DNA from: a virus
Virus record (IMG/VR): IMGVR_UViG_3300032331_000813
Coordinates: 20,466-84,465 of that record
Strand: one strand, 5' to 3'
Length of the DNA stretch: 64,000 bases
In this document: positions 1-64,000 of the stretch, in pieces
Layout: each line of letters begins with the position of its first letter
How positions within the stretch are numbered: the first letter of the stretch is position 1
Program-made: the position numbers and the translations under genes
The notes under the pieces: model-generated
Told to the model about the DNA's origin: nothing
The model's input: the letters and a program-made list of their open reading frames with translations, nothing else
Database searches by the model: none

Positions 1-2128
1 AAGTGCAAATCAAGGGGCAGATGTTAAAGTAACATCTAGCGCATCTGCAACATTACCAACTCCACCTAGTCCTACTGTACAAGCAACAAATTCAGCAGTT
101 GCTGATTCTACAGAAACCTCAGTTACTGCATCTATTGCAGCAACTGTTCCTCCGGTAACTCCTATTAGTGAATCACTAGATAAAAATGTTACTGCAACTA
201 TGGTTGCAAGTACAGCAGGTCGAGCCGCAGCAAAAACTCCAAATGTAGTGTCAACTGGTACTGGTGTTATCCCTGATAAAACCGGAAATGTAAATGCAGC
301 CGTTGGATCATTTGCAATGACACCTCAACAAATGGAGGCAGCTATGGTTATAAAACCGGGCTCTGCTGCATTAGTGACTGGACTAGTTCAGAAGGGTTCC
401 AATGTGTCGGCTGCTATGACAAATAATTTGTTCACTGGTGTACCGGGGGCACAAAATTTAAATGCATTCAATCAAAATATAGGTTCACAAGTTGGAGCAC
501 AAATTCAAAATTTCCAACAAGCACAAACTGCATTAACAAAAGTTGGTGCAATAACCGGCAATGAAACTCCTCAATCTATTGCAGGTGTAGTAAATGCTGC
601 TTCTCAAGTTGGAGTACCGGCTACTGCTAACTTCATTCAATCTGCTACTGCAAAACTTAATACAGCTGGTATACCAAACCCAACAAATGGGGTAGGTAGT
701 AATGTAGCGTCGGCAATATCAGCGGGAGGATTTGCATCTGCCTTAGCTACTAATGTCAATTCAGGGGTAGGTTCTATCGCTACATCATTAGGAGGACTAA
801 ATCCAGCAGCCGCTACAGGTAAGGTTAATTTACTTGACTCTGCTAAAGGCATAGCTGGATCAGCTTTTGGTGCAATAACAAGTTCGTTTAAATCATTAAA
901 AGCAGGGGTTCCTCAAGACTTAACTGCAATTGCTAAAACAAACGCAGAAGCACAAGCTGCATCGGAAGCAAGCGCGGCAGCACCAGCAGCAACAGCAATT
1001 GCTGCCGCAACGTCAGCCGCAAATCCCACTGTTGGTTCAGCAGCATCATTATCCGCAGACTTAGCAAAAGCGCAAACTGCAATTAGTGGTGGCGCAGCAA
1101 AATTAGGAATTCCGGGATTAACTGCCACTGCTTCTTCTCTAACATCAACTCTTAGTCCAGGACTAACTAGTTTAGTGGGAAATGCCGGATCAATTACATC
1201 GTCATTGACATCTTCTGCAAGTAGTTTAATACCCAGCAGCAGTAGCATTACTGCATTAGCCGGCGGCACATCAATTGCGGGCGCAGCCGCGGCAGCGAGT
1301 AGTTTAATTCCAACTGGAAGTGGTATCAACGCACTACCAGGTGGAGCAGCAGCCGCAGCTTCTTTTGTGAATAATTCCGGAGCAAGCACTTCAATACCTT
1401 CATCAATCGCCGGAGTTTCTAGTATTTTGAAAAACTCATCAACTAGTGCAATGACTGGAATATCCAATAGTGCTGCGTCATTGAGTAGTGGAATATCAAT
1501 GTCCGCTGGAAACTCTGCTATGTCAACTGCGGTAAATTCAGCTAATTTAAATTCAGCATTGTCTAGCTCAATAGATTCGGGTAAACAAAGTTTATCATCA
1601 TTGACCAGTGCAGGTTTACCCGCAGGTGCAGCCGCTGCATTAGCTGCAAGTGTGAATTCTCTTAACTCTTCTGGACCTTCCCCAATTAAAATGCCAACGA
1701 TAGCAGCAAATACTGTAGATAGAAGTGCATTAGCCGAACAAACTACGTCCGTTTTAAGCAATCCTAAAATACCAGCACCAAACTTCTCAGGAGATATTCC
1801 CACAGTCCCTGCTTCTGCGATTGCTGCAAATAAAGCAAGAGATAAGCGTATAGAGTATTTTAAATTAAAACAATCATATGCGGAAGAAAAAGTCAAACGA
1901 ACAGACGCAATAATGGCTGAGAGAGCCAAATATGAAGCACTTAGGGATAGTCTTCCGGAAGGTGATCCAACAAGAGCAGCAGCCAAAACAGAGATTAATG
2001 CAAAGATCGCAGCATATACTGCTTGGTGGAAAGGCGAAGAAGCTAAAATTGAAACATTAAGGCTAGAAGTTAATGAAGCACAAAGGGCTGAAGGACAAGC
2101 AATATGGAAAGAAGTCACTAACGGTTAA
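1..2128 (+). CDS. 5'-truncated virion protein, probably the C-terminal part of the baseplate hub/central spike (gp5-position) gene; long Ala/Ser/Gly-rich region then a charged helical tail
   Basis: The frame of the 200..2128 ORF is open from base 2 (agt gca aat caa ggg...), so the gene starts before the window. It lies directly upstream of gp25 and gp6 genes, the usual hub/spike position. The product call is by synteny only. Confidence 0.5.
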   Translation, partial: SANQGADVKVTSSASATLPTPPSPTVQATNSAVADSTETSVTASIAATVPPVTPISESLDKNVTATMVASTAGRAAAKTPNVVSTGTGVIPDKTGNVNAAVGSFAMTPQQMEAAMVIKPGSAALVTGLVQKGSNVSAAMTNNLFTGVPGAQNLNAFNQNIGSQVGAQIQNFQQAQTALTKVGAITGNETPQSIAGVVNAASQVGVPATANFIQSATAKLNTAGIPNPTNGVGSNVASAISAGGFASALATNVNSGVGSIATSLGGLNPAAATGKVNLLDSAKGIAGSAFGAITSSFKSLKAGVPQDLTAIAKTNAEAQAASEASAAAPAATAIAAATSAANPTVGSAASLSADLAKAQTAISGGAAKLGIPGLTATASSLTSTLSPGLTSLVGNAGSITSSLTSSASSLIPSSSSITALAGGTSIAGAAAAASSLIPTGSGINALPGGAAAAASFVNNSGASTSIPSSIAGVSSILKNSSTSAMTGISNSAASLSSGISMSAGNSAMSTAVNSANLNSALSSSIDSGKQSLSSLTSAGLPAGAAAALAASVNSLNSSGPSPIKMPTIAANTVDRSALAEQTTSVLSNPKIPAPNFSGDIPTVPASAIAANKARDKRIEYFKLKQSYAEEKVKRTDAIMAERAKYEALRDSLPEGDPTRAAAKTEINAKIAAYTAWWKGEEAKIETLRLEVNEAQRAEGQAIWKEVTNG

Positions 2129-2129
2129 C

Positions 2130-2137
2130 TATAAATA
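2130..2137 (+). promoter_or_regulatory. T4-type late promoter (TATAAATA)
   Basis: Exact TATAAATA in the short intergenic gap, upstream of an AGGA RBS and the gp25-like ATG. Confidence 0.7.
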
Positions 2138-2153
2138 CTTTATAGGATAAAAT

Positions 2154-2603
2154 ATGTCATCATACATTGGATTCAGCACATTAAACTCAAACAAACCTAG
2201 GTCTACTAATCTTCCTACAGGTCCTGCAGGTGGCACAGGTGGTATGGTGAATCCAGTTATAACTGGACATAAATATGGATTAGTTGATTCACCCTTAGTC
2301 ATACAAGATTTACTCAACGCATTGAATATACAGCAAGGTCAAAAAGTAGGTCAACCGGGCTATGGGACCACACTGTGGACATTTGTTTTTGAACCCAACA
2401 CGGCTGATGTTCAGTTTCAATTAGAAACTGAAATACGTAGAGTAGCAAGTCAAGACCCTAGAATAATTTTAAATGGGGTACGTGCTTTCCCTCAAGAAAA
2501 TGGTATATTGCTAGAAATTGAAATGGCAGTAGCACCTTTTAATCAAGCAACTTTACTAAGCGTGTTCTTCAATAGTTCAACAAACACTGCTGTATTGCAA
2601 TAA
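2154..2603 (+). CDS. baseplate wedge subunit, gp25/GPW family
   Basis: 149 aa with the gp25 pattern (YIGFST...QDLLNALNIQQGQKVGQPGYGTTLWTFVFEP...DPRI); immediately upstream of a gp6-like gene. Confidence 0.85.
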   Translation: MSSYIGFSTLNSNKPRSTNLPTGPAGGTGGMVNPVITGHKYGLVDSPLVIQDLLNALNIQQGQKVGQPGYGTTLWTFVFEPNTADVQFQLETEIRRVASQDPRIILNGVRAFPQENGILLEIEMAVAPFNQATLLSVFFNSSTNTAVLQ

Positions 2604-2630
2604 CCCTAAAAAAAGCATATTCTTAGGTAT

Positions 2631-2638
2631 GATAAATA
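2631..2638 (+). promoter_or_regulatory. late-promoter-like motif (GATAAATA)
   Basis: TAAATA core 17 nt upstream of the gp6-like ATG; the same core recurs in most intergenic gaps. Confidence 0.5.
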
Positions 2639-2655
2639 CTTAAAAGAGAATATCT

Positions 2656-5600
2656 ATGGCTACAAGTTCAAGACAATCAGCAATATTTGGGGTTAATGAC
2701 TGGAAAACCATCTACCAAACGTTCCAGCAAGCAGATTTTCGTAGTTACGACTATGAAACCCTACGCAAAAGTTTCATAGATTATCTACGCTTATACTATC
2801 CTGAAACCTTCAATGACTATATTGAAAGTTCAGAATTCATTGCATTGCTTGACGTTATGGCATTTATGGGTCAAGGTCTTGCGTTCCGTAACGACTTAAA
2901 TTCCCGTGAAAACTTTATTGATACTGCTGAACGTAGAGATAGTGTTATCAAATTAGCTAACTTAGTAAGCTATACTCCAAAGAGAAATTTAACTGCACAG
3001 GGTTATTTAAAAGTAACAAGTATACGCACAACTCAGAATTTAGTTGACTTAAATGGATTTAACTTAAGTAATGTTCCTATATTATGGAATGACCCCGCTA
3101 ACCCAAATTGGTTAGAACAGTATAATACAATCATCAATGCTACACTAGCAAACACACAAAAAGTGGGTTTACCTGGGAACACCGCTCAAATTTTAGGTGT
3201 AAAAACTGACGAATATACAATACAAATACCAGCAAATACTACCCCAGTCATTCCATTCTCGTCTACTGTTAACGGTATGAATATGGGATTTGAATTGTGT
3301 AGCGTAACTACAGTAGGTGAAGATTACGTGTATGAGTTGCCACCTGGCCCTACCAATAGATTCAATATGTTATATCGTAATGACAAATTAGGTTACGGTA
3401 GCCCAAACACAGGATTCTTCTTTTACTTTAAGCAAGGTTCATTGCAAAATTTTGACTTTAGTTTGCAAAATCAAATATCTAACCAAGTAATTAATATTGG
3501 CGATATTCAAGGTGTTAATAACACTGACGCATGGCTATATCAAATAAGTCAAACTAATGGTGCGTTTGGATTATGGAAAAAAGTAGATAATATTTACGCT
3601 GACGCTTATTTACAAACTGAATCATCAGTTAGAACTATATTTTCAGTCAACAGCAGATTTAATGACCAAGTAACTTATATATTTGGTGATGGCGTATTCA
3701 GTGAAATACCAATTGGTAATTTTAGATCGTTTGTTCGTGCCGGTAATGCATTGACTTACACAATTCAACCTACCGAAATGCAAGGCATTTCAATTGCTAT
3801 CAGTTATGTTAATCGTGTTGGTCGCACAGAAACATTGACAGTTGGGTTAAGTTTACAAACTCCAGTGACTAATGCTCAAGTTAGAGAATCATTGGCTGAA
3901 ATTAAACAACGTGCTCCAAGTCGTTACTACACACAGAATCGTATGGTTAACGGAGAAGATTATAACAACTTCCCTTATACTTTGTATAGTTCTATTATCA
4001 AATCAAAATCTATTAATCGTAGTAGCGTAGGTGTAAGCAAAAATCTAGACTTACTTGATCCTACAGGTAAATACTCAAGCACTAACAGTTATGCAAACGA
4101 CGGTGGCATTTGGTTAAATGATACTGAAGGATTTTCATTATTAAACATCACTGATACCGCTAACATAATTTCGTTTTTGACAGGCACACTTGCAGCTATA
4201 TTATCTGATAGCGGGTCACAACAATACTATACTCAGAATTATCCTAGGTATGCAGTTACTACAAGTTCAGATGATGGTAGAGTATATTGGAATACTAGTA
4301 CAGTAGATGCAAATAGTTTAACTGGTTATTTTTATAATAAATTAAATGGTTCAAATGTGCCAATTGCTGCAGGTATATATTCTACTATCAATTTAAAATA
4401 TGTAACACAAGGTGCAATATTGAAATTTGTAGCACCACCTAGTTACTATTTTGATAAAAATAATAGGCTAGTGTACGGCATTGCAGGACCGTCTGATGTA
4501 AATCATATATGGATTACTGTATTAAATGTAGTTGGCGACGGGTACAATAATGGATTAGGTCAGTTTGCTAATGGAACTGGTCCAATAACATTGAATGGAT
4601 TTGTACCAACAGGTGCAGTGTTAACAACAGTAATTCCTGCTTTCAGTAACACGTTGCCTAACACGGTTGTACAAGAATGTATTGTTAGACTAGAGTTACA
4701 ACAAAATTTTACTCTAGTGTTTAACAACGCACTAACTATTGTAGAAGATAGATGGAGTGTAGATTTATATTCTAGTTCTAATTATTTTGTAAAATTTACA
4801 AGTGTGGGATACAATCGTTACACCGTTACCTATCGTTCGTTGAAATACTATTTTGGTAGTGTAGCAGATACTAGGTTTACATATGAATCTGGAAAATTAG
4901 TATATGATCCGTTCTCTGGCGTGATTCTACAAGACTTTGTTAAAGTTTTAGAAACTAATACTCAACCAGATTCTAATTACCCTCTAAGCAATTCTATCTC
5001 TGCAAGTATCATTGGTCAAACAGTTGAGACTGATGGTTATATTAATGATTTTGAAGTTGAAGTTGCTAGTATTGACGTAAACAACAGAACCATAATTAAT
5101 AACCCTGACTTCTTTAATGAAATTACTGGATATGTTACTGGTAACTCTAACATTGGGATATACACTTTCTTTGAAGAAGTACAAGATGCCATTAACTTGA
5201 CTCGCACTCAACTAATAGCTAGTAGTACAGTAGCATATCAATATGCTACAACCACTCAGATTGAAGTTGTTAAGTATGATTATCCCGAAGGTCAATTGTT
5301 CTATGCATACAATGAAAATGTATTTTATATAACTGTTCAAGATCCTACTGTCACTACACCTGCTTACAGTTTAGTAACGCAATCAAGATACAGTATGGCA
5401 TATGGTCGTCAAGGGTTGCAATTTCAATATCGTCATAACAGTAATAATACCACACGTATTGATCCTGCAACAACTAATATTATTGACCTATATGTAGTTA
5501 CGCAAGCATACTATACACAATATCAGAATTATATACAAGATATTACAAATACTGTACCAATGCCGGCAAGACCAACTATCAATGATTTGGCAGCAGCATA

Positions 5601-6030
5601 TCCTCAAATACAAGATTACAAAATGTTAACTGATAGCTGTATTTTAAATAGTGTTGTTTTTAAACCTTTGTTTGGACCCAAAGCTGCATCAGCATTAAGA
5701 GCAACTATAAAAGTTATTAAAAATAGTAGTACAAACGCCAGTGATAGTGAAATTCGTAGTGCTGTATTAACTTCAATGAATAGTTATTTTAATATTAATA
5801 ATTGGAATTTTGGTGACACTTTTTACTTTAGTGAATTGAGTGCATACATACATTCTGAAATAGGAGAATATGTAAGTTCTTGCGTATTAGTACCTAATGA
5901 CCCTAACTTAAAATTTGGAGATTTATATGAAATTAAATGTTTACCTTACGAGATTTTTGTAAACGCTGCAACCTCAAATGATGTAATCGTTATTGCTGCT
6001 TTAACACCAGCTGAATTACAAATAGCATAA
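2656..6030 (+). CDS. baseplate wedge protein, T4 gp6-like
   Basis: N-terminal gp6 signature (DYETLRKSFIDYLR...ENFIDTAERRDSVIKLANLVSYTPKR), FGDG motif, ESLAEIKQRAP...QNRMVNGEDY motif, and C-terminal WNFGDTFYFSEL. Confidence 0.85.
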   Translation: MATSSRQSAIFGVNDWKTIYQTFQQADFRSYDYETLRKSFIDYLRLYYPETFNDYIESSEFIALLDVMAFMGQGLAFRNDLNSRENFIDTAERRDSVIKLANLVSYTPKRNLTAQGYLKVTSIRTTQNLVDLNGFNLSNVPILWNDPANPNWLEQYNTIINATLANTQKVGLPGNTAQILGVKTDEYTIQIPANTTPVIPFSSTVNGMNMGFELCSVTTVGEDYVYELPPGPTNRFNMLYRNDKLGYGSPNTGFFFYFKQGSLQNFDFSLQNQISNQVINIGDIQGVNNTDAWLYQISQTNGAFGLWKKVDNIYADAYLQTESSVRTIFSVNSRFNDQVTYIFGDGVFSEIPIGNFRSFVRAGNALTYTIQPTEMQGISIAISYVNRVGRTETLTVGLSLQTPVTNAQVRESLAEIKQRAPSRYYTQNRMVNGEDYNNFPYTLYSSIIKSKSINRSSVGVSKNLDLLDPTGKYSSTNSYANDGGIWLNDTEGFSLLNITDTANIISFLTGTLAAILSDSGSQQYYTQNYPRYAVTTSSDDGRVYWNTSTVDANSLTGYFYNKLNGSNVPIAAGIYSTINLKYVTQGAILKFVAPPSYYFDKNNRLVYGIAGPSDVNHIWITVLNVVGDGYNNGLGQFANGTGPITLNGFVPTGAVLTTVIPAFSNTLPNTVVQECIVRLELQQNFTLVFNNALTIVEDRWSVDLYSSSNYFVKFTSVGYNRYTVTYRSLKYYFGSVADTRFTYESGKLVYDPFSGVILQDFVKVLETNTQPDSNYPLSNSISASIIGQTVETDGYINDFEVEVASIDVNNRTIINNPDFFNEITGYVTGNSNIGIYTFFEEVQDAINLTRTQLIASSTVAYQYATTTQIEVVKYDYPEGQLFYAYNENVFYITVQDPTVTTPAYSLVTQSRYSMAYGRQGLQFQYRHNSNNTTRIDPATTNIIDLYVVTQAYYTQYQNYIQDITNTVPMPARPTINDLAAAYPQIQDYKMLTDSCILNSVVFKPLFGPKAASALRATIKVIKNSSTNASDSEIRSAVLTSMNSYFNINNWNFGDTFYFSELSAYIHSEIGEYVSSCVLVPNDPNLKFGDLYEIKCLPYEIFVNAATSNDVIVIAALTPAELQIA

Positions 6031-6052
6031 GTAGTAATAGAGATTTTAAAAT

Positions 6053-9000
6053 ATGGCAACAAGAATTAGAACATTAAATTTTCTTCCAGAAATATTTAAA
6101 ACACCAACCAATAATCAATTTTTATCAGCAACATTAGATCAATTAGTTGCTCAACCCAATACGGAAAAGATAGAAGGTTATGTTGGTAGTAAATTTGGAT
6201 ATGGTGTAAATCCAAACGATAATTATGTAACTGAACCAACAAAAATTAGAACAGATTATCAATTAGATCCGGGTGTAGTTTTCTTAAAAGAAAATGATAC
6301 TACTGCAAAAGATTTTATTAGCTATCCGGGCATCATTGATGCATTAAAATTAAAAGGTGGTATAACTGAAGATAACAGTAGACTTTTTAATAATCAATTT
6401 TATTCATGGGATTCTTTTACTGATTTAGATAAAATCATTAACTTTAGTCAGTACTATTGGGTACCTAATGGACCAGAAAGAGTTGTAGTACAATCAAGTG
6501 CAATTTATAGTTCGGTACAGTATAATGTACAATCAGAGACTGCATATTATGTAATTTCATCTAATGAAACTTCACCTGAAATTAATCCGACACTTACACT
6601 GTTAAGGGGCGGTACTTACACATTTAAAGTAAATCAAGATTCTAATTTTTGGATACAAGGCGTTCCTGGATTGACTGGATATAGTCCTGTACAAAGAAAT
6701 TTACAAACACGTAACGTTTATGGTGTTGAGAATAATGGAATAAAAGATGGTACTGTTACCTTTACTGTACCACCCAAAGATGCATTAAGTGAATATTATT
6801 TTGTAAACTCTACTACAGTTGATGTAGTGTCTACTTTACCATTTGCTCAAGTTAATGGTGCAACTGTAGATTCTATTGGTGGTATTGATGGTGTTACTGA
6901 ATTAGACGGATTGACCGTAATGTTCTACAACACTGGAGTAGAAAATGAGATAGCTTATACTAATCAATTTTTTGATCAAACACAGTTTGATGAAGAAGGC
7001 GGTGTACCTTATACTAATTCTTCTCAAAGAATAACAAAAACTATTACTGATAGTAATAGTTTAACCAATGAATTTACTTATATAAACGATACTGGAATTA
7101 GTGACTTTCAAGCGAATGATGCTATAACTTTTGTAGGAACATTAATTGGCGGGGTTGTTAAAAACAAAACATATTATGTAAAAGAAATTACATCTTCAAA
7201 CACGTTTACTATATCATCAACAGTTAATGGAAATGTTGTTGAATTGACAGATGCTACCGGTGGTAGTATGACTGTAAGAATACAAACTAGTTATCCTGGC
7301 ACTGATATTTTTGATAATAACTTTGAAGGTGGATTCTATAATCAAGTAAGTAGAAATTTTTATTCAGTTACGTTATTAGGTGATGTAGATAATCCAGTAA
7401 TTCAATTAACTCGCTTATCTTCTATCCCTGCTAAAACTACTATCACTGCTGAGTTTGGAGCACAATGGGCTTCAATTAATTTCTTTCAAAATTCATTAGG
7501 TGAAATTCAACTTCAACCATATAACAGTGCTATACTAGATACATTGTATTATCAAGATGCGACTACTTTATCTAAGGTAGGTCAACTTAGAATAATTGAC
7601 GATAACTATACTAATTATATTGACGTTGATTTTGATATTTTGGGAAAGAAAAACTATACGGCACCAAATGGTGTAGTATTTACCAATGGATTAAAAATTA
7701 TATTCCAAGGTAATATCTATCCATCTAAGTATGAAAACGTAGAATATTATGTAGAAGGCGTGGGCAGTGCAATTGAATTGATTCCGGTTGCTACTTTAAT
7801 ATCTCCGGGATTGTTTACCTCAGGTGAGTATACTCCTTACGACTCTACCCCTTATGATTTGGGTAACTATGATTCTAATTTATATGTTCCTATCAATCCA
7901 GATTATCTTACTATTGCTAGAAATTCTATCAATAGAAATGCATGGTCAAGAAGTAATCGTTGGTTTCACATTGACGTAATTAATGCAACGGCTGCATATA
8001 ATAACACACCTTCTTTAATAACAGAATACACAAATTTAGAAAATAAAGCAAAACGACCAATTATTGAATTTTATCCTAACATAAAATTATTTGATTCTGG
8101 TGCAGTAGGTAAAGATCCTATAGATTTTATTGATACTAGGACTACAGATGCATTTACATATGTAGCTGGTCAATCCTCATATTTTCCAGATGTTGCCGGT
8201 TATACAGGTTATAATGCTACGATTGCACCAGTTACCTTAGCAGACACCTCAGTGATAGCAACAAACGTATATGGATATACTGATACTATAGCTGTAAGTA
8301 GTGTTACAGGTTTATATGTCAATGACACCATAAGATTCACTGTTCCTATAATTAATGCTGTCTCACTTGTTGTTGGAAAAACATATGTTATAAACACACT
8401 TGGTTCTACTAATTTTACACTAGTTGGAGCATTATCAAATACAGTAGGAACATCTTTTGTTGCTACTGGAGTAGGAACTGGCACCGGTACTGCAACTACG
8501 TTTGGAGGACTTACACCAAACACTACTTACTATATAACTAGTATAGAAACAAATGTTCAAGTAAGTTCTAATGTGTTTAAAGATTTGATTACTGTCTCTT
8601 TAACTAGACAGGGTGTAAATGTAAATCTATCAAACTCAGATACATTGAGTATTGCCACATCAATATATCATTACAGTACTTCTATTACAGTTCCTACTAG
8701 TAGTATATCTGGGCTATTTGAAAAGAATCAATACGTATCAGACTCGACCAATTATCTACCTAGTGTAACATTAATAAGTAATGTAACAACGGTCAATGAT
8801 AACACTATAATAACTGTTACTTGGACAGTTCAAGCAGTTATTCCTGCAACTTCAATTGCTTCAATTGTCTCTGCTGATACTCCATTAGATAATTATGGAT
8901 TATTTGATGGTGCTAGAATTGTGTTTGCAGCAGAGACTACTGATTCAGTTAGGAATAAAATATATATTTCTAGATTTGCTTCAATAACTCCAAATGGAAC

Positions 9001-12000
9001 TCCTTTAATTACTTTGGTTGAAGCAGAAGATGGACTAGTATTACCAAACGAACAAACTGCGGTATATAGAGGTTATAACTACACCGGTAAAGATTTTTAT
9101 TATACTGGTATTGAATGGGTAGAAGGTCAGCAAAAAATAACAACTAATCAAGCACCCAAGTTTGACCTGTTTGATAAAAATGGAGTAAGTTTGGGAGACC
9201 CTGATGTATACAATGGAACATCATTTACAGGTTGTACATTGTTTGCGTATAGCATAGGTACAGGAAATGATGATTCTGTGTTAGGTTTCCCGTTAAGCTA
9301 TAGTTCTGTTGCAAATTTAGGTGATATTAATTTTGATGTAACTTTAAATTCAAACACATTTAACTATGTATATGGAACAACTGCGGTTACTGAAAAAGTA
9401 AACATTGGGTATGTTTATAACTATACCACAACTGAAAATTTTGTAAGACAAATAGGATGGCAGACTGCGGTATCTCCTAGTGTTCAATATCAAATTTTTG
9501 ACATTGCTTGGACATACTTAAGTCCAAACATTGAATTTACATGCGACATTGCACCAATCGCTTCTAACAAAACTAATTGGCCTACTGTTCAAGTATACAT
9601 TAATAATACATATTTAGAACCTTCAAAGTATACAGTAACTACAACCGCAACTACTACAACAGTAACTATACCTGATATTAATTATACTTTATCTACTGAA
9701 TTTACTGTACAAATTTTAATACTAAGTGACCAAGTAAGTCAAACTGCTTACTATCAGACACCTGACAACTTAAACAATAATCCATTCAATGATGAGATTA
9801 CCAAAGTCAATGTAGGGGACATACGCGGTCAATATCAAAGTATTTTCTATAACAATCCGTTTACTACTGGTCAAATATTTGGTTCAAACAACTATCGTGA
9901 TTTGGGTAATTTAGTTCCATGGGGTAATAGAATTATTCAAAATAGTGCTTCATTAGTGTTGCCAGCAACATTCTTACGTAATCAAAGCCATGATTTATTC
10001 AATGCATTATTATACAATAGCAGACAGTATATTACTTTTAAAACATTATTAGTTGATACAGTAGACAAATCAAACTATACAATTGATTGGACTCCGGCAG
10101 CAATGTTAGATGACACATTGCAACAAATGAATTTATCACATTCAAATGAACAACCGTTCTTTTGGAGTGATATGGTTCCGTCGAAATCTCCTCTAGTAGC
10201 AAACTCATACTATTTTGCAAATCCTTTAGATACAAGCCGTTATCCATTGACTAGAATTTATGATTTTTCTGTAGCAAATTATTATAGCGTGTTGGTATAT
10301 TTGATTCGTGACGAGGAAGAAACTCAGTTAATTAAAAACGTTGATTATACGATAAGCACAGATAGCCCTTCATTGGTTGTTACATTAGATTTATTGGCTA
10401 ATGACACAATCATAATCAAAGAATACAATCAAACATATGGAAGCTATGTTCCTAATACTCCAACTAAGTTGGGACTATATCCAGCAACAATTCCTAGCGT
10501 AACATTAGATACTGCGTATACACAACCAACATATTTTATTGTTGGACATGATGGCTCATATAATAGACTATACGGAGATTATAATGCTGAAACAAATACT
10601 TTAGTAGATTTTAGAGACCAAGTATTACTTGAGTATGAAACTCGTGTATATAACAATTTGAAGTTAAGCGAAACTGTACCTGCAGGTTCTTACTCAGGAG
10701 TTTTATTACCTGGATTTTTTAGAGACACGGATTATACCTATGATGAGTTCATGCAAATATACAGTGAATCATTTTTAGATTGGGTAGGTCAAAATAGAGT
10801 AGATTATAAAATACAGTATTACAATAAATCAAATCAGTATACTTACAACTATCGTGATAGTGGTAATAAATTAAATAGTATACCTATACAACAAGGTTAT
10901 TTCAGGGGAATATATTTATATTTTTATGATACCACAACACCAAATGCTACGCCGTGGGAAATGTTAGGTTTTGTAAATATGCCAACTTGGTGGGAAACTA
11001 GATATGGTCCCGCACCATACACAAGTGATAACTTGGTGTTATGGGGAGATTTAGAAAAAGGTTATGTATGGAACGACGGTAATCCTTACATAAAACCACA
11101 ATATGCACGTGCCGGGTTAACAGATGTAATACCGGTCGATAGTAACGGTGCATTAATAACACCAATGATTTCAGTTTTAGGAAATTATAATGAATATACA
11201 TTCCAACGTGATTGGAAAGTAGGCGACGTTGGCCCGGCAGAATTTAGTTATCGTAGAAGTAGTAGTTGGCCATTTGATTTGATGCGTATTCTAGCATTAA
11301 CAAAACCAGCAGATTTCTTTAATTTGGGAGTTGATGTTGACAATTACAAATACAATGCTGAATTTAATCAATACTTAGTTAATGACAGAAGTCATTTGGT
11401 AATTAGTGATGTACCTATTTATGGGTTAGGTACTCCTGCAACTAGCTATATCAATTGGATAGTTGATTATGAGAAACAAGTTGGAGTTGACGCCACTACT
11501 AATATAAGCACATTGTTAGATAATTTAGATGTTCGTTTAGTATATCGTTTAGCAGGATTTAGTGATAAAAACCTTCTTCAATTCTATGTAGAAAAGAGTT
11601 CTGCCAACAGTAATAATAGTTCATTACTAATTCCTGACGAAAGCTATCAAGTATTATTATACGAAAATCAACCATTTGATAGAATCGTATACTCTGGGGT
11701 CGTAGTACAAATAACTGAAAATGGTTATAAAGTTTATGGTAATAGTCAGACTAATGCATATTTCAAAACAGTAGTTCCTAAAGCTACTAATATCACAGAC
11801 AAAATTACAGTAGAAAATTTGTCGGTAGATGTAATTACTGATTTTTATAATATCACGGCAACTATTCCATATGGTATTGAATTTTATAACGTGCAACAAG
11901 TATCACAGTTTTTAATTAGTTATGGACAACATTTAACTAATCAAGGTATGGTATTTGAAAATGTAGAAAATGGAGTACCTGTTACTTGGAGACAGATGGT

Positions 12001-15000
12001 AGCTGAATTCTTATATTGGGCACAAATGGGTTGGGCTCCGGGTAGTATTACTACAATAAATCCGGCAGCATCAACATTGGTCATCAACAAAGAAAGTTCT
12101 ATTGTTCAACCATTAACATTGCGTCAATTTAATTTTGTATTAAATCAAAATCTATATCCTATTCAAGGTAGCGATATGGCAGTGGTTCGTGAAGATACTG
12201 CGTTTTCAGTTACTCCGTTGAATGTTGGTGATGCTATTAGCTATGGACAATTCAATATTAGTAACATTGAACATGGAATTGTATTTGACAATGTAACATT
12301 GTTTAATGATATAATTTACAATCTTTCAACTGGTTTAAGACAAAATCGCATTTTTGTTCGTGGAAGAAAAACTGCTGAATGGAACGGCAATGTAGACGCA
12401 TTTGGTTTTATTTTAAATCAAGATAATATCACTGAATGGACTAAAGAAGTAAAATATACTCAAGGCTCTATTGTAAAATATAAAAACAAATATTGGACAG
12501 CTATAACAATTGTACAAGCAAAAGAAATATTTGACGAACGTGAATGGGTTGTAACAGATTATGACAAAATTCAAAAAGGATTATTGCCTAACAGCCAAAC
12601 ACGTTCATACGAAAGCACATTGTATTATGATACAAACAATGCTAATTTAGAAAATGATGCTGACTTACTTAGTTTTAGCTTGATTGGGTATCGTCCAAGA
12701 GATTACATGGCTTTAGCTGACTTAACTGATGTGACGCAAGTTAATGTTTACAAAAACATGATTAAAGAAAAAGGCACACTAAATGCAGCAAGTGCGTTTA
12801 AAGGTGCAACTTTGCCGCAAGGTGGAATTAAATATGATATTTACGATAATTGGGCTATATTATCAGGGTCATACGGTGGCATATTAAACAATAATTTTGT
12901 TGAGTTCAGATTGAAACAATCAGAACTAACTGGTAATCCTTCTATAGTAGGATTAACTAATGGCATATCAATTAACGGGGTTCAACAAGAAGTACCTATA
13001 TACAGTTTGTTTAATTATGGTAGACCATTAGACTCAGTTAACATATTACCTACTATACCTAATACTCAACCATCAACGTTATATCCTACCTCAGGGTATG
13101 TAAATTATAATGACGTTACAATGGCTAGTTATTTCTATTCAGGGTTAAGTGCAGCACAAAACTATACTGGAAAAACTATACCTATTAATCAATTCTATGT
13201 AAGAGATTATGCTTGGTTAGCAAATTACCTAGCAACTTGGCAAGTATATACCCCTGCTAGCTTAGGTACAGTAATAAATGTAGACAATAACTTAAATGGT
13301 ACTGTGACGGTAACATTTTCTCAAGCGCATAATTTAAAATTATATGATCCATTTGCTATAGTTAACTTTGCAGTTGATATTGACAACTATTATATAGTAG
13401 CAGCCGTCCCAAATCCGCAGACAGTAATAATTAATCTATCACTAAATCCTTCTATCAGAAACATAACTGGTCAAGGTATAGGAATGAGAATGCAAAGTCA
13501 ACGTGTAGCTACTGCACCTGAAATTGATAATCTACCACTATTAGATAATGAATTCAACAAACTTAAAGTTTGGGTAGATACTAACAATGACGGAAGTTGG
13601 GCTGTATATCGCAAGAGTTTGAATTATCAATATGACAATGAAATTATCAAAGCAGCTTCACAAAATTTTGGTAGTGCAGTTGCATACACTGAAAATTTAG
13701 GGTATTTGATAGGTGATAGTGCGTTGGGTACTGTTTATAGATATCTGTATAACGTTGAAGAAAATGTTTATACTTTATCACAAGCTATCAGTCAAGGTGG
13801 TTCATTTGGATCATGCATAACATATGTTGATGATTTGTTTGCAATATCACAACCAACACACCCGTCAGAAGTACCTGCATTATACATATATCAATTAACA
13901 ACTAATGATATAATTAATACGATAGCATTATATCAAACTATTACTGCTCCAAATGGGGTAACTAATTGGGGTAGGTCTACTGCAATGTCAGGTGATCAAA
14001 ATTGGTTATACATTTCAGATACTGATAATGCTAAAGTTTATGTGTATCGTAGGTCTTCAACTACTCAACTATATGTTCAAGTTAAAACTTCAAACGGATT
14101 ACCATTGACATTAAGCGTAGCTGAATTAACATCAGCAGATTTGTTTGGCTATTCAATTGCAACTGATTATTATGGCGATACAGTAGTAATTGGAGCACCG
14201 TTTAAGGATTATACTAATGATGGTACTACGAACAACTATGGATATTCTTACGTCTTTAGTAGAACTGTACAAAATTTTATAGCACAACAAACCGGTCAAC
14301 CTTACAAAGAATTGACTTTTCAATTAGGATTTACTCCTGAAACTGTTGTGCAAATTGCTACTTCAACTGATGCTGCAACTGATAGAATTACAGTAGCTGA
14401 TACCAGTGCATTTAATGTAAATGATCCGGTAGTATTTTCTGGCACCATATTATCTAGTGGTGCACTATCCGCTAACACTGTTTATTATATAAAAACTATA
14501 CCAACATCAACTGCGTTTACTGTTTCAAGAAAAATAGGAGGGAGTACTTTCCAATTAATAGATGATACTGGAATACCAGGTATGACCGTGACTGTTCAAA
14601 CTACTCCATTGTATGTAACAATAAATGGTGAGTTGTTGTCTGATAAAAACTATGCGGTTACTGGTTCAGTGTTAAACATTTATACTGATTCTACTATTTT
14701 AGTAAATGCAGGCGACTTGATTAATGTGAGTGCCCCTTCTTTTGTATTAGCACAAACTTTAACTGATGAAAATCCACCTAGGGTAGGAGTTGAGTTTGGT
14801 TCAAGTATTGATGTTAATGCATTTGCCAATGAGATATTAATTGGCGCACCATATGAGTTAAGCAGTAAAAATAATGAAGGTGCGGTACATCGTTATACAA
14901 ACGGTGGTGAAAAATACGGTATAGTTATTGGTTCATCTAAGTGTGCTATAACCTCAGAACAAACTATTTTTATCAATGGGTTTGCAGTTATTTTACAAGC

Positions 15001-18000
15001 AGGAAATGCTTCTTCAGCAGCTACTAGTATTAATTTAGTTAACATACCAAACGTATATGCTTCAGCATCTGATACCACTGATAATGGTATATTATCTATA
15101 TCATTAGTAGACGTTGAGATTGGTGTAATGGGTAATAAACTATCACTAACTGCTTTATTGTCTACTACCTTTGCTGAAATGGGAATGACTATTTATAAAA
15201 AGACACAAACAATTGTCTGCCCACATTCTGCTACAAGAACTCAATTTGGAGCAGTTGTTAAATTTAACAAGTCTACATATGGATCATTCGTTGCTAGCGC
15301 CCCAGCAGGAGCACGAGTTGCTGCAACTACTTTTGATTTTACAGATGATGAATTAGACAACGATACGGTATTTGATAATAATGCCACTCAGTGGATAGAT
15401 AGTTTTGTCAACGCCGGTGCAGTGTATATGTTTGACTTCTTATCTGCATATAACGAAAATATTGATAATCCGGGTAAATTTGTGTACGCACAAAGTACAA
15501 ACGCTAGAGATATTGAGTACGGAGCACAACCATATTATGGAACTGCATTAGATTTCAACAACAACCGAGTTACAATTGGAACTCCTAACTTTATATCGCC
15601 TACACTGACTTATCAAGGGCAAGTTGTAACTTATATAAGTTCTAGTACTGAACCTGATTGGGCTGTGTATAGGGAATCAGCACCAGTAGTAGATGTTAAT
15701 GGAATATTTAACATTCAGATGTATAGTGCAATGACTAACGATACATTAGAAAATCTAGATTATATTGATCCTCTTCAAGGAAAACTATTAGGTGTAGTAG
15801 CACAAAACATTGATGTTGTTTCTAATCAAGATCCTGCTAGCTATAACTCTCCTGGTATAGCACAACAAGGTATAGTATGGGGACAAGATAAAGTAGGTCA
15901 TATTTGGTTCAATACTTCTAATACAAGATTTATGAATTATCATCAAAATGATGTTAATTATAATAGTCAATGGTGGGGTAGAGTATTTCCGGGCAGTGAT
16001 GTAGCAGTATATTCTTGGATAGAAAGTAATGTTCCACCTGAACTATATTCTGGTCCTGGAACGCCATTTGATACATTTAACTATGCTGTTAGAGGGGTGA
16101 TCAATGCAGAAGGGCTAATTACTCCTGTATATTATTTCTGGGCTAGAAATACAAATATTGTTTTTGAAAGATTAGGAAAAACATTAGCAGATTCTACATT
16201 AGAGTTATACATTACTAGCCCGCAAAATACTGGTATATCATATTTTGCACCACTGCTACCTAGTGTGTTTGGTTTATATAATGGATTTGAATTTATCAAT
16301 GCAAATGACACGGTACTTCATATTGGATATTCTACTGGAACTAATAGTGACGTATCACATAATCAATATAGTTTGATTCGTGCAAATTATGCAAATGACT
16401 TCTTACCGGGAGTACCTGGATCCGGCGCAGCTTATCAAAATCACTTAGCAGTTGGTATCACAGAACCGATTGATTTATACAATCGAATGTTAGATAGTAT
16501 GTGTGGGGTTGACAATGCAGGAGGTGTTGTTCCCGACCCACAATTACCAAAAGCAGTTCAAACTGGCGTACTTGCTAGACCAAGACAGGGTTTCTTTTAT
16601 AGCAGATTTGGAGCACTAAAGAATTATTTACAGTATGCAAATACTGTATTATCACAGTTCCCAATTACAGAAATGAGACCTAACATTCCTTTCTTGAATA
16701 CTACTGGTGAGTTTTATGACACTAGTGCTTATTGGACATTAATCAATTGGTGGGCTCCTGAATACAACGATAATACTAAATCATTAATTCAAGTCCCTGT
16801 GTATGCAGATTTGGCTGCATTGACAGTTGCCGTTGGAACTATAGTTACTGTTTTACAAAACGGTGTTGGTAGTGCAGAGACATACATTTATAGTAGTGAT
16901 GGTGCTTGGATTAGAATAGGATTAGAAAACGGAACCATAGAATTTAAGAGTGTTCTTTGGGATTACCCTAGTGCTAGATTAGGTTTTGGTGATAATTTCT
17001 TTGACACTACTTTATATGATGTTTATCCTTCTGCGGAAACAAGATATATTGTCCGTGCCTTAAATGAAGAAATTTATACTAATGAATTATTAATCTTTAG
17101 AAATAAGAGTCTAATACTATTGTTTGAATACATTCAAAGCGAAACTATTGAAAGTCAAAACTATTTGTCATGGTTAAATAAAACTTCATTTGCAGATGTA
17201 TCACATACAATTCGTGAATTATTACCAATTGAAGTATTTCAATCTGACAATGAATTATTCTTAGAAGGTTACTTAAATGAAGTTAAACCTTATCACGTAG
17301 TTATTAAAGAATTTATTTTCAAATATACTAGAGAAGAAATATATCAAGGTGATGTTACTGACTTTGACGTACCTGCACAATTTACCTCAGGTGTAAATGA
17401 ATTTATAACTCCTGAGTTAGTTTATACTACTCCTACAGAAATTAATCAATTTAATTATCTTGACCCAATCTGGGCAACAGCACCTTATAATCAATGGTAT
17501 AATAATTATGGTGTAAGTTTGAATGGTGAAAAAGGATATTACATTGCTACATTAGCATCTTATATTTCATTGAATGCAACATCTTGCTATGTAGATAATA
17601 TTAACGGTTTTCCGGTTACTGGTAGTATACTAATCGGAACTGAAGAAATTGGATACTCATATAGAGATTTGGCAACTAATCAATTAAGTGGATTGTCTCG
17701 TGGACAAAATAGTACAACTATTGCTATTCATTTCCCAGAAACAAATATATACATGAATCTTCCTGGAGTATTAGTTACTGATACTGGTAGAAATTATTTA
17801 AATCCTCCAAGAATTACTGCTTACATAGACTTAACCAAATATCCTGCTCCTAAGATAACAGCAATATTAGAACCAATATTAGCTTTAGGAAAAGTTATTG
17901 GAGTGACCGTCGTAGACCCTGGTTTGGGTTATGCTGTATTACCTCAAATAATTATTGATCCTGCAATTGTAATAACGATTGATAGTTCTCAAGTAAGTAT

Positions 18001-21000
18001 AGTAGACAATACAATTGACATTGGTAGTACTGAATTACAAACTGGAGATTTAGTAGTATATACTGTTGGCCCTAACTCAACCCCTATAGGTGGATTGAAA
18101 GAAGGTCAAAGATATTATGTAAATCTTCTAGAAACTATACCTGCACCAATCATTGCACTTTATACTGAATATCTATCTGCGATTGAAGATCACGATAGAG
18201 TTATATTAGATAGTACTGGCACAGGGACTCAAAAGTTCAGCATGGGTGCTGCTGCAAATGCAATAACAAATGCAACACCAATAAGAGAAAATATAATATC
18301 ATTAAGATTTGATAGAACAACTTATAATTCTCAAGTAGTAGAGTGGTCACCATTTGGATATTATGGTTCTTTCTATGCTGGAACATTGCGTAATCCCGAC
18401 AAAGTAGCATCATCTGCAATTACTTTATACAGTAACACTCCGCCTATTGAAACTATATTAGCAAGTGCTCAGGGAGCAACATTTGAAATTTTAGATACTA
18501 CTAATCAGCAAACACTTGAGTGGTCATCAAGAACAAGAAATACAATGCAGACGTATGGTAGTCTTTACCCTACTGAAGCATATAGAAATGCAATTCGTAT
18601 CGACCCGTCAGACGGTGGTGTAGCAGTAGAAGGTTTTATTGGATCAACAATTGGTTTCTATATAGGAATGCCAGTTAAGTTCAACGGGTCAACTATTGGT
18701 ACATTGTTAGAAGATGATGTAACTTACTATGTTAAGTCATTAGTTAAGTTACCAAATACAGGAACATCAACTAGTGCAACCAGAACCAATGCTTCAAATA
18801 ATACTATTACAGTAGCTAGTTCTGTTAATTTTAAATTGCAAGATACTGTTGTGTTTACTAGTGCTACGCAGATTATATCTTCCGGATATTTTGTTATAGG
18901 TCAAACGTATGAAATAACAACAGTAGGAACAACTAACTTCACCTTAATAGGTGCTGCTTCAAACGATGTTGGTACTGTGTTCATTGCAACTGGAGTCGGC
19001 ACAGGTACTGGAACTGCGGAACAGAGAAGTTTGGGCAATGTTATATATCTTGAAACATATTATATCTTGAGTAAACCGTCTGCAACTACAGTTACACTCT
19101 CACAAACATTAGGTGGTAGTGTATTCAAGTTATCTAATGCCACTGGTGTAATGACAATGATCAGACCTGATACTGATGTATTAGAAGATACTGGTTTTAC
19201 GATTTCTGATACAGTTGACGAGAATGGTAATCCAGGCGCAGTTTATTCTCCTAACATTGGCATTGGTTCAGTAACTATTGCACCTGCAGGATTAAAATTA
19301 CTAACAGGCAATCAAACTAATCTTGAGATAATAACAATTAATTATTCTGGATTAAGAAATACTGTAGCTACTACAGGTACTACAAACACAGTAACTGTAT
19401 TGTTGACTGCTACAGGCGAAAATGGTACTACTGGATTCTATACTGGACTTCCTATATTCTTTGTAGGTAATACGTTTGGTGGAATTGTTGAAAACATTAG
19501 TTATTATGTAACTACTGTTATTGATGCACAGACATTCACAATGTCTCCTACATCAGATGCACCTTTTGCTATTAGTTTCACTGAAACCACATCAACAGAT
19601 AATTTAGTTGTTTGTGGAACAAGTAGTACTGAAAATATTACTTTAAACTTGTCAGTCAATGAACCTATCATATTTACTGACTTCGTATTAAAAGCAGGTT
19701 ACTTTACAATAGGACAAGTATATTCTATAGTTTCTGTAGCAGATAATAACGGCGGTGCTACTACTGATTTTACTTTGATTGGTTCAAGTTCTAACGCTAT
19801 TGGTACTATATTTACTGCTACTGGTGTAGGCACTGGAACCGGTACTGCTACCCCAACAAGTCCTTCTACTACGTTTGGTGGAATAGTTTTTGGTAAGACA
19901 TACTATGTAAGACAAAAGTTTGCAGACGTTGACCCAATTGATTTAGTTACAACTACATACTCTATTTCTATAGCTGAAAGCGTAAATGGAGATGCAGTAA
20001 CATTAACTAATACGGTTGGTTCATGTTTGTTTACAAGTCAAAAAGATACACTACCATTAACAACAGCGACAGGTTCTATGACTATGAATGTTGCATTACC
20101 AGTAAGTCCTGGACAAGTTGATGGACAACAGTTTACTTTATACAACACTTCTAGTCAGTTAGCGGGCAAACAAGGAACAGTATCTAATCTATTGAATAGA
20201 GAAATAACTTCTACTTTAGATACAGTTAATAGAATTTGTTTATCTTCATTTAGCGGTGGATTAACTGACATATACAATAATTTACAATTTAAAGTTTCTA
20301 CACCAATTGGTGGATTGACTAATGCTACCGTTTATGCTGGTAGTTTCATTGTTGGAAATGTTTATACAATAACTTACATTGGTGATACAACTCAATCTAA
20401 TTGGAATACTATTGCAGGTACTACTGGTGTAGTATACACTATAAACAGTGTGTTTACTTGTGCAGCAACTGGAACTTATATTGGATCACAAACTGGATCT
20501 GCTGTAAGAGTTTATAAAATAACAGGAACTGGAACTACCTCAGTCAAAGTTATTGAAACTCAATCTTCTGGAAATTGGTTAAGGTTAAACGATGACGATA
20601 ATCCAAATACTACTGATGTTTTATATGTGGGTATGCCTTTATATTTCAGCGGTACTTCAGTTGGTTCTGTATCATTAGGTGTAGTGTATTATGTGTTTAG
20701 TATAGATTCAAGTCCACCGTCAGGTACAGGTAGATTCTCAATATCAGAAGTATCTGATTTGTCTAGCCAATTTACAGTAACTGACGATGTTGGAGTAATG
20801 ACCGGATCAGGAGATCCTTATGTAACAATAACTTCTCCTGCGTCATTACTAGATTCTAATCAAATAGCAACTTTCTCAAGTGCTCCTAGCACTGCAACAG
20901 TAACAGTAACTAACGGCTCATCATTTACAAATGGTATGGCAATAAGATTCAATACTACTGACACGTTACCTACTCCGTTGAAAATAAATGTAACTTACTA

Positions 21001-24000
21001 TATTAAGAATCTTAGTGGAAATACATTTAATATAGCATATAGTGCTACTGGTTCACTTATATCATTGTCATTAAATGGTACCGGAGTTCAAAGAGCATAT
21101 GCTCTTCCTGTTATACTAACACAAGTTACAAAATCAGATCCGGTATTTGATGTAAGTTATATTTTAGGTGGTTACAGAACAATAATTACAAATCCAGGTT
21201 CAGGGTATGCAATAAACAATGCTATTACTGTATTGGGAACATCATTAGGTGGAACTACTACTAACAATTTAATACTAACCGTAACTTCAATCAATTCTGA
21301 AGGTGGTATACTATCAACTACTGCAAGTGGAACCCCACCTGGACCAGAAAATCAATACTATTTGAAAGTATTGTCAGTAAATCAAATGGCTGTGTATTCA
21401 AATGCTATATTGACATCACAAGTAAGTGGACAAAATTTCCCTTACAAGGGTATAACAACTATTACAGCAACTGCCACAACAGCAGCTACTGATTTAATTA
21501 CTATAAACAGTACTAGTGATTTCAGCGTTAATGACCCAGTTGTCTTTACTGGAACAGTGTTTGGAAATATAGTTTTAGGAGCTACGTATTATATCACTGG
21601 GTATGGCCCTACAATTAGTGCTGGCAGTTTTGTTGCTACAACACAATATAGAATTAATTCATTAGGCACTACTGATTGGAACATTGCAGCAGGAACATAC
21701 GGTGTTACATATAGTGTAGGAGATGTGTTTACTGCTGTAACAACAAGTTCAGGTACAGGTAATGTTACTTTGTTAACAAGAATAACGATTTCACAAACAA
21801 TTGGTGGTTACACATTTGAATTAGCAGATGCTACTGGTTCCATGACAATGGCTAAATCAGGTGACTATGCATTGTTACCGGAACCATTCTACTTCAGTCC
21901 TAGTATTGTAAAATACGGAACTCGTTTATATGAATGCGTAGTCAGTAATAATGACAATGAGTTTATTTTTGGTAAGTGGGCATTACTAGATACCGGAAAT
22001 AGAAATGTAAATGCACTAGACAGAATTGCAGCATACTATCAACCAACAGTTAACATGCCGGGTGTTGATTTAACCCAACTAGTATCAGGTATAACATATC
22101 CAAATAGCACTTATTTAGGTAATGCATTCGCACCAGCAGATGAATTCACATTAGATACAATTTTAACTGATAGACCATTCTACCCAACTGGTGTAGATTT
22201 AGAAGCCATCATTTGGAATGGTGTAATTTATATGGCTGCTGCTCAAACAAGCGAATATAGTTCAATTAACATGAGTGTAGATACTGATAATTGGACAATA
22301 ACAAAGATAGCAAGAAATCCAATCAATATAACCAGTCTATTATATGTTAACGGTAACTATTTGATGACAGCTAATAATGGAGCAACACCGTTATTGATAA
22401 GTGAAGATGGATATCAATGGATAACTAACGGTTCATTTACCCCTTTCAGTAGTACACCATGGGACGTTGTTTCATATGATATATCTTCAATGTCTATGCC
22501 GGCGTTCTCATTGAATGAGTCAGCATATTACAATGGTATATATGTTGCTGTAGGTGATAATATTGTGTCATCAACTGATTTATATGCATGGGTAGAAAGA
22601 TTTACATTTGGTGGCACTTTGACTACTAGTGAGTTTAAAGGGGTTTGCTATGCAAATACCGCTGGATTCTCTGGTTTTATGGCAGTTGGTTTAGGACAAA
22701 TAATTACGTACAACAATGTTGGCAATGTGACTAATGTTGGTATAGTCTATACTAGCCCTGACGGTATTACTTGGCAACAAGTTCCAATGAATATTACAAC
22801 TGATTTAAGTTTTAATAGCATTGCAGCTAGTGGACAAACAATTGTCGTAGTGGGTGATGATGGATTAATATGGACAAGTTTCAACGGAAGTATTTGGTTT
22901 AATCAAACATCTCCGATAACATCTAACTTGAACAATGTAAGTTGGAATAGTGTTAATAATACATTTATGGCAGTTGGTGATGATGGTGTGATATTATATA
23001 ACTCTACAGGCACTGGTATAACATGGACAAGACAAACTTCAGGTACTACGGAAGATTTACAAAGTTCAGTATGGAACAATTCACGTGGTGAATATGTCGT
23101 AGTAGGATATAATAACACTATATTAACAAGCACTATCGCAGCAACAAGTTGGTCAGCACATGCTAAATTTATAAATCCAATAGCAGTGTATGATGTACAA
23201 GGCGATGATTTCTCTGCAGGATATGGCCCAGAAGAATTAGTTGGTGGTGTTGTAGAAGATACCATAATGATGACTGTAGCAACTCGTCCGGGTACAAACT
23301 GGGATGAAACAATTTATCAACATACTGGTTATAATGTAGTTTCTGAAGAAATATATCCAATCAATGGTACTCAAACTGATTATAGTTTTGCTAATTTAGT
23401 ATCTACCCCTGCACAATTGAGTGTATTTGTTGTGAGTTATTTGACTGGAACAAGTACTACTCTTTATGAAGGAGCCGATTATTATATTGACTGGATTAAT
23501 AAAACAGTATCGATATTTACCCCATTGACTTATGTATCATCTACTTTAAGAGATAGATTGCGTATTGATGTATATGAAGTGGGCAACGGAGACCAATTAG
23601 TTAAAGCAAATACAGAAACTGATCCACTAAGAATAAATCCTGTTACAGGATTTAATGAGATATATGTAAATGCTAACTATAGCGCAACTATATACAAAGG
23701 TTCAGGATTAATACGTCCTAGTACGGCTCCAATTGTTACTACTGCAACACACACTAATAGTTTTGATAATACGATAACATGTACTAGTGTTACTGAGTTT
23801 GTACTTAATGGACCTATATACTTTTCTGGATATGTTTTTGGCAATATAGTTGAAGATACAATTTATTATGTTAAATCAATAGGCGGAGTATCAAATCGAA
23901 TTACTATTTCTGATAGTTATAATTCAAGTACAGGGGCTGCAGGAGATACTTTCATTTTATCTTCTGCGGACGGAAGTATGGAAGCAGTTATACAGTCTAC

Positions 24001-27000
24001 AAACAGTGTAGTATGGACACCACCGGCTATATATCATAATGGATCATTATTGATATCGGGTATTACTGAAACTGTTTTGAGAACAAAATCAAGTACTAAT
24101 ACCATCACAGCTATTACTACTGGAGGATTGATTGTAGGTACACCTATCGTATTCAGCGATACTATATTTGGTGGTATAGAGCCTGGCATAATATATTACG
24201 TAAACTTAATATATGACTCAAACGAATTTACAATATCTGAAACTTTGGGCGGTTCTGATTTAGAATTAACCGATGCAACAGGTAGCGCAATATTCATAAC
24301 AAATGACTATGCTATTGGATTTGCTGATAATGGAATATCTGCGGCAGTAATATTCTCTCAACTGTATGACACAACGGTTGACTATATAAGTTACACATTG
24401 TTTGGTGAAACATTCCCTATTCAATATGGATATACTATCCCGCAAGTAGAAACATTTGTTGGTGACGGGGCGACCTCTACTTTTGCTTTAAGTAATTATA
24501 TATCAGATGACAGCGTTGTTAATGCAATAGTAGAAATAGACGGCATTCGCAGAACATTAGCAGAATATACTATTAGCACTATTACTAATAGTATTACGTT
24601 TAAAAATCCTCCTAGTGCAAACCCTGCGACTACAACAGCTGGTAATTTTGTAGTGGGAACTTCTTATCGTATTGCGTCATTGGGAACAACTGATTTTGTA
24701 TCAATAGGCGCAACTTCTACGGCAAATGTTACTGGTTCTATTAGTGGTACATCTTTAACTATTACTAGTGTTACTTCAGGATTATTAGATTCAGGAATAT
24801 GTATAACAGGTACGGGAATAACAGCTGGCACATATATTACTGATCAAATATTAACGCAGACAGCGGGCAATTTTATTGTAGGGATGCCATATAGAATAGA
24901 GTCTATTGGAACAACTGATTTCGTAGCAATAGGTGCAGCTTCAACAGCGGTTGTAACCGGTACGATTAGTAATGGTTTAGGTAGCGCAGGTAATAAACTT
25001 AATGTTACTGCTTCAACTTCAGGTGCGTTAGCAGTAGGCACTTACATAACAGGTACGGGCGTAACCGCAGGAACATATATTACTGCTTTGGGTACAGGTA
25101 AAGGCGGAATAGGAACTTATACTGTAAGTGTGTCACAAAATGTAACTTCAACTACTGTTACAGGTCAACCGTTAGTAGGTGAAGGATTTATTGCAACTGA
25201 CATAGGATCTGGTACTGGAACTGCAACACAAACTAATCCCGGTGGAATAGGTTTATACACGGTTGATACTTCACAGACAGTGGCAGAAACTGCAATAACA
25301 GGTCAACCAACTGTTGGTACTGTATTTACTGCAACTGGCGCAGGCGCTGGAACTGGAGTTGTAACTGGGCTAGTAAGTGTCGCAGTAACGACATATAACT
25401 TAACCGAACGTCAGTATCTTAGCACTCAATATAATATTACTGGTATCACACAGACTAGCCAAGGTTCTGTAACAGTAACTGGTAGTCATGGGTTAGAAGA
25501 AACATATGATATGCCAGTTAATGCAGGCTATTTTGATGTTGGACAATCTTACACTATACAAACATTGGGTAATACAAATTGGACAAGCATAGGTGCAACT
25601 CAAGTAACTGATGCTACCTTAACAAAAGGCACTCAGTATATTATTAATACTTTGGGAACCGCAGATTGGACTTCAGTTGGTGCAGGTGGAACAGTAACTG
25701 GTAGTATATCTAACAAAACTATCAATGGGGTAAATACTGGAGTACTAACTGTAACTAGCGTATTGACCCCGTCGATTGTAGTGACTGATTTGGTTATTGG
25801 ACAAACTTATACAATTTTATCATTAGGTACAACTACTAATACACAATGGAATACTATTGCAGGCACTACTGGAAAAACATATGCGGTAGGTAATAGAATA
25901 GATGCTCAAGTAGTCGGGACTGGTACTGGCACTGTAGCAATGAATATGGTAGCAGTTAATCAATTCCTTAGCAGTAGTAGTGTTACTGTTACTGCTGGTA
26001 ATTTTAATATAGGAACTTTATATACTGTTGCAACACTCGGTACTACTAATTTCGTAGCCGTAGGTGCAGCTTCAACTGCGGTAGTAACTGGAGTTATTGG
26101 TGTTACTGTTACAGCTGGTAGTTTTGTAATAGGAAATTCATATTTTATTACAACATTAGGGACTACTGATTTCACTTTAATTGGTGCAAGTTCTAATACA
26201 GTTGGTGTTACATTTATTGCTACGGGCGCAGGAACTGGTACTGGAACTGCAACTAGACCGGGTATAGCAGGTACTACCCTTAATGTATATGCAGTTACTT
26301 CAGGTACATTAGCAGTTGGCACTTATATAACAGGATCAAATGTAGCAGGTGGCACTCGTATTACAGCATTGCTTACTGGAACAGGTGGAATAGGTACATA
26401 TACTGTTAGTACTTCACAATATGTAAATTCAACTATAATAACAGGACAGCCGGCGGTTGGAAGCACATTCACTGCTACTGGAATAGGAACTGGAACTGGA
26501 ACTGCATCCTCAAGCATTGCAGCAAGCACAACTATAACAGGTTTCTTAAGTGGTTCAGGTGGCGTAGGTACGTATACATTGAGTAGTCCACAAATTATAA
26601 CAAGTAGAACCATGACTCTTGGTCCTAATGTAGGGGTATTATTTACCGCTACTACTAATAGTGATCCATCAGGTTCAGGCGGATTTGCATATGTAGCTAG
26701 CTTTACTGCAACTGGGGCGGGTACTGGTATTGGTGCCGGAACAATAGCGTATAGCACAACAGATTTTTCTACATTACAGTATTGGTTAAGTACATCAGCA
26801 GGAGGCACCAGTGTATTGGGTGTAAATTATCCAATAGTATTTGGAACAGTTATACCAAACTGCGGTATAACTGCCGGAAGAAGATATTATGTAACAAAAA
26901 TATTAGATTCTTCAAGATTTACGGTGTCTACTCAAGTAGGGGGAGCATCTCCTAAATTAGAAACTACTACCGGTACTATGATTGGCACAATGACTCAATT

Positions 27001-29323
27001 ATCAGTTTCACCGATTGACAACATAACTAATACTATAACACGTCCTGCATTTAGTTTATCTATTGCAGAAATAAAAGGTGGATCTCTTGATATAATAAAC
27101 GTAGCTGCAACTACCGTAGGTAGTCAGTATGTTATTGTAGCTTTAGGAAACACCAATTGGAATACAGTAGGTAACACTACAGGAATCACTTATGCTGCCG
27201 GAGATTTATTGACTGTAGTAAATGTTGCTACTGGAACTACCGGTACTGTACAGCTTGCTGATGTTATAAAAGTACCGGATGTATATGGTTTGGCAGAAGG
27301 TCAAGATGTTATATTTAAAATAAATCAAACTAACGCTGGTTCATTTTTAGTTGGGTATGCGTATGTTATTAATGATTTAGGTAGTACCACACAATCACAA
27401 TGGAACACTATAGCAGGTACCTCAAGTGTAATATATAAAGTAGGAATGGGATTCACTGCTGCAACTGTTGGTACTGGTACTGGAACTGCTGTGTTAGTTG
27501 ACGTAGGTGGATTGAATACATCCGGTGAAACTTATTTTGTTAAAACAGTTATATCTAACCCATCAACATTATACGGAAGCTATTTCATAGTCGAAGATCA
27601 ATATGGCACAGTACCAACATTGTCAACTACTATGTATGAAATTGTAGCATACATTGGTGGTACTCCTACTATCAGAATTAATACAGCTACTGATACAAAC
27701 TTAATACAAAATAATGTAGTACGTATTGACGGTACGATTGGTTCAGTTCAATTGAATAATAATATATACTATGCTAAGATCATACGCAATAATATTATTG
27801 ATATCTACACAGAGCCATACAATCCAGCATTATATGCAGAAAATTACCCAGTAATATCATCTTACACTTATGTGTCTGGTGGTTACATTTGGGTAGATGA
27901 GTTGTTCACAGTCGCTGACACTTACGCAACTGCATCTAGTTCAAATGGTAATAGAATTACAGTTGCTGATACTAGCATGTTAGTACCGGCTACCCCTGTG
28001 TATTTTACACAATCAGGTTCTGAGATAGGTGACGATTTATTAGGCGGAGTAAAAGCTAAAACTGAATACTATATATTACAAGTAAGACCTGAAATCGCAG
28101 CTGGTAATTTTATAGTAGGAAACTATTATGAAATTTCTATTCTTGGCGATACTAATTGGAATACCATGTCTGGTATAACTTCAGTAAATGCAGGTTCATT
28201 TGTAGTAGGATATACATATCAAATTACTTCAGCAGGTAATACTGATTTTACAACTATTGGTGCAACATCAAATACAGTAGGCGTAATTTTTGTTGCTACT
28301 GGAGTTGGTTCTGGTACCGGAACTGCTAATATAATATACGTTGCCGGTGATGTTTTTGAAGCAGCATCTGCTGGTAGTGGTACTGGATTTGCTTTGGGAT
28401 TACAAGAATTTACTATAAGTGAAAAGAGATTCCCAGATGAAGCTGAAGTCACGTTAATCGATGATAGTTCAAGTGCTATTGAAAATACAATACACGTATC
28501 ACAATTCCAACAAGTTAATGTTGATAGATTGTGGGTAACAATTAACGGTTATAGAGTACCGTCATCATCATTAAGATTGAATCCTTATAATAATTTAAGT
28601 ATTTTAGCTACAGTAAATACCGGAGACGATGTAATTATTACTAGCATGATGCCTACAGCTACACCAAATGAAGAAGTGTATCTATTAAACGTGCCAATGG
28701 TAGCAGATTCATCAGTGTATAGGGCAAACACACAAACTAGAACATGGTTGGTTGAACCACTAAGATACGTAGATGACACTATTTATTTAAATGACATTAG
28801 TAGAGTTACGGATACCCTTACACAAGTATCAACGGTTCCTGCTGAGTTAGATGGAAAATACAGCATAGGTGTTGTTGGTACTAAGAACACGATCACTAGC
28901 GTAACTGTTTACAACAACACAACTGACGCATGGATAGATCCAGCTGTATACTCGCTTGTAATAGTTGATTTTGCTCCTATCTTAGAAATCGACAGTGAAG
29001 TTTCTGAGGGAGATTCAGTCACTATCACTATTATTGAAGGAAGATTATTGTACATCAATGGAGAACAGATTGGATTTGGAAAGTGTGACTTAATAAACAA
29101 CACCGTAACTGAATTATCTAGGGGAACAAATGGAACCGGGCAGCAAACTTACATACCGTTGTATGCTGAAGTCTTTGGTATGTTACCATCTAATCAGATG
29201 ACCAGTGTATTATATTCTGACACATGGAACCCAATCCCAGGAATTTACAATACAGTTGACGGAGATCCATTGCAGATTGCATATACCCAAGGTGCAAACT
29301 TCTTGCGAGGCGACATTAATTAA
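6053..29323 (+). CDS. giant (7756 aa) multidomain virion/baseplate-associated protein with beta-propeller regions and many repeated small modules
   Basis: Uninterrupted 23.3-kb ORF after gp6; Thr/Ser/Gly/Val-rich. Contains FG-GAP-like repeats, Asp-box repeats (SxDGxxW) and about 16 copies each of two short modules. Confidence 0.85.
8354..28396 (+). repeat. dispersed ~48-55 aa protein module 'A' (AGxFxVGxxYxIxxLGTTxFxxIGAxSNTVGxxFxATGxGxGTGTA), about 16 copies within the giant ORF
   Basis: Copies at about 8354, 18872, 19685, 20330 and 21614; two in 24632-25366; five in 25517-26740; then 27092, 27329, and two in 28094-28396. Confidence 0.85.
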
Positions 29324-29338
29324 AAGATAAATAAATAT

Positions 29339-29491
29339 ATGAACGAAAAAGTGGAAGAAAACAAACAAAAACAGCCCGAAAATCCTGGCCCTAAGCCAAA
29401 CGAAACGGGCGGATTTTACTTTTCTTCCAGTATTAAAATAACAGACCCGAATACAAAAGAAGTATTAGTCCAGATGCGAGGCGATAATTAA
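29339..29491 (+). CDS. small 50-aa protein not in the ORF track (MNEKVEENKQKQPENPGPKPNETGGFYFSSSIKITDPNTKEVLVQMRGDN)
   Basis: ATG follows a GATAAATAAATA motif; its TAA overlaps the next ATG (TAATG); its C-terminal half resembles the N-terminus of the next protein. Confidence 0.7.
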   Translation: MNEKVEENKQKQPENPGPKPNETGGFYFSSSIKITDPNTKEVLVQMRGDN

Positions 29492-30111
29492 TGTCAGTAA
29501 TAACACTATCATATAAAATAGAAGGATTTTTAAAAATCTACGACCCCAACAACGGGGAAGTATTTGTAGATAAGAAAAATGCTATCAACTACGAAAATAT
29601 GTCAGAAGCTATGGCTGACACGTTAAGCAGTCGCGGGTATGGGGAAATATATCAAATGGCGTTTGGTAATGGGGGCGCAAGCGTTTCAAATACCGGCGTT
29701 ATTACTTATTTGCCACCAAATGTAACTGGAGTCAATGCTGCTCTTTACAATCAAACTTACGCTAAAATCGTAGACGATACTAGCGTTTTTAATCTTGACC
29801 CTACACGTAACAAAATGACTGTAGCACATACTACGGGCAAAGTATATAGCGACATTTTGGTCCAATGTTTGTTAGATTACGGCGAACCCGCAGGGCAAGC
29901 TGCGTTTGATAATAGTACACAGACGGATTCAGCTTACGTTTTTGACGAATTGGGATTACTTGCTAGATACGGGACAAGTGAAACCGGTGCAGTAATTACT
30001 AGATTGCTTACCCATGTTATATTTCACCCGGTCCAAAAGAGTCTGAACAGACAAATCCAGATTGATTACACAGTCAGGATCCAAAGTTTGACGAATTTAA
30101 TAACAATATAA
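29491..30111 (+). CDS. phage virion (baseplate/tail-associated) protein
   Basis: 206 aa in the structural block; contains MAFGNGG, FDELGL and LLTHVIFHPVQKSLNR motifs reminiscent of baseplate/tail-collar proteins. Confidence 0.6.
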   Translation: MSVITLSYKIEGFLKIYDPNNGEVFVDKKNAINYENMSEAMADTLSSRGYGEIYQMAFGNGGASVSNTGVITYLPPNVTGVNAALYNQTYAKIVDDTSVFNLDPTRNKMTVAHTTGKVYSDILVQCLLDYGEPAGQAAFDNSTQTDSAYVFDELGLLARYGTSETGAVITRLLTHVIFHPVQKSLNRQIQIDYTVRIQSLTNLITI

Positions 30112-30141
30112 GATAAATAATAGATACGGAGTAATTTCAAA

Positions 30142-31389
30142 ATGGCATATACAATTGTAAAGAGTAATGGTCAAGTACTGACAACCATTGCTGACGGTAC
30201 TATCAATACTAACAGTAGTTCACTATCCTTACCGGGAAGGAACTACGCTGGATATGGTCAATACGTTGACACTAACTTTGTCTGGCTGACTGAAAATTTT
30301 GCTAATTCTAGCCCACCTAGCAATCCTCTAGCAGGTCAATTGTGGTTCAATACTAACAACAGCACAATGTACGTATGCCCAACAGACGGTACTACTACAG
30401 CATCTAGTTGGTTAGCATTAACTTCTACTGCCAGTGGCGGAACTACTACGTTTGGTGCCATTACTGTTACTGGAAATATTATAGGTAACAATCTTAGTAT
30501 CGCTAACAATATAACAAGTGCTAACATAACCGTATTCAATGCTAACGTAACTACTAGGGCTAACGTAGTTTTGGCTAACGTTACTACTGGTAACATTGGA
30601 ACATTGTATACTACTATTATATCAACTGGGGCAACTACCACACTCGGATCAATAACAGGTACATGGACATTAAATGGTACTGGAACAGCTAATAGTGTAG
30701 CTGGTACTGGTATGTATGTTCAAGCTGGTAATATTGTAGTTAATAATTCTGGTAACACATACGGTATTAAGACTGACCGTTACATGTACGCAAATGGAGC
30801 TGCTATAAGTTTTAGTGGCACATATACAAACGGAAATGTTTATGATTACTTGACAGGTTCTAATTCAGCTTCTAGATTTGCTGGAGCATTAGCTCCTTCT
30901 AGTCTTACAACTACTAGTCTTACTACTGGAAGTTCTTCAATAGCAGGACAGATTACAGGTAACTGGACATTGGGTGCTAGCAGTAGATTGAATGCAACAT
31001 ACGCTGATTTGGCAGAAAGATTTGAAGCAGATGCATACTATGATGCAGGTACTGTAGTTGAATTGGGCGGTGAAAAAGAAATTACTAGCGTAAGATACGA
31101 ATTGAGTGAAGATATCTTTGGTGTTATTTCTGACACTGCTGCTTATTTGATGAATTCGGGGGCAGGAGATAATTCAACGCATCCTCCGGTTGCAATGACA
31201 GGTCGTGTTCAAGTTAAAGTTAAAGGCATAGTTAAAAAGAATGATCGTTTGGTTAGTGCAGGAGAAGGCATAGCACGAGCAGCTAAACCAGGTGAAGCTA
31301 CAGCATTCAATGTTATTGGTCGTGCTTTAGCAAACAAAACTGATAATAGTATTGGGACAGTATTAGCAATTGTTACTGTATCTAGATAA
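30142..31389 (+). CDS. tail fibre/spike-like protein with C-terminal intramolecular chaperone (peptidase G2-type autocleavage) domain
   Basis: N-terminal fibre anchor (GRNYAGYGQ...LTENFANSSPPSNPLAGQLWF), a beta-repeat middle, and C-terminal YADLAERFEADAYYDAGTVVELGGEKEI...VAMTGRVQVKVKG. Confidence 0.7.
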   Translation: MAYTIVKSNGQVLTTIADGTINTNSSSLSLPGRNYAGYGQYVDTNFVWLTENFANSSPPSNPLAGQLWFNTNNSTMYVCPTDGTTTASSWLALTSTASGGTTTFGAITVTGNIIGNNLSIANNITSANITVFNANVTTRANVVLANVTTGNIGTLYTTIISTGATTTLGSITGTWTLNGTGTANSVAGTGMYVQAGNIVVNNSGNTYGIKTDRYMYANGAAISFSGTYTNGNVYDYLTGSNSASRFAGALAPSSLTTTSLTTGSSSIAGQITGNWTLGASSRLNATYADLAERFEADAYYDAGTVVELGGEKEITSVRYELSEDIFGVISDTAAYLMNSGAGDNSTHPPVAMTGRVQVKVKGIVKKNDRLVSAGEGIARAAKPGEATAFNVIGRALANKTDNSIGTVLAIVTVSR

Positions 31390-31398
31390 GGATTTTAA

Positions 31399-32358
31399 AT
31401 GTCATATGCTGTTAATGGAGCAATTCAATCCTTAGACTTTAATAATTTAGTAGGAACTAACCCAAATACTACTAGTGGTACATTAAATACAGTATGGTCT
31501 ACGGGTAGGTCAAATGCTGGATATGGACAAACTGCCTTAGCACAAATCAGTGGTACTAGTGCAATTGCAGCTACAGGTCAATGGGCAAATTTAGTAACTT
31601 ATACTAATAACTGTGCATCACATCAAGGTACATCAATAACAGCAATGTCTACTCCTGCAGTAGGTAGTGCAGTTTCTTCTGTGTCTGCGCTTCCAACTAA
31701 TCTCACAACAATATACGCACCTAGGTTAAATGCAGCCACACAAGGGACAACGACAGCAAATACTGCTACTACGGTAGCTACATGGAGTGCTAGTGCAACT
31801 TTTACGCATACTGTTACCTTTGCAAATGGAGATGCGGCTAGATATTTCTTTAATTCAGGTGGGCAACTAAAAGTTACATGCGCCCACTCTAACTCTACTG
31901 CTGGTATTAATTTATTGTTTAACAATTTAGCTAGTAATGTAGGAACCGTAGTTATTAGTGCGCCAAACTCTGGAACTGCAACTATTGCTGCTACTTCATA
32001 TTCCGGAGTACAAAAAGTAGGAGGAGGTGGAACTACACCGACGATTTTGACAAACAATGGTTATTATGCATTAACTGCTAGTAACGCTAATATTTTTACT
32101 CAATTAGCATCTACCGGTCCGTCTACTTATTTGTCAACTTTTATACGTATAATTGCAAAATCAAACGGAGCAAACGTAAGTGGAAATCTTGATGCCGGTA
32201 GTGTAATTACACTATATACAATCTGGGATGAAGTGCCTGATGGATTAGTAGTAGGGTCTGGTTCTACTACCACAGTTACTGCACAAATACCCGAAACAAC
32301 ATATTTAAGTAATAGTTGGGGAACAATTACTATAGCGGGAAGTGTTGTAGTAGCATAA
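31399..32358 (+). CDS. Ser/Thr-rich virion structural protein, paralog 1
   Basis: 319 aa with AGYGQT and FANGDAARYFFNSGG motifs; collinear paralog of the next gene. Confidence 0.65.
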   Translation: MSYAVNGAIQSLDFNNLVGTNPNTTSGTLNTVWSTGRSNAGYGQTALAQISGTSAIAATGQWANLVTYTNNCASHQGTSITAMSTPAVGSAVSSVSALPTNLTTIYAPRLNAATQGTTTANTATTVATWSASATFTHTVTFANGDAARYFFNSGGQLKVTCAHSNSTAGINLLFNNLASNVGTVVISAPNSGTATIAATSYSGVQKVGGGGTTPTILTNNGYYALTASNANIFTQLASTGPSTYLSTFIRIIAKSNGANVSGNLDAGSVITLYTIWDEVPDGLVVGSGSTTTVTAQIPETTYLSNSWGTITIAGSVVVA

Positions 32359-32380
32359 ATATATGAACAGGAATTTTTAA

Positions 32381-33337
32381 ATGACTTACGCACAATATGG
32401 TAATATACAAGCATCAGACTATAACGGTTTCTTGGGTGGGAACCCTGTTACAACTTCTGGTAAATTAAATACAGTTTGGGCAACTGGTGGAACCAATGCT
32501 GGTTATGGTCAAACAGCTTTAGCAAATGTAGCAGCTGGAAATGTAGTTTATGCTACCGATTGGGCTAATTTAGTAAACAAAACTGCTAATTCTGCAACTC
32601 ACCAAGGCGCATCAATCACTAGCGTATCTGCTCCGGTGACCGGTGGAAATGTCACTTATGTGTCTGCAATTCCAACAAATCTTACTACAATATATACTAG
32701 CAGATTAAACGCCGCAACACAAGGTAGTACACTTTCAAACGCAGCTACATATAATAGTACATGGTCCGATGCTTTAACTTTTACACATACTATATCTTTT
32801 GCAAATGGCGATGCAGCTAGATATTTCTTTAATTCAGGTGGTCAATTAAAAATAACATGTTCTCATGCTAATAACACATCAGGTATCAATTTGTTATTCA
32901 ATATGCTAGCGAGTAACATAGGAACTGTTGTTATGAGTTCCCCAACTTCAGGGACTATAACTATAGCAGCTAGTCAATATTATGGAATCACAAAAGTTGG
33001 TGGAGGTGGATTAACCCCTACACTTAGTGTAAATTCAGGTTATTATGGATTAACTACCGCTAATACACAAATTATCAGACAGCAATCATCGACGGGTCCT
33101 GCAACATACTATTTAGGAACCTTTATATCTATGAACGCCAAAACAAACGGAACACAAGGTGCAAACGGTGACAACGGAAGTGTAATTACTATATACACCT
33201 TGTGGGATGAAGTACCAAACGGATTAACAGCAGGTTCTGGTTCTACTACTACGGTTACTGTGCAAGCCCCAGAAACAACATATTTAAGTAATAGTTGGGG
33301 AACAATCTCTGTTGTTGGAACGGTATCCGGTTCATAA
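32381..33337 (+). CDS. Ser/Thr-rich virion structural protein, paralog 2
   Basis: 318 aa with the same motifs as 31399..32358; preceded by CATAAATA (32354-32361). Confidence 0.65.
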   Translation: MTYAQYGNIQASDYNGFLGGNPVTTSGKLNTVWATGGTNAGYGQTALANVAAGNVVYATDWANLVNKTANSATHQGASITSVSAPVTGGNVTYVSAIPTNLTTIYTSRLNAATQGSTLSNAATYNSTWSDALTFTHTISFANGDAARYFFNSGGQLKITCSHANNTSGINLLFNMLASNIGTVVMSSPTSGTITIAASQYYGITKVGGGGLTPTLSVNSGYYGLTTANTQIIRQQSSTGPATYYLGTFISMNAKTNGTQGANGDNGSVITIYTLWDEVPNGLTAGSGSTTTVTVQAPETTYLSNSWGTISVVGTVSGS

Positions 33338-33362
33338 TTTTTTAACAACGTATCTATATCCA

Positions 33363-33370
33363 TCTAAATA
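33363..33370 (+). promoter_or_regulatory. late-promoter-like motif heading the modification operon
   Basis: TCTAAATA followed by an AGGAG RBS and the ATG at 33386. Confidence 0.5.
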
Positions 33371-33385
33371 CTCATAGGAGTACAC

Positions 33386-33691
33386 ATGGATACAATTACA
33401 CTAATCACCGAAGCTAAAGCCCGCTTTAGTCACAATGCAGCCAAAGCATATTTAAAAGACAAATACGATAGTAAGTTTATTATTGCTGAACAATCTGGAC
33501 TTTGGCGTGCTAACTTAGAGACTATAAATTTTTTAAATTCATCTAGTGATGAATGGGTAATTTTAATTGACAAATTTGAAAACCCAGTAAAGGTTCTTAG
33601 AGCACCTCTATTAGATAAACTTGCCATAACTTATAAAACAGTTATGGAAGAATGGCATGCAGAATGGTCTGAACTAGAGAACAAGAGATGA
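33386..33691 (+). CDS. hypothetical protein (101 aa), first gene of the modification operon
   Basis: AGGAG RBS; ATGA overlap with the next gene. Confidence 0.7.
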   Translation: MDTITLITEAKARFSHNAAKAYLKDKYDSKFIIAEQSGLWRANLETINFLNSSSDEWVILIDKFENPVKVLRAPLLDKLAITYKTVMEEWHAEWSELENKR

Positions 33692-34497
33692 GTAAGGGCG
33701 TATTACTGTTTGCTTTCAATAGCCCAAAGTATAACTACTATGAAATGGCAGTAGCAACTGCCAAAAGAGTTAATCATTTTTTGGGTCTACCTGTAACAAT
33801 GGTCACTGATAGTGAATCATTGCCAGTCAAACAAACATATCAGTTTGATAATATTGTTATGGCACCCGCTGATAAAACTAATTTCAGAGATTGGGGTTTA
33901 TGGATTAACAAAGGTAGATACCGCGCATATCAGTTTAGTCCTTATGATGAAACTATCTTATTAGATACAGATTACATGATTAATTCAGATAAACTATTAA
34001 AGACTTTTGAATTACCTACTGATTTTTGCTGTCACGATACAACTAGTTTTTTGATGCATCCAGAATCTGCACAAGAAGCATTGAGTGCATATAGTTTTAA
34101 CACGTTATGGGCTACGGTAGTTATGTTTAGAAAAACTGGTCGTGCTAAACAAATATTTGAATGTTTAGAAATGATTCAAAATAATTTTGAACATTATGCA
34201 ACCATGCATGGATTCATATCGGCAACTTTTAGGAATGACTATGGATTATCTTTAGCCACTAGAATTGTAAATGGACATACGGTGTCTAAAAGGGATGTTA
34301 TACCGTGGAATCTATTACATGTAGGAAAAAATACAACTATGTATAGGAATAACGACAGTGAACTTAATACTGAGTATACTGTGTTATTTGACAATTGGAG
34401 TCGCGGGAAAGTTCGCAAAGAATATCTCACTATAAAAGATACTGATTTTCATGTGATGACTAAAGAAAACTTTATGGAGTTAATCACGTATGAATAA
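33688..34497 (+). CDS. GT-A-fold glycosyltransferase-like protein
   Basis: SPYDETILLDTD (DxD motif) and FRNDY motif; paralogous to the next gene. Confidence 0.6.
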   Translation: MSKGVLLFAFNSPKYNYYEMAVATAKRVNHFLGLPVTMVTDSESLPVKQTYQFDNIVMAPADKTNFRDWGLWINKGRYRAYQFSPYDETILLDTDYMINSDKLLKTFELPTDFCCHDTTSFLMHPESAQEALSAYSFNTLWATVVMFRKTGRAKQIFECLEMIQNNFEHYATMHGFISATFRNDYGLSLATRIVNGHTVSKRDVIPWNLLHVGKNTTMYRNNDSELNTEYTVLFDNWSRGKVRKEYLTIKDTDFHVMTKENFMELITYE

Positions 34498-35245
34498 AGG
34501 TTTTGTAATAATGGCACAAGATACTAATAAAGTAAGCTATACAAAATGTGCCGAAAAACTAAGTAAGAGTATTAAGCGAGTGATGCCTGATGCTAATGTA
34601 ACGATTATTACTACTGAAATGTTACCACATGGTGATTTAGCTCCTTACAACGATTGGAAATTAATCAATGACTGGCAAGTGTATGAAGCAAGTCCTTATG
34701 ATTACACTATTAAGCTAGAAGCTGATATGTATGTTCCTAGAAATATAGACCATTGGTGGGATGTATTAAAAGATAGGGACGTTGTAGTTTCATCTGCAAT
34801 ACGAGATTATAAGCAAGAAATATCAACTGTAAGATTGTATCGTAGATTTATTGATGATAACAAGTTACCTGATGTGTATAATGCTATAACCTATTTTAAG
34901 AAGTCACCTATCGCTGAAGAATTTTATAAATTAGTTAGAGAAATCTTTACAAATTGGGAGGAATATAAGAAAGTTTTACAATGTAACTATCGTGAATATG
35001 CTACCACTGATTGGGTATACGCTATTGCATGTCATATTATGGGCAAAGAGAAAACAACACTGCCCACATTTAATGAAATGACAATGATACATATGAAACA
35101 ATATATTGCCGGTACACCCACTGATGATTGGACAGACACACTATTATATGAATTCTTACCTGATCAAATTAGAATACAGACTATACCTCAGCAATATCCA
35201 TTTCACTATCATGTGAAAACTTTTTGTGATAAAATAACATTATGA
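34490..35245 (+). CDS. GT-A-fold glycosyltransferase-like protein (paralog, ExD variant)
   Basis: SPYDYTIKLEAD aligns with SPYDETILLDTD of the previous gene; similar N-terminus (KGFVIMA vs KGVLLFA). Confidence 0.55.
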   Translation: MNKGFVIMAQDTNKVSYTKCAEKLSKSIKRVMPDANVTIITTEMLPHGDLAPYNDWKLINDWQVYEASPYDYTIKLEADMYVPRNIDHWWDVLKDRDVVVSSAIRDYKQEISTVRLYRRFIDDNKLPDVYNAITYFKKSPIAEEFYKLVREIFTNWEEYKKVLQCNYREYATTDWVYAIACHIMGKEKTTLPTFNEMTMIHMKQYIAGTPTDDWTDTLLYEFLPDQIRIQTIPQQYPFHYHVKTFCDKITL

Positions 35246-35586
35246 AACATGAAGATGATTATGTTCTAATATGGGAAGCTCCTAAGTTAGAAGCACCTGA
35301 ATTTAGATTATACTATGATGACCATGGTGCAGTAATTTGCTATACTGGAGATAAATCAGTAGAAGGAAACTATATTGTAATTGATGCTCAAACTTTTGCT
35401 GAAGCTAGACCTGATGTGCGAGTAATAGATGGCAGAGTTTCAAGAGTGCAACCAAACGCAGTAGTCTATAAATTAATGCCTGATGTAGAAGAAGGTATAA
35501 CATGTCATCCAGACGATGTTAGTGTAATCGTTGACAGTAAAGAAAAACATACTAAATGGAAATTAAACATATATGAACTCCAATGA
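35242..35586 (+). CDS. hypothetical protein (114 aa)
   Basis: Overlaps both neighbours; no recognisable motif. Confidence 0.65.
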   Translation: MKHEDDYVLIWEAPKLEAPEFRLYYDDHGAVICYTGDKSVEGNYIVIDAQTFAEARPDVRVIDGRVSRVQPNAVVYKLMPDVEEGITCHPDDVSVIVDSKEKHTKWKLNIYELQ

Positions 35587-36529
35587 TATTATTGATGTTG
35601 CAGATTTAGATTGCATCTATCTAAGCTATGATGAGCCACAGAAGGAAGAGTTTTGGCTTAAGATTAAAAATATGATACCGTGGGCTAAACGTGTAGATGG
35701 AGTTAAAGGCTCTGACGCTGCACATAAAGCAGCAGGCAAAGCTAGCGACACGGAACGATTCATTCTAATTGATGGTGATAATATGCCCGAAGAAAGTTTC
35801 TTCAATATGCAATTAGATTTTAGCAATAAGGATTCTAAATTTAAATTGGCTCAGTTTCGTTGGAAAGCAGTTAACAGCATCAATGGATTACGTTATGGTA
35901 ATGGTGGTATGAGTAGTTGGACAAAGACTTATGTTAGTGAAATGAAAACCCACGAAAATCAAACTGAAGGGGATATAACACGTATAGCTGATTTCTGCAT
36001 GGATAGTAAAGATAATCTATATTGGGCTATGTATGATTGCTATTCAACTACGTACCCAAACTATACTCCGTTTCAAGCATGGCGTGCTGGATTCCGTGAA
36101 GGTGTAAAGATGTGTTTAGACCGCGGCGCCAAACCTACAGTAGACCAATTCAAAGAAACTGTTGCTAGCCGTAACTTAAACAACTTAACTATCTGGCATA
36201 ATGTGGGTGCAGATGTTGAAAATGGATTGTGGGCTATATACGGAGCGAGACTCGGTACATACATGACCATGCTAACTGATTGGGAACACACAGATGTTCA
36301 GTGGTTTGATAACTATATAATAATGTGGGAAGAACAAGAATATAATAGAGATCCAGAGCGTGAAGCAACATTATTAGGTGCAGCATTACATGATAAACTT
36401 GGATTGCCAATGTGTACTTTGGGAAAAGAACAAAGTAAGTTTTTTAAACGTCATTACAATGCCGACAAACACAACCTAGGTCCACTAGTAACAGAGATGG
36501 ATGTAATTCGCAAGATAGAAGGTTGGTAA
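35573..36529 (+). CDS. glycosyltransferase-like protein (GT-A-like)
   Basis: YLSYDEP...RVDGVKGSDAAHKAA...FILIDGDN (DxD) and QAWRAGFREGVK; homologous to the C-terminal domain of 53484..57857. Confidence 0.55.
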   Translation: MNSNDIIDVADLDCIYLSYDEPQKEEFWLKIKNMIPWAKRVDGVKGSDAAHKAAGKASDTERFILIDGDNMPEESFFNMQLDFSNKDSKFKLAQFRWKAVNSINGLRYGNGGMSSWTKTYVSEMKTHENQTEGDITRIADFCMDSKDNLYWAMYDCYSTTYPNYTPFQAWRAGFREGVKMCLDRGAKPTVDQFKETVASRNLNNLTIWHNVGADVENGLWAIYGARLGTYMTMLTDWEHTDVQWFDNYIIMWEEQEYNRDPEREATLLGAALHDKLGLPMCTLGKEQSKFFKRHYNADKHNLGPLVTEMDVIRKIEGW

Positions 36530-37923
36530 TGAGCAATGAACAACAACGAATAAAAGACATTAAGATCAAGATTGAAAATGAAGTAGGTTCTACTTTCTGT
36601 CTTGCCAAATGGCATCATGTCACGATGTATTTGCAATCAGGTGAAACACATAGTTGTTATCATCCCAAACCGCATAAAATCCCTTTAAGGGAACTTAAAG
36701 ACAATCCGTCTGCATTACATAATACTTTAGAAAAAAAGACTGAACGTAAGTTAATGCTTGAAGGGGAGAAACCTTCGGGATGCCAGTACTGCTGGAACAT
36801 TGAAGCAATGGGCCCAGACTATATTAGTGACCGTCATATTCGTAATGCATCTATCTTTACAGAAGAACGATATGAGCAAACTGTTAAGGGACCTTGGGAT
36901 CAGAATATTAACCCAGAATACTTAGAGATTAATTTTGGTAACGAATGTAACTTCAAATGCGGTTACTGTCACCCAAAGTATAGTACAAGTTTCTACAATG
37001 AAATAAAAACTAACGGTCCTGTTAATACAGTAAAGAATCATCGTTGCGACATTGATTGGATGAGACTATATCAGCGTGAAGAAGAAAATCCGTACGTTGA
37101 TGCATTTTGGCAATGGTGGCCTGAATTACGCAAGACATTGAACATCATGCGGGTTACAGGTGGCGAGCCTACTATGCACACTAGCACTTGGAAATTATTG
37201 AAAGAGATTGACCAAGACCCTATGCCTTGGTTAGAGTTGAACATCAATAGCAATTTAGGCACTAAAACTAGTCTAGTTGAAAAACTAAGTGATAGTGTAA
37301 AGACGCTATGTGATGATAAAAAGATTCGTGCTTTCAAGTTATTCACTAGCATGGATACATGGGGTCAACGTGCTGAATATATTCGCACTGGTTTAGATTT
37401 AGAATTATGGGAAAAAAATTTCCACACCTACTTAACTAGAACTGATAGCCCAATCACGTTTATGATTACCTTCAACATTTTTAGTGTGACTACCTTTAAG
37501 TCATTGCTAGAGAAAATGTTAGAATGGAGAAATCAATATGGATGGTATGATGATATAAAAAGCCATCGTGTTCGTTTTGATACACCTTATTTGCGTGATC
37601 CAATTCAATACGATATGAATATTCTTCCTAAAGAAGAATTCATGCCTTACATGCACGAATCATTAAAATTTATGGAAGACAACTTAGACGATAATGCTAG
37701 CAATAAGTTTACTACGGTAGAATATGAAAAGTTCAAGCGTGTAGTAGATTACATGGCAGAGACAGTTTATCCAGAAAACAAACTGGTTGAAGGTCGCAGA
37801 GATTTTTATAATTGGTTCAACGAATTAGATGAGCGTAGGGATACAGATATGTTATCTATTTTTCCAGAGTATATAAAGTTCTATAGATTATGTCAAGAAG
37901 CTAATCAGTTAAATCCATTATGA
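36529..37923 (+). CDS. radical SAM protein with N-terminal twitch/SPASM-like Cys domain
   Basis: CNFKCGYC (CX3CX2C) and GGEP; N-terminal FCLAKW...SCYH...GCQYC. Start moved to ATG 36529, which overlaps the previous TAA. Confidence 0.85.
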   Translation: MSNEQQRIKDIKIKIENEVGSTFCLAKWHHVTMYLQSGETHSCYHPKPHKIPLRELKDNPSALHNTLEKKTERKLMLEGEKPSGCQYCWNIEAMGPDYISDRHIRNASIFTEERYEQTVKGPWDQNINPEYLEINFGNECNFKCGYCHPKYSTSFYNEIKTNGPVNTVKNHRCDIDWMRLYQREEENPYVDAFWQWWPELRKTLNIMRVTGGEPTMHTSTWKLLKEIDQDPMPWLELNINSNLGTKTSLVEKLSDSVKTLCDDKKIRAFKLFTSMDTWGQRAEYIRTGLDLELWEKNFHTYLTRTDSPITFMITFNIFSVTTFKSLLEKMLEWRNQYGWYDDIKSHRVRFDTPYLRDPIQYDMNILPKEEFMPYMHESLKFMEDNLDDNASNKFTTVEYEKFKRVVDYMAETVYPENKLVEGRRDFYNWFNELDERRDTDMLSIFPEYIKFYRLCQEANQLNPL

Positions 37924-39152
37924 ATAAAAACTATAGATTAAATGAAAGTAAAACTTTTTGTATGGCACCTTGGGTGCATTTGCATACTAATCCCAGTGGA
38001 GTTGCTGCCCCGTGCTGCATAGCACAATCATGCTCAACCTTCGACGGTGTAGGAAATGCAAAATCTCAATCATTAATGGAGTTAGTAAATTCTCCTAAAA
38101 TGAAACAATTGCGTTTAGACATGCTAAACGATGTTAAAAATCCTGAATGTGCAACTTGTCACAATATAGAAGAATATGAAATACAAAGTAGTAGAGAGCA
38201 TTTAAATATAGATTGGGGAAAAACATACTATGATGAATGTATTGAAGATACACTATCAGATGGTTCTTTAACTGAATTTAAAATGCGATACTTTGATATC
38301 AGATTTAGTAATATTTGTAATTTCAAATGTAGGTCTTGTGGTTCCTCATTCAGTAGTCAATGGGAACAAGAAGATTTAAAAAATAACTTAGTATATGCTA
38401 GAACGATACCAAAAAATGATAATAAAAATTTCTTAAATGATGTAGTTGATCAAATTCAATATATGGATCAAGCATACTTTGCAGGCGGTGAGCCATTGAT
38501 AACAGAAGAACATTATATCTTGTTGGAAGAAATGATCAAACAAGATAAAACAAATATAAAATTACGGTATAATACTAACTTGAGTAATTTAAAGTTTAAA
38601 GACAAAGATTTACTTGGGTTGTGGAAGCATTTTAAAAATGAAATAATGATCTCAGCTAGTATAGACCACTATGGTGAACGTGCAGAATATATACGGCACG
38701 GAACTGATTGGGCAACAGTTGAAAATAATTTCAAAATAATACGTAAATTGCCATATCTGAAGTTACAAATGCATTCTGTATTGAGTGTGTTTAACATGTT
38801 AACTATGCATGAATTTTATCAATATTTGGTTGACAACCAGTTATATGATAAGAAAAATTACCCTAACACAATATATAATTTAGATATTCCCGAAATATTA
38901 TCATGTAATATATTGCCACCGGAATACAAAGAAAAAGGAAAGTATAGTTTAGAAATGGTTGTATCAATGCTATCAAAGCAAAAATTTAGAAAATATCATA
39001 TTGATATGATAAAAAACGTAATTCCAAAAGCGTTAGCTAATGACACATGGGAAGATAAGAAAGAAGAATTTAGAAACGAGATACATAGATTAGATAAAAT
39101 ACGAGGGGAAGATTTTAGTAAAACTTTTCCAGAACTAGCAGGATTACTATGA
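37920..39152 (+). CDS. twitch-domain radical SAM protein
   Basis: CNFKCRSC and FAGGEP; N-terminal FCMAPW...PCC...ECATC. Confidence 0.85.
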   Translation: MNKNYRLNESKTFCMAPWVHLHTNPSGVAAPCCIAQSCSTFDGVGNAKSQSLMELVNSPKMKQLRLDMLNDVKNPECATCHNIEEYEIQSSREHLNIDWGKTYYDECIEDTLSDGSLTEFKMRYFDIRFSNICNFKCRSCGSSFSSQWEQEDLKNNLVYARTIPKNDNKNFLNDVVDQIQYMDQAYFAGGEPLITEEHYILLEEMIKQDKTNIKLRYNTNLSNLKFKDKDLLGLWKHFKNEIMISASIDHYGERAEYIRHGTDWATVENNFKIIRKLPYLKLQMHSVLSVFNMLTMHEFYQYLVDNQLYDKKNYPNTIYNLDIPEILSCNILPPEYKEKGKYSLEMVVSMLSKQKFRKYHIDMIKNVIPKALANDTWEDKKEEFRNEIHRLDKIRGEDFSKTFPELAGLL

Positions 39153-40375
39153 ACAAAGAATATCTATTAAACGAAAGTAAAACTTTCTGTATGTTTCCCT
39201 GGGTGCATTTAAATGTTACTCCTAAAGGAGATATCTACCCCTGCTGTAGTAATGACTATACAGTACCATTTGGTAACACTAAACAAACTAGCCTTAAAGA
39301 AGCATTTAACAACGAACAGATGAAGCAATTGCGTTTGGATATGTTGAATGACAAACCAAACAAGATATGTAACTTCTGCTACAAGCACGAAGAAGCAGGG
39401 CCTCATAGTTTTAGAAACTATAGCAAAGAACACTTTGCTAAACACTTTGATACAACTGTTCCTACTACACAAGCTGACGGAACTGTTCCTGACTTTAAGA
39501 TGCATTACTTTGACATACGTTTTAGTAACATATGCAATTTCAAATGCAGAACATGTGGAAGTGAATTCAGTAGTCAATGGGGAGCAGAGATGCGAGCCAA
39601 TCATGATCCAAAGCATCCTATCGTTATCCATGCTGATGAAAAGGGTAATCTATTACGTGAAGTATTAGAACAAGTAGAACATATTGACCTAGCATACTTT
39701 GCAGGCGGTGAACCAACGCTAACAGAAGAACATTATCTGATGTTAGAAGAAATGATTCGCAAAGGTCGCACAGACATTACACTACGTTACAATACAAACG
39801 CTAGTAATATCAAGTTTAAAGACTATGACTTGCTAGACATGTGGAAACACTTTAAAAAGATTGAGTTAAGTTGTAGTATTGACCATTATGGAGAACGTGC
39901 AGAATGGTTGCGTCATGGAACTGACTGGGGATTGGTTGAAAGTAATCTACTAAAGTTTCGTGATTTAGATTATGTTTCGTTTCAATTGAATACAGTATTC
40001 TCAATATTCAATTACTCAACTATTGGTGAATTTTATTCTTATCTAAAAAGTAAGGGTATTATTCGCAGAGATGATTGGTATCATAGTCTCTACTTAGCAG
40101 TTCATCCTAGCTATTATAGTGGTAAGAGTTTACCCAAAGAACTAAAAGTCGAAGCAGCAAGTAAAGCATTAGCCTGGGCACAGAATAACGAGGGCGACGG
40201 TACATCATTGTCCCGCTTAGTAACCGATGCGGTTAATTTTGCCAAAGAAGATGATTCTTGGGGAGCAAATAAACAAACTTTTATGTTACACACAGGGTCA
40301 AGTGATAGGATACGCGGGGAAAGTTTATGGAAAACATTCCCTGAATTAAATAAATTACAAGAGTTGATGGAGTAA
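39149..40375 (+). CDS. twitch-domain radical SAM protein
   Basis: CNFKCRTC and FAGGEP; N-terminal FCMFPW...PCC...ICNFC; close paralog of 37920..39152. Confidence 0.85.
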   Translation: MNKEYLLNESKTFCMFPWVHLNVTPKGDIYPCCSNDYTVPFGNTKQTSLKEAFNNEQMKQLRLDMLNDKPNKICNFCYKHEEAGPHSFRNYSKEHFAKHFDTTVPTTQADGTVPDFKMHYFDIRFSNICNFKCRTCGSEFSSQWGAEMRANHDPKHPIVIHADEKGNLLREVLEQVEHIDLAYFAGGEPTLTEEHYLMLEEMIRKGRTDITLRYNTNASNIKFKDYDLLDMWKHFKKIELSCSIDHYGERAEWLRHGTDWGLVESNLLKFRDLDYVSFQLNTVFSIFNYSTIGEFYSYLKSKGIIRRDDWYHSLYLAVHPSYYSGKSLPKELKVEAASKALAWAQNNEGDGTSLSRLVTDAVNFAKEDDSWGANKQTFMLHTGSSDRIRGESLWKTFPELNKLQELME

Positions 40376-40377
40376 AA

Positions 40378-41655
40378 ATGCAAGACCCAATCGTAGTAGA
40401 AAATTTAGTTAAACATGGTAAACACTTTTGTGTATTACCTTGGGTACATTTTCATTCATGGCCCGATGGTAAGGTAATGCCTTGTTGCGTTGCGGATAGC
40501 AATATGCCCGTAGCATCAATAAAAAACAATGAATCTATTATTCAGATGATGAATAGTGAAGATTACAAGAAGATGCGTACTAAAATGCTGAACGATGAAC
40601 CAGTCGAAGCCTGCAAGCGTTGTTATGATTTAGAAATTATGGGCACATGGACAATGCGTCAAAGTCATAACAAGCGCAGGGGACTTGAGTATGTAGATAT
40701 GATTTCAAAAAACACAACCAAAGATGGTAGTCTAACTGAATTCAAAATGAAGTATATGGACTTGCGTTTTAGTAACATGTGTAATATGAAATGTCGTAGT
40801 TGTGGTCCTGGATGCAGTAGCCTTTGGGCACAAGAGTTTGTGGACGAGAGGGGTGTTGACGTTTACGAGGAATATTTCAAAACTAGAAAAGTTGTAATCA
40901 ACGCTTCTGAAGAAATGGGTTTTATGGACAAACTAAAGCCTTATCTTAAAGACGTACTAGAAGTTTATTTTGCAGGCGGGGAGATTATTATCACTCCTGA
41001 ACACTATGAATGTTTAGATTATTGGATTGAAAATGGCTTAACTAAACAAGTTGAGTTGACTTATACTACTAACTTTAGTTCATTGAAATACAAAGATAAA
41101 GACTTGATTGGGTATTGGAAGAAGTTTCCGCAATTAAAAATATGGGCTAGTTTAGATGCTGAAGGTAAAGTAGCAGAGTCTATCCGCAAGGGAACAGACT
41201 GGGAGCGCATCGTTAAAAATATGAAAACTCTTAAAGAACAAGTTCCTCATGCACAGTTTCAAATTACTCCAACTATAAGTATATGGAATGTTTTTGATTT
41301 CCCTGACTTCTTTGATTACATGGTAGATGAAGGGTTTATCGATGTTCGTAGCAGCAGTCCTAGATTTAACCTAGCAACTAATCCATGGTATGCAAATATT
41401 ATGATATTACCAGTATCGGTTAAGCGTAGACTGATTGAATTATATCGGGTATATGCTGAAAGATATGAAAATGTAAATCAAGACATTGCCAATGGATTTA
41501 GAATGATTATATATAACTTAAATGTAGGTGATGAGAACAAAGGCGGTATATTAGAGTTTAAAAAATTCAATGATGAATTAGATGAATTTAGAAATGAAAA
41601 ACTAGAAGATATTGTTACGGGACTTAAAGAGGTATATGCATGGGCAGAAAGCTAA
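40378..41655 (+). CDS. twitch-domain radical SAM protein
   Basis: CNMKCRSC and FAGGE; N-terminal FCVLPW...PCC...ACKRC. Confidence 0.85.
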   Translation: MQDPIVVENLVKHGKHFCVLPWVHFHSWPDGKVMPCCVADSNMPVASIKNNESIIQMMNSEDYKKMRTKMLNDEPVEACKRCYDLEIMGTWTMRQSHNKRRGLEYVDMISKNTTKDGSLTEFKMKYMDLRFSNMCNMKCRSCGPGCSSLWAQEFVDERGVDVYEEYFKTRKVVINASEEMGFMDKLKPYLKDVLEVYFAGGEIIITPEHYECLDYWIENGLTKQVELTYTTNFSSLKYKDKDLIGYWKKFPQLKIWASLDAEGKVAESIRKGTDWERIVKNMKTLKEQVPHAQFQITPTISIWNVFDFPDFFDYMVDEGFIDVRSSSPRFNLATNPWYANIMILPVSVKRRLIELYRVYAERYENVNQDIANGFRMIIYNLNVGDENKGGILEFKKFNDELDEFRNEKLEDIVTGLKEVYAWAES

Positions 41656-42611
41656 TAGCTATTGAAGCCCCAGAACCATATTTGGCAATTACGTGGCAAG
41701 TTAACAATTACTGTAATTTTAAATGCAGTTATTGTAATCCGGGCAATTGGGGCGGGACTGATGTAAATGATGGCAACACCGATTTATACATCAAAAATTT
41801 AGAAACGATAATCAATCGTTACAAAGATGTAGGCTATAAAAACTTTAAGTTTTTCTTTAGTGGTGGAGAACCTACTGCATGGCGCAACTTCATACCAATT
41901 TGTGAATGGTTATACAATGAGTTACCACACGCTACATTAGCAGTTAATACAAACTTAAGTCGTCCATTGAAATGGTGGGAAAAGAATCATCACTTGTTTG
42001 ACGATGTGGTTGCTAGTTTTCACGTAGAGTTTGCAGATAAACAACGTTATGAAGAAAATAGTATATTCTTATGTGACAAGGTAAACTACCTAGCTACTAA
42101 AATGCTATTGCATGAAGAAAAGTTTTGGGAAGTAGTTGAGTTCGGTAAGCATTTGAAAACAGTAATGCCAAACTACTTCTTAGAGTGGACTCCGTTGTTT
42201 GATGAGATGAGTGTAAATGCAGGTCCATGGTCATATAAAGATTCAACTAAAACTCAATTTATAAATGACTGTACCTCTGAACATCATCAGTCTAAACCAA
42301 AACCAAACAAAAGAACAAATTTCACCGTCAGCTATAATAAATATGATGACAATCATACTGAAGTATGTAATAGTAATGAAGTAATTGTTGCTGGTAATAA
42401 TTTCTTTAAGGGTTGGCAATGTAATGTAGGTGATGCAATTTTTATTAATCCAACGGGAGAAATGAGTTTAGCAAGTTGCGGAATGGGCGGTAACGTAGGG
42501 CATATATTGAAAGATATAAAACGTGTTGGTCCCAAACAAATAATGTGTGCCAAAGAACATTGTCATTGTGGCACCGATATTATTATACCTAAGTATTTAA
42601 AAAATGAATAA
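41640..42611 (+). CDS. radical SAM protein with C-terminal Cys-rich (SPASM/twitch-like) domain
   Basis: CNFKCSYC and SGGEPT; C-terminal WQC...ASC...CAKEHCHCGTD. Confidence 0.85.
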   Translation: MGRKLIAIEAPEPYLAITWQVNNYCNFKCSYCNPGNWGGTDVNDGNTDLYIKNLETIINRYKDVGYKNFKFFFSGGEPTAWRNFIPICEWLYNELPHATLAVNTNLSRPLKWWEKNHHLFDDVVASFHVEFADKQRYEENSIFLCDKVNYLATKMLLHEEKFWEVVEFGKHLKTVMPNYFLEWTPLFDEMSVNAGPWSYKDSTKTQFINDCTSEHHQSKPKPNKRTNFTVSYNKYDDNHTEVCNSNEVIVAGNNFFKGWQCNVGDAIFINPTGEMSLASCGMGGNVGHILKDIKRVGPKQIMCAKEHCHCGTDIIIPKYLKNE

Positions 42612-43908
42612 TATTAAAATAGTTTACAGTTGGATTGGACCAAAAGGTCCAATCATGAATACAGAATTACCTAACATATTGTGTTTTGCTAATGTGACAA
42701 CAGATGTGACTGTCAATTCACAAAAATTTTGGGCAGATGGTTTATATCATAGCGTATTTTTAAATACTGAACCATATCAATTAGCATCTACTATAGATAT
42801 AAACGAGAATGATACTTTCATATATCCGTTTACGTTAGCATGGAGGCATTCTATGACAACGTATTTTACTCCATTCAATGGTATATTAGAATACTCACAC
42901 ACCCCTGATAATATAATACATCAAGTTCGTACACATAAGGGCTATTTTTTATTAGAATATGCAGTTGAGGCTTTCATTAGGCCGGACCATTTGAGTTTGA
43001 TTCATACTTATTTCAAAAATTATGATATTCCCTTATGTAAAGTAATATATATTACTGGATGCATGAATGCATTAGAGAGATATGAGGTTTGGTGCCAGCA
43101 AAACGGTATACCTGATACTCCAAAAGATAGAATTAAATTAGTATCTTACCCTACTAGTAGGTACAATTTAGCAAGCCATATGTTAAATAACACTGAACCA
43201 AATTACAATACAGAGTTTGTTCCTGATAAATTATTTCTATCTTGGAATAGAAGATTTAGACCTCACCGTACAATACTGACTCTAGCATTAGATAAATTAG
43301 AAATAGTAGATAGAAGTTACTTTAGTATGGGTAGAAATGATCCTGAATTTGGCGATCAATTATTTGAAAACAACCTGTGGGTAAATGTATATAGTCATAA
43401 TATGTTCAATCTAACCGTTGAAGACCTTAATAAGTTGTTAGTCAAATTACCTTTAATAGTAGATGGCAAAACTGAAATACATGACATGTGCATAGATAGT
43501 TTAAGTGAGGCTAGAACATTTTATCAGAACAGTTTGATAAGCATAGTTACAGAAACCAATTTTGATTTAGAAGAAGTAACCTTAACTGAAAAAGCATTTA
43601 AGCCCGCAAAAGAAAAACACCCCTTCATATTAGTGGGAGGTCAAGGATCATTAAAAGCTATGCGTGATGAAGGCTTTATGACATTTGGTCAATTTTGGGA
43701 TGAGTCCTATGACAATATAACTGATTGGCAACAACGCTTACATAAAATTATAGAAATAGCAGAACAAATTAGTAAATGGAACGATGAACAGATAATTGAC
43801 TTTAAAAGAAAAGTACAACCAATATTAGACTATAATTATAATGTATTGAAAACTAGTAGTACCAAACATGTAGCAGAAAAAATTAAAAATTTAATAGGAA
43901 ATACATAA
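42604..43908 (+). CDS. hypothetical protein with 'VTET..TEK..KP..HPFI' domain (possible GT-B/GT10-like glycosyltransferase)
   Basis: C-terminal SIVTETNF...LTEKAFKPAKEKHPFILVG...GFMTFGQFWDESYD is shared with 49373..51154 and resembles the GT10 donor-binding TEK motif. Confidence 0.45.
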   Translation: MNNIKIVYSWIGPKGPIMNTELPNILCFANVTTDVTVNSQKFWADGLYHSVFLNTEPYQLASTIDINENDTFIYPFTLAWRHSMTTYFTPFNGILEYSHTPDNIIHQVRTHKGYFLLEYAVEAFIRPDHLSLIHTYFKNYDIPLCKVIYITGCMNALERYEVWCQQNGIPDTPKDRIKLVSYPTSRYNLASHMLNNTEPNYNTEFVPDKLFLSWNRRFRPHRTILTLALDKLEIVDRSYFSMGRNDPEFGDQLFENNLWVNVYSHNMFNLTVEDLNKLLVKLPLIVDGKTEIHDMCIDSLSEARTFYQNSLISIVTETNFDLEEVTLTEKAFKPAKEKHPFILVGGQGSLKAMRDEGFMTFGQFWDESYDNITDWQQRLHKIIEIAEQISKWNDEQIIDFKRKVQPILDYNYNVLKTSSTKHVAEKIKNLIGNT

Positions 43909-43909
43909 A

Positions 43910-44887
43910 ATGAAAAAAATATTAGTGTGTGGTGCCGGAGGATTTATAGGTTCTCATTTGGTAGAGAGTTTAAAGCAACAAAGACATTATGTCATTGGAG
44001 CTGATTTGAAATATCCTTTATATTCAGAATCACCGGCAGATGAATTTCGTATAATGGATTTGCGTAATCAAAGAATTGTAGAACAATTGATTACAAGTGA
44101 TATTGATGAAATATATCAACTTGCTGCTGATATGGGTGGCGCAGGATATATCTTTACAGGTGAACATGATGCTGACATTATGCATAATTCTGCTATGATT
44201 AATCTGAATATATTAGATGAAATGCAGAAGAAAGGTGTAAAGAATGTTTTCTATTCAAGTAGTGCATGTATGTATCCTGAGCATAATCAAACAGACCCTA
44301 ACAATCCATTACTAAGTGAAGATAGTGCATATCCAGCAGCACCTGATAGTGAGTATGGTTGGGAGAAGTTGTTTAGTGAAAGACTGTATATGTCTTACGC
44401 ACGTAACTATGGCATGCGTGTACGCATTGCACGTTTTCATAACATCTTTGGTCCCAAAGGTAGCTGGAACAATGGCAAAGAAAAAGCACCTGCTGCATTA
44501 TGTCGTAAGATAGCGATGTGCAATGAAAAAGGTTTGGTTAATGTTTGGGGTCCAGGTAATCAAACACGTAGCTTCTTGTACATTGATGAATGTATAGAAG
44601 GTATGCAACGTATTATGGCTAGTGATTGTGAATTTCCTTTAAATTTAGGTAGTGAAAGAATGATTAGTATTAATCATCTTGTATTCTTGATTGCTAAATT
44701 AGTCAATAAAAACATAGCGATAACTAACATAGATGGTCCTATGGGAGTAAGAGGTAGAAATAGTCATAACAAATTGATTAAAGAAACTATTGATTGGGCT
44801 CCTAATGAAAATCTAGAATATGGATTGATACAAACATACAATTGGATAGAAAATCAAATAAAGAACAATAAAGTAGACCATGAGTGA
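43910..44887 (+). CDS. NAD-dependent nucleotide-sugar epimerase (GDP-mannose 3',5'-epimerase-like extended SDR)
   Basis: GAGGFIG, LAADMGGAG, YSSSACMYP, YGWEK (YxxxK) and EKAPAALCRK. Confidence 0.9.
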   Translation: MKKILVCGAGGFIGSHLVESLKQQRHYVIGADLKYPLYSESPADEFRIMDLRNQRIVEQLITSDIDEIYQLAADMGGAGYIFTGEHDADIMHNSAMINLNILDEMQKKGVKNVFYSSSACMYPEHNQTDPNNPLLSEDSAYPAAPDSEYGWEKLFSERLYMSYARNYGMRVRIARFHNIFGPKGSWNNGKEKAPAALCRKIAMCNEKGLVNVWGPGNQTRSFLYIDECIEGMQRIMASDCEFPLNLGSERMISINHLVFLIAKLVNKNIAITNIDGPMGVRGRNSHNKLIKETIDWAPNENLEYGLIQTYNWIENQIKNNKVDHE

Positions 44888-45536
44888 TTTAAATACCAAA
44901 TGGGTATTGGAGAATTTTAGTGACAAACCTATTAATTTTTTTGATATAGGTGCAGCACAAGTTAGCGGTGATGCAATAGTTTTTAAGACTATGTTACCTA
45001 ACGCAACTATATATGCTTTTGAATGTGCAGAAATATATAGAGAACATAATTTTCAATTTGCACAATGGTATGATATAAAATATTTTCATTGTGCTATGTC
45101 AGATAAAAACGGAACAGCTACGTTTTATCCATCAGACACATATAATGGAAATCATCATCCTTATTCAGGTAGTATATGTAAACCTACTACTACTATTACT
45201 TCTTTCGGCGAGTTTGTTTGGGGAGAACCTTATGCAGTTGAAACTATTAGATTAGATACCTTTTGTGATAAACATAATGTATCCCCTGACATAATACACA
45301 TTGATGTACAAGGAGCAGAGTACAAAGTTCTTAGCAGTATGGGTAATTATAGACCGTTGTGTATCTGGGCAGAGGTTAATGAATTTGAAAATTGCTATGA
45401 GACTAATATAAAATACAAAGATTTTAATGAATTGATGATTAGTTTAGGATATATCAAGCACCATTCAACCGGATTAGATGAGTTATACGTTTTGAGCAAT
45501 CTAGTAGTTACGCCATACTACGAAAAACATAAATAA
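44880..45536 (+). CDS. FkbM-family SAM-dependent methyltransferase
   Basis: FDIGAA, YAFE, VETIRLD and IHIDVQGAE motifs. Confidence 0.85.
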   Translation: MSDLNTKWVLENFSDKPINFFDIGAAQVSGDAIVFKTMLPNATIYAFECAEIYREHNFQFAQWYDIKYFHCAMSDKNGTATFYPSDTYNGNHHPYSGSICKPTTTITSFGEFVWGEPYAVETIRLDTFCDKHNVSPDIIHIDVQGAEYKVLSSMGNYRPLCIWAEVNEFENCYETNIKYKDFNELMISLGYIKHHSTGLDELYVLSNLVVTPYYEKHK

Positions 45537-45556
45537 AACGGGTACTTTGTAAAGAT

Positions 45557-45564
45557 ATTAAATA
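45557..45564 (+). promoter_or_regulatory. late-promoter-like motif (ATTAAATA)
   Basis: Lies in the only sizeable gap inside the operon, upstream of a GAGGAG RBS and the TTG start at 45586. Confidence 0.45.
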
Positions 45565-45585
45565 GTCTATAGAGGAGACTATTTT

Positions 45586-47835
45586 TTGGATTTCAATTTA
45601 AAATCACTTGCTACAGAGAAGTTAGTACCAAAAGAAAGACCAACTGAAGATATAGCAGATGCACGCCATCGTAGTATGATGGAAGCAATTGCACCTTATG
45701 CAAAACCCACAGTACAAAAGAATTTAACCCCGGTCTATGTAGATTACAAAACCCGTAATACTAAATTAGTACTAGTATTGTGCCCAGAATGGAGTCCATA
45801 TATGCCGCCGTTTAGTCTAGCCAGACTGAGTGGTATTGCTAAAAGTTCAGGATATGAAACTCATATAATGGATTTAAATGTACGTGCATATAATGCAAAC
45901 ATAAAAGATTGGGAACCAAACAACAAATTACCATTTAGATTATGGGACCCTAGTAGCAGTTGGCACTGGTTGGGTGAGACTTACATGAAAGATATTCATC
46001 CGTTATTAGAACCTATACTTACTAAAGCAATAGATGATATTGTTGCTATTAACCCAGAAGTAGTGGGTTTTAGTGTATACTACATTAGTGAAGAACCCAC
46101 TAAGTGGATGTGCCAAGAACTTAAGCGTAGATTACCTAACGTAAAGATTGCAGTTGGAGGTCCTAACGTACACAAGAGTTGGTTCAAAACAGAACCCTAT
46201 TATGATTATGTTGTTGTAGGAGAAGGTGAAGCAAACTTATTAGTGTTATTAGATGAAATTGAAAATGGAATAACGCACGACGGTCCCAAAATTCTAGACC
46301 AACCTGAAGACCAGCGTATCAATATTAACGGCTTACCGATGCCAGACTATGAAAGTATTGACTTTAGTCAATATGAATTGCCCAATGGCGTTAACACAGA
46401 AATTAGCAGAGGATGTACAGCTAAATGTACATTCTGTGAAGAAACACACTTTTGGAAATATCGTCAACGTCAAGCAGTTGATTTGATTTCTGAGATTGAA
46501 TGGCTTTACTATAATAAAGGAACTGATGTTATTTGGTTCATTGATAGCTTAGTGAACGGTAACTTGAAAGAACTCAGAGCATTTGTTAAAGCAGTTGCAG
46601 CTAAAGACTTGAAAATTAAATGGACAGGATATGCCCGTTGCGATGGTCGCATGGACTTAGAATACATGAAAGATTTAGCTGCCGGTGGTTGTATTATGTT
46701 TAATTACGGAATAGAATCTGGTAGTCAAAAAGTTTTAGACGATATGGACAAAGGTGTTACTATTGCTGAGATGGAACAGAACTTTATCGACGGCAAGAAA
46801 GTTGGTATATGGGCAGCCACTAATTGGATCGTTGGATTCCCTACAGAAGATTTTCAAGACTATGCTGATAGTATGACATTGTTATGGCGTATGCGTAACA
46901 ACAATATCAACAATGCAGGATTAGGGGTAGGCTACGGATTAGGGCCAGAAACTATCGTAGGACAGAATCCCCACAAGTTTAATATCAGTTGGCAGAAGTA
47001 TCAAGGTCATTGGATTACTAATGACTTTAAAATGGGCGGCACACATGTTATGACCCGCGTAAAAACTTTTCATATGTTTGCTGACTTTTTGAAAGGGTGT
47101 ACTGAAGTACCAATTGGATATCCAGTTAGATTTAGTTTAGCTAAAGAACATTACGTTATTGAACTGAATGATCCTAACTGTATAAAAGAAATTGAATACG
47201 AAAAATTTGACTATAATATAATCAAAGCAGATATCAATCCTTTTGCTGATACATTAGTAAATGAGATGTGGCCATTCTTTAGAATGCTGTGGAAGACACG
47301 GGGAGGATACAAAGCTGAAGTACGTTTCAATCCTAATATAGACTTAAAAGAATTTGGTAGTCAATTTGGACCCGGTATGTATTATGCAGTATACAAGTTT
47401 AATATCACTGATGATGGTAAATGGGATGCTGACTTTGATATTATCTTTAATCAAGTAGACAATAATTTTGATGATCGTAAACCTCCCCCAATGGGACGCA
47501 AGGGTCCATTCTACGCACAAGATTATAGTAGATTACAAAGCAATACTAGTAAACGTGCTAGAAAATTAGCTAGACCATCATGGGATGTCAACGAAGGTCG
47601 TAGTGGGCAAGATTTTACTGACTTACTAGAAGAAGAAAAAATATTAAACGAAACAATTGATTTCTCATTCAAATTGCATTGGGTAAATTCAGGTGATTGG
47701 GGGAATTATACTGACTATGAAGTAAAAGTAAGTGATACTACATCGGTAGTTATTCCTGAAAAAGAAGCAATGACTGCAAAAGAGTTTGTGTCAATAAATA
47801 TATCATCCATTAAGAAACATGAACAACGTAGTTGA
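45586..47835 (+). CDS. B12-binding radical SAM protein (class B methyltransferase-like)
   Basis: B12-binding-domain motifs (PPFSLARL, VVGFSVY, AVGGP, VVGEGE), SRGCTAKCTFC, GIESGSQKVL, IVGFPTE; TTG start with GAGGAG RBS. Confidence 0.85.
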   Translation: MDFNLKSLATEKLVPKERPTEDIADARHRSMMEAIAPYAKPTVQKNLTPVYVDYKTRNTKLVLVLCPEWSPYMPPFSLARLSGIAKSSGYETHIMDLNVRAYNANIKDWEPNNKLPFRLWDPSSSWHWLGETYMKDIHPLLEPILTKAIDDIVAINPEVVGFSVYYISEEPTKWMCQELKRRLPNVKIAVGGPNVHKSWFKTEPYYDYVVVGEGEANLLVLLDEIENGITHDGPKILDQPEDQRININGLPMPDYESIDFSQYELPNGVNTEISRGCTAKCTFCEETHFWKYRQRQAVDLISEIEWLYYNKGTDVIWFIDSLVNGNLKELRAFVKAVAAKDLKIKWTGYARCDGRMDLEYMKDLAAGGCIMFNYGIESGSQKVLDDMDKGVTIAEMEQNFIDGKKVGIWAATNWIVGFPTEDFQDYADSMTLLWRMRNNNINNAGLGVGYGLGPETIVGQNPHKFNISWQKYQGHWITNDFKMGGTHVMTRVKTFHMFADFLKGCTEVPIGYPVRFSLAKEHYVIELNDPNCIKEIEYEKFDYNIIKADINPFADTLVNEMWPFFRMLWKTRGGYKAEVRFNPNIDLKEFGSQFGPGMYYAVYKFNITDDGKWDADFDIIFNQVDNNFDDRKPPPMGRKGPFYAQDYSRLQSNTSKRARKLARPSWDVNEGRSGQDFTDLLEEEKILNETIDFSFKLHWVNSGDWGNYTDYEVKVSDTTSVVIPEKEAMTAKEFVSINISSIKKHEQRS

Positions 47836-48409
47836 ATTTGAATCCGTTATAAAAACATTTTACAATGCACCATATGCTGTAGCAGTTGATTGCTGTACTC
47901 ATGCAATTGAATTGTGTTTAAGACTATTACGACCTGAATGGGTTTCGTGCCCAAAACACACGTATTTGAGTGTACCTATGACATTTAAGAAACTAAACAT
48001 AGTTTGGACATTCAATGATGAAAAATGGAATGATTATTATCACATAGCCAACACAAATATTATTGACGCAGCGGTATATTGGAAAAAAGATGGATATATT
48101 CAAAATTCAATGATGTGTTTAAGTTTTCAATATAAGAAACATTTGAACATTGGACGAGGTGGAATGATATTGTTAGACAACGAAGAACAATATAAACAAC
48201 TTAAAAAAATGAGATATGATGGAAGAACAGATGACAAACCTTGGGCACAACAAGATGTAGACACAATAGGTTATCATTATTATATGACACCCGAAAATGC
48301 AGATATTGGATTACAAAGATTTGATGAAGTTTTTTTTAAGCAGCCTAAAAATTGGTCATATATAGATTATCCGAATTTAAAGAAAATGAGTGTATTTAAT
48401 GTTAAGTAA
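47819..48409 (+). CDS. DegT/DnrJ/EryC1/StrS-family PLP-dependent aminotransferase (short form, 196 aa)
   Basis: YAVAVDCCTHAIELCL, TYLSVP, IDAA, SFQYKKHLNIGRGGMI (PLP lysine) and GYHYYM. Confidence 0.8.
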   Translation: MNNVVEFESVIKTFYNAPYAVAVDCCTHAIELCLRLLRPEWVSCPKHTYLSVPMTFKKLNIVWTFNDEKWNDYYHIANTNIIDAAVYWKKDGYIQNSMMCLSFQYKKHLNIGRGGMILLDNEEQYKQLKKMRYDGRTDDKPWAQQDVDTIGYHYYMTPENADIGLQRFDEVFFKQPKNWSYIDYPNLKKMSVFNVK

Positions 48410-49376
48410 GAATGAATGGGACCCGTTAAAAGCAGTTATTTTGGGCATTGCAGATGATGCTCAGATTCCTCTCATGGATACTAGTTTGCGTTGTGTAAAC
48501 TATGCTGATCGTGAAAAATCATATACGATACCTCACGGAAAATACCCCAAACAAGTTATAGATGAGGCAAACGAAGATTTACACACGTTTGAATCATTTT
48601 TGATTAAAGCAGGGGTTAAAGTATATCGCCCTGATTTTAAATGTATTCCAAATTACTATAACTATTGTCCTAGAGACACTGTGTTAGTACATGATAATTT
48701 GATTCTTGCTACTCCAAATCCATTGAGAGCAAGAGAGTTTGAATATAAAGCAATGGAAGATATATTAACACTATACAGTGAAGTAACTACAATTGATATT
48801 AAACGGGGTAATGATTTATACAACACAAATTGCATAGGTGACCCTGACATACTTGCATTGAATGAAAACGAACCTGCGTTTGACGCAGCAAACATATTAC
48901 GTGACAATGAAAACCTTTACTATTTAGTAAGTAATAGTGGTAATAAGAAGGGTGCAGAACGACTACAAGAGTTACATCCCAATAAGAAAGTATGGACTAT
49001 TGAAGGTGTATACAGTTATATGCATTTAGATAGCACAATTGCGTTACTGCGTGAAGGATTGATGTTGTTGAACCCTGCACGTATTAAGAGTATAGATCAA
49101 TTGCCTAAACCATTACAAAATTGGGATGTTATTTGGTGTCCCGAACCAGTTGATATTGGGCATTACCCCGGCTACTGTAATTCTAGCACATGGGTTAATA
49201 TGAATTTGCTAAGTATTAACCCCGGGCTAGTGGTGTTAGAAATGCATCAAACTAATTTACGCAAAGAGTTAGAGAAACATAAAATAGAAGCTGCCATGTT
49301 ACCAATGCGTCATGCTAGAACATTAGGAGGTTGTTTTCATTGCGTAACATTAGATATATTGAGGGATCACACATGA
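48399..49376 (+). CDS. amidinotransferase (glycine / inosamine-phosphate amidinotransferase family)
   Basis: NEWDPLKAVILG, YCPRD, FDAAN, HLDST and LGGCFHCVTLD (catalytic Asp/His/Cys); ATG at 48399 preferred to GTG 48390. Confidence 0.88.
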   Translation: MLSKNEWDPLKAVILGIADDAQIPLMDTSLRCVNYADREKSYTIPHGKYPKQVIDEANEDLHTFESFLIKAGVKVYRPDFKCIPNYYNYCPRDTVLVHDNLILATPNPLRAREFEYKAMEDILTLYSEVTTIDIKRGNDLYNTNCIGDPDILALNENEPAFDAANILRDNENLYYLVSNSGNKKGAERLQELHPNKKVWTIEGVYSYMHLDSTIALLREGLMLLNPARIKSIDQLPKPLQNWDVIWCPEPVDIGHYPGYCNSSTWVNMNLLSINPGLVVLEMHQTNLRKELEKHKIEAAMLPMRHARTLGGCFHCVTLDILRDHT

Positions 49377-51154
49377 GACAAAAATGGGCTAGAGGACATA
49401 TTGGTCCTTTCTGGGATAAAACAATGTTTAATAACTTGCCTTTTGTTAGGCAACCTGTGTTACAATCTGAAATAGACAAGTGGACCGAACTTGGATATAA
49501 TAATGTAAAAAATTTCACAGGTACATTATACGATAACAAAAATCCAATGCCCGAATGGGTAATTAATTTAGGTAACTTGTTTGATTTATCTAATCAAACA
49601 TATACGATTTACAAAATGGAAACATTAGAAATAATGCCCACGCATGTAGATCATTTCAGTACTTACATGAGATTGTTTGGAGCTGAATACAAAGATATCC
49701 GTAGAGTGTTGGTTATGTTAGAAGATTGGAAACCTGGGCATTATTTAGAGATTGACGGAGTTGGAATTACTAGTTGGATAGCAGGAGATTGGTTCATATG
49801 GGACAGTGATGTTCCGCATGCGGCTAGTAATATAGGTATAGAAGATAGATATACACTACAAATAACTGGAACATTAATTAGTGCGAAAAAAAGCATGTCG
49901 GACCTTCATTGGTTCAATATACCCAACATGCCAGAGAAGTTTGAAACATCTAGATTCCCCCACACCAAAGTAATAAAAGATAAATTTGTTGACGATACTC
50001 CTACTTACTTGTATATGTTAAATGGTAGAATCACTGAACTAGAAGAAATTCAACACGATGATGAAACTATCAATAAGTTAAACGAAACTGGTATTCATAT
50101 TTATTTAAATGAGCCATTGTGTAGTTACCACGTTGATGCAGAGGATTTGGTCTATGAAGGTCGAGTAGGTTCAAAACATAATATGATGTTTTACAGTGAG
50201 TTTGGTGAGCATATTAATCCATTCGAACTGAGAGCAGATGAGTTAGATAGTATTTTGATATATGCTAACAACAATAGATTAACTAATATTAAAGTTCACA
50301 CCGGGGATTATACGGTCGAACCTTACTATCCTGAATACACTTCTAGAATAAAATTATTAACTGACGATATATTCATAAAGTCGCAGTTTAACTTACGCCG
50401 TGTAGAAAAAGTTCATCTAACTCCTAATTTTAATAAAAAGTTCATCTGTTTAAATTGGCGTTATACTAGACATAGATTTATGACAGCAGCATTTTTAGCT
50501 CAAAAAAGTACATACATGACTTGGTATTTTAAAGCTGGTTGCACTATAATGAATCATGGCCCGTGGTTAAACTTTTTTTCTAAATGGGCTGAAGACTATC
50601 CAGAATATCAAACTGCTATAATGAAAGGTGTTATTCACTTGAATAATAACACACCTTTGAATTTAGATTTGAATATAAAAAATCCTACTATAATAACGCA
50701 TCATTATTTTGGAAAATTTTATCCAGACAACACGTTATTAAATGACATCATAAAACCTGGTAAAACTAACTATGATAATCTAAAAAAGTTTTATTCTGAT
50801 GTGTTTGTTGATATTGTTACTGAATCAAGATTTGCACAGCCGACTGCTAACTATAGTGAAAAAGCACTACAACCTATATTTTATAAGAAACCTTTCATTA
50901 TGGTAGGTCCTCCTAAAACACTAGAGTATATGAGAAGCATGGGATTTAAAACGTTTGGTGATTTTTGGGATGAGTCATATGATGATTGTCATAATCATGA
51001 AGATAGGTTAGCCATGATATTTAAGATTATACAACAGATAGACGAAAAATCAATAGACGAACTAAGAGCAATGTATAATGAAATGGCGTATATATTAGAA
51101 CACAACTTTGATATTGCTAATTCTATTATACCTACTGTGAGTGAATACGCATAA
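49373..51154 (+). CDS. fusion of an N-terminal 2OG-Fe(II)/cupin-like domain and a C-terminal 'TEK' (putative glycosyltransferase-like) domain
   Basis: PTHVDHF...PHAASNIG...RYTLQITG (HxD...H); C-terminal DIVTESRF...SEKALQP...KPFIMVG...GFKTFGDFWDESYD. ATG 49373 overlaps the previous TGA. Confidence 0.6.
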   Translation: MRQKWARGHIGPFWDKTMFNNLPFVRQPVLQSEIDKWTELGYNNVKNFTGTLYDNKNPMPEWVINLGNLFDLSNQTYTIYKMETLEIMPTHVDHFSTYMRLFGAEYKDIRRVLVMLEDWKPGHYLEIDGVGITSWIAGDWFIWDSDVPHAASNIGIEDRYTLQITGTLISAKKSMSDLHWFNIPNMPEKFETSRFPHTKVIKDKFVDDTPTYLYMLNGRITELEEIQHDDETINKLNETGIHIYLNEPLCSYHVDAEDLVYEGRVGSKHNMMFYSEFGEHINPFELRADELDSILIYANNNRLTNIKVHTGDYTVEPYYPEYTSRIKLLTDDIFIKSQFNLRRVEKVHLTPNFNKKFICLNWRYTRHRFMTAAFLAQKSTYMTWYFKAGCTIMNHGPWLNFFSKWAEDYPEYQTAIMKGVIHLNNNTPLNLDLNIKNPTIITHHYFGKFYPDNTLLNDIIKPGKTNYDNLKKFYSDVFVDIVTESRFAQPTANYSEKALQPIFYKKPFIMVGPPKTLEYMRSMGFKTFGDFWDESYDDCHNHEDRLAMIFKIIQQIDEKSIDELRAMYNEMAYILEHNFDIANSIIPTVSEYA

Positions 51155-51903
51155 TGAAAAAATTAATGCTAATTGCAGGATGTAGTCATACATCCGGATC
51201 TGAAATAAACGGTGAAGAAGATTCTCCTTATAACAGACAGAAATCATACGGTAATCAACTTGCTGAAATAATGGGATACACTCCTATAAATATCGCAGAA
51301 CCAGGATCAACAAACACCACTATAGCACGTAGTATATTGCAATGGTTTAGTGAAAAATATAATCCAAACGAAATGGAAGTGTTTGTTTCAGTGGGTTGGA
51401 CTGAAAGCACTAGAATGGAAATTCCATGGCATAGACCTACTTGGTACGCTGCACATTGTCCATACGGCGATTATGCAGCTACAACCAGTACTGATTATTT
51501 AAGAATTAATTCAGGATGGCCTGGCGCAGACCCTGAAGAAAAAGTGATAGTACCTGAATTTCAACGTTTTATGGCAAGTAATGAAAAATATTTAGAAATA
51601 CTAAGTGCTAACACTGTACTACAAATTCAATATTTTCTAAAATCTAAAAATGTTGATTATGTGATGTGTAACACAATGCATGTATTTTATCCAAGAGACA
51701 GGCATACTAGTTTTTATATGGAACAAATGGATTTGTCAAAGTATTATAACATGGAAAATTCAAGTCAATCATTTTATAGTAAGTATAAACAATTAGGTTT
51801 TGTAAATACAAAAGCAAAGTATTGGCATCACGATGAAGGTCCACATCGTTTATATGCAGAAGAACTTTCCGATTTCATAAAGGCTAATCATGTTCATAAT
51901 TGA
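51154..51903 (+). CDS. SGNH/GDSL-like protein (acyltransferase/esterase-like)
   Basis: N-terminal IAGCSHTSG, NIAEPGSTN, GWTESTR, and C-terminal WHH..GPH. Confidence 0.55.
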   Translation: MKKLMLIAGCSHTSGSEINGEEDSPYNRQKSYGNQLAEIMGYTPINIAEPGSTNTTIARSILQWFSEKYNPNEMEVFVSVGWTESTRMEIPWHRPTWYAAHCPYGDYAATTSTDYLRINSGWPGADPEEKVIVPEFQRFMASNEKYLEILSANTVLQIQYFLKSKNVDYVMCNTMHVFYPRDRHTSFYMEQMDLSKYYNMENSSQSFYSKYKQLGFVNTKAKYWHHDEGPHRLYAEELSDFIKANHVHN

Positions 51904-52000
51904 TTTTTTCAAAACTATCTATTATAAAATTTCTCGTGAATACAAGTATCGTAAACGTTTGAAAGAATTGCGTAAGCGTGATCCATTTATCTACAAATGA
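51890..52000 (+). CDS. 36-aa basic microprotein (MFIIDFFKTIYYKISREYKYRKRLKELRKRDPFIYK)
   Basis: Fills the gap exactly and overlaps both neighbours (ATGA coupling with the carbamoyltransferase); absent from the ORF track because of its size. Confidence 0.65.
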   Translation: MFIIDFFKTIYYKISREYKYRKRLKELRKRDPFIYK

Positions 52001-53475
52001 ATTACATAGGCATATCTGCTGGATTCCATGACGCTGCTGTTAGTGTAGTTGATGACCTTGGTAACATTTTGTTTGCTGGTCATAGCGAACGCTATAGTAA
52101 GATTAAGCACGACAAGAATATATGTGAAGAATTATTAATTGATGCCCTAAAACATATCAATTCAGAATACTTACAATATCATTATTATGAACGCCCTTGG
52201 CTAAAATCATTGCGTCAATTACGTAGTGGTGAAGGATTTAATTGGCCGTCATGGGAAAAGATTTTAGGTTCCGCTTACGACCAAATGGGCACACCCAAAA
52301 TACATACTCATAGTCACCATCAATGTCATGCCGCAGCAGGCTTTCAAACAAGTCCTTATCAAGATGCTACTGTTGTAGTAATTGATGCCATAGGAGAGTT
52401 TGATACTATTACTATATGGGATGCATGGTATGACAATGAAGGTAACGCAAAATATAAAAAATTATGGAGTTTAAAGTACCCGGATAGCATTGGACTATTC
52501 TATTCAGCAATGACTAAACGAGTTGGATTGCGTCCACTCGATGAAGAATACATTCTAATGGGTATGGCAGCATACGGAGAACCCAATCATATTGCTGATA
52601 TGATCAATGATTTAGTAGATAGAAAAGATATATTAACCTTTAAGCAGAATCTACACACTGGTGTTAGTGAAGATTTCTTAAAAGATGCTGATATAATGGA
52701 CATTGCTAGTAGCAGCCAACATTTGGTTGAATACATGATTACTAGAGTAATAAATAAAGCTAGAACAATGGGTCGCAGTAGAAATTTAGTATACGGCGGT
52801 GGGGTAGCATTGAACTGTTTAGCAAACAGATTGCTAGGGAACTTTTATGAAAATATTTGGATCATGCCTAACCCAGGTGATGCTGGCAATAGCCTCGGTG
52901 CGGCGTGTCTTGGGTACAATAGTAGAGTTAATTGGACTGATGCTTATCTTGGTCATAACATTCCTAGCAAGTATCCTGTTAACGGTTTACTTGATGTGTT
53001 ACTTACTGATAGCATTGTGGGTGTCGCATCAGGACGAGCAGAGTTCGGCCCGAGAGCATTGGGAAACCGTAGTCTCCTTGCAGACCCAAGAGGCAATGAG
53101 ATAAAAGATAAAGTAAATGAAATCAAACGCAGACAAAAATTTCGACCTTTTGCTCCGGTCATTCTTGAGGAGTATGCTCATCAGTATTTTGATATGCCTA
53201 AGCACTGGGATAATAGTAGGTATATGCAAGTCATCAGCCGTTGTAGGTCTCCTGAGTTATTTCCTGCTATTGTTCACTATGACTGGACTAGCCGTGTTCA
53301 GACTGTGCCGAAAGATGGATCAGGAATTAGAGAACTGTTAGAGAAATGGTATGTAATGACTGAATGTCCAATGTTATTGAATACTAGTTTAAACATACGC
53401 GGCGAGCCAATGGTGAACAATCGTGATGATGCTGACAGATTCGAAAAACTGTACGGGGTAAAAGTTTTGTCATAA
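51997..53475 (+). CDS. carbamoyltransferase, NodU/CmcH/TobZ family
   Basis: GISAGFHDAA, HHQCHAAA, VIDAIGE, GGVALNC, GDAG, EFGPRALGNRSLLADP, RPFAP and LLNTSLN. Confidence 0.93.
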   Translation: MNYIGISAGFHDAAVSVVDDLGNILFAGHSERYSKIKHDKNICEELLIDALKHINSEYLQYHYYERPWLKSLRQLRSGEGFNWPSWEKILGSAYDQMGTPKIHTHSHHQCHAAAGFQTSPYQDATVVVIDAIGEFDTITIWDAWYDNEGNAKYKKLWSLKYPDSIGLFYSAMTKRVGLRPLDEEYILMGMAAYGEPNHIADMINDLVDRKDILTFKQNLHTGVSEDFLKDADIMDIASSSQHLVEYMITRVINKARTMGRSRNLVYGGGVALNCLANRLLGNFYENIWIMPNPGDAGNSLGAACLGYNSRVNWTDAYLGHNIPSKYPVNGLLDVLLTDSIVGVASGRAEFGPRALGNRSLLADPRGNEIKDKVNEIKRRQKFRPFAPVILEEYAHQYFDMPKHWDNSRYMQVISRCRSPELFPAIVHYDWTSRVQTVPKDGSGIRELLEKWYVMTECPMLLNTSLNIRGEPMVNNRDDADRFEKLYGVKVLS

Positions 53476-53483
53476 GTAGATAC

Positions 53484-56400
53484 ATGCGAGATGTATTTTA
53501 TTACGGTAATAAACCCAACGTTCACCCAAGAGAAAAATTTGCAACTTCAATAGAAGATGCTAGACAACAATGCACCACTGAACATTTTTGGATAATCAAC
53601 GAATTTTGTGATTATCGAAATTTTGATTGGGAATGGGAATTTGATTTCTTACCTGACCATGAAGTTTGGGCAGAAGAACACAATAATGTATGGCCTAGTG
53701 TTCATCAAAAAGATAGTGGTACATGGTTGTGTCCACAAACAAAAAGTGAAATAATAATATATCGTGCTGATGTTGAACCATTACCTAGAAAAAAAATAAT
53801 TTCTAATGAATGGAAATTTATAGATAAAGTAGATACAACTAAATTTGACTTTAGCTGGCACCCTGACCCTTCATCACCTCCATACGTATATGTATGGGGA
53901 AATAAATGGAATCCAGTAGAATTGCAACCGGCACTAGAGTATCATACTCCTAATGCTACTACTAGAAAATATATAGATCAAGTAGTTGAATTGTTACCTA
54001 ATGAGTATTTTGTAGAAATACAACCAATTGACAAGTCTAAGTTTGACATGACTTGGAGACCCAATCCACTCGATCCTCCCTTCATTTACAAGTGGGGAAA
54101 TAAATTTAATCCAGTTGAAATGGAAACTGCATTAGAATATCATGCGCCCGGCGCAACTGAAGTAAAATACATGAAAACTCCTATTGAGATTATCACGCAA
54201 TGGGACAGTTGGGAAAACGTTGAAAATATAGATAAAGAAAGTTTTGATTGGACATGGAGACCTGACCCAAGAGAACCTCCCTTCATATATCATTTTGGTA
54301 CTCAATGGCAAAAGACAAATGGTCCTAAATACACAGTTAAAGGCGCCACTAAAATTAAGTATATAAGCGAAATAAAAGCTAAAATAATGCCTAATAGAGA
54401 AAATTGGACCGTTCCTGATAATATAGATGTTACTGGATTTGACTTTAGCTGGCATCCCGATGCAACGAGTCCTCCTTACACATATAGATTTCCTACTCAA
54501 TGGGCGATGAGTGGTGGACCTACTTACACAGTACCAGGCGCTACTGAAGTAAAATATGTTGACGTAATAAAAGCAAAAGCATTACCCGATAAAACCAATT
54601 GGGATGTACCATCTTATATTGATAGTGACAGTTTTGACTTTAGCTGGCATCCATATATAGAAGATGAACCATTCATATATCAGTTTGGTACTCAATGGCA
54701 AAAGACAGGTGGTCCTCAGTATGTGCATCCTAACATACCTAGAATGGCATCAGGTAAGCCTATTGGTCAAGTAAAATACATTGATACACGTATTATAAAA
54801 GCAAAACGCTTACCTAGTAAAAAAGGATTCATGCCACCTGAAAACTTTAAAGAAATAGTAGACTTTGATTATTCATGGCACCCAGACGATACAGAACCAC
54901 CATACATATATCATTTTGGTACACAGCATCAAAAGACAGGTGGACCAAGATACTTTGTTGAAGGTGCGACTGAAATAAAATATGTAGATAAACCAAGAGC
55001 CGCAGTTCTTCCAAAAGATAATACTATCAATTGGGAAATACCAAATAACATAGATGTTAGTGAGTTTGATTTTAGTTGGCACCCTGATGAGAGAGATGAA
55101 CCATATATCTATCAATTTGGCACACAACATCAAAAGACAGGTGGACCAAAGTACATTGTCCCTAAAGCTACTGAAATAAAATATGTAGAAAATTCAAAAG
55201 CAAAAAGTTTATCTAATAAAGAAAATTGGGTTATGCCAGATGATTTAGATATTGCAGACTTTGATTTTAGTTGGCACCCTGACGATACAGAAGAACCTTT
55301 CTTGTATCATTTTGGTACACAATGGTCAGAACATGGAGGACCTACGTATGTAAGACCGGGTGCAATTGTCGGTGTAACTGCCACTAAGTATATTAATCCT
55401 AGAGTACTCAAGGCGACTGTAGCGCCTGATAAAAAGTATTGGATAATACCAGATGATATAGACAGCGATAGTTTTGACTTTAGCTGGCATCCTCATCCAA
55501 ATAGTCCACCGTTCATATATCAATTTGGTACACAGTGGCAAAAGACAGGTGGACCTCAGTATATACATCCTGATATAACTAAAACGGCAACAGGAAAACC
55601 CAATGGTCAAATTAGTTATGTTGATACACGAGTTCTCTCATCTACTAAACTGCCATTAAAAACATATTGGGTGATTCCTGATAATATTGATGTTAGTGAA
55701 TTTGATTTTAGTTGGCATCCTGATGACACAAGTCCACCTACTACCTATCAGTTTGGTACATTATTAGATAAAGAAGATGGTCCTAAATATGTTCATCCTA
55801 ACACTATGGATGATGTAGTTGTATATCTAGAAAGAATCGCACCTAAGCAAGTTATAGTAGAGACAGTAGTTCATACTGATTTTCCTAAATATATCGTAAC
55901 TACCACACTTGAAGATTTGATTGAAGAACATTCTAACGAATTGTTTTGGGCATTAAATCCTGATTTAGACTATAGTGAGTTTGATTTTAATTGGAGACCT
56001 AGTATTGAACAGTCGCAATATCTACATGCGTTTGGCTCACCTGAGAATATCAATACTCAAACATACTTTGTTAATGCAGCAGCATGGTTAAAAGGATTTA
56101 AAGATATCAATTATGTTGAAGATAAAACACTCAATGTAAAAGTTAATATTGATATGTTCTTTGTTGACAGAAGCAATAATGAATCACAGTCACGGTTTGA
56201 AAAACTAAAGAATAAATTCCCTAACATACAAAAAACTCGCTACTTAAATAGTTGGGTAGAAACTATCAATCGTTGTATTAATCGTGCTAGTAGTAATTTG
56301 TGTTGGATATTGAATAGTGAGTTAGACTATAGTGATTTTGATTTCAACTATTATCCTAATCCATGGCAGATGAAAATGGTACATGTGTTTGGTACTCAAT

Positions 56401-57857
56401 GGAGTCACTGGGGCACTACCTATATGGTTAACCGAGATACGTTTGCTGATGATACAAAATTCATAAAGATAATTGAACATCTTTCTAATCTTAACTTTGT
56501 TAAGGATAGGAGAGCAAAGGCAACTAATATTCTATATGATACTATCTACATAGACCATGGCAATAAAGATATGTCTAGATTACAAAAAGAAGGAAAATTA
56601 GTAATAAAATATCAGAACAGTTATATCACTACATTCCAAAAGATGTTAGATATGCTACCTATTAAAAAAGAACATTATGTATGGGTAGTTAGTTCTATAT
56701 GTGATTATGCCGAATTTGATTTTACTTATATATGCGATCCTTTTGCAAAAGATCAATTGCATGTTTTCCCTAGTGATAGACAAAAATTTGGTGATACGTT
56801 CTTAGTTGATGTTAACAAATTACGTGAACTAATTGAAGATATGAACTCATTAGAAGATTACGTAAAAATTAACTATAATCAAAATCAACGTGTAACTAGA
56901 CTTACTCCACCTGTTATAGTTACTGAAGGGGATACACATTTATCTAGCATAAACACAGAGTTTAATTTTCCTTATGCAGTATTTGTTACAGAAGATAATA
57001 GAAATATAAATGTAGTTGACAGTGAACCAATGAGTTTATGGAGTCCTGAATCTAAAAACATTCAAGTAACCAGTATAGGTGGAACACGAATTGTGGTACC
57101 CAAAGAAGCTAAAGATTTCATAGAGACACAGTTATATGATTATCCTTACATTAAATCTAATAATAGATTATCGCAATCAATTCCATTGGACATTGTATTC
57201 TTTAGTAACGGTGAAGGTGCAGCAGATAAAAATTATGCACATTTATTAGAGATAACAAAAGGATTACCAAACAGACTAACAAGAGTAGATGGGGTGCAAG
57301 GTAGAGTAAACAGTCAACATGCGGCTGCTAATGCTAGTAAAACATCATGGTACTTCTTAGTTAATGGGAAACTGAAAGTAAGTCAAAAATTTGACTTCAA
57401 TTGGCAACCCGATAGATTACAATTACCTAAGCATTATATATTTCAAGCTACTAATCCAGTCAATGGATTAAAGTATGGACATCAAGCTATTGTTGCTAAT
57501 AACAAACGATTGACTTTAGAAAATTATGGTAGCGGATTAGATTTTACTATGGATAGTGACCATGAGATTGTCAAAATAAACAGTGGTATGGCAATATTCA
57601 ATACTAGTGAATGGGACACATGGCGTACTGCGTTCCGTGAATGCATTAAACTTAAAGCATCGGGCACTGAAGAAAATAAAGAACGATTAGAATTTTGGTT
57701 AACAGTTGCTATGGGTGACTTTGCCCAATATAGTATCGAAGGTGCTCAAGATGCTGTAGAATACTATGAAGAAGTTAATGGTGACTTTAATAAACTAAGA
57801 TTAAGCTATGACTGGGCTTGGTTAAAAACTTACTATGAGACTAAATATACGTTATGA
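53484..57857 (+). CDS. 1457-aa repeat protein: ten tandem FDFSWHP...FGTQW..GGP.Y units, degenerate GT-like units, and a C-terminal glycosyltransferase-like domain
   Basis: Repeats are visible in the translation. The C-terminal RVDGVQGRVNSQHAAA...NPVNGLKYG...WRTAFRECIKL matches 35573..36529. Confidence 0.75.
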   Translation: MRDVFYYGNKPNVHPREKFATSIEDARQQCTTEHFWIINEFCDYRNFDWEWEFDFLPDHEVWAEEHNNVWPSVHQKDSGTWLCPQTKSEIIIYRADVEPLPRKKIISNEWKFIDKVDTTKFDFSWHPDPSSPPYVYVWGNKWNPVELQPALEYHTPNATTRKYIDQVVELLPNEYFVEIQPIDKSKFDMTWRPNPLDPPFIYKWGNKFNPVEMETALEYHAPGATEVKYMKTPIEIITQWDSWENVENIDKESFDWTWRPDPREPPFIYHFGTQWQKTNGPKYTVKGATKIKYISEIKAKIMPNRENWTVPDNIDVTGFDFSWHPDATSPPYTYRFPTQWAMSGGPTYTVPGATEVKYVDVIKAKALPDKTNWDVPSYIDSDSFDFSWHPYIEDEPFIYQFGTQWQKTGGPQYVHPNIPRMASGKPIGQVKYIDTRIIKAKRLPSKKGFMPPENFKEIVDFDYSWHPDDTEPPYIYHFGTQHQKTGGPRYFVEGATEIKYVDKPRAAVLPKDNTINWEIPNNIDVSEFDFSWHPDERDEPYIYQFGTQHQKTGGPKYIVPKATEIKYVENSKAKSLSNKENWVMPDDLDIADFDFSWHPDDTEEPFLYHFGTQWSEHGGPTYVRPGAIVGVTATKYINPRVLKATVAPDKKYWIIPDDIDSDSFDFSWHPHPNSPPFIYQFGTQWQKTGGPQYIHPDITKTATGKPNGQISYVDTRVLSSTKLPLKTYWVIPDNIDVSEFDFSWHPDDTSPPTTYQFGTLLDKEDGPKYVHPNTMDDVVVYLERIAPKQVIVETVVHTDFPKYIVTTTLEDLIEEHSNELFWALNPDLDYSEFDFNWRPSIEQSQYLHAFGSPENINTQTYFVNAAAWLKGFKDINYVEDKTLNVKVNIDMFFVDRSNNESQSRFEKLKNKFPNIQKTRYLNSWVETINRCINRASSNLCWILNSELDYSDFDFNYYPNPWQMKMVHVFGTQWSHWGTTYMVNRDTFADDTKFIKIIEHLSNLNFVKDRRAKATNILYDTIYIDHGNKDMSRLQKEGKLVIKYQNSYITTFQKMLDMLPIKKEHYVWVVSSICDYAEFDFTYICDPFAKDQLHVFPSDRQKFGDTFLVDVNKLRELIEDMNSLEDYVKINYNQNQRVTRLTPPVIVTEGDTHLSSINTEFNFPYAVFVTEDNRNINVVDSEPMSLWSPESKNIQVTSIGGTRIVVPKEAKDFIETQLYDYPYIKSNNRLSQSIPLDIVFFSNGEGAADKNYAHLLEITKGLPNRLTRVDGVQGRVNSQHAAANASKTSWYFLVNGKLKVSQKFDFNWQPDRLQLPKHYIFQATNPVNGLKYGHQAIVANNKRLTLENYGSGLDFTMDSDHEIVKINSGMAIFNTSEWDTWRTAFRECIKLKASGTEENKERLEFWLTVAMGDFAQYSIEGAQDAVEYYEEVNGDFNKLRLSYDWAWLKTYYETKYTL
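53844..55790 (+). repeat. ten tandem ~65-78 aa coding repeats
   Basis: Recurring DNA cores TTTGA(C/T)TTTAG(C/T)TGGCA(C/T)CC and CAAAAGACAGGTGG(A/T)CC. Confidence 0.85.
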
Positions 57858-58045
57858 TAGTTAAACTTGCAAACAAAATTGGACAAGCACATGGAAAGTT
57901 TTTCATGTGGTTAGGACACAAAGCCGAAACTAATCCATGGTGGGCGGTCGCATTGACTGTCTGGGCATTGTATGAAATTGGTGAACATATTGCAGGGCCA
58001 GTAATGGCAATCATGTATGCTACGGGTCATCTAGTTATTCAATAA
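57854..58045 (+). CDS. small putative membrane protein (63 aa)
   Basis: Hydrophobic segment NPWWAVALTVWALYEIG; ATGA overlap with the previous gene. Confidence 0.6.
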   Translation: MIVKLANKIGQAHGKFFMWLGHKAETNPWWAVALTVWALYEIGEHIAGPVMAIMYATGHLVIQ

Positions 58046-58191
58046 TGTATCGCTATAAAGTTTGGGTTAGGTTAAATCAAACACAGACCGCCGATGTAAC
58101 TATCAATGCGGATAATGATTTACAGGCTAAGATGTTAGCAGAAGCTATATATGGTGTAGGTATGGTATTAAACTATACTCGCATTGACTAA
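58045..58191 (+). CDS. hypothetical 48-aa protein (MYRYKVWVRLNQTQTADVTINADNDLQAKMLAEAIYGVGMVLNYTRID)
   Basis: TAATG coupling at both ends; not in the ORF track. Confidence 0.6.
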   Translation: MYRYKVWVRLNQTQTADVTINADNDLQAKMLAEAIYGVGMVLNYTRID

Positions 58192-58343
58192 TGAATGTAG
58201 AAAAAGAAACCATTTATCATTTCACTTGTACTGAGTGTAAAGGGTGGTTTAGTATCGCTACTATGGAAGCGTGGAAACCAAAAAAGTTATACTGTCCACA
58301 TTGCGGCAAATTATCTGAGGAGATTGTATGTTTATTGGGTTAA
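58191..58343 (+). CDS. 50-aa zinc-ribbon protein
   Basis: CTEC...CPHCG (two CxxC motifs); TAATG coupling; not in the ORF track. Confidence 0.65.
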   Translation: MNVEKETIYHFTCTECKGWFSIATMEAWKPKKLYCPHCGKLSEEIVCLLG

Positions 58344-58474
58344 TGGGTGTTGACAATGATGGTAAGACCATGTATACTCCTGATGGTACAAAGATATTTT
58401 TCACATTGCCATGGGGACTAGCGTGGAAAGTACAAGAGATACAACATTGGATCGCTAAGAAGACCTGGAGGTAA
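58328..58474 (+). CDS. hypothetical 48-aa protein (MFIGLMGVDNDGKTMYTPDG...HWIAKKTWR)
   Basis: GAGGAG RBS upstream of ATG 58328; fills the gap to the next gene. Confidence 0.55.
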   Translation: MFIGLMGVDNDGKTMYTPDGTKIFFTLPWGLAWKVQEIQHWIAKKTWR

Positions 58475-58477
58475 TAT

Positions 58478-58708
58478 ATGAGACAAGTAGTAATAGATGA
58501 ATTAACAGAAAGAATAAAAAACTTTGAAAAAGTGGCAAAACCGCGTGATGTGGGAACCGGTATGACTGGTTCTTTTAACATGTTTAATTATACCATTCAA
58601 AGTGGAACTGCCATGACACAGGAAGAATTTGATTCATGTACATATGACGATTGGTTACGAGAAGAACATATTCGTGTGTATAAAAAAGTCAATAACCTTC
58701 TTGGATGA
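58478..58708 (+). CDS. hypothetical protein (76 aa)
   Basis: GGAGG RBS; present in the ORF track. Confidence 0.6.
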   Translation: MRQVVIDELTERIKNFEKVAKPRDVGTGMTGSFNMFNYTIQSGTAMTQEEFDSCTYDDWLREEHIRVYKKVNNLLG

Positions 58709-58711
58709 TAG

Positions 58712-58719
58712 ACTAAATA
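58712..58719 (+). promoter_or_regulatory. late-promoter-like motif upstream of the tmRNA
   Basis: ACTAAATA a few nt before the first paired segment of the tmRNA acceptor piece. Confidence 0.5.
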
Positions 58720-58795
58720 TAAGTTATTGCTGTATGAAGCAAAGAGAAAAGTGTTCTGGACGCGGGTTCGACTCCCGCCAGGTCCACCATAAAGT

Positions 58796-58876
58796 ATTTT
58801 ATTAGCTCAGTTGTGTAGAGCGTCCGCAGAATTCTAGATAAGCGGTTGGTCGTTGGTTCGAGGCCAACATAGAATA
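58796..58876 (+). tRNA. tRNA-like (pseudo-tRNA) cloverleaf inside the tmRNA intervening segment; irregular anticodon arm, no encoded CCA
   Basis: Acceptor ATTTTAT/ATAGAAT, U8-A9, D-arm GCTC-AGTTGTGTA-GAGC, anticodon stem CCGC/GCGG with a 14-nt loop, variable loop TGGTC, T-arm GTTGG-TTCGAGG-CCAAC. Confidence 0.65.
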
Positions 58877-58972
58877 CTTTATAATGGGCCTGCCCTGGTT
58901 TCGACAGAGCAAAGAGTAACAGAGTGGACAGCACGGTAGGCGATGACCGTTAATCAAGCAAATTTCATAACT

Positions 58973-59005
58973 GCAAACGATGAGTTATATTCTTTAGCCG
59001 CTTGA
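58973..59005 (+). other. tmRNA proteolysis tag reading frame (A)ANDELYSLAA*
   Basis: ATAACT precedes resume codon GCA; GCA AAC GAT GAG TTA TAT TCT TTA GCC GCT TGA. The stop codon sits in the loop of the hairpin CTTTAGCC/GGCTAAGG. Confidence 0.88.
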
Positions 59006-59048
59006 GGCTAAGGTGCAGTAGGACTTACTGTATAAAAGAAACAACCAG

Positions 59049-59070
59049 AACCCGCTTCGGCGGGTTTCTT
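59049..59070 (+). terminator. Rho-independent terminator ending the tmRNA
   Basis: AACCCGC-TTCG-GCGGGTT followed by TCTTATT. Confidence 0.8.
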
Positions 59071-59177
59071 ATTAGTAGTAACACTAATAAAGATTCATAC
59101 TTTTCACTATGTTATTTAGGTAATGGCAACATATATAAACGATATATACAATGTCAATTTGATATAGGAGAACAATT

Positions 59178-59252
59178 ATGAAATGGACTACACCTCAAGC
59201 AAATGATATGCGTTTTGGTTTTGAAATTACCATGTATATTGCTAATCGTTAA
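59178..59252 (+). CDS. pqqA: pyrroloquinoline quinone precursor peptide PqqA (MKWTTPQANDMRFGFEITMYIANR)
   Basis: 24 aa with AGGAG RBS; W-x-x-P...D-x-R-x-GFE-I-T-M-Y-x-x-NR pattern including the E-x3-Y pair that forms PQQ; followed by its own terminator; absent from the ORF track. Confidence 0.92.
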   Translation: MKWTTPQANDMRFGFEITMYIANR

Positions 59253-59266
59253 TTCACATATTAACC

Positions 59267-59293
59267 AAAAAGGTTGCTTCGGCAACCTTTTTT
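59267..59293 (+). terminator. Rho-independent terminator after pqqA (bidirectional-type)
   Basis: AAAAAGGTTGC-TTCG-GCAACCTTTTTT. Confidence 0.85.
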
Positions 59294-59325
59294 AATATAT
59301 ACTTAATACAACTAAGGAGTATTTT

Positions 59326-59634
59326 ATGAAAAAGTTAATAACATCGGCAATACTAATCATGTCTTTGACTACTGCATATGCAGTTGACCCCAAAGCACTA
59401 GCACAAAGTAAAAGTTGTTTAGCTTGTCACGCAATTGATTCTAAGCTAGTTGGACCAGCATATAAAGATGTTGCTGCAAAATATAAAAACGATCCGCTTG
59501 CTGAAGATAGATTGAGTAAAAAAATTATGTCAGGTGGTGGTGGAGTTTGGGGAACAATGCCCATGCCAGCTAATAGTCAAGTTAATCCAAATGAAGCAAA
59601 AATTCTAGCAAAATGGATTTTAAGCATAAAATAA
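59326..59634 (+). CDS. periplasmic class I cytochrome c (c551/c552-like)
   Basis: Signal peptide, CLACH haem motif, VGPAYKDVAAKY, and WGTMPMP (Met axial ligand); AAGGAG RBS. Confidence 0.92.
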   Translation: MKKLITSAILIMSLTTAYAVDPKALAQSKSCLACHAIDSKLVGPAYKDVAAKYKNDPLAEDRLSKKIMSGGGGVWGTMPMPANSQVNPNEAKILAKWILSIK

Positions 59635-59762
59635 CTATCAAGTAGTATACATTGCGTATATACTAAGTAGTTTTTACTTGAATAGATAATTTATTTGACA
59701 CTATTCAACAGACTAAATATTAATCTAACCCCAAAAGGGTTTATAACTAAAGGAAATATAAT

Positions 59763-60650
59763 ATGAAGAAAATTGCAATATCTGCATTACTAGTTGGTCT
59801 TATGGGAATGGCTCAGGCTGACGTTAGTATTTACGGAAAAGTCCGTGAATATCAAGAATCTTACACGCTTGGAACTGCATCTGCATTAACTCGCCTGACT
59901 AATGATTCAAGTCGGTTTGGTATCAAGGCTAACCAAGATGTTGGTAGCGGCATGACTGTTAGTGGTGTTATTGAAACTGGCGTAGCAATGGATGCTCCTA
60001 GTGCTACTACATTAGGTGACCGTACTGCTATCGTTAGTTTAAGCAATAGCTTTGGTACATTAAGTGCTGGTCGTGATAAACACGCAGTTACAAAAGCATT
60101 GGATAACTTTGATGTACTAGAAAATACATACGGTACAATCGTAGGTTCTATCCACTCTGCACAAGGTTCTCGTGTACAGAACGCAGTATTTTTAACTACT
60201 GCACCAATGGCAGGATTTACTGGTACTTATCACATGGCTAACAGTGAAACAGCAGGTACTACTAATGTACAAGCCGGTAGTATTAACTATTCGCTTGGTG
60301 CATTAAGTGCTACTGTAGCAAAGTATGATGACAGCGTTTCTAGTACAAGTACTACTGCTGGTGTTAAGTACACTATAGCAAGCACAGGCACAACATTGTT
60401 TGGTTTGTACTCTGATGACAAAGTTTCAAATGTAAGCACGACAGGCAAGAGCATTGGTGTTCGTCAAGCTGTTTCTCCTCAATTAGCACTATTAGCTAAC
60501 TATGGTGAAAACAGCAACGGCACTACTGGTAAAGCAGTTGGGGTAGCATATGCTATGAATAAGGCTTTGACATTCCATGCACGTTATAGCTACATTGATA
60601 CAACAACCGATGTTACTCAATATGGCGTTGGTGTAGAATTCAATTTCTAA
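59763..60650 (+). CDS. Gram-negative outer-membrane porin (betaproteobacterial/Neisseria-type general porin family)
   Basis: Signal peptide ending AQA-D, VSIYGKV, SSRFGIK, FGTLSAGR, and C-terminal beta-signal YGVGVEFNF. Confidence 0.85.
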   Translation: MKKIAISALLVGLMGMAQADVSIYGKVREYQESYTLGTASALTRLTNDSSRFGIKANQDVGSGMTVSGVIETGVAMDAPSATTLGDRTAIVSLSNSFGTLSAGRDKHAVTKALDNFDVLENTYGTIVGSIHSAQGSRVQNAVFLTTAPMAGFTGTYHMANSETAGTTNVQAGSINYSLGALSATVAKYDDSVSSTSTTAGVKYTIASTGTTLFGLYSDDKVSNVSTTGKSIGVRQAVSPQLALLANYGENSNGTTGKAVGVAYAMNKALTFHARYSYIDTTTDVTQYGVGVEFNF

Positions 60651-60667
60651 TCTAATATTAGATTAAC

Positions 60668-60690
60668 AAAAGGGCACTAGTTGCCCTTTT
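60668..60690 (+). terminator. Rho-independent terminator after the porin
   Basis: AAAAGGGCA-CTAGT-TGCCCTTTT. Confidence 0.75.
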
Positions 60691-60697
60691 CTTATGG

Positions 60698-60732
60698 ATG
60701 TAATATTTCTGTCATAATAATGTCACTAAATA
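60698..60732 (+). promoter_or_regulatory. Pho box (three 11-bp-phased PhoB half-sites) abutting a late-promoter-like ACTAAATA
   Basis: ATGTAAT-ATTT-CTGTCAT-AATA-ATGTCAC-TAAATA directly upstream of pstS; matches the CTGTCAT-N4 direct-repeat consensus. Confidence 0.75.
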
Positions 60733-60757
60733 TTTGTGTAACACACAAGGAGATTAC

Positions 60758-61753
60758 ATGAAAAAACTGTTTACAACATTATTGGCAGTGATAGCATTCG
60801 CTGCATCAGCACAAGAAATTACGGGAGCCGGAGCAACATTTCCGGCTCCGTTGTATGCAAAGTGGGCAAGTGAATATAACAAGGCCACTAACATCAAGGT
60901 CAACTATCAATCAGTTGGTTCCGGCGCAGGTATCAAGCAAATTGAAGCAAAGACTGTAACATTTGGTGCAAGTGATATGCCACTTACAGATGATAAATTA
61001 AAAGAAATTGGACTATTTCAGTTCCCTACAGCAATCGGTGGAGTTGTTCCGGTGATCAATGTCAAAGGTATTGAGCCAGGTCAACTACGTTTGACTGGTG
61101 CAGTCATAGCTGAAATCTTTTTAGGCAAGATTGTTCGTTGGGATGATGCTGCTATCAAAGCATTAAACCCGTCACTAGCTTTACCTGATCAAGCCATCAC
61201 AGTGGTTCGCCGTGCAGATGGAAGTGGTACAACATTCATCTGGACCAACTACTTGAGCAAAGTAAGCAAAGAGTTCAAAGACACCATTGGTGAAGGTACT
61301 GCGGTCAGTTGGAAAGTAGGCGCAGGCGGCAAAGGTAATGAAGGCGTTTCTGCTATGGTAAGACAACTTCCAGGAGCATTGGGCTATGTTGAATATGCTT
61401 ATGTAAAACAAGCCAAGATGAACTGGGTCAATGTGCAAAACAGTGCAGGTAATTGGGTAGCACCTACAGAAGATGCATTCAAAGCAGCCGCTGCTAATGC
61501 TGATTGGAACAAGAGTTACTATCAGATATTGACTAATCAAGCAGGCAAAGAAGCATGGCCAATATCAGGTGCTACATTCATTCTTGTTTATATCAAACCA
61601 GGTGATGTAGTTGCATCTAAAACTGCTATGACATTCTTTGATTGGGCATTTAGCAATGGTGACAAATCAGCAGATGATTTAGACTATGTGGCACTTCCGC
61701 CAGCAGTCAAAGCTAAGATTCGTGCAGATTGGAAACAATTAGGCTTGTTTTAA
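60758..61753 (+). CDS. pstS: phosphate ABC transporter substrate-binding protein PstS
   Basis: GAGATFPAPLY, YQSVGSGAG, FGASD, RRADGSGTT, GKGNEGV and WPISGATF; ATG 60758 with AAGGAG RBS and a signal peptide. Confidence 0.95.
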   Translation: MKKLFTTLLAVIAFAASAQEITGAGATFPAPLYAKWASEYNKATNIKVNYQSVGSGAGIKQIEAKTVTFGASDMPLTDDKLKEIGLFQFPTAIGGVVPVINVKGIEPGQLRLTGAVIAEIFLGKIVRWDDAAIKALNPSLALPDQAITVVRRADGSGTTFIWTNYLSKVSKEFKDTIGEGTAVSWKVGAGGKGNEGVSAMVRQLPGALGYVEYAYVKQAKMNWVNVQNSAGNWVAPTEDAFKAAAANADWNKSYYQILTNQAGKEAWPISGATFILVYIKPGDVVASKTAMTFFDWAFSNGDKSADDLDYVALPPAVKAKIRADWKQLGLF

Positions 61754-61798
61754 ACCGACCTCAAAATAGAGAGGAGGCTGGAACTCGTAACCAGCACT

Positions 61799-61820
61799 AA
61801 GGGCCGAAAGGCTCTTTTTT
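61799..61820 (+). terminator. Rho-independent terminator after pstS
   Basis: AAGGGCC-GAAA-GGCTCTT followed by TTTT. Confidence 0.75.
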
Positions 61821-61852
61821 ATTAAATATAATAAGAGTGAGAACAAAAATGT

Positions 61853-62614
61853 ATGAAAACTTACCGATCAATATTCGTATCAGATGTACATCTTGGTACG
61901 AAAGATAGTCAAGCTGAAAAATTAAATAACTTTTTAAAACACAATTCATGTGACACATTATACTTAGTAGGAGATATAATTGATGCTTGGAAAATACAAC
62001 AAAACAAATGGCGATGGAAACAAAGCCACACTAATGTGGTCCGTCGTGTTCTCGGTCATGCTAAACGCGGCACTCGTGTTGTTTATATTGCAGGTAATCA
62101 CGATGAATTTTTAAGACCTATGTTACCTTATGGGTTCAGTTTTGGACTTGTTGAGATACATAATCAAATAGAGCATATAGGTGCAGATGGCAAACATTAT
62201 CTTGTAGTACACGGAGACTTGTTTGACGGTATAACCAGATTAGCACCCTGGATAAGTTTTTTAGGAGACAGAGCATATGATTTCATTTTATCGCTTAATA
62301 GCAGATTTAATTGGGTGCGCCATCGCTTTGGTTTTGGGTACTTTAGTCTTAGTCAATATCTCAAAGCAAGAGTAAAGAAAGCTGTAGACTTTATATTCCA
62401 CTTTGAAAAGAACCTTGCTGACTATTGCAAGAAGCGTGGGTTTGATGGTGTAATCTGTGGACACATTCACCATGCTGAGATTAAAAATATAGACGGTATA
62501 GCTTATATGAATGACGGTGATTGGGTCGAAAGTTGCACAGCACTAGTAGAACACCATGATGGTCGTTGGGAAATTATAATTTGGACAAAGGAGAAAGACA
62601 ATGCTATTCAGTGA
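61853..62614 (+). CDS. calcineurin-like metallophosphoesterase, PlcP / LpxH (UDP-2,3-diacylglucosamine hydrolase) family
   Basis: SDVHLG, VGDIID, GNHDE, HGD, CGHIH and YMNDGDWVES. GNHD (rather than the GNRD of E. coli LpxH) and the pstS context favour a PlcP-type phospholipase. Confidence 0.8.
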   Translation: MKTYRSIFVSDVHLGTKDSQAEKLNNFLKHNSCDTLYLVGDIIDAWKIQQNKWRWKQSHTNVVRRVLGHAKRGTRVVYIAGNHDEFLRPMLPYGFSFGLVEIHNQIEHIGADGKHYLVVHGDLFDGITRLAPWISFLGDRAYDFILSLNSRFNWVRHRFGFGYFSLSQYLKARVKKAVDFIFHFEKNLADYCKKRGFDGVICGHIHHAEIKNIDGIAYMNDGDWVESCTALVEHHDGRWEIIIWTKEKDNAIQ

Positions 62615-63311
62615 TAAAATCACTATCGTAATTCCTTGTAAGAATGAGGAAAACTATATTCCTTACCTGTTGACACATTTACAAAATCAAATGATAGGTA
62701 GTACTAGAATCATCATTGCAGATTGTTCAACAGATAACACCCGAGAAGTTATACATGCTACTAAAGGCAATTTGAATATAGAAATCATAGATGGTGGCCC
62801 TGTATCAGTTGCCAAGAATAATGGAGCACGATTAGCTACTACTCCATACATATTATTCATTGACGCTGATGTACGCTTCTTCAAGGATACTGTTATCCGT
62901 GATGCAGTTAATGATATTGAATCTAAAAACTTAGATTTAATTGGGTTAAACATCAAATGTTATGATAATGACAAGAGAGCAATGCTTGGATTTATGATTT
63001 TCAATGGGATCAATCATATATTAAAATTTATCTCTCCATTTGCAGTAGGTGCATTCATGCTAACTCGCAGAGATAAGTTTATAGAGTATGGTGGATTTCC
63101 TGAACAATTTTCAACATCAGAGGACTATTTTTTATCTAGGAAATATAACCCTAAGAAGTTTAAAATCGTAAAACACTATTTTGGACAAGATAGTCGTAGA
63201 TTTAAAAAGATGGGATATTTAGGTATGACCAAATATCTTGTTAAGAACTTTATTAACCGTAACAATAAACAATATTGGGACAGTTTAGACTCAAGCAAAT
63301 ATTGGAATTAG
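62601..63311 (+). CDS. family 2 glycosyltransferase
   Basis: IVIPCKNEE, IIADCSTDNT, AKNNGA, LFIDAD, GGF...EDY, and SRRF. Confidence 0.88.
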   Translation: MLFSDKITIVIPCKNEENYIPYLLTHLQNQMIGSTRIIIADCSTDNTREVIHATKGNLNIEIIDGGPVSVAKNNGARLATTPYILFIDADVRFFKDTVIRDAVNDIESKNLDLIGLNIKCYDNDKRAMLGFMIFNGINHILKFISPFAVGAFMLTRRDKFIEYGGFPEQFSTSEDYFLSRKYNPKKFKIVKHYFGQDSRRFKKMGYLGMTKYLVKNFINRNNKQYWDSLDSSKYWN

Positions 63312-63952
63312 CGTTTCATTAAATCGTTAGTAAAGTCTAACAATAATTCATGCTGGGCACCGCCGTGCCACTTGCCCTTCATGTAACTATAGCTATCATA
63401 CCAGAACTGTTCACTTTCAGGATGGCAACCAATCAGTCCTATGCGCTTTTGATAGATGGCCATTGCATCACCATTTGCGTATGTAGCAACTGTTTTGAAT
63501 TTATGTCTGTTACCAACTAGTGAGCATCCGTCATAGAAGAACATGTTCATGGGTTCATCTTTCCATGTTATAGCTAAATTTTTAGCATGTGGTCTGCGTG
63601 TATCAGTATTAGGCTGCTTGATATACTGTACCGCATCAACTTCATCCAGTACATTCAAGTAATGACTGCCTGCCCAATATGCGCCCATACAGATACCTAA
63701 GTATCTACCGCCACCATGGATGAAATCTTTTACTCGTTTTCCGTTGTTTTTAAAAAGTTGCTTGAATGTGTCACTATCACCTATCCCTCCTGGAATAGCA
63801 ATCATATCTACCCCATCAAAAAAATCGTATTCTAATCTGTTTTTACTAAAGATTTTGAAGTTATAATATTCACTTAAAGCCTTCATCATCCCGTTTCCTG
63901 ATTGGACGGAGCATTTTGGGTCGTACAAGAATAATGCGATTGTGGGTTTCAC
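63308..63952 (-). CDS. BPL_N-like (biotin-protein-ligase N-terminal) class I glutamine amidotransferase-fold protein
   Basis: IPGG, GGRYLGICMGAY (nucleophile Cys elbow) and HPE; GTG start; convergent 4-nt overlap with the GT2 gene. Confidence 0.75.
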   Translation of the reverse strand: MKPTIALFLYDPKCSVQSGNGMMKALSEYYNFKIFSKNRLEYDFFDGVDMIAIPGGIGDSDTFKQLFKNNGKRVKDFIHGGGRYLGICMGAYWAGSHYLNVLDEVDAVQYIKQPNTDTRRPHAKNLAITWKDEPMNMFFYDGCSLVGNRHKFKTVATYANGDAMAIYQKRIGLIGCHPESEQFWYDSYSYMKGKWHGGAQHELLLDFTNDLMKR

Positions 63953-63957
63953 AATCT

Positions 63958-63965
63958 TATTTATA
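63958..63965 (-). promoter_or_regulatory. T4-type late promoter (TATAAATA) on the minus strand
   Basis: TATTTATA on the + strand, 5 nt from the GTG start of the BPL_N-like gene. Confidence 0.6.
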
Positions 63966-64000
63966 GTTGGGAAAAACTATTGACATAAATACCTATAGGG

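Follow-up and report, generated by a model that had tools for sequence, protein, structure and literature searches.

Reciprocal nesting of small beta modules in the predicted giant virion protein of an uncultured jumbo phage

Domains inserted into inserted domains

In contractile-sheath proteins of the three-domain T4 gp18 type, domain I is inserted in domain II and domain II in domain III, and these inserts within inserts project outwards; the nesting comprises only two levels of larger domains that are unlike one another, is fixed across the family, and is neither modular nor recursive. Recursive, or nested, domain insertion has been defined by the order A1-B1-C-B2-A2 (PMC13114784). It is found in Si3 of the beta' subunit (RpoC2) of cyanobacterial RNA polymerase, which is built of recursively inserted HABAS/sandwich-barrel hybrid motifs (PMC13114784, PMC11515920, PMC10895346, PMC10120043) and for which a six-level recursive insertion has been published (PMC13114784, PMC11515920), so that nesting as deep as that proposed in a preliminary description of the present locus cannot be called undescribed. 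Si3 has been characterised as elongated, not globular, and as a product of lineage-specific accretion.

The 7,756-aa open reading frame (ORF) that we describe here, P0001, resembles Si3 in that small beta domains sit in loops of copies of each other: a host is interrupted by a complete domain, and the insert in turn acts as host, through two or more levels. The two differ in several respects. Whereas Si3 is made of one domain family in a cellular enzyme, the ORF combines three families without a Pfam match (modules A, B and C) and a parent domain of the F.GDG type in a predicted virion protein, and carries several separate nests in one chain. Hosting in the ORF is, in contrast to Si3, reciprocal, since A hosts B and B hosts A, and there is also A in C and C in C. 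Moreover, a host may be smaller than its insert, as when A (46 aa) hosts B (66 aa), which runs opposite to the published size rule, by which a host exceeds its insert (PMC13114784). Recursion of the kind seen here, four to six levels deep, is known from cyanobacterial RNA polymerase, and our literature search found no description of recursive mini-domain nesting in phage virion proteins, nor any for nested domain insertion combined with phage tail fiber; a search with the motif strings of A and B returned nothing but DNA-primer coincidences.

The giant reading frame and its modules

The ORF, which holds all three nested stretches in frame, lies within the window (the whole stretch of DNA analysed, 64,000 nucleotides; Table 1). 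Its first two 2,000-aa segments match the phrog_10938 profile with E 2e-165 and 4e-83. The protein of the wedge gene upstream is 32-34% identical to the wedge proteins of phages Phosso, Atu_ph07 and 121Q, and the order of the two genes matches that of gp181 and gp180 in Atu_ph07. Like our ORF, Atu_ph07 gp180 (YP_009611845, 4,449 aa, 'virion structural protein') directly follows the gp6-like wedge gene, and it aligns collinearly, at 25-32% identity, with P0001 over aa 1-2300 and about 3200-3800, but it has neither A nor B modules and no nests; the nested region is a lineage-specific addition. We predict that P0001 is a giant virion structural protein, with the nested stretch as its hypervariable C-terminal part, and that its source is an uncultured jumbo myovirus of fresh water, to which Atu_ph07, Phosso and the Rak2/121Q-type phages are distant relatives. 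The sole Pfam match in the whole ORF is FG-GAP_2 at about aa 2694-2735, and modules A, B and C have no Pfam-A family at E 0.01 or better on aa 4001-7756; they will be overlooked by domain annotation pipelines designed for contiguous units. Searches of the nest by blastn and tblastn against 50,697 phage records gave no match, a result to which the BLAST low-complexity filter may contribute.

Table 1. Positions of the giant ORF, its upstream neighbour and the nested modules in the window
Feature	Window position	Strand	Residues (aa)	Basis or remark
gp6-like baseplate wedge gene, directly upstream of P0001	2656..6030	+		phrog_10646, E 7e-250
Giant ORF P0001	6053..29323	+	7,756 in all	first ~3,450 aa match phrog_10938
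C[A]	8255..8644	+	735-864	
C[C[A]]	19361..20089	+	outer C 4437-4503, 4663-4679; inner C 4509-4547, 4606-4663; A 4548-4599	outer C: profile 4-63, 62-78
C[A']	21461..21853	+	5137-5267	C profile 2-47, 52-78
Nest 1: parent F.GDG-type domain, N-terminal part	24449..24631	+	6133-6193	42% identity to uninterrupted domain of orthologue L017
A1 N-half	24635..24718	+	6195-6222	profile match 6196-6222
B1 N-part	24719..24847	+	6223-6265	profile 1-41 at 6224-6264, E 3e-13
A2 N-half	24860..24943	+	6270-6297	profile match 6271-6297; AF2 pLDDT >90
B2 whole, tip of nest 1	24944..25165	+	6298-6371	profile 1-66 at 6299-6370, E 3.5e-25; pLDDT >90; putative EF-Tu-domain-2-like barrel, Z about 7
A2 C-half	25166..25228	+	6372-6392	profile 30-46 at 6375-6391; AF2
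B1 C-part	25229..25303	+	6393-6417	profile match to 6416; joined-half score
A1 C-half	25304..25369	+	6418-6439	profile 28-44 at 6419-6435; joined-half score
Parent domain, last strand	25370..25408	+	6440-6452	comparison with L017
Nest 2: A3 N-half and A4 N-half	25520..25687	+	6490-6517, 6520-6545	E 1.5e-11, 2e-6
B3 first part, weak	25688..25780	+	6546-6576	8 bits alone; motif by eye
A5 whole, Trp-containing variant A', first insert in B3	25784..25936	+	6578-6628	profile
B3 middle part, weak	25937..25990	+	6629-6646	4 bits
A6 N-half	25991..26074	+	6647-6674	profile; joined-half score
Probable first strand of B4	26075..26101	+	6675-6683	carries the A-to-B junction motif of canonical A[B]; gain of 1.5 bits only
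A7 whole, innermost of nest 2	26111..26251	+	6687-6733	E 5e-23
B4 remainder	26258..26443	+	6736-6797	profile 7-66, E 3e-22
A6 C-half	26444..26509	+	6798-6819	profile
B3 C-part	26510..26623	+	6820-6857	37 bits
A4 C-half and A3 C-half, weak	26624..26749	+	6858-6880, 6881-6899	either N-half partner possible
Nest 3: C[A'[A]]	27920..28492	+	C N-part 7290-7344; A' N-half 7348-7376; whole A 7377-7427; A' C-half 7428-7449; C C-part 7450-7480	

Module C is about 80 aa long. Hidden Markov models of A and B were built solely from contiguous external copies (270 of A and 69 of B, drawn from the 150 best external matches), and these profiles match P0001 in split form, the N- and C-halves complementing each other in profile coordinates and following bracket order. 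Within aa 6101-7500 there are nine N-halves and eight C-halves of A and four of each for B, as against 0.005-0.025 half matches per sequence in 200 composition-preserving shuffles of the same residues and none in the reversed sequence. When inner modules were excised in silico, as the preliminary description had advised, the joined halves aligned along the full profile (A1 69, A2 67.5, B1 71, A6 55 and B4 78 bits) with scores like those of whole modules (79 bits for A7 and 85 for B2). Insertion into A always uses one loop, into B about four and into C about three. We conclude that A, B and C have repeatedly entered surface loops of each other and of the F.GDG-type parent, each time as complete modules and without breaking the frame. 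Such nesting is frequent in the module family, the arrangements A[B], A[A], B[B], A[BB] and B[A[B]] recurring among metagenome matches, and in one relative (P0104) about 13 N-halves of A are followed by about 13 C-halves.

For nest 1 the half-profile bracket parser returned A[B[A[B[]]]], with the halves closing in the reverse of their opening order exactly as first described, and the placement of A[B[A[B]]] inside an F.GDG-type domain is corroborated by orthologue L017, in which the parent is uninterrupted and the site empty. Nest 2 had been written as A3[A4[B3[A5][A6[B4[A7]]]]]; the parser does give a depth of six, but the outer closings A4-C and A3-C (about 10 bits each), the first two pieces of B3 and the first strand of B4 are weak, and B4[A7] could instead be two siblings within A6, which would reduce the depth to five. 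A profile for the putative parent domain of nest 2 found no match, and the MAFFT alignments of this nest place the N-halves of A from relatives on A7 rather than on A6, an error that would bias a predicted fold. The A[A] noted near the end of the ORF (28094-28396) is confirmed as A'[A], itself within a C module, and its site (nest 3) occurs among orthologues in three states, C, C[A'] and C[A'[A]], next to a C-terminal domain that is 43-67% identical. Together with the empty parent of nest 1, this comparison of depth across relatives, like the complementary halves, bears out the idea that each domain sits in a loop of its parent, and the orthologues record levels gained one by one. In the junction DNA of the nest 3 insert neither a target duplication nor microhomology was convincing; divergence among the orthologues is too great.

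Arms, their possible role and competing readings

The reading that we favour, and consider likely, is that of a hypervariable C-terminal part of a virion protein in which modules are nested to form out-and-back arms, probably for adhesion-type display. Each insert would exit from and return to its host at a single loop, on linkers of 0-4 residues, and from this topology we infer that each nest is a two-stranded out-and-back arm, in which whole domains would form the rungs and the innermost module the tip. Nest 1 would then extend four rungs from its parent domain, and nest 2 would have 5-6 rungs and a single side branch. The branched, tree-shaped protein that had been proposed is an overstatement, and that proposal is supported only in part: each nest is topologically a single arm and only B3, with its two inserts, forks, and the complete chain is long and bears several side arms, mostly unbranched. 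It is probable that the arms hold adhesion-type decoration domains out from the baseplate, and the displayed modules could make weak multivalent contact with the host surface, with an arm length that may vary by single modules.

If this reading is true, phage appendages have, besides tandem repetition and trimeric fibres of the coiled or beta-helical kind, a third means of being lengthened. Since a module inserted into a loop of the previous one returns the chain to where it started, the remainder of the protein is left undisturbed, which would explain why hypervariable host-facing regions tolerate very large insertions. We hypothesise, tentatively and at somewhat less than even confidence, that the reciprocal recursive insertion of a few portable mini-domains is a general evolvable route to virion appendages of large phages, in which a single chain would yield rigid out-and-back arms whose length, tip and valency change by the gain or loss of one module, and whose depth in relatives (about 13 in P0104) would exceed the six levels published for any protein. 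The stepwise orthologue series also provides natural test cases for split-domain folding, and a host of only 46 aa that takes up several hundred inserted residues would offer protein design a useful scaffold.

The arms could, alternatively, be purely architectural, serving as spacers, braces or length-setters of a very large baseplate with no host binding. This is a lesser but appreciable possibility, given that P0001 belongs to a structural family (phrog_10938) and that the Pfam search found no binding site or lectin family in it. On the other hand, the nested region is hypervariable among orthologues while its flanks are conserved. Hypervariability with conserved flanks is typical of host-facing parts such as phage receptor-binding proteins. 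Furthermore, many uncultured phages bear B-like modules as decorations of capsids and fibres, the carriers including an HK97 capsid protein, a side tail fibre, protein J and a P22 gp10-like protein, and A[B] is present in proteins with gp8-like and Gp10_C matches.

Rather unlikely, and slightly more so than a purely architectural role, is a nested order in sequence combined with partly swapped pairing in space between neighbouring like modules (A3/A4, A'[A]), which would give an interdigitated body and not discrete rungs. The scores of nest 2 are compatible with it, as A3-N joined to A4-C reaches 56 bits and A3-N joined to A3-C only 44, with sums that are about equal (85 bits crossed vs 81 nested), and domain swapping between recursively inserted domains has been reported for Si3 (PMC11515920). 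Swapping is, however, impossible at heterotypic levels (A inside B inside A), and both A7 and A9, as inner modules, run without interruption and have the short loop that is normal.

We regard as very improbable that the halves are units of their own ('A-N+B-N' and 'B-C+A-C', or circularly permuted modules) strung in tandem like beads with no nesting, even though nest 1 can formally be read as (AN BN)(AN BN)(BC AC)(BC AC). A C-half never stands before its own N-half, and both A and B exist uninterrupted in the external matches, so a tandem array of circularly permuted units, the alternative originally named as capable of refuting the nesting, does not explain the order. Likewise, the interruption of B at about four loops, which differ among B1, B3 and B4, rules out fixed units; B2 is predicted as one barrel (pLDDT >90) that aligns to EF-Tu domain 2 across both supposed units, and whole inserts are cleanly absent in orthologues. 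Finally, an assembly artefact or decaying, non-folding repeat debris might be suspected in so repetitive and Gly/Thr/Ser-rich a region but is scarcely credible, since module copies only 63-71% identical in DNA are too divergent to mislead an assembler, the whole 2.5 kb lies within one contig in two samples, nest 2 recurs, gap-free and with 47 substitutions, in the riverine metagenome of a separate study (independent assemblies thus carry the nests and differ by substitutions only), the frame is open across 7,756 codons and inner modules are predicted with pLDDT >90. Cover was good in the riverine data set, and many freshwater and lake runs contain small shares of the sequence.

Predicted structures of nests and modules

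Structure prediction, proposed at the outset as a check on whether split halves reassemble, gave a partial answer: in the inner part of nest 1, AF2 gave A2[B2] a pLDDT >90 across both halves of A and across B, and the outer A1, B1 and parent domain had pLDDT <50, where the alignment is uninformative because MAFFT places A[B] relatives only on the contiguous inner unit. For nest 3, with an 8-row orthologue alignment, the mean pLDDT of 42.5 was likewise uninformative. The outer flanks of nest 1 (aa 6190-6268 and 6393-6445) were also predicted as a two-chain complex with separate alignments, which gave ipSAE values of 0.57, 0.75 and 0.57 (median 0.57) against 0.01 for the best of three controls, a result graded by the tool as 'weak support'. 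The runs share at least 94% of contacts, and partner pLDDT is at least 73. The ipSAE mark is reached by 58 of 80 solved complexes and by 2 of 110 mismatched pairs, counts that are only rough given author-made alignments, and values up to 0.60 comprise only 7 of those 80 complexes but both of the passing mismatches; the prior for this pairing was already high from the profile coordinates.

Module B superposes on EF-Tu-domain-2-type barrels of many chains with Z 7.0-7.4 and rmsd 2.2-2.6 Å over 72-74 of about 75 residues, although a Z below 8 may mean merely a common arrangement, as the tool warns. The 50 structural matches listed for B comprise such barrels and phage proteins; a SBHM/HABAS chain is absent among them, which settles nothing as to that fold. 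Sequence searches with phmmer against PDB found no match for B2, Bridgette gp7 included, and only chance matches for A7 (Rab-1A, E about 0.3), and Foldseek against PDB returned nothing at E 0.001 or better. Residues 9-77 of Bridgette gp7, a capsid decoration protein of an Arthrobacter phage (PDB 8ECI chain 2), do superpose on B (Z 6.5, rmsd 2.1 Å), with 32% identity over 65 residues. Bridgette gp7 is a surface-exposed decoration domain (bioRxiv 10.1101/2022.09.09.507160), but unlike B in the nests it is an uninterrupted, free-standing protein of 124 aa. On a relative, a weak E1_FCCH match below the Pfam cut-off, together with Atlas leads, pointed to a barrel like B.

Module halves and their bracket order

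We found that whole modules occupy loops of other modules in the giant protein, the product of a 7,756-codon ORF that contains all three stretches noted in the preliminary description and is the sole carrier of the small beta modules A, B and C within its 84.5-kb contig (residue n starts at window base 6053+3(n-1); X[Y] denotes Y inserted in X, and -N and -C denote halves). A search for relatives of residues 6133-6900 returned 2,260, of which the best 150 were mined for uninterrupted copies of A and B. The resulting profiles for A (270 external copies, 46 positions) and B (69 external copies, 66 positions) include no window sequence, and a C profile was made from 39 external copies (81 positions). 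Inserts invariably enter A at a single loop (profile 27-30); in B they occupy about four loops, those following strands 1, 2, 3 and 4, and in C about three.

For nest 1 (window 24632-25366) a stack parser using separate N-half and C-half profiles returned A[B[A[B[]]]], with junction linkers of 0-4 residues, and the external profiles gave the halves complementary coordinates in the same order as had been read by eye. When inserts were removed and bracket partners joined, these aligned end to end (A1 69, A2 67.5, B1 71, A6 55 and B4 78 bits), with scores near those of the uninterrupted modules A7 (79 bits) and B2 (85 bits). Residues 6101-7500 hold 9 A-N, 8 A-C, 4 B-N and 4 B-C matches, far above the chance level of 0.005-0.025 per sequence in 200 shuffles of this region and none in the reversed sequence.

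The parse was cleaner in nest 1 than in nest 2 (window 25517-26740). The roughly six levels proposed for the latter agree with the parser, which gave a depth of 6, but the A4-C and A3-C closings are weak, at about 10 bits apiece, the summed scores do not separate a nested pairing of A3 and A4 (81 bits) from a crossed one (85 bits), and the first two pieces of B3 are weak too (8 and 4 bits). Because the strand assigned to B4 ahead of A7 adds 1.5 bits only, A6[A7, B4] is a possible arrangement, at a depth of 5 instead of 6. A profile search for a putative parent domain of nest 2 gave no match. The A[A] reading of nest 3 was borne out and extended, the profiles giving A'[A], where A' is a Trp-containing variant of A, itself within a C module.

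An assembly artefact was rejected, since module copies are 63-71% identical in DNA and independent assemblies differ by substitutions only: window 24400-26900 falls within a single contig both in the run that is probably the source and in another sample from that study (108 substitutions, no gaps), and 25349-26900, with all of nest 2, was found in a riverine metagenome from another study (47 substitutions, no gaps).

Features of the giant protein and its upstream gene (residues are those of the giant protein)
Feature	Position	Strand	Remarks
gp6-like baseplate wedge gene	window 2656..6030		directly upstream of giant ORF; phrog_10646, E 7e-250
Giant ORF	window 6053..29323	+	7,756 codons, one open frame
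C[A]	residues 735-864
C[A]	residues ~4240-4370
C[C[A]]	residues 4437-4679		outer-C profile 4-63 and 62-78
C[A']	residues 5137-5267
A1-N	residues 6196-6222		N-terminal part of A profile
B1-N	residues 6224-6264		B profile 1-41
A2-N	residues 6271-6297		N-terminal part of A profile
B2, whole	residues 6299-6370		B profile 1-66
A2-C	residues 6375-6391		A profile 30-46
B1-C	residues to 6416		C-terminal part of B profile
A1-C	residues 6419-6435		A profile 28-44
Nest 3, C[A'[A]]	window 28094-28396 (A'[A])		A'[A] enclosed by a C module

Empty sites, predicted folds and spread

Orthologues of the C-terminal 307 residues were found in 14 related viral contigs (33-67% identity, above 55% in 10 of the 14). 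They are collinear with the giant protein over its last 300-850 residues only and have few A or B modules, so the nested region is hypervariable. The proposed placement of nest 1 inside an F.GDG-type domain is upheld by contig L017, where this domain runs on without a break and shares 42% identity with that of the window minus the 245-residue nest; the insertion point follows the parent strand that ends '...ITFKNPP' and precedes the strand '...VSVAVTTYN'. The nest 3 site occurs in three states, plain C in L015-L018, C[A'] in L007-L014 and C[A'[A]] in the window, with inserts either cleanly present or cleanly absent. These empty sites show that whole modules were accreted stepwise into loops.

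Models of the split halves were judged by their confidence scores, which were high at the inner level of nest 1. With a 20-row alignment of residues 6133-6460, AF2 gave pLDDT >90 throughout A2[B2], in B as in the two halves of A; for the outer modules, on which the alignment carried no information from homologues, pLDDT was <50. The outer flanks, co-folded as two chains each with an alignment, scored 0.57 (runs 0.57, 0.75 and 0.57; best control 0.01), which the prediction tool grades as weak support. For nest 3 the mean pLDDT was 42.5, too low to be informative. Predicted B superposes full-length on EF-Tu-domain-2-type barrels (Z 7.0-7.4, rmsd 2.2-2.6 Å, 72-74 residues) and on 8eci_2 (Z 6.5, 32% identity), the capsid decoration protein gp7 of phage Bridgette (bioRxiv 10.1101/2022.09.09.507160), although Z values below 8 may reflect a common arrangement only. 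In BFVD, structural relatives of B, together with one A[B] match, are carried by an HK97 capsid protein, a side tail fibre, protein J and a P22 gp10-like protein of uncultured phages.

About half of 229 module-bearing proteins carry at least one interrupted module according to the automated parser, which overstates the greatest depths in a few proteins with unbalanced halves. The composite A[B] is conserved as a unit, and its carriers include proteins with gp8-like and Gp10_C matches; B[A[B]] recurs in the metagenome relative P0035. Another relative, P0104 (4,359 aa), has some 13-15 consecutive A N-halves and then about 13 A C-halves, of '[14 protein letters not shown]' type, over residues ~1565-2500. 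Parsed as brackets, these come out nearly balanced, and the resulting depth of 13 exceeds that of any nest in the window. In P0167 and relatives the 139-position Gp10_C profile (PF21939) is stretched over 260 residues (400-659), so that this domain, too, seems to have taken up inserts, namely the A and B modules found at residues 452-566.

A giant structural protein and its proposed arms

The wedge protein encoded upstream has its closest isolates among jumbo myoviruses, namely Sinorhizobium phage Phosso, Agrobacterium phage Atu_ph07, Yersinia fHe-Yen9-03/04 and Escherichia 121Q (32-34% identity each). Atu_ph07 likewise has a wedge gene followed by a giant gene. Its product gp180, annotated 'virion structural protein' (4,449 aa), aligns collinearly to residues 1-2300 and ~3200-3800 of the giant protein and has no A or B modules. 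Residues 1 to ~3,450 match phrog_10938, also 'virion structural protein'. The giant protein thus belongs to a giant structural family of jumbo phages, in which it is a lineage-specific and greatly expanded member; gene order suggests that it may sit on the baseplate. Pfam families gave one match in its 7,756 residues and none on A, B or C; that match, FG-GAP_2 (PF14312, E 1.4e-6) at residues ~2694-2735 (window 14132-14257), may mark a propeller-like domain within the conserved body.

The preliminary description had taken the nesting to imply a branched, tree-shaped protein. Modules do hang in the loops of their hosts, but since each insert would exit and rejoin its host through one loop, a linear nest would form an out-and-back arm and not a tree. 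An outgoing and a returning segment would together make up the complete domain of each rung, with the innermost module at the tip; B3 alone would fork, holding two inserts. The giant protein would thus be a long chain bearing several such arms. The likeliest role, at about an even chance, is that the arms hold adhesion-type decoration domains off the baseplate, where contact with the host surface would be weak and multivalent, because the region is hypervariable and B-like domains decorate capsids and fibres; that the arms are purely architectural appears rather unlikely.

The IMG/VR contig, of which the window covers bases 20466-84465, is 15% complete by CheckV. A Nol-like carbamoyltransferase lies among the late genes (window 51997-53475; phrog_1601, E 3e-93), followed by a 1,457-aa ORF without a PHROG match (53484-57857). 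Only one large ORF in window 1-64000 is not on the + strand, and the cumulative GC skew climbs steadily throughout; G+C is 43% in the first 2 kb and 32-39% elsewhere.

Recursive insertion in other proteins

The nesting is confirmed and its interpretation partly supported, and recursive insertion itself was already known. In cyanobacterial RNA polymerase beta', HABAS/SBHM domains are mutually inserted and partly domain-swapped (PMC11515920), and an elongated form has been described for the Si3 structure (PMC10895346). For complex nesting, a 2026 survey of 2.7 million domains takes the six-level RNA polymerase beta' case as its example, and it reports that most insertions are single-level, with inserts smaller than their hosts (PMC13114784). 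The remark that nesting this deep was undescribed is therefore wrong in general; our literature search turned up no report of nested insertions in phage fibres, so it may hold for phage structural proteins. Compared with RNA polymerase beta', the nests described here are heterotypic, and they are reciprocal in that A lies within B and B within A; C also hosts both A and other copies of C. They further differ from published recursion in that the module families are without any Pfam match, several nests share one chain, the chain is a virion protein, and A, a host of 46 residues, bears inserts larger than itself, against the survey's trend.

Follow-up and report, generated by a model that had tools for sequence, protein, structure and literature searches.

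The locus described here raises the question of what a jumbo phage would build with a long run of sugar-tailoring, glycosyltransferase-like and radical SAM (rSAM) genes, and onto which acceptor it would transfer the product. The run, hereafter the module, occupies positions 33386-57857 (+ strand, 24-kb) of a window of 64,000 nucleotides, part of an IMG/VR fragment (84 kb) of an uncultured Rak2/Atu_ph07-like jumbo phage from freshwater, directly behind the tail-fiber genes. It contains 20 co-directional ORFs of at least 100 aa and one 36-aa ORF, mostly with overlaps of 4-20 nt, and no terminator-like site was seen on the + strand within it; the coordinates and the count of about 21 mostly overlapping genes after the tail genes, given in a preliminary description, hold. 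Our preferred explanation, tentative and a little short of an even chance, is that this is a late, cytoplasmic glycan-building and -editing module of the baseplate-fiber operon that may decorate fiber or baseplate proteins. The relevant features are as follows.

30142-31389, +, tail-fiber protein (g30142), 415 aa, 24% Ser+Thr; C-terminal autocleavage domain of the intramolecular-chaperone type
31399-32358 and 32381-33337, +, two paralogous Ser/Thr-rich fiber-like proteins, 27-28% Ser+Thr
33364-33370, +, late-promoter-like motif CTAAATA, 22 nt ahead of the first module gene; putative function based on the T4 late promoter consensus
33386-33691, +, small conserved protein, 101 aa, without family match; 33% identical homologue at the equivalent position in related locus L124
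33688-34497, +, GT8-like glycosyltransferase paralog 1 (g33688), 269 aa, invariant DxD (D93, D95; alignment A3)
34490-35245, +, GT8-like glycosyltransferase paralog 2 (g34490), 251 aa; profile A2 matches glycogenin-1 (E 6e-4, N-terminal 100 positions)
35242-35586, +, small conserved protein, 114 aa, overlapping the GT-A gene, without family match; 37% identical homologues at the equivalent position in L124 and L143
35573-36529, +, GT-A-fold glycosyltransferase (g35573), 318 aa, conserved DGD nearly invariant in alignment A1
36523-37923, +, N-terminal-twitch rSAM (g36523), 466 aa, NF033640, 309 bits vs. cut-off 170
37920-39152, 39149-40375 and 40378-41655, +, three N-terminal-twitch rSAM paralogs (g37920, g39149, g40378), NF033640, 358-373 bits
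41640-42611, +, rSAM core protein without twitch domain (g41640), 323 aa; narrowly below the Pfam Radical_SAM cut-off (28.7 bits), with a partial NF033640 match (31.8 bits)
42604-43908, +, 434-aa protein (g42604), possibly GT-B/GT10-like; C-terminal domain (~300-430) common to g49331
43910-44887, +, NAD-dependent NDP-sugar epimerase/dehydratase of the SDR type (g43910); Pfam Epimerase 4e-42, GDP_Man_Dehyd 6e-23
44880-45536, +, FkbM-family methyltransferase (g44880); PF05050 3e-13, TIGR01444 63.7 bits vs. cut-off 37.7
45586-47835, +, B12-binding rSAM enzyme (g45586), 749 aa; B12-binding 2e-10, Radical_SAM 1e-14
47819-48409, +, mini DegT-like protein (g47819), 196 aa; PF01041 5e-17 over profile positions 164-248 only, PLP-lysine motif kept
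48390-49376, +, StrB1-like amidinotransferase (g48390); PDB 1bwd, E 5e-64, full length
49331-51154, +, fusion protein (g49331), 607 aa; N-terminal 166-aa module plus the C-terminal domain common to g42604
51154-51903, +, SGNH-like (DUF6071-like) protein (g51154), 249 aa; PF19547 21.8 bits, below the cut-off of 27
51890-52000, +, 36-aa ORF between the SGNH-like and carbamoyltransferase genes, unannotated; amphipathic basic peptide ending in DPFIYK
51997-53475, +, NodU/TobZ-type carbamoyltransferase (g51997), 492 aa; Carbam_trans_C 4e-47, Carbam_trans_N 3e-38
53484-57857, +, 1457-aa protein (g53484) with a terminal GT-A-like domain, DxD replaced (FLVNGK); C-terminus paralogous to g35573

More than 40 independent IMG/VR contigs share, at 25-60% protein identity, the order fiber, fiber-like, GT8, GT8, GT-A, rSAM array, SGNH-like, peptide, carbamoyltransferase, SDR, GT-A-like, a recurrence that indicates more than chance. 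The fiber protein matches phrog_14394, a virion structural protein family, and the Pfam Peptidase_G2 IMC domain (residues 271-340; 25.0 bits vs. cut-off 25). Its N- and C-terminal parts are kept directly upstream of the module in 37 related loci, and homologues of the fiber-like proteins, seen in 23-39 related loci, invariably lie between the fiber gene and the first glycosyltransferase gene. One and the same baseplate wedge protein is encoded ~16-21 kb upstream in four relatives (G001, G003, G004, G005). The order is shared by the cultured Ralstonia phage RsoM2USA (PMC8504454), where ORF362 (wedge), ORF361 (giant virion protein) and ORF355 (fiber, also matching the fiber-like proteins) are followed by ORF353-348; the check on baseplate linkage in relatives that had been proposed earlier thus came out positive. 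The RsoM2USA module is reduced and split, with the GT-rSAM part beside the fiber gene and the SGNH-like/rSAM/peptide/carbamoyltransferase part ~90 kb from it, which counts against our preferred reading in that not all of the module need be fiber-linked. Late-type motifs had also been reported, and the CTAAATA before the first module gene indeed agrees in kind and spacing with the ATAAATA/TTAAATA variants that lie 23-29 nt before baseplate genes (g2154, g2656), fiber genes (g30142, g32381) and the B12-rSAM gene. The motif occurs in 36 copies, of which 13 fall within 45 nt of a start. Late expression of the module would be consistent with this pattern.

Several module proteins are plausible glycosyltransferases. 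The two GT8-like proteins are paralogs (hhalign probability 99.6%), one present in 44 related loci and equivalent to RsoM2USA ORF353 (g33688), the other matching phrog_1903, present in 46 loci and equivalent to ORF352 (g34490). An AF2 model of g35573 (pLDDT 86.5) resembled GT2-type enzymes, including PBCV-1 A64R and SunS/ThuS, in Foldseek searches (E 5e-4), with VIA Z-scores of 8-9.5 over residues 4-171; this protein, the counterpart of RsoM2USA ORF350, has 38-62% identical homologues in 50 loci. Homologues of the C-terminal part of g53484 stand at the module end in 45 loci; in the aquatic relatives, too, the DxD is absent and a Lys is retained at that site, and RsoM2USA ORF348 retains VDGDN. 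Of the three to six glycosyltransferase-like proteins first proposed, these four domains stand (the GT8-like pair, a GT-A domain that has the DxD and a GT-A-like one that lacks it), but two further candidates, g42604 and g49331, were not confirmed. The C-terminal domain common to the latter two carries the pattern E...TEK...PF..G and was negative in PDB profile and Pfam searches; g42604 fell into virus-only unnamed Atlas clusters at 0.97, with GT10 the nearest named cluster at 0.80, and a GT10-like identity of this domain is a lead only. The 166-aa module of g49331, a protein with no family or PDB match, occurs as a stand-alone ORF in relatives, three of which (L084, L078, L060) have the order mini-DegT, 166-aa ORF, amidinotransferase.

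The sugar-tailoring enzymes are largely as first described. The NDP-sugar epimerase, FkbM methyltransferase, amidinotransferase, SGNH-like protein, B12-rSAM enzyme and two-domain carbamoyltransferase were all recovered, whereas family profile searches of the module proteins found no 2OG-Fe(II)-like domain. Among NCBIfam profiles the SDR enzyme best matches GDP-L-fucose synthase, at 108 bits far short of the cut-off. The amidinotransferase retains an intact catalytic triad of Asp (CPRD), His (HLDSTI) and Cys (FHCVTLD), and the carbamoyltransferase is 45% identical to RsoM2USA ORF199 and 47-64% to its counterparts in related loci. The proposed DegT aminotransferase retains its Lys motif but exists only as a mini-form with an internal deletion: aligned with full-length relatives in the PDB, it has no counterpart to their residues ~89-179 or to their C-terminal domain, and the length of ~195 aa is kept in seven other contigs at 56-59% identity. 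The SGNH-like family shares the blocks GGCSFTFG, GG.GNS and D..H (alignment A11), and our own HMM of it matched 46 loci from viruses but none of the 74 from bacteria. A variable slot in 19 relatives carries SDR enzymes (7 ORFs), full-length DegT (6), methyltransferases and APS kinase (2), which fits sugar tailoring. Each step is predicted from family membership: sugar nucleotides in keto or epimerised form would come from the SDR enzyme, a keto group would be aminated by the mini-DegT and guanidinylated in turn by the amidinotransferase, methyl groups may be added by the FkbM and B12-rSAM enzymes, and a carbamoyl group by the carbamoyltransferase. Sugars would be transferred by the two GT8-like enzymes and the GT-A enzyme to an acceptor made simultaneously. 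No transmembrane segment was found in any module protein by a crude hydropathy scan, and family profile searches yielded no initiating phosphoglycosyltransferase, flippase, polymerase or exporter, which points to a cytoplasmic acceptor. The likeliest candidates are the Ser/Thr-rich fiber proteins directly upstream, suggested by their position (24-28% Ser+Thr vs. 7-15% in the module enzymes), or the giant baseplate protein.

Another feature of the module is its rSAM array. Five twitch/SPASM enzymes had been proposed; four are clear NF033640 (N_Twi_rSAM) members, but the fifth, g41640, is a core without a twitch domain. The four share a Cys-rich N-terminal twitch/SPASM-like domain (Pfam SPASM at residues 14-83) followed by a CX3CX2C Radical_SAM core, the motif lying at C133/C137/C140 in the three paralogs after g36523; in these, N-terminal Cys 14, 32, 77 and 80 are invariant and Cys33 nearly so. 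The g36523 type is present in every module version (RsoM2USA ORF349 and ORF202 are homologues), and g40378 and g41640 have adjacent counterparts in three Bdellovibrionota loci (L150, L134, L161), the first of which, from a Halobacteriovorax MAG, encodes a 65% identical homologue of the B12-rSAM enzyme. The latter reached no equivalog cut-off among NCBIfam profiles. NF033640 is a sequence family without an assigned reaction, and the four or five N-twitch enzymes are candidates for C-H chemistry on sugars (oxidation, epimerisation or deoxygenation). The phage genes form tandem arrays of four to nine paralogs in a fiber-linked operon, but in bacteria most members occur singly and away from glycan loci, often solitary or beside PhyH dioxygenases or other rSAMs, and their lack of a glycosyltransferase-rich neighborhood counts against our preferred reading. 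So does the fold: the AF2 model (pLDDT 92.5), with viperin as its best Foldseek match, is equally close to peptide-modifying (anSME, SuiB, CteB) and nucleotide- or sugar-modifying enzymes (viperin, BlsE, DesII).

A pure sugar pathway also leaves unexplained an invariant short peptide. The preliminary description had seen no precursor peptide, but the 36-aa ORF recurs in 43 loci (42 related ones plus the window), always on the + strand within the module, at 33-36 aa; this reopens a peptide-centered explanation that had been excluded. D31-K36 are invariant (alignment A10), and codons for these six residues vary only synonymously across 36 copies, a pattern indicating a genuine peptide kept by strong purifying selection. 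Its start overlaps the stop of the SGNH-like gene, and in 36 of 39 loci the two lie within 22 nt, as expected of translational coupling. Its own stop overlaps the carbamoyltransferase ATG, and elsewhere the downstream partner is replaced by other ORFs of ~110-290 aa. It is conceivable, if rather unlikely, that the peptide is the true substrate or primer of the pathway: either a RiPP- or cofactor-like precursor whose Phe-Ile-Tyr-Lys is modified by the rSAM, amidino- and carbamoyltransferases and then glycosylated, by a logic comparable to PqqA or to MftA with its glycosyltransferase MftF, or a primer on whose Tyr the GT8 enzymes would initiate a glycan, as glycogenin, a self-glucosylating GT8 member, does on its own Tyr. 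Beyond its conservation and its coupling to the SGNH-like gene and a variable, putative tailoring enzyme, this is favored by RsoM2USA, where the peptide stays with an rSAM gene and the SGNH-like and carbamoyltransferase genes, away from the fiber genes, and by the typical role of twitch/SPASM rSAMs as peptide maturases, with SuiB, CteB, SkfB and anSME as structural neighbors. PqqA/PqqE and mycofactocin (MftA/MftC/MftF) likewise combine a short peptide having a conserved Tyr-containing C-terminal core with rSAM/SPASM-type enzymes and glycosyltransferases, yet these peptides and maturases have no homology to module proteins, and the peptide here is coupled to the SGNH-like rather than an rSAM gene. 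Neither the peptide nor the SGNH-like gene occurs in any of 74 bacterial NF033640 loci, which makes the rSAM family independent of the peptide, and in one phage subgroup (L066/L032/L085) the module lacks it. The peptide matched no known precursor family; no RRE domain, protease or exporter was detected in the module. Four to sixteen rSAMs seem disproportionate to a six-residue core, and the basic amphipathic body would equally suit a small scaffold or membrane-binding subunit.

Such a body could instead tether soluble enzymes to the inner membrane face, as would suit a module that remodels LPS core, O-chain or another surface glycan of the infected host, blocking superinfection or preventing re-adsorption of progeny to lysing cells. 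GT8 is a classical LPS-core family, an association that supports this alternative and speaks against our own, and envelope-related auxiliary genes (porin, PstS, GT2) occur elsewhere in the window. A comparable variable island beside the tail-fiber genes of pelagimyophages and cyanomyophages, the host recognition cluster, combines GT8-type transferases with 'radical SAM cassettes' and was read, in a purely descriptive mention, as modifying the host O-chain (PMC7029224); pelagimyophages have ~150-kb genomes, however, against ~350-kb for the jumbo relatives with their Rak2-type wedge protein, and the cassettes are likened by description. We regard envelope remodeling as quite unlikely: the module lacks a membrane protein, ligase, flippase or lipid-carrier transferase by family profile searches and hydropathy scan, exclusion would be expected early, the core enzymes are conserved despite hosts as different as Ralstonia, freshwater and marine bacteria, and strict co-location with fibers plus a shared late-type motif across distant phages better fits a virion function. 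Very improbable, in our judgment, is a free product such as a diffusible aminoglycoside-like or guanidino-sugar compound, a modified nucleotide or hypermodified DNA. StrB1-like amidinotransferases, carbamoyltransferases, aminotransferases and B12-rSAM enzymes do co-occur in aminoglycoside pathways, as in this module; viperin acts on CTP; and a similar trio in cyanophage S-SCSM2R was named 'antibiotic synthesis genes' (PMC12801897). The aminoglycoside-like logic first proposed nevertheless survives as an analogy only: NDP-sugar-type tailoring enzymes and glycosyltransferase-like proteins dominate and g48390 is a full-length StrB1 homologue, but in comparison with StrS/BtrR, TobZ, GenK and BtrN the DegT protein is truncated, the rSAMs are not BtrN-type, and no module protein reached the cut-off of a BtrN-type, GenK-type or other aminoglycoside equivalog. 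Producer clusters include export and resistance, whereas the module sits in a virion structural operon with no cyclitol-forming enzyme, kinase/phosphatase set, exporter or self-resistance gene, nor are nucleotide-metabolism or DNA-glycosyltransferase genes found in or beside it. The mini-DegT/amidinotransferase/B12 sub-cluster is moreover accessory, occurring in only ~8 of 80 related loci, against a universal fiber-linked GT-rSAM core.

Our literature search found no characterization of this fiber-linked rSAM module, but decoration of virions by virus-encoded enzymes has precedents that bear on the preferred reading. In mycobacteriophages, virion glycosylation by adjacent glycosyltransferase genes has been demonstrated (Freeman 2023, via PMC12619734); the gene placement and the proposed virion acceptors are alike, although glycosylation here is predicted, and those systems have a few glycosyltransferases but are not known to include an rSAM array or a conserved peptide, nor an amidino- or carbamoyltransferase. 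Megavirinae encode fibril glycosylation clusters (PMC10117803), and these and chlorovirus clusters make rare amino or methylated sugars for virion surface fibers independently of the host, using SDR enzymes, DegT-type aminotransferases and methyltransferases; they belong to eukaryotic viruses and contain no rSAM enzymes, and the likeness of g35573 to chlorovirus PBCV-1 A64R (PDB 2p6w, Z 8.0) is of the generic GT-A fold only. The decorating role that we consider likeliest would have phage-encoded enzymes build an unusual sugar decoration of the virus particle.

The stretch corresponds to bases 20466-84465 of an 84,465-bp IMG/VR viral contig, ~15% complete by CheckV, and the block under study consists of 20 listed co-directional ORFs between 33386 and 57857, the majority of which overlap by a few bases. 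Together with an additional 36-aa ORF, they bear out the run of about 21 mostly overlapping genes in the preliminary description. Upstream, the window carries baseplate wedge genes, a giant ORF and three fibre-type genes. The product of the wedge gene g2656 belongs to phrog_10646 (E 7e-250) and shares 32-34% identity with wedge proteins of Atu_ph07, 121Q and Rak2-type jumbo phages. The features that flank the block are as follows.

6053-29323, + strand: 7,756-aa ORF with 21% Ser+Thr, after the baseplate wedge gene and before the fibre genes
57854-58045, + strand: 63-aa ORF with a hydrophobic C-terminal half, overlapping the end of g53484, the gene for the last protein of the block
58697-59096, + strand: permuted tmRNA with tag peptide ANDELYSLAA (ARAGORN), directly 3′ of the module
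59326-63311, + strand: run of host-like auxiliary genes after the tmRNA

The 63-aa ORF had no homologue among the fetched loci. The auxiliary run encodes a cytochrome c (PF00034), a porin (Porin_4, 4e-19), a PstS-like phosphate-binding protein (PBP_like_2, 2e-38), a calcineurin-like phosphoesterase and a GT2 glycosyltransferase. A porin is an unusual gene for a phage to encode, and its presence points to a Gram-negative host. With wedge and fibre genes upstream and the tmRNA and auxiliary genes downstream, the block therefore closes a jumbo-phage baseplate-fibre operon. A T4-late-type motif lies 22-29 nt before baseplate genes, fibre genes and the first module gene. The exact T4 late promoter TATAAATA was not enriched (5 copies vs. 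15 expected), and only the looser [ACT]TAAATA set was positionally enriched, a figure that AT-rich intergenic sequence may inflate. Sigma-70-like promoters and terminators occurred at or below shuffle expectation. Megablast with the whole block as query matched none of 50,697 phage records. DNA nearly identical to the stretch (56% of sampled words) is present in a riverine metagenome from an independent study.

The radical SAM (rSAM) family of the block was detected in 166 IMG/VR contigs, of which 80 were fetched, and in more than 6,000 metagenomic proteins (E ≤ 1e-10 in both cases); the closest metagenomic homologues are P0001 (87%) and P0120, the latter on a 483-kb contig. When all window proteins were compared with the fetched loci by tblastn, more than 40 loci displayed a fixed gene order, namely fibre, fibre-like, two GT8-like proteins, a GT-A protein, five or more N-twitch rSAMs, an SGNH-like protein, the peptide encoded by the 36-aa ORF, a variable slot, carbamoyltransferase, SDR and a GT-A-like protein without DxD. 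The long relatives span 139-197 kb at 39-55% estimated completeness, and their genomes should therefore be roughly 350 kb; they encode a T4-type major capsid protein and, ~20 kb upstream of the module, a wedge protein with 38-39% identity. The closest relatives are two contigs of 183 and 148 kb (L124 and L143) filed under a Haliscomenobacter sp. MAG (G005, contigs C1 and C3), which contain a T4-type capsid gene, a Rak2-type wedge gene and the whole module. Their identity to the window is 53-54% for the wedge protein, 60-62% for GT-A and 63-64% for the carbamoyltransferase. They are evidently phage DNA and look like jumbo-phage contigs binned with a bacterium, and the binning may be either a hint of a Bacteroidota host or an artefact. 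Loci from a Rickettsiales MAG (L111) and a Verrucomicrobia MAG (L146) have the same look.

A reduced version of this layout occurs in the cultured Ralstonia phage RsoM2USA. Its fibre-linked part comprises ORF362 (wedge), ORF361 (giant protein), ORF358 (SDR), ORF356 (virion protein), ORF355 (fibre), ORF354 (small), ORF353 and ORF352 (GT8-like), ORF351 (small), ORF350 (GT-A), ORF349 (N-twitch rSAM) and ORF348 (GT-A-like). A second site ~90 kb away carries the SGNH-like gene together with a further rSAM, the peptide and the carbamoyltransferase, and the genes of this site are annotated as hypothetical (PMC8504454). Judged from this split, the peptide/carbamoyl part can be separated from the fibre genes. 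The linkage of the module to baseplate and fibre genes, which the preliminary description had proposed to examine in related genomes, therefore holds both in the long relatives and in RsoM2USA. ORF361 (2,541 aa), the counterpart of the 7,756-aa ORF, was detected in virions in a study that reports Coomassie bands and protein identities only (PMC8504454).

The head of the block encodes three transferase-like proteins, g33688, g34490 and g35573. The family profile of g34490 matches glycogenin-1 (E 6e-4) over its first ~100 positions only, and g33688 is its paralog (hhalign probability 99.6%); the g33688 family profile had no match in the PDB, and a Pfam scan gave no match. At the DxD position, D93 and D95 are invariant in the g33688 family, while the g34490 family aligns EAD there with D79 nearly invariant. 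In a confident AF2 model (pLDDT 86.5), the g35573 protein adopts a GT-A fold similar to GT2-type enzymes (Foldseek probability 0.9-1.0; VIA Z 8-9.5 over residues 4-171), with D67 and D69 of its DGD motif nearly invariant; a single-sequence PDB search returned nothing useful. Since nucleotidyltransferases also share the GT-A fold, we infer rather than assign glycosyltransferase activity for g35573. The C-terminus of the 1457-aa g53484 is a paralog of g35573 that lacks the DxD, having FLVNGK in place of ILIDGD. Its aquatic relatives have lost the DxD too, with VFAKS or VFPKL at the site and the Lys kept, and only RsoM2USA ORF348 retains VDGDN. Replacement of a metal-binding Asp by Lys could indicate either that the transferase works independently of metal or that the domain binds sugar without catalysis. 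BLASTP self-comparison of g53484 at 1e-3 revealed no internal repeats. Finally, g42604 and the C-terminus of g49331 have a common domain in which E, EK, PF and G are invariant and for which a GT10-like assignment is a weak lead: its Atlas feature score against GT10 clusters, 0.80, is under the level that counts, and neither a PDB search with a clean alignment nor a Pfam scan of 14 members produced a match. A match to QdtB from another alignment was rejected, as four DegT ORFs had contaminated that alignment. For g49331, a single-sequence PDB search gave nothing useful and an Atlas search no usable match.

The rSAM array is closest in sequence to NF033640, the NCBIfam family of N-terminal-twitch rSAMs, with membership set at 170 bits for the whole protein. 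Four of the five twitch rSAMs originally proposed are members, namely g36523 (309.1 bits), g37920 (373.4), g39149 (367.5) and g40378 (357.7), but g41640, at 31.8 bits, falls outside the family and is a fifth protein with the rSAM core only. The twitch architecture consists of a Pfam SPASM domain at residues 14-83 followed by Radical_SAM at 124-296. Across 56 sequences, C14, C32, C77, C80 and the CX3CX2C core (C133/C137/C140) are invariant, and C33 is nearly so. No characterised member of NF033640 was found by sequence in the PDB or by literature search, and a single-sequence PDB search with g37920 retrieved nothing useful. The nearest folds to its AF2 model (pLDDT 92.5) are tied at Z 10-12 between the peptide-acting anSME, SuiB and CteB and the sugar-nucleotide- or nucleotide-acting BlsE, DesII and viperin, and the fold comparison did not separate these substrate classes.

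Among bacterial species representatives, NF033640 had 338 matches and is common in Bdellovibrionota, Bacteroidota and Elusimicrobia. These genes are often alone among unrelated genes or adjoin other rSAMs and PhyH dioxygenases, and the neighbourhoods examined had no enrichment of glycosyltransferases. Surveyed for a glycan or RiPP context, the bacterial loci yielded for the most part unrelated housekeeping genes, with further rSAMs and PhyH. One sub-block, running from g40378 and g41640 to g36523 and the B12 rSAM, is common to the phage and Halobacteriovorax. In a Halobacteriovorax MAG (L150, 9986-17954) the order is N-twitch rSAM, g41640-like rSAM, twitch rSAM, a gene of unnamed function, g36523-type rSAM and B12-rSAM, and the B12 rSAM is 65% identical. 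This similarity suggests recent exchange of the sub-block between predatory bacteria and jumbo phages.

Profile searches confirmed most of the tailoring enzymes named in the preliminary description, namely the B12-binding rSAM, FkbM methyltransferase, NDP-sugar SDR (epimerase) and a two-domain carbamoyltransferase, along with a fragment of DegT. Although g48390 had no Pfam match, it is the amidinotransferase described, a full-length homologue of StrB1 (1bwd; E 5e-64, residues 6-325 vs. 6-339) in which CPRD, HLDSTI and FHCVTLD line up with their StrB1 counterparts and the Asp-His-Cys triad is conserved. The DegT aminotransferase was sustained only as a family piece. The 196-aa protein keeps the Lys motif SFQYKKH, but its alignment is confined to profile positions 164-248 and a short stretch at the N-terminus; about 90 residues from the interior, as well as the small domain, are missing relative to the complete fold-type I architecture (~360-400 aa, large and small domains). 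Since the ~195-aa form is conserved in seven other contigs at 56-59% identity, it is not a pseudogene remnant. In three other viral contigs (L084, L078 and L060, at about 10-12.2 kb) the order is mini-DegT, a free-standing 166-aa ORF and amidinotransferase; the window has a different gene order, and there the 166-aa module forms an N-terminal fusion with the rest of g49331. The proposed 2OG-Fe(II)-like domain was not found in any ORF. The window's accessory set, in order FkbM, B12-rSAM, mini-DegT, amidinotransferase and g49331, is rare (amidinotransferase in ~8/80 loci) and would introduce amino and guanidino groups as well as C- or O-methylation. In 19 related modules, a Pfam scan of the distal half (108 ORFs) identified 23 rSAMs, 11 carbamoyltransferases, seven SDR NDP-sugar enzymes, six full-length DegT proteins (best E 5e-97), several methyltransferases, two APS kinases and one FkbM. 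By family membership, this is the vocabulary of nucleotide-sugar tailoring.

Another feature of the module is a peptide gene where the preliminary description had seen no precursor peptide. The 93-nt gap before the carbamoyltransferase gene (g51997) is filled by a 36-aa ORF at 51890-52000. The start of this ORF and the stop of g51154, the SGNH-like gene, overlap, as do its own stop and the carbamoyltransferase ATG. A six-frame regex search located the peptide in 43 loci including the window, always on the strand of the module; its terminal DPFIYK never varies, and the basic stretch before it hardly does. Each of these six residues is encoded by 2-3 synonymous codons across 36 copies, with zero replacements, from which we conclude that the peptide gene is translated and strongly constrained. 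Of the 39 loci with both the peptide and the SGNH-like gene, 36 have the two within 22 nt of each other. In RsoM2USA, a DPFIYK ORF of 36 aa (L006, 19029-19136) exactly fills the 108-nt gap between ORF201 and ORF200 and is unannotated in the GenBank record. An NCBIfam scan assigned the peptide to no family. The neighbouring g51154 appears SGNH-like at the motif level (G9-C10-S11, G51, N54, D227 and H230 nearly invariant), its sole Pfam match being DUF6071, under the cut-off. Complex prediction for the peptide, the SGNH-like protein and g36523 scored 0.00 without controls, a value that bears neither way.

All block proteins look soluble, and the block was found to contain no lipid-carrier transferase, flippase, polymerase, exporter or regulator, in keeping with the earlier report of no transporter or regulator. 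A cytoplasmic acceptor that is present late is therefore to be expected. The placement of the late-type motif and the adjacent fibres, with 24-28% Ser+Thr, would fit such an acceptor. The glycosyltransferase genes are, moreover, embedded in the structural operon, the arrangement sought for virion glycosylation. We tentatively favor glycan decoration of fibre or baseplate proteins, at a little under an even chance. A similar island in pelagimyophages has been read as remodelling of the host envelope (PMC7029224), which we consider unlikely for this module. A free compound or a DNA modification is highly improbable, and neither an exporter nor a self-resistance gene was found in the block or its flanks.

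The main alternative, conceivable though unlikely, is that the DPFIYK peptide is the hub of the system, as a ribosomally made phage primer or precursor. The glycogenin-like GT8 enzymes would then glycosylate its Tyr, and the N-twitch rSAMs, amidinotransferase and carbamoyltransferase would edit its C-terminal residues and the sugars. Such a pathway would yield a glyco-peptide of a new kind, or else a cofactor derived from the peptide, that is built into the fibre apparatus or acts on it. The invariance of DPFIYK and its synonymous-only variation argue for such a product, and the ORF matches the short encoded precursor with a conserved core that is typical of RiPPs. In contrast, Pfam and NCBIfam searches detected no RRE, PqqD, peptidase or ABC match in the block, and the peptide, like the SGNH-like gene, is absent from all 74 bacterial loci of the rSAM family. 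The remaining probability is assigned to no explanation.

The aminoglycoside-like logic first proposed did not survive as a cluster type. Pfam and NCBIfam searches of the 20 ORFs matched neither a cyclitol-forming enzyme (2-deoxy-scyllo-inosose synthase or inositol-phosphate route) nor a BtrN-type dehydrogenase, and the AprD4 model scored 22.7 bits against a cut-off of 500. With the defining enzymes absent and no equivalog cut-off reached, the block does not qualify as an aminoglycoside cluster. In logic it comes nearest to the glycosylation of mycobacteriophage virions (Freeman 2023, cited in PMC12619734) and to the fibril glycosylation clusters of giant viruses (PMC10117803). Moraphages have four core GT orthogroups (PMC12619734). 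The module is unlike the mycobacteriophage and giant-virus systems in its radical SAM array, guanidino/carbamoyl chemistry and invariant peptide. Our literature search found no paper characterising it.

The module is widespread and costs its carrier phages 15-40 kb of genome, and it centers on an enzyme family without a known reaction and on a peptide missed by ORF listing and unannotated in RsoM2USA. If the product decorates fibres, these phages would chemically edit their receptor-binding apparatus with guanidino-, carbamoyl- and methyl-sugars, with consequences for host range, for how well they withstand proteases and grazers, and for their persistence in the environment. Should the substrate instead be the peptide, the module would represent new viral RiPP-like chemistry; with the peptide as hub, NF033640 would gain its first reaction and a new class of viral natural products would be defined. 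In cultured RsoM2USA, which carries the reduced version, the question can be tested directly.

Follow-up and report, generated by a model that had tools for sequence, protein, structure and literature searches.

The spacer of a circularly permuted (two-piece) phage tmRNA gene folds as a tRNA-like cloverleaf, which we take, with a probability of roughly 60%, to be a tRNA-derived passenger in an exchangeable slot between the CCA end and G1 of such genes, its helices and loop core being under selection. It is probably a mobile cassette, structurally constrained and freed by RNase P and 3' trimming, and it looks neither necessary for maturation of the tmRNA nor capable of working as a tRNA. The cloverleaf lies in a window of 64,000 nucleotides, i.e., the whole stretch of DNA that was analysed, which is part of the 84-kb fragment recorded for an uncultured virus. 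Contigs related to it are up to 364 kb long, and DNA of this virus was met again in lake and river metagenomes.

The tmRNA gene and the cloverleaf in its spacer

The host gene occupies positions 58728-59071 and is a beta-type permuted tmRNA that matched RF04321 with 138.4 bits and RF01850 with 128.2 bits; ARAGORN reported it as tmRNA* with the tag ANDELYSLAA. An acceptor piece ending in CCA lies upstream, the coding piece starts from G1, and both G3.U70 and a tag ORF are present, as is characteristic of permuted tmRNAs. The features of the gene and its spacer are as follows:

58728-58789, + strand: tmRNA acceptor piece, i.e., the 3' half of the tRNA-like domain with the T arm (RF04321/RF01850 alignments and sequence)
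58779-58785, + strand: 3' strand of the tmRNA acceptor, followed by discriminator A58786 and the encoded CCA at 58787-58789 (alignments and sequence)
58790-58885, + strand: intervening segment (spacer) of 96 nt, not in the mature tmRNA (between CCA and G1 in the RF04321 alignment)
58790-58802, + strand: 5' strand of the closing helix, comprising 6 outer nt and the 7-nt 5' strand of the 'acceptor' (13 standard pairs with 58869-58881)
58796-58876, + strand: tRNA-like cloverleaf (RF00005, 40.9 bits, E = 5.8e-8)
58805-58821, + strand: D arm, with stem GCUC/GAGC and loop AGUUGUGUA (RF00005 alignment)
58823-58846, + strand: equivalent of the anticodon arm, with 4 bp, a U.U apposition and a 14-nt loop (58828-58841) that holds AAUUCUAGAUA
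58847-58868, + strand: variable loop UGGUC and T arm (GUUGG / UUCGAGG / CCAAC), adjoining the 3' strand of the closing helix
58869-58881, + strand: 3' strand of the closing helix, with the acceptor 3' strand at 58869-58875, A58876 at the discriminator position and the outer strand to 58881
58882-58885, + strand: 4-nt linker UAAU before the tmRNA G1 (UGAU or UAAU in most relatives)
58886-59071, + strand: tmRNA coding piece from G1 (58886), with the G3.U70 acceptor (RF04321/RF01850, ARAGORN)
58973-59005, + strand: tag ORF (ANDELYSLAA, stop), within the coding piece
59048-59067, + strand: terminator-like hairpin, within the coding piece

Upstream of the terminator at 59048, as far back as the acceptor piece, neither a terminator-like site nor a strong + strand promoter match was found. 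Elsewhere in the window, positions 6053-29323 (+) form one ORF of 7756 codons.

The initial annotation had read the 96-nt spacer as a tRNA-like cloverleaf, and an Infernal-type score bears this out. When the spacer was scanned alone with cmscan, positions 58796-58876 matched RF00005 with 40.9 bits (gathering score 29; E = 5.8e-8), and the homologous spacer described below reached 44.8 bits. The match was not reported in an Rfam scan of the whole window since tRNA and beta_tmRNA belong to one clan and compete for the same stretch. A search of the whole 84-kb record with the RF00005 profile gave no match; our assignment of the fold is taken from the scan of the isolated spacer and not from that search. 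ARAGORN called a tRNA in the spacer only when an insertion ('intron') in the anticodon loop was allowed, and the anticodons it then proposed were inconsistent. For annotation, this means that tRNA-like matches inside permuted tmRNA genes are masked by clan competition, with ARAGORN missing the one in the window as well.

In the cloverleaf, the acceptor is formed by 58796-58802 paired with 58869-58875, with one U.G (58799/58872), and six more pairs (58790-58795 with 58876-58881) lengthen it; since A58789-U58882 is also possible, the helix comprises 13-14 bp, as had been proposed from the letters. The other irregularities listed earlier were likewise recovered from sequence and alignment, alongside otherwise canonical D and T arms. 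The D stem (58805-58808/58818-58821) carries a loop that reads GUG rather than GG, the anticodon stem (58824-58827/58842-58845, plus U.U at 58823/58846) ends in the 14-nt loop, and no CCA is encoded after A58876, which is paired with U58795 in the predicted precursor fold. The T stem (58852-58856/58864-58868) closes a canonical T loop, UUCGAGG. Core nucleotides of tRNA are present both in the body (U8, A9, A14, G15 with C48, A21 and G26) and on the T side (G53-C61, U54, U55, C56, purine 57 and A58); at the elbow, the D-loop partner of the T loop is GUG in the window and AUG in a variant from a lake. The cloverleaf has a folding energy of -23.4 kcal/mol vs. -25.5 for the minimum free energy structure, and the spacer's z-score of -3.19 was equalled by 1 of 200 shuffled sequences. 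A decoding tRNA would have a 7-nt anticodon loop on a 5-bp stem, whereas the loop measures 14 nt in the window and 16 nt in the second carrier.

Spacers of related phage tmRNAs and the second carrier

Related loci were fetched by way of a neighbouring gene for a 1457-aa protein, giving 75 phage loci, 36 of them with a permuted tmRNA, and additional pattern scans extended the set to ~150 phage tmRNA genes. Spacers in this set range from 9 to 382 nt. Among the 114 unique spacers from viral-contig scans that were surveyed for a closing helix, most have one of 7-14 bp that starts 0-2 nt past the CCA and is separated on its 3' side from G1 by 4-6 nt (usually UGAU or UAAU). The 'extended acceptor stem' of the window is its version of a family-wide closing helix, and its 5' strand resembles the common consensus UAAAGCAUAYUA. 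The interiors enclosed by this helix are unrelated to one another and include hairpins, small ORFs, T-arm mimics and, in cyano-type genes, an intact tRNA-Asn. Of 95 unique spacers sampled without regard to T loops, 4 have a T-loop motif, compared to 0.64 expected from shuffles. Spacers picked for a T loop close to G1 mostly have their T arm within 0 to 2 nt of the closing helix's 3' strand, and T-arm mimics occupy this place in at least six other spacer classes. The spacer of contig L088 (L088:5908-6003) holds two in tandem (AGUGG-UUCAAUU-CCACU and UGAGG-UUCGAAU-CCUCG), the second of which abuts the closing helix.

Several of these loci had features of their own. Many spacers encode a hydrophobic peptide of ~20-26 codons (L049:14215-14302, L221, L200, L185, L208, L139, L154, L212 and L156); its Shine-Dalgarno sequence (UAAGGAG or UAAAGGG) is placed in the 5' strand of the closing helix, and the reading frame terminates at the UGA of the linker UGAU. 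In L043, L074, L015, L053 and L025, longer spacers have ORFs of 38-100 codons. An intact tRNA-Asn(GUU) fills the spacers of cyano-type (RF01851) tmRNAs at L090:2387-2491 (-), L104:1857-1961, L105:7624-7728 and L081:6912-7016; these tmRNAs stand within phage tRNA clusters of the order Asp-Tyr-Thr, followed by the tmRNA with Asn inside. Stenotrophomonas phage Marzo (L001:1477-1851) and other cultured Menderavirus phages, among them Moby and Mendera, have a beta-type permuted tmRNA flanked by tRNA-Leu and tRNA-Thr; its spacer measures 56-57 nt and its closing helix 9 bp, and the gene is unannotated in several records. An HNH gene lies beside the tRNA cluster of Marzo but not beside that of Yut2. 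In relatives (L003-L077), matches to the 1457-aa protein cover the same residues but extend over 2.5 to 6.4 kb of DNA, a pattern suggestive of introns or inteins in the gene; L078 has a group I intron (RF00028) close to its tmRNA (L078:934-1161). Two leads were dropped. CUAG as a spacer-wide signal was only weakly enriched (49 of 134 spacers vs. 33.6 +/- 5 in shuffles), and the spacers of the L083 class, examined as tRNAs, are not tRNAs by Rfam and have a T-arm mimic with an insignificant mascRNA match, so that no clean succession of decay stages leading from a tRNA to a hairpin was shown.

Among the contigs scanned, only L099, a 14.6-kb viral contig, carries the same cloverleaf. Three more viral-contig patterns and one looser scan of metagenome contigs added no carrier beyond it; a stricter viral-contig pattern returned no carrier, and the phage GenBank collection yielded only ~75% generic tRNA similarity. 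A T-loop-in-spacer pattern run on cellular genomes gave chance matches in GC-rich coding DNA. A candidate nested tRNA-Thr on L237 was actually a tRNA beside a standard-form mini tmRNA of 66 nt, which has no tag ORF and matches RF00023 with 75 bits. That contig (L237:3731-7806), from a 'Candidatus Iainarchaeum' MAG, also holds 22 tRNA genes and a ROOL RNA (298 bits), and it looks like a mis-binned phage or bacterial fragment.

L099 and the 64-kb window have nothing else in common. In a tree of mature tmRNAs, L099 stood beside L088 and the window near L221, separated by a branch with 97% SH-aLRT support. Between the two carriers, identity is 82% in the spacer vs. 69% in the acceptor piece and 75% in the coding piece, whereas each carrier and its nearest relative show the reverse: L099 and L088 are 94-97% identical in the flanks and 58% in the spacer, and the window and L221 are 86-92% and 57% identical, respectively. 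Since the two tmRNA backgrounds of the cloverleaf are not sisters and their near relatives hold other spacers, the cassette was exchanged long after the permutation. The closing helix is shared by the family, the interior differs in close kin, and the same interior recurs in a distant background; judged from these alignments, the spacer is exchanged as a unit between tmRNA genes. The conserved flanks of the tmRNA presumably provide the sites of recombination by which cassettes would move from one phage tmRNA gene to another. A structured non-coding RNA joins the cargos of the 'throw-away' spacer of phage two-piece tmRNAs, and such a cargo can exceed the surrounding tmRNA in conservation.

RNAalifold on a MAFFT alignment mis-aligns the anticodon arm, and base pairs were therefore tabulated in a register set by hand. 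Of 26 pairs in the two carriers, six are altered on both sides yet remain paired and none is broken, a result that comes from one comparison since the carriers amount to two full sequences and one 150-nt contig. The acceptor, D and T stems of the window are the same as those of L099, including an identical D arm and the acceptor U.G; this identity could partly reflect recent transfer, not selection. The anticodon stem differs at all five of its positions: four show compensatory changes on both sides and a U.U is replaced by G-C. In addition, two outer pairs of the closing helix have changed on both sides. The anticodon loop has 14 nt in the window and 16 nt in L099, with an identical 11-nt core, AAUUCUAGAUA. 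The 150-nt contig, assembled from a lake DNA run, is a third variant with three differences in the spacer, all in the D and T loops (G58813>A in the former, positions 58860 and 58863 in the latter). From these very few sequences, selection appears to maintain the helices of the cloverleaf and its loop core, unlike in a decaying relic.

Maturation and possible roles of the cloverleaf

The 5' end of tmRNA is made by RNase P (PMC3985003), precursors of permuted tmRNAs are cut by tRNA processing enzymes (PMC11915505), and the RNase P cleavage site is set by a constant distance from the tRNA elbow, measured along the stack of T arm and acceptor (PMC4919913). On this basis, we suggest that the spacer is transcribed within a single tmRNA precursor, in which the closing helix would double as an AU-rich acceptor stem and keep the 3' and 5' ends of the tmRNA together. 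RNase P would cut 5' of the tmRNA G1 (58886) and, 12 bp from the elbow of the cloverleaf, also between U58795 and A58796; the geometry of the acceptor-T stack is compatible with this predicted cleavage. The cuts would leave a 6-nt trailer on the CCA end of the tmRNA and a 9-nt trailer on the cloverleaf, both of which could be trimmed by exonucleases or RNase Z, releasing an L-shaped RNA of ~81 nt. Since its anticodon arm ends in a loop of 14-16 nt, such an RNA cannot decode. If the cleavage model holds, the tRNA body reduces the problem of making the 3' end of the acceptor piece to one RNase P cut. However, the predicted site lies within a helix in which the whole leader pairs with the trailer; cleavage there may be impeded or displaced, leaving room for RNase III or RNase E. 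In two metatranscriptome and two DNA runs searched with positions 58650-59100, RNA contigs cover both pieces of the tmRNA but not the interior of the spacer, and the contigs that join across the spacer are those of relatives with other spacers.

The initial annotation had suggested that the cloverleaf recruits RNase P/Z to excise the spacer. Recruitment is plausible, with the acceptor-T stack and the elbow nucleotides of the T loop intact, yet it is not required: tmRNAs that are 86-97% identical to those of the carriers in their mature parts have unrelated spacers (small ORFs, hairpins) with no tRNA features, and the spacers of more distant relatives are only 9-12 nt long. The cloverleaf is therefore not a general requirement for maturation. 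A narrower version, in which the window's own phage needs it to recruit these enzymes for a correct CCA end and G1, would account for a stack that abuts the closing helix, for the T-arm mimics at the same position in other spacer classes and for the enrichment of the T-loop motif over shuffles. Nevertheless, the tRNA-like domain of tmRNA is itself a substrate of RNase P (PMC3985003), an enzyme that does not need a conserved loop on the anticodon arm, and we consider a dedicated signal quite improbable. A neutral relic, i.e., an unselected tRNA gene decaying since the permutation event or an old capture, appears very unlikely. Permuted genes are thought to arise by tandem duplication and loss of the outer parts (PMC3978253), which would fit such a relic, as would the frequent location of phage tmRNA genes within tRNA clusters, the intact tRNA-Asn in cyanophage-type spacers and the resemblance of the cloverleaf body to tRNA-Asn. 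Among 161 tRNAs in the fetched loci, its nearest match was indeed the tRNA-Asn nested in cyanophage tmRNA spacers, with which the cloverleaf of L099 has G73 and a portion of its anticodon stem in common; given the narrow margin and the generic D and T arms, an origin from tRNA-Asn is a lead only. Against a relic stand the six compensated pairs with none broken, the retention of the canonical core positions listed above and the two non-sister tmRNA backgrounds, whose close kin (86-97% identical in the flanks) hold other spacers; the earlier idea that the cloverleaf descends from the tRNA gene through which the permutation arose is not supported by this distribution. Least credible is an unusual amber-reading tRNA. 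The heptamer UUCUAGA at the centre of the loop does place U33, CUA and purine 37 in register, with one closing A-U pair in both carriers, and some relatives have genuine tRNA-CUA genes, but no stable stem can be drawn under the heptamer within a loop of 14-16 nt, CCA is missing, and pairing in the AU-rich acceptor includes the discriminator position. Moreover, ORFs read with the standard code (table 11) cover 96.6% of the window, with TAG as the rarest stop (3 of 37), and the tRNA-CUA genes of relatives, unrelated in sequence to the cloverleaf, were ruled out as its ancestors. The amber reader raised by the initial annotation can hardly be upheld.

The passenger reading remains our preferred one, although in its pure form it does not account for an 11-nt loop core kept on a rewritten stem. 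The core could be the active part of an RNA that acts in trans after release, the tmRNA precursor serving only as a vehicle for expression and processing. Targets of such a mimic might include a host tRNA-targeting nuclease (the RNA being a decoy or sponge), a tRNA-binding enzyme or a phage factor. Consistent with this, the spacer is better conserved than the mature tmRNA flanks (82% vs. 69-75%), the anticodon stem is wholly rewritten yet paired while the loop core and the AU-rich acceptor with its U.G are identical, the core tertiary nucleotides of the cloverleaf are retained, and a possibly related 15-nt motif, GCAGAAUUCUAGAUA, recurs in other phage tRNA clusters, within a small hairpin that shortly precedes tRNA-Ala. 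However, the loop showed no complementarity to the tmRNA gene and its matches in the rest of the window stay within about twice chance, only two carriers turned up among the viral contigs scanned, with none added by the looser metagenome-contig scan, and the match of GCAGAAUUCUAGAUA in other clusters is near the chance level for that scan. We regard action in trans as unlikely on balance, though worth entertaining. In the same tentative vein, the cloverleaf might be a mobile, selected mimic, freed by RNase P, that presents AAUUCUAGAUA on a tRNA body and diverts a factor that binds anticodon arms, e.g., a tRNA-cleaving defence nuclease. If so, the tmRNA spacer would be a launch pad for counter-defence RNAs. 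The conserved 11-nt loop on its freely covarying stem offers a concrete experimental handle on tRNA mimicry in the conflict between phage and host.

Known systems and related RNA elements

A tRNA fold within a longer precursor is familiar from mascRNA/MALAT1 and the MEN-beta tRNA-like elements (Rfam RF01684), from mitochondrial tRNA punctuation and from the spacer tRNAs of rRNA operons. In systems of the mascRNA type, cuts by RNase P and a 3' enzyme set the ends of the neighbouring RNA, and mascRNA, too, has an aberrant anticodon arm. The element in the window differs from these in organism and has no sequence relationship to them; the tRNA-like domain of its flanking tmRNA is itself a substrate of RNase P, and related genes do without the element. 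Should the cleavage model hold, the released RNA would be a natural counterpart of mascRNA in a bacterial virus.

Closer likenesses occur in tmRNA genes themselves. The initial annotation held that no tmRNA spacer of such structure had been described, which is nearly right: one intact tRNA-Ala has been published in the spacer of a permuted tmRNA, that of GCA-2688965 sp002688965.2, where its authors described it as unique in a set of 11,946 permuted sequences (Nawrocki, Petrov and Williams 2025, PMC11915505). Both are tRNA-shaped RNAs within a permuted tmRNA spacer that tRNA processing enzymes could free, but the tRNA-Ala is high-scoring and intact, whereas the element in the window has a 14-16 nt loop, no CCA, an AU-rich acceptor supplied by the closing helix, and a phage as its carrier. 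The nested tRNA-Asn (L090/L104/L105) fills the same slot with its T arm abutting the 3' end of the spacer, and it is the tRNA that the body of the window's element most resembles; it is, however, a working tRNA with a GC-rich acceptor of its own in a cyano-type (RF01851) gene, whereas the window's element sits in a beta-type tmRNA and cannot decode. Comparison with homologous spacers, proposed earlier as a check, thus gave a cloverleaf with covariation in L099 and an intact tRNA-Asn in cyano types, while the interiors of other relatives are unrelated. Spacers with small ORFs (L049, L221, L043, L074, L053 and others) are alike in having a closing helix and in being swapped like cassettes; their cargo is an ORF, whereas that of the window is a structured non-coding RNA.

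Other tRNA genes and tRNA-associated hairpins were observed in these phages and in metagenome contigs. A well-formed tRNA with anticodon CUA (amber suppressor; ARAGORN 'Pyl') lies 0.6-2.5 kb downstream of the tmRNA in four relatives (L006:13093-13167, L043:11797-11871, L061:14574-14648 and L077:12340-12412), and none is present in the window. A conserved hairpin of ~55 nt is located 12 nt upstream of tRNA-Ala(UGC) in L252:9595-9665, L249, L243, L246, L248, L251 and L255. It holds GCAGAAUUCUAGAUAGC, nearly the anticodon-loop region of the window, a likeness that may be due to chance; the 15-nt match, GCAGAAUUCUAGAUA, exceeds what the scan pattern demanded and is still within reach of chance. 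Finally, a tRNA-like gene with normal acceptor, D and T arms occurs on metagenome contigs (L109:54-143, L114, L115:9104-9193 and L116:6315-6404). Its anticodon arm of ~11 bp is tipped by AUUCUAGAU, and ARAGORN lists it as tRNA-??? with a 2-base anticodon.
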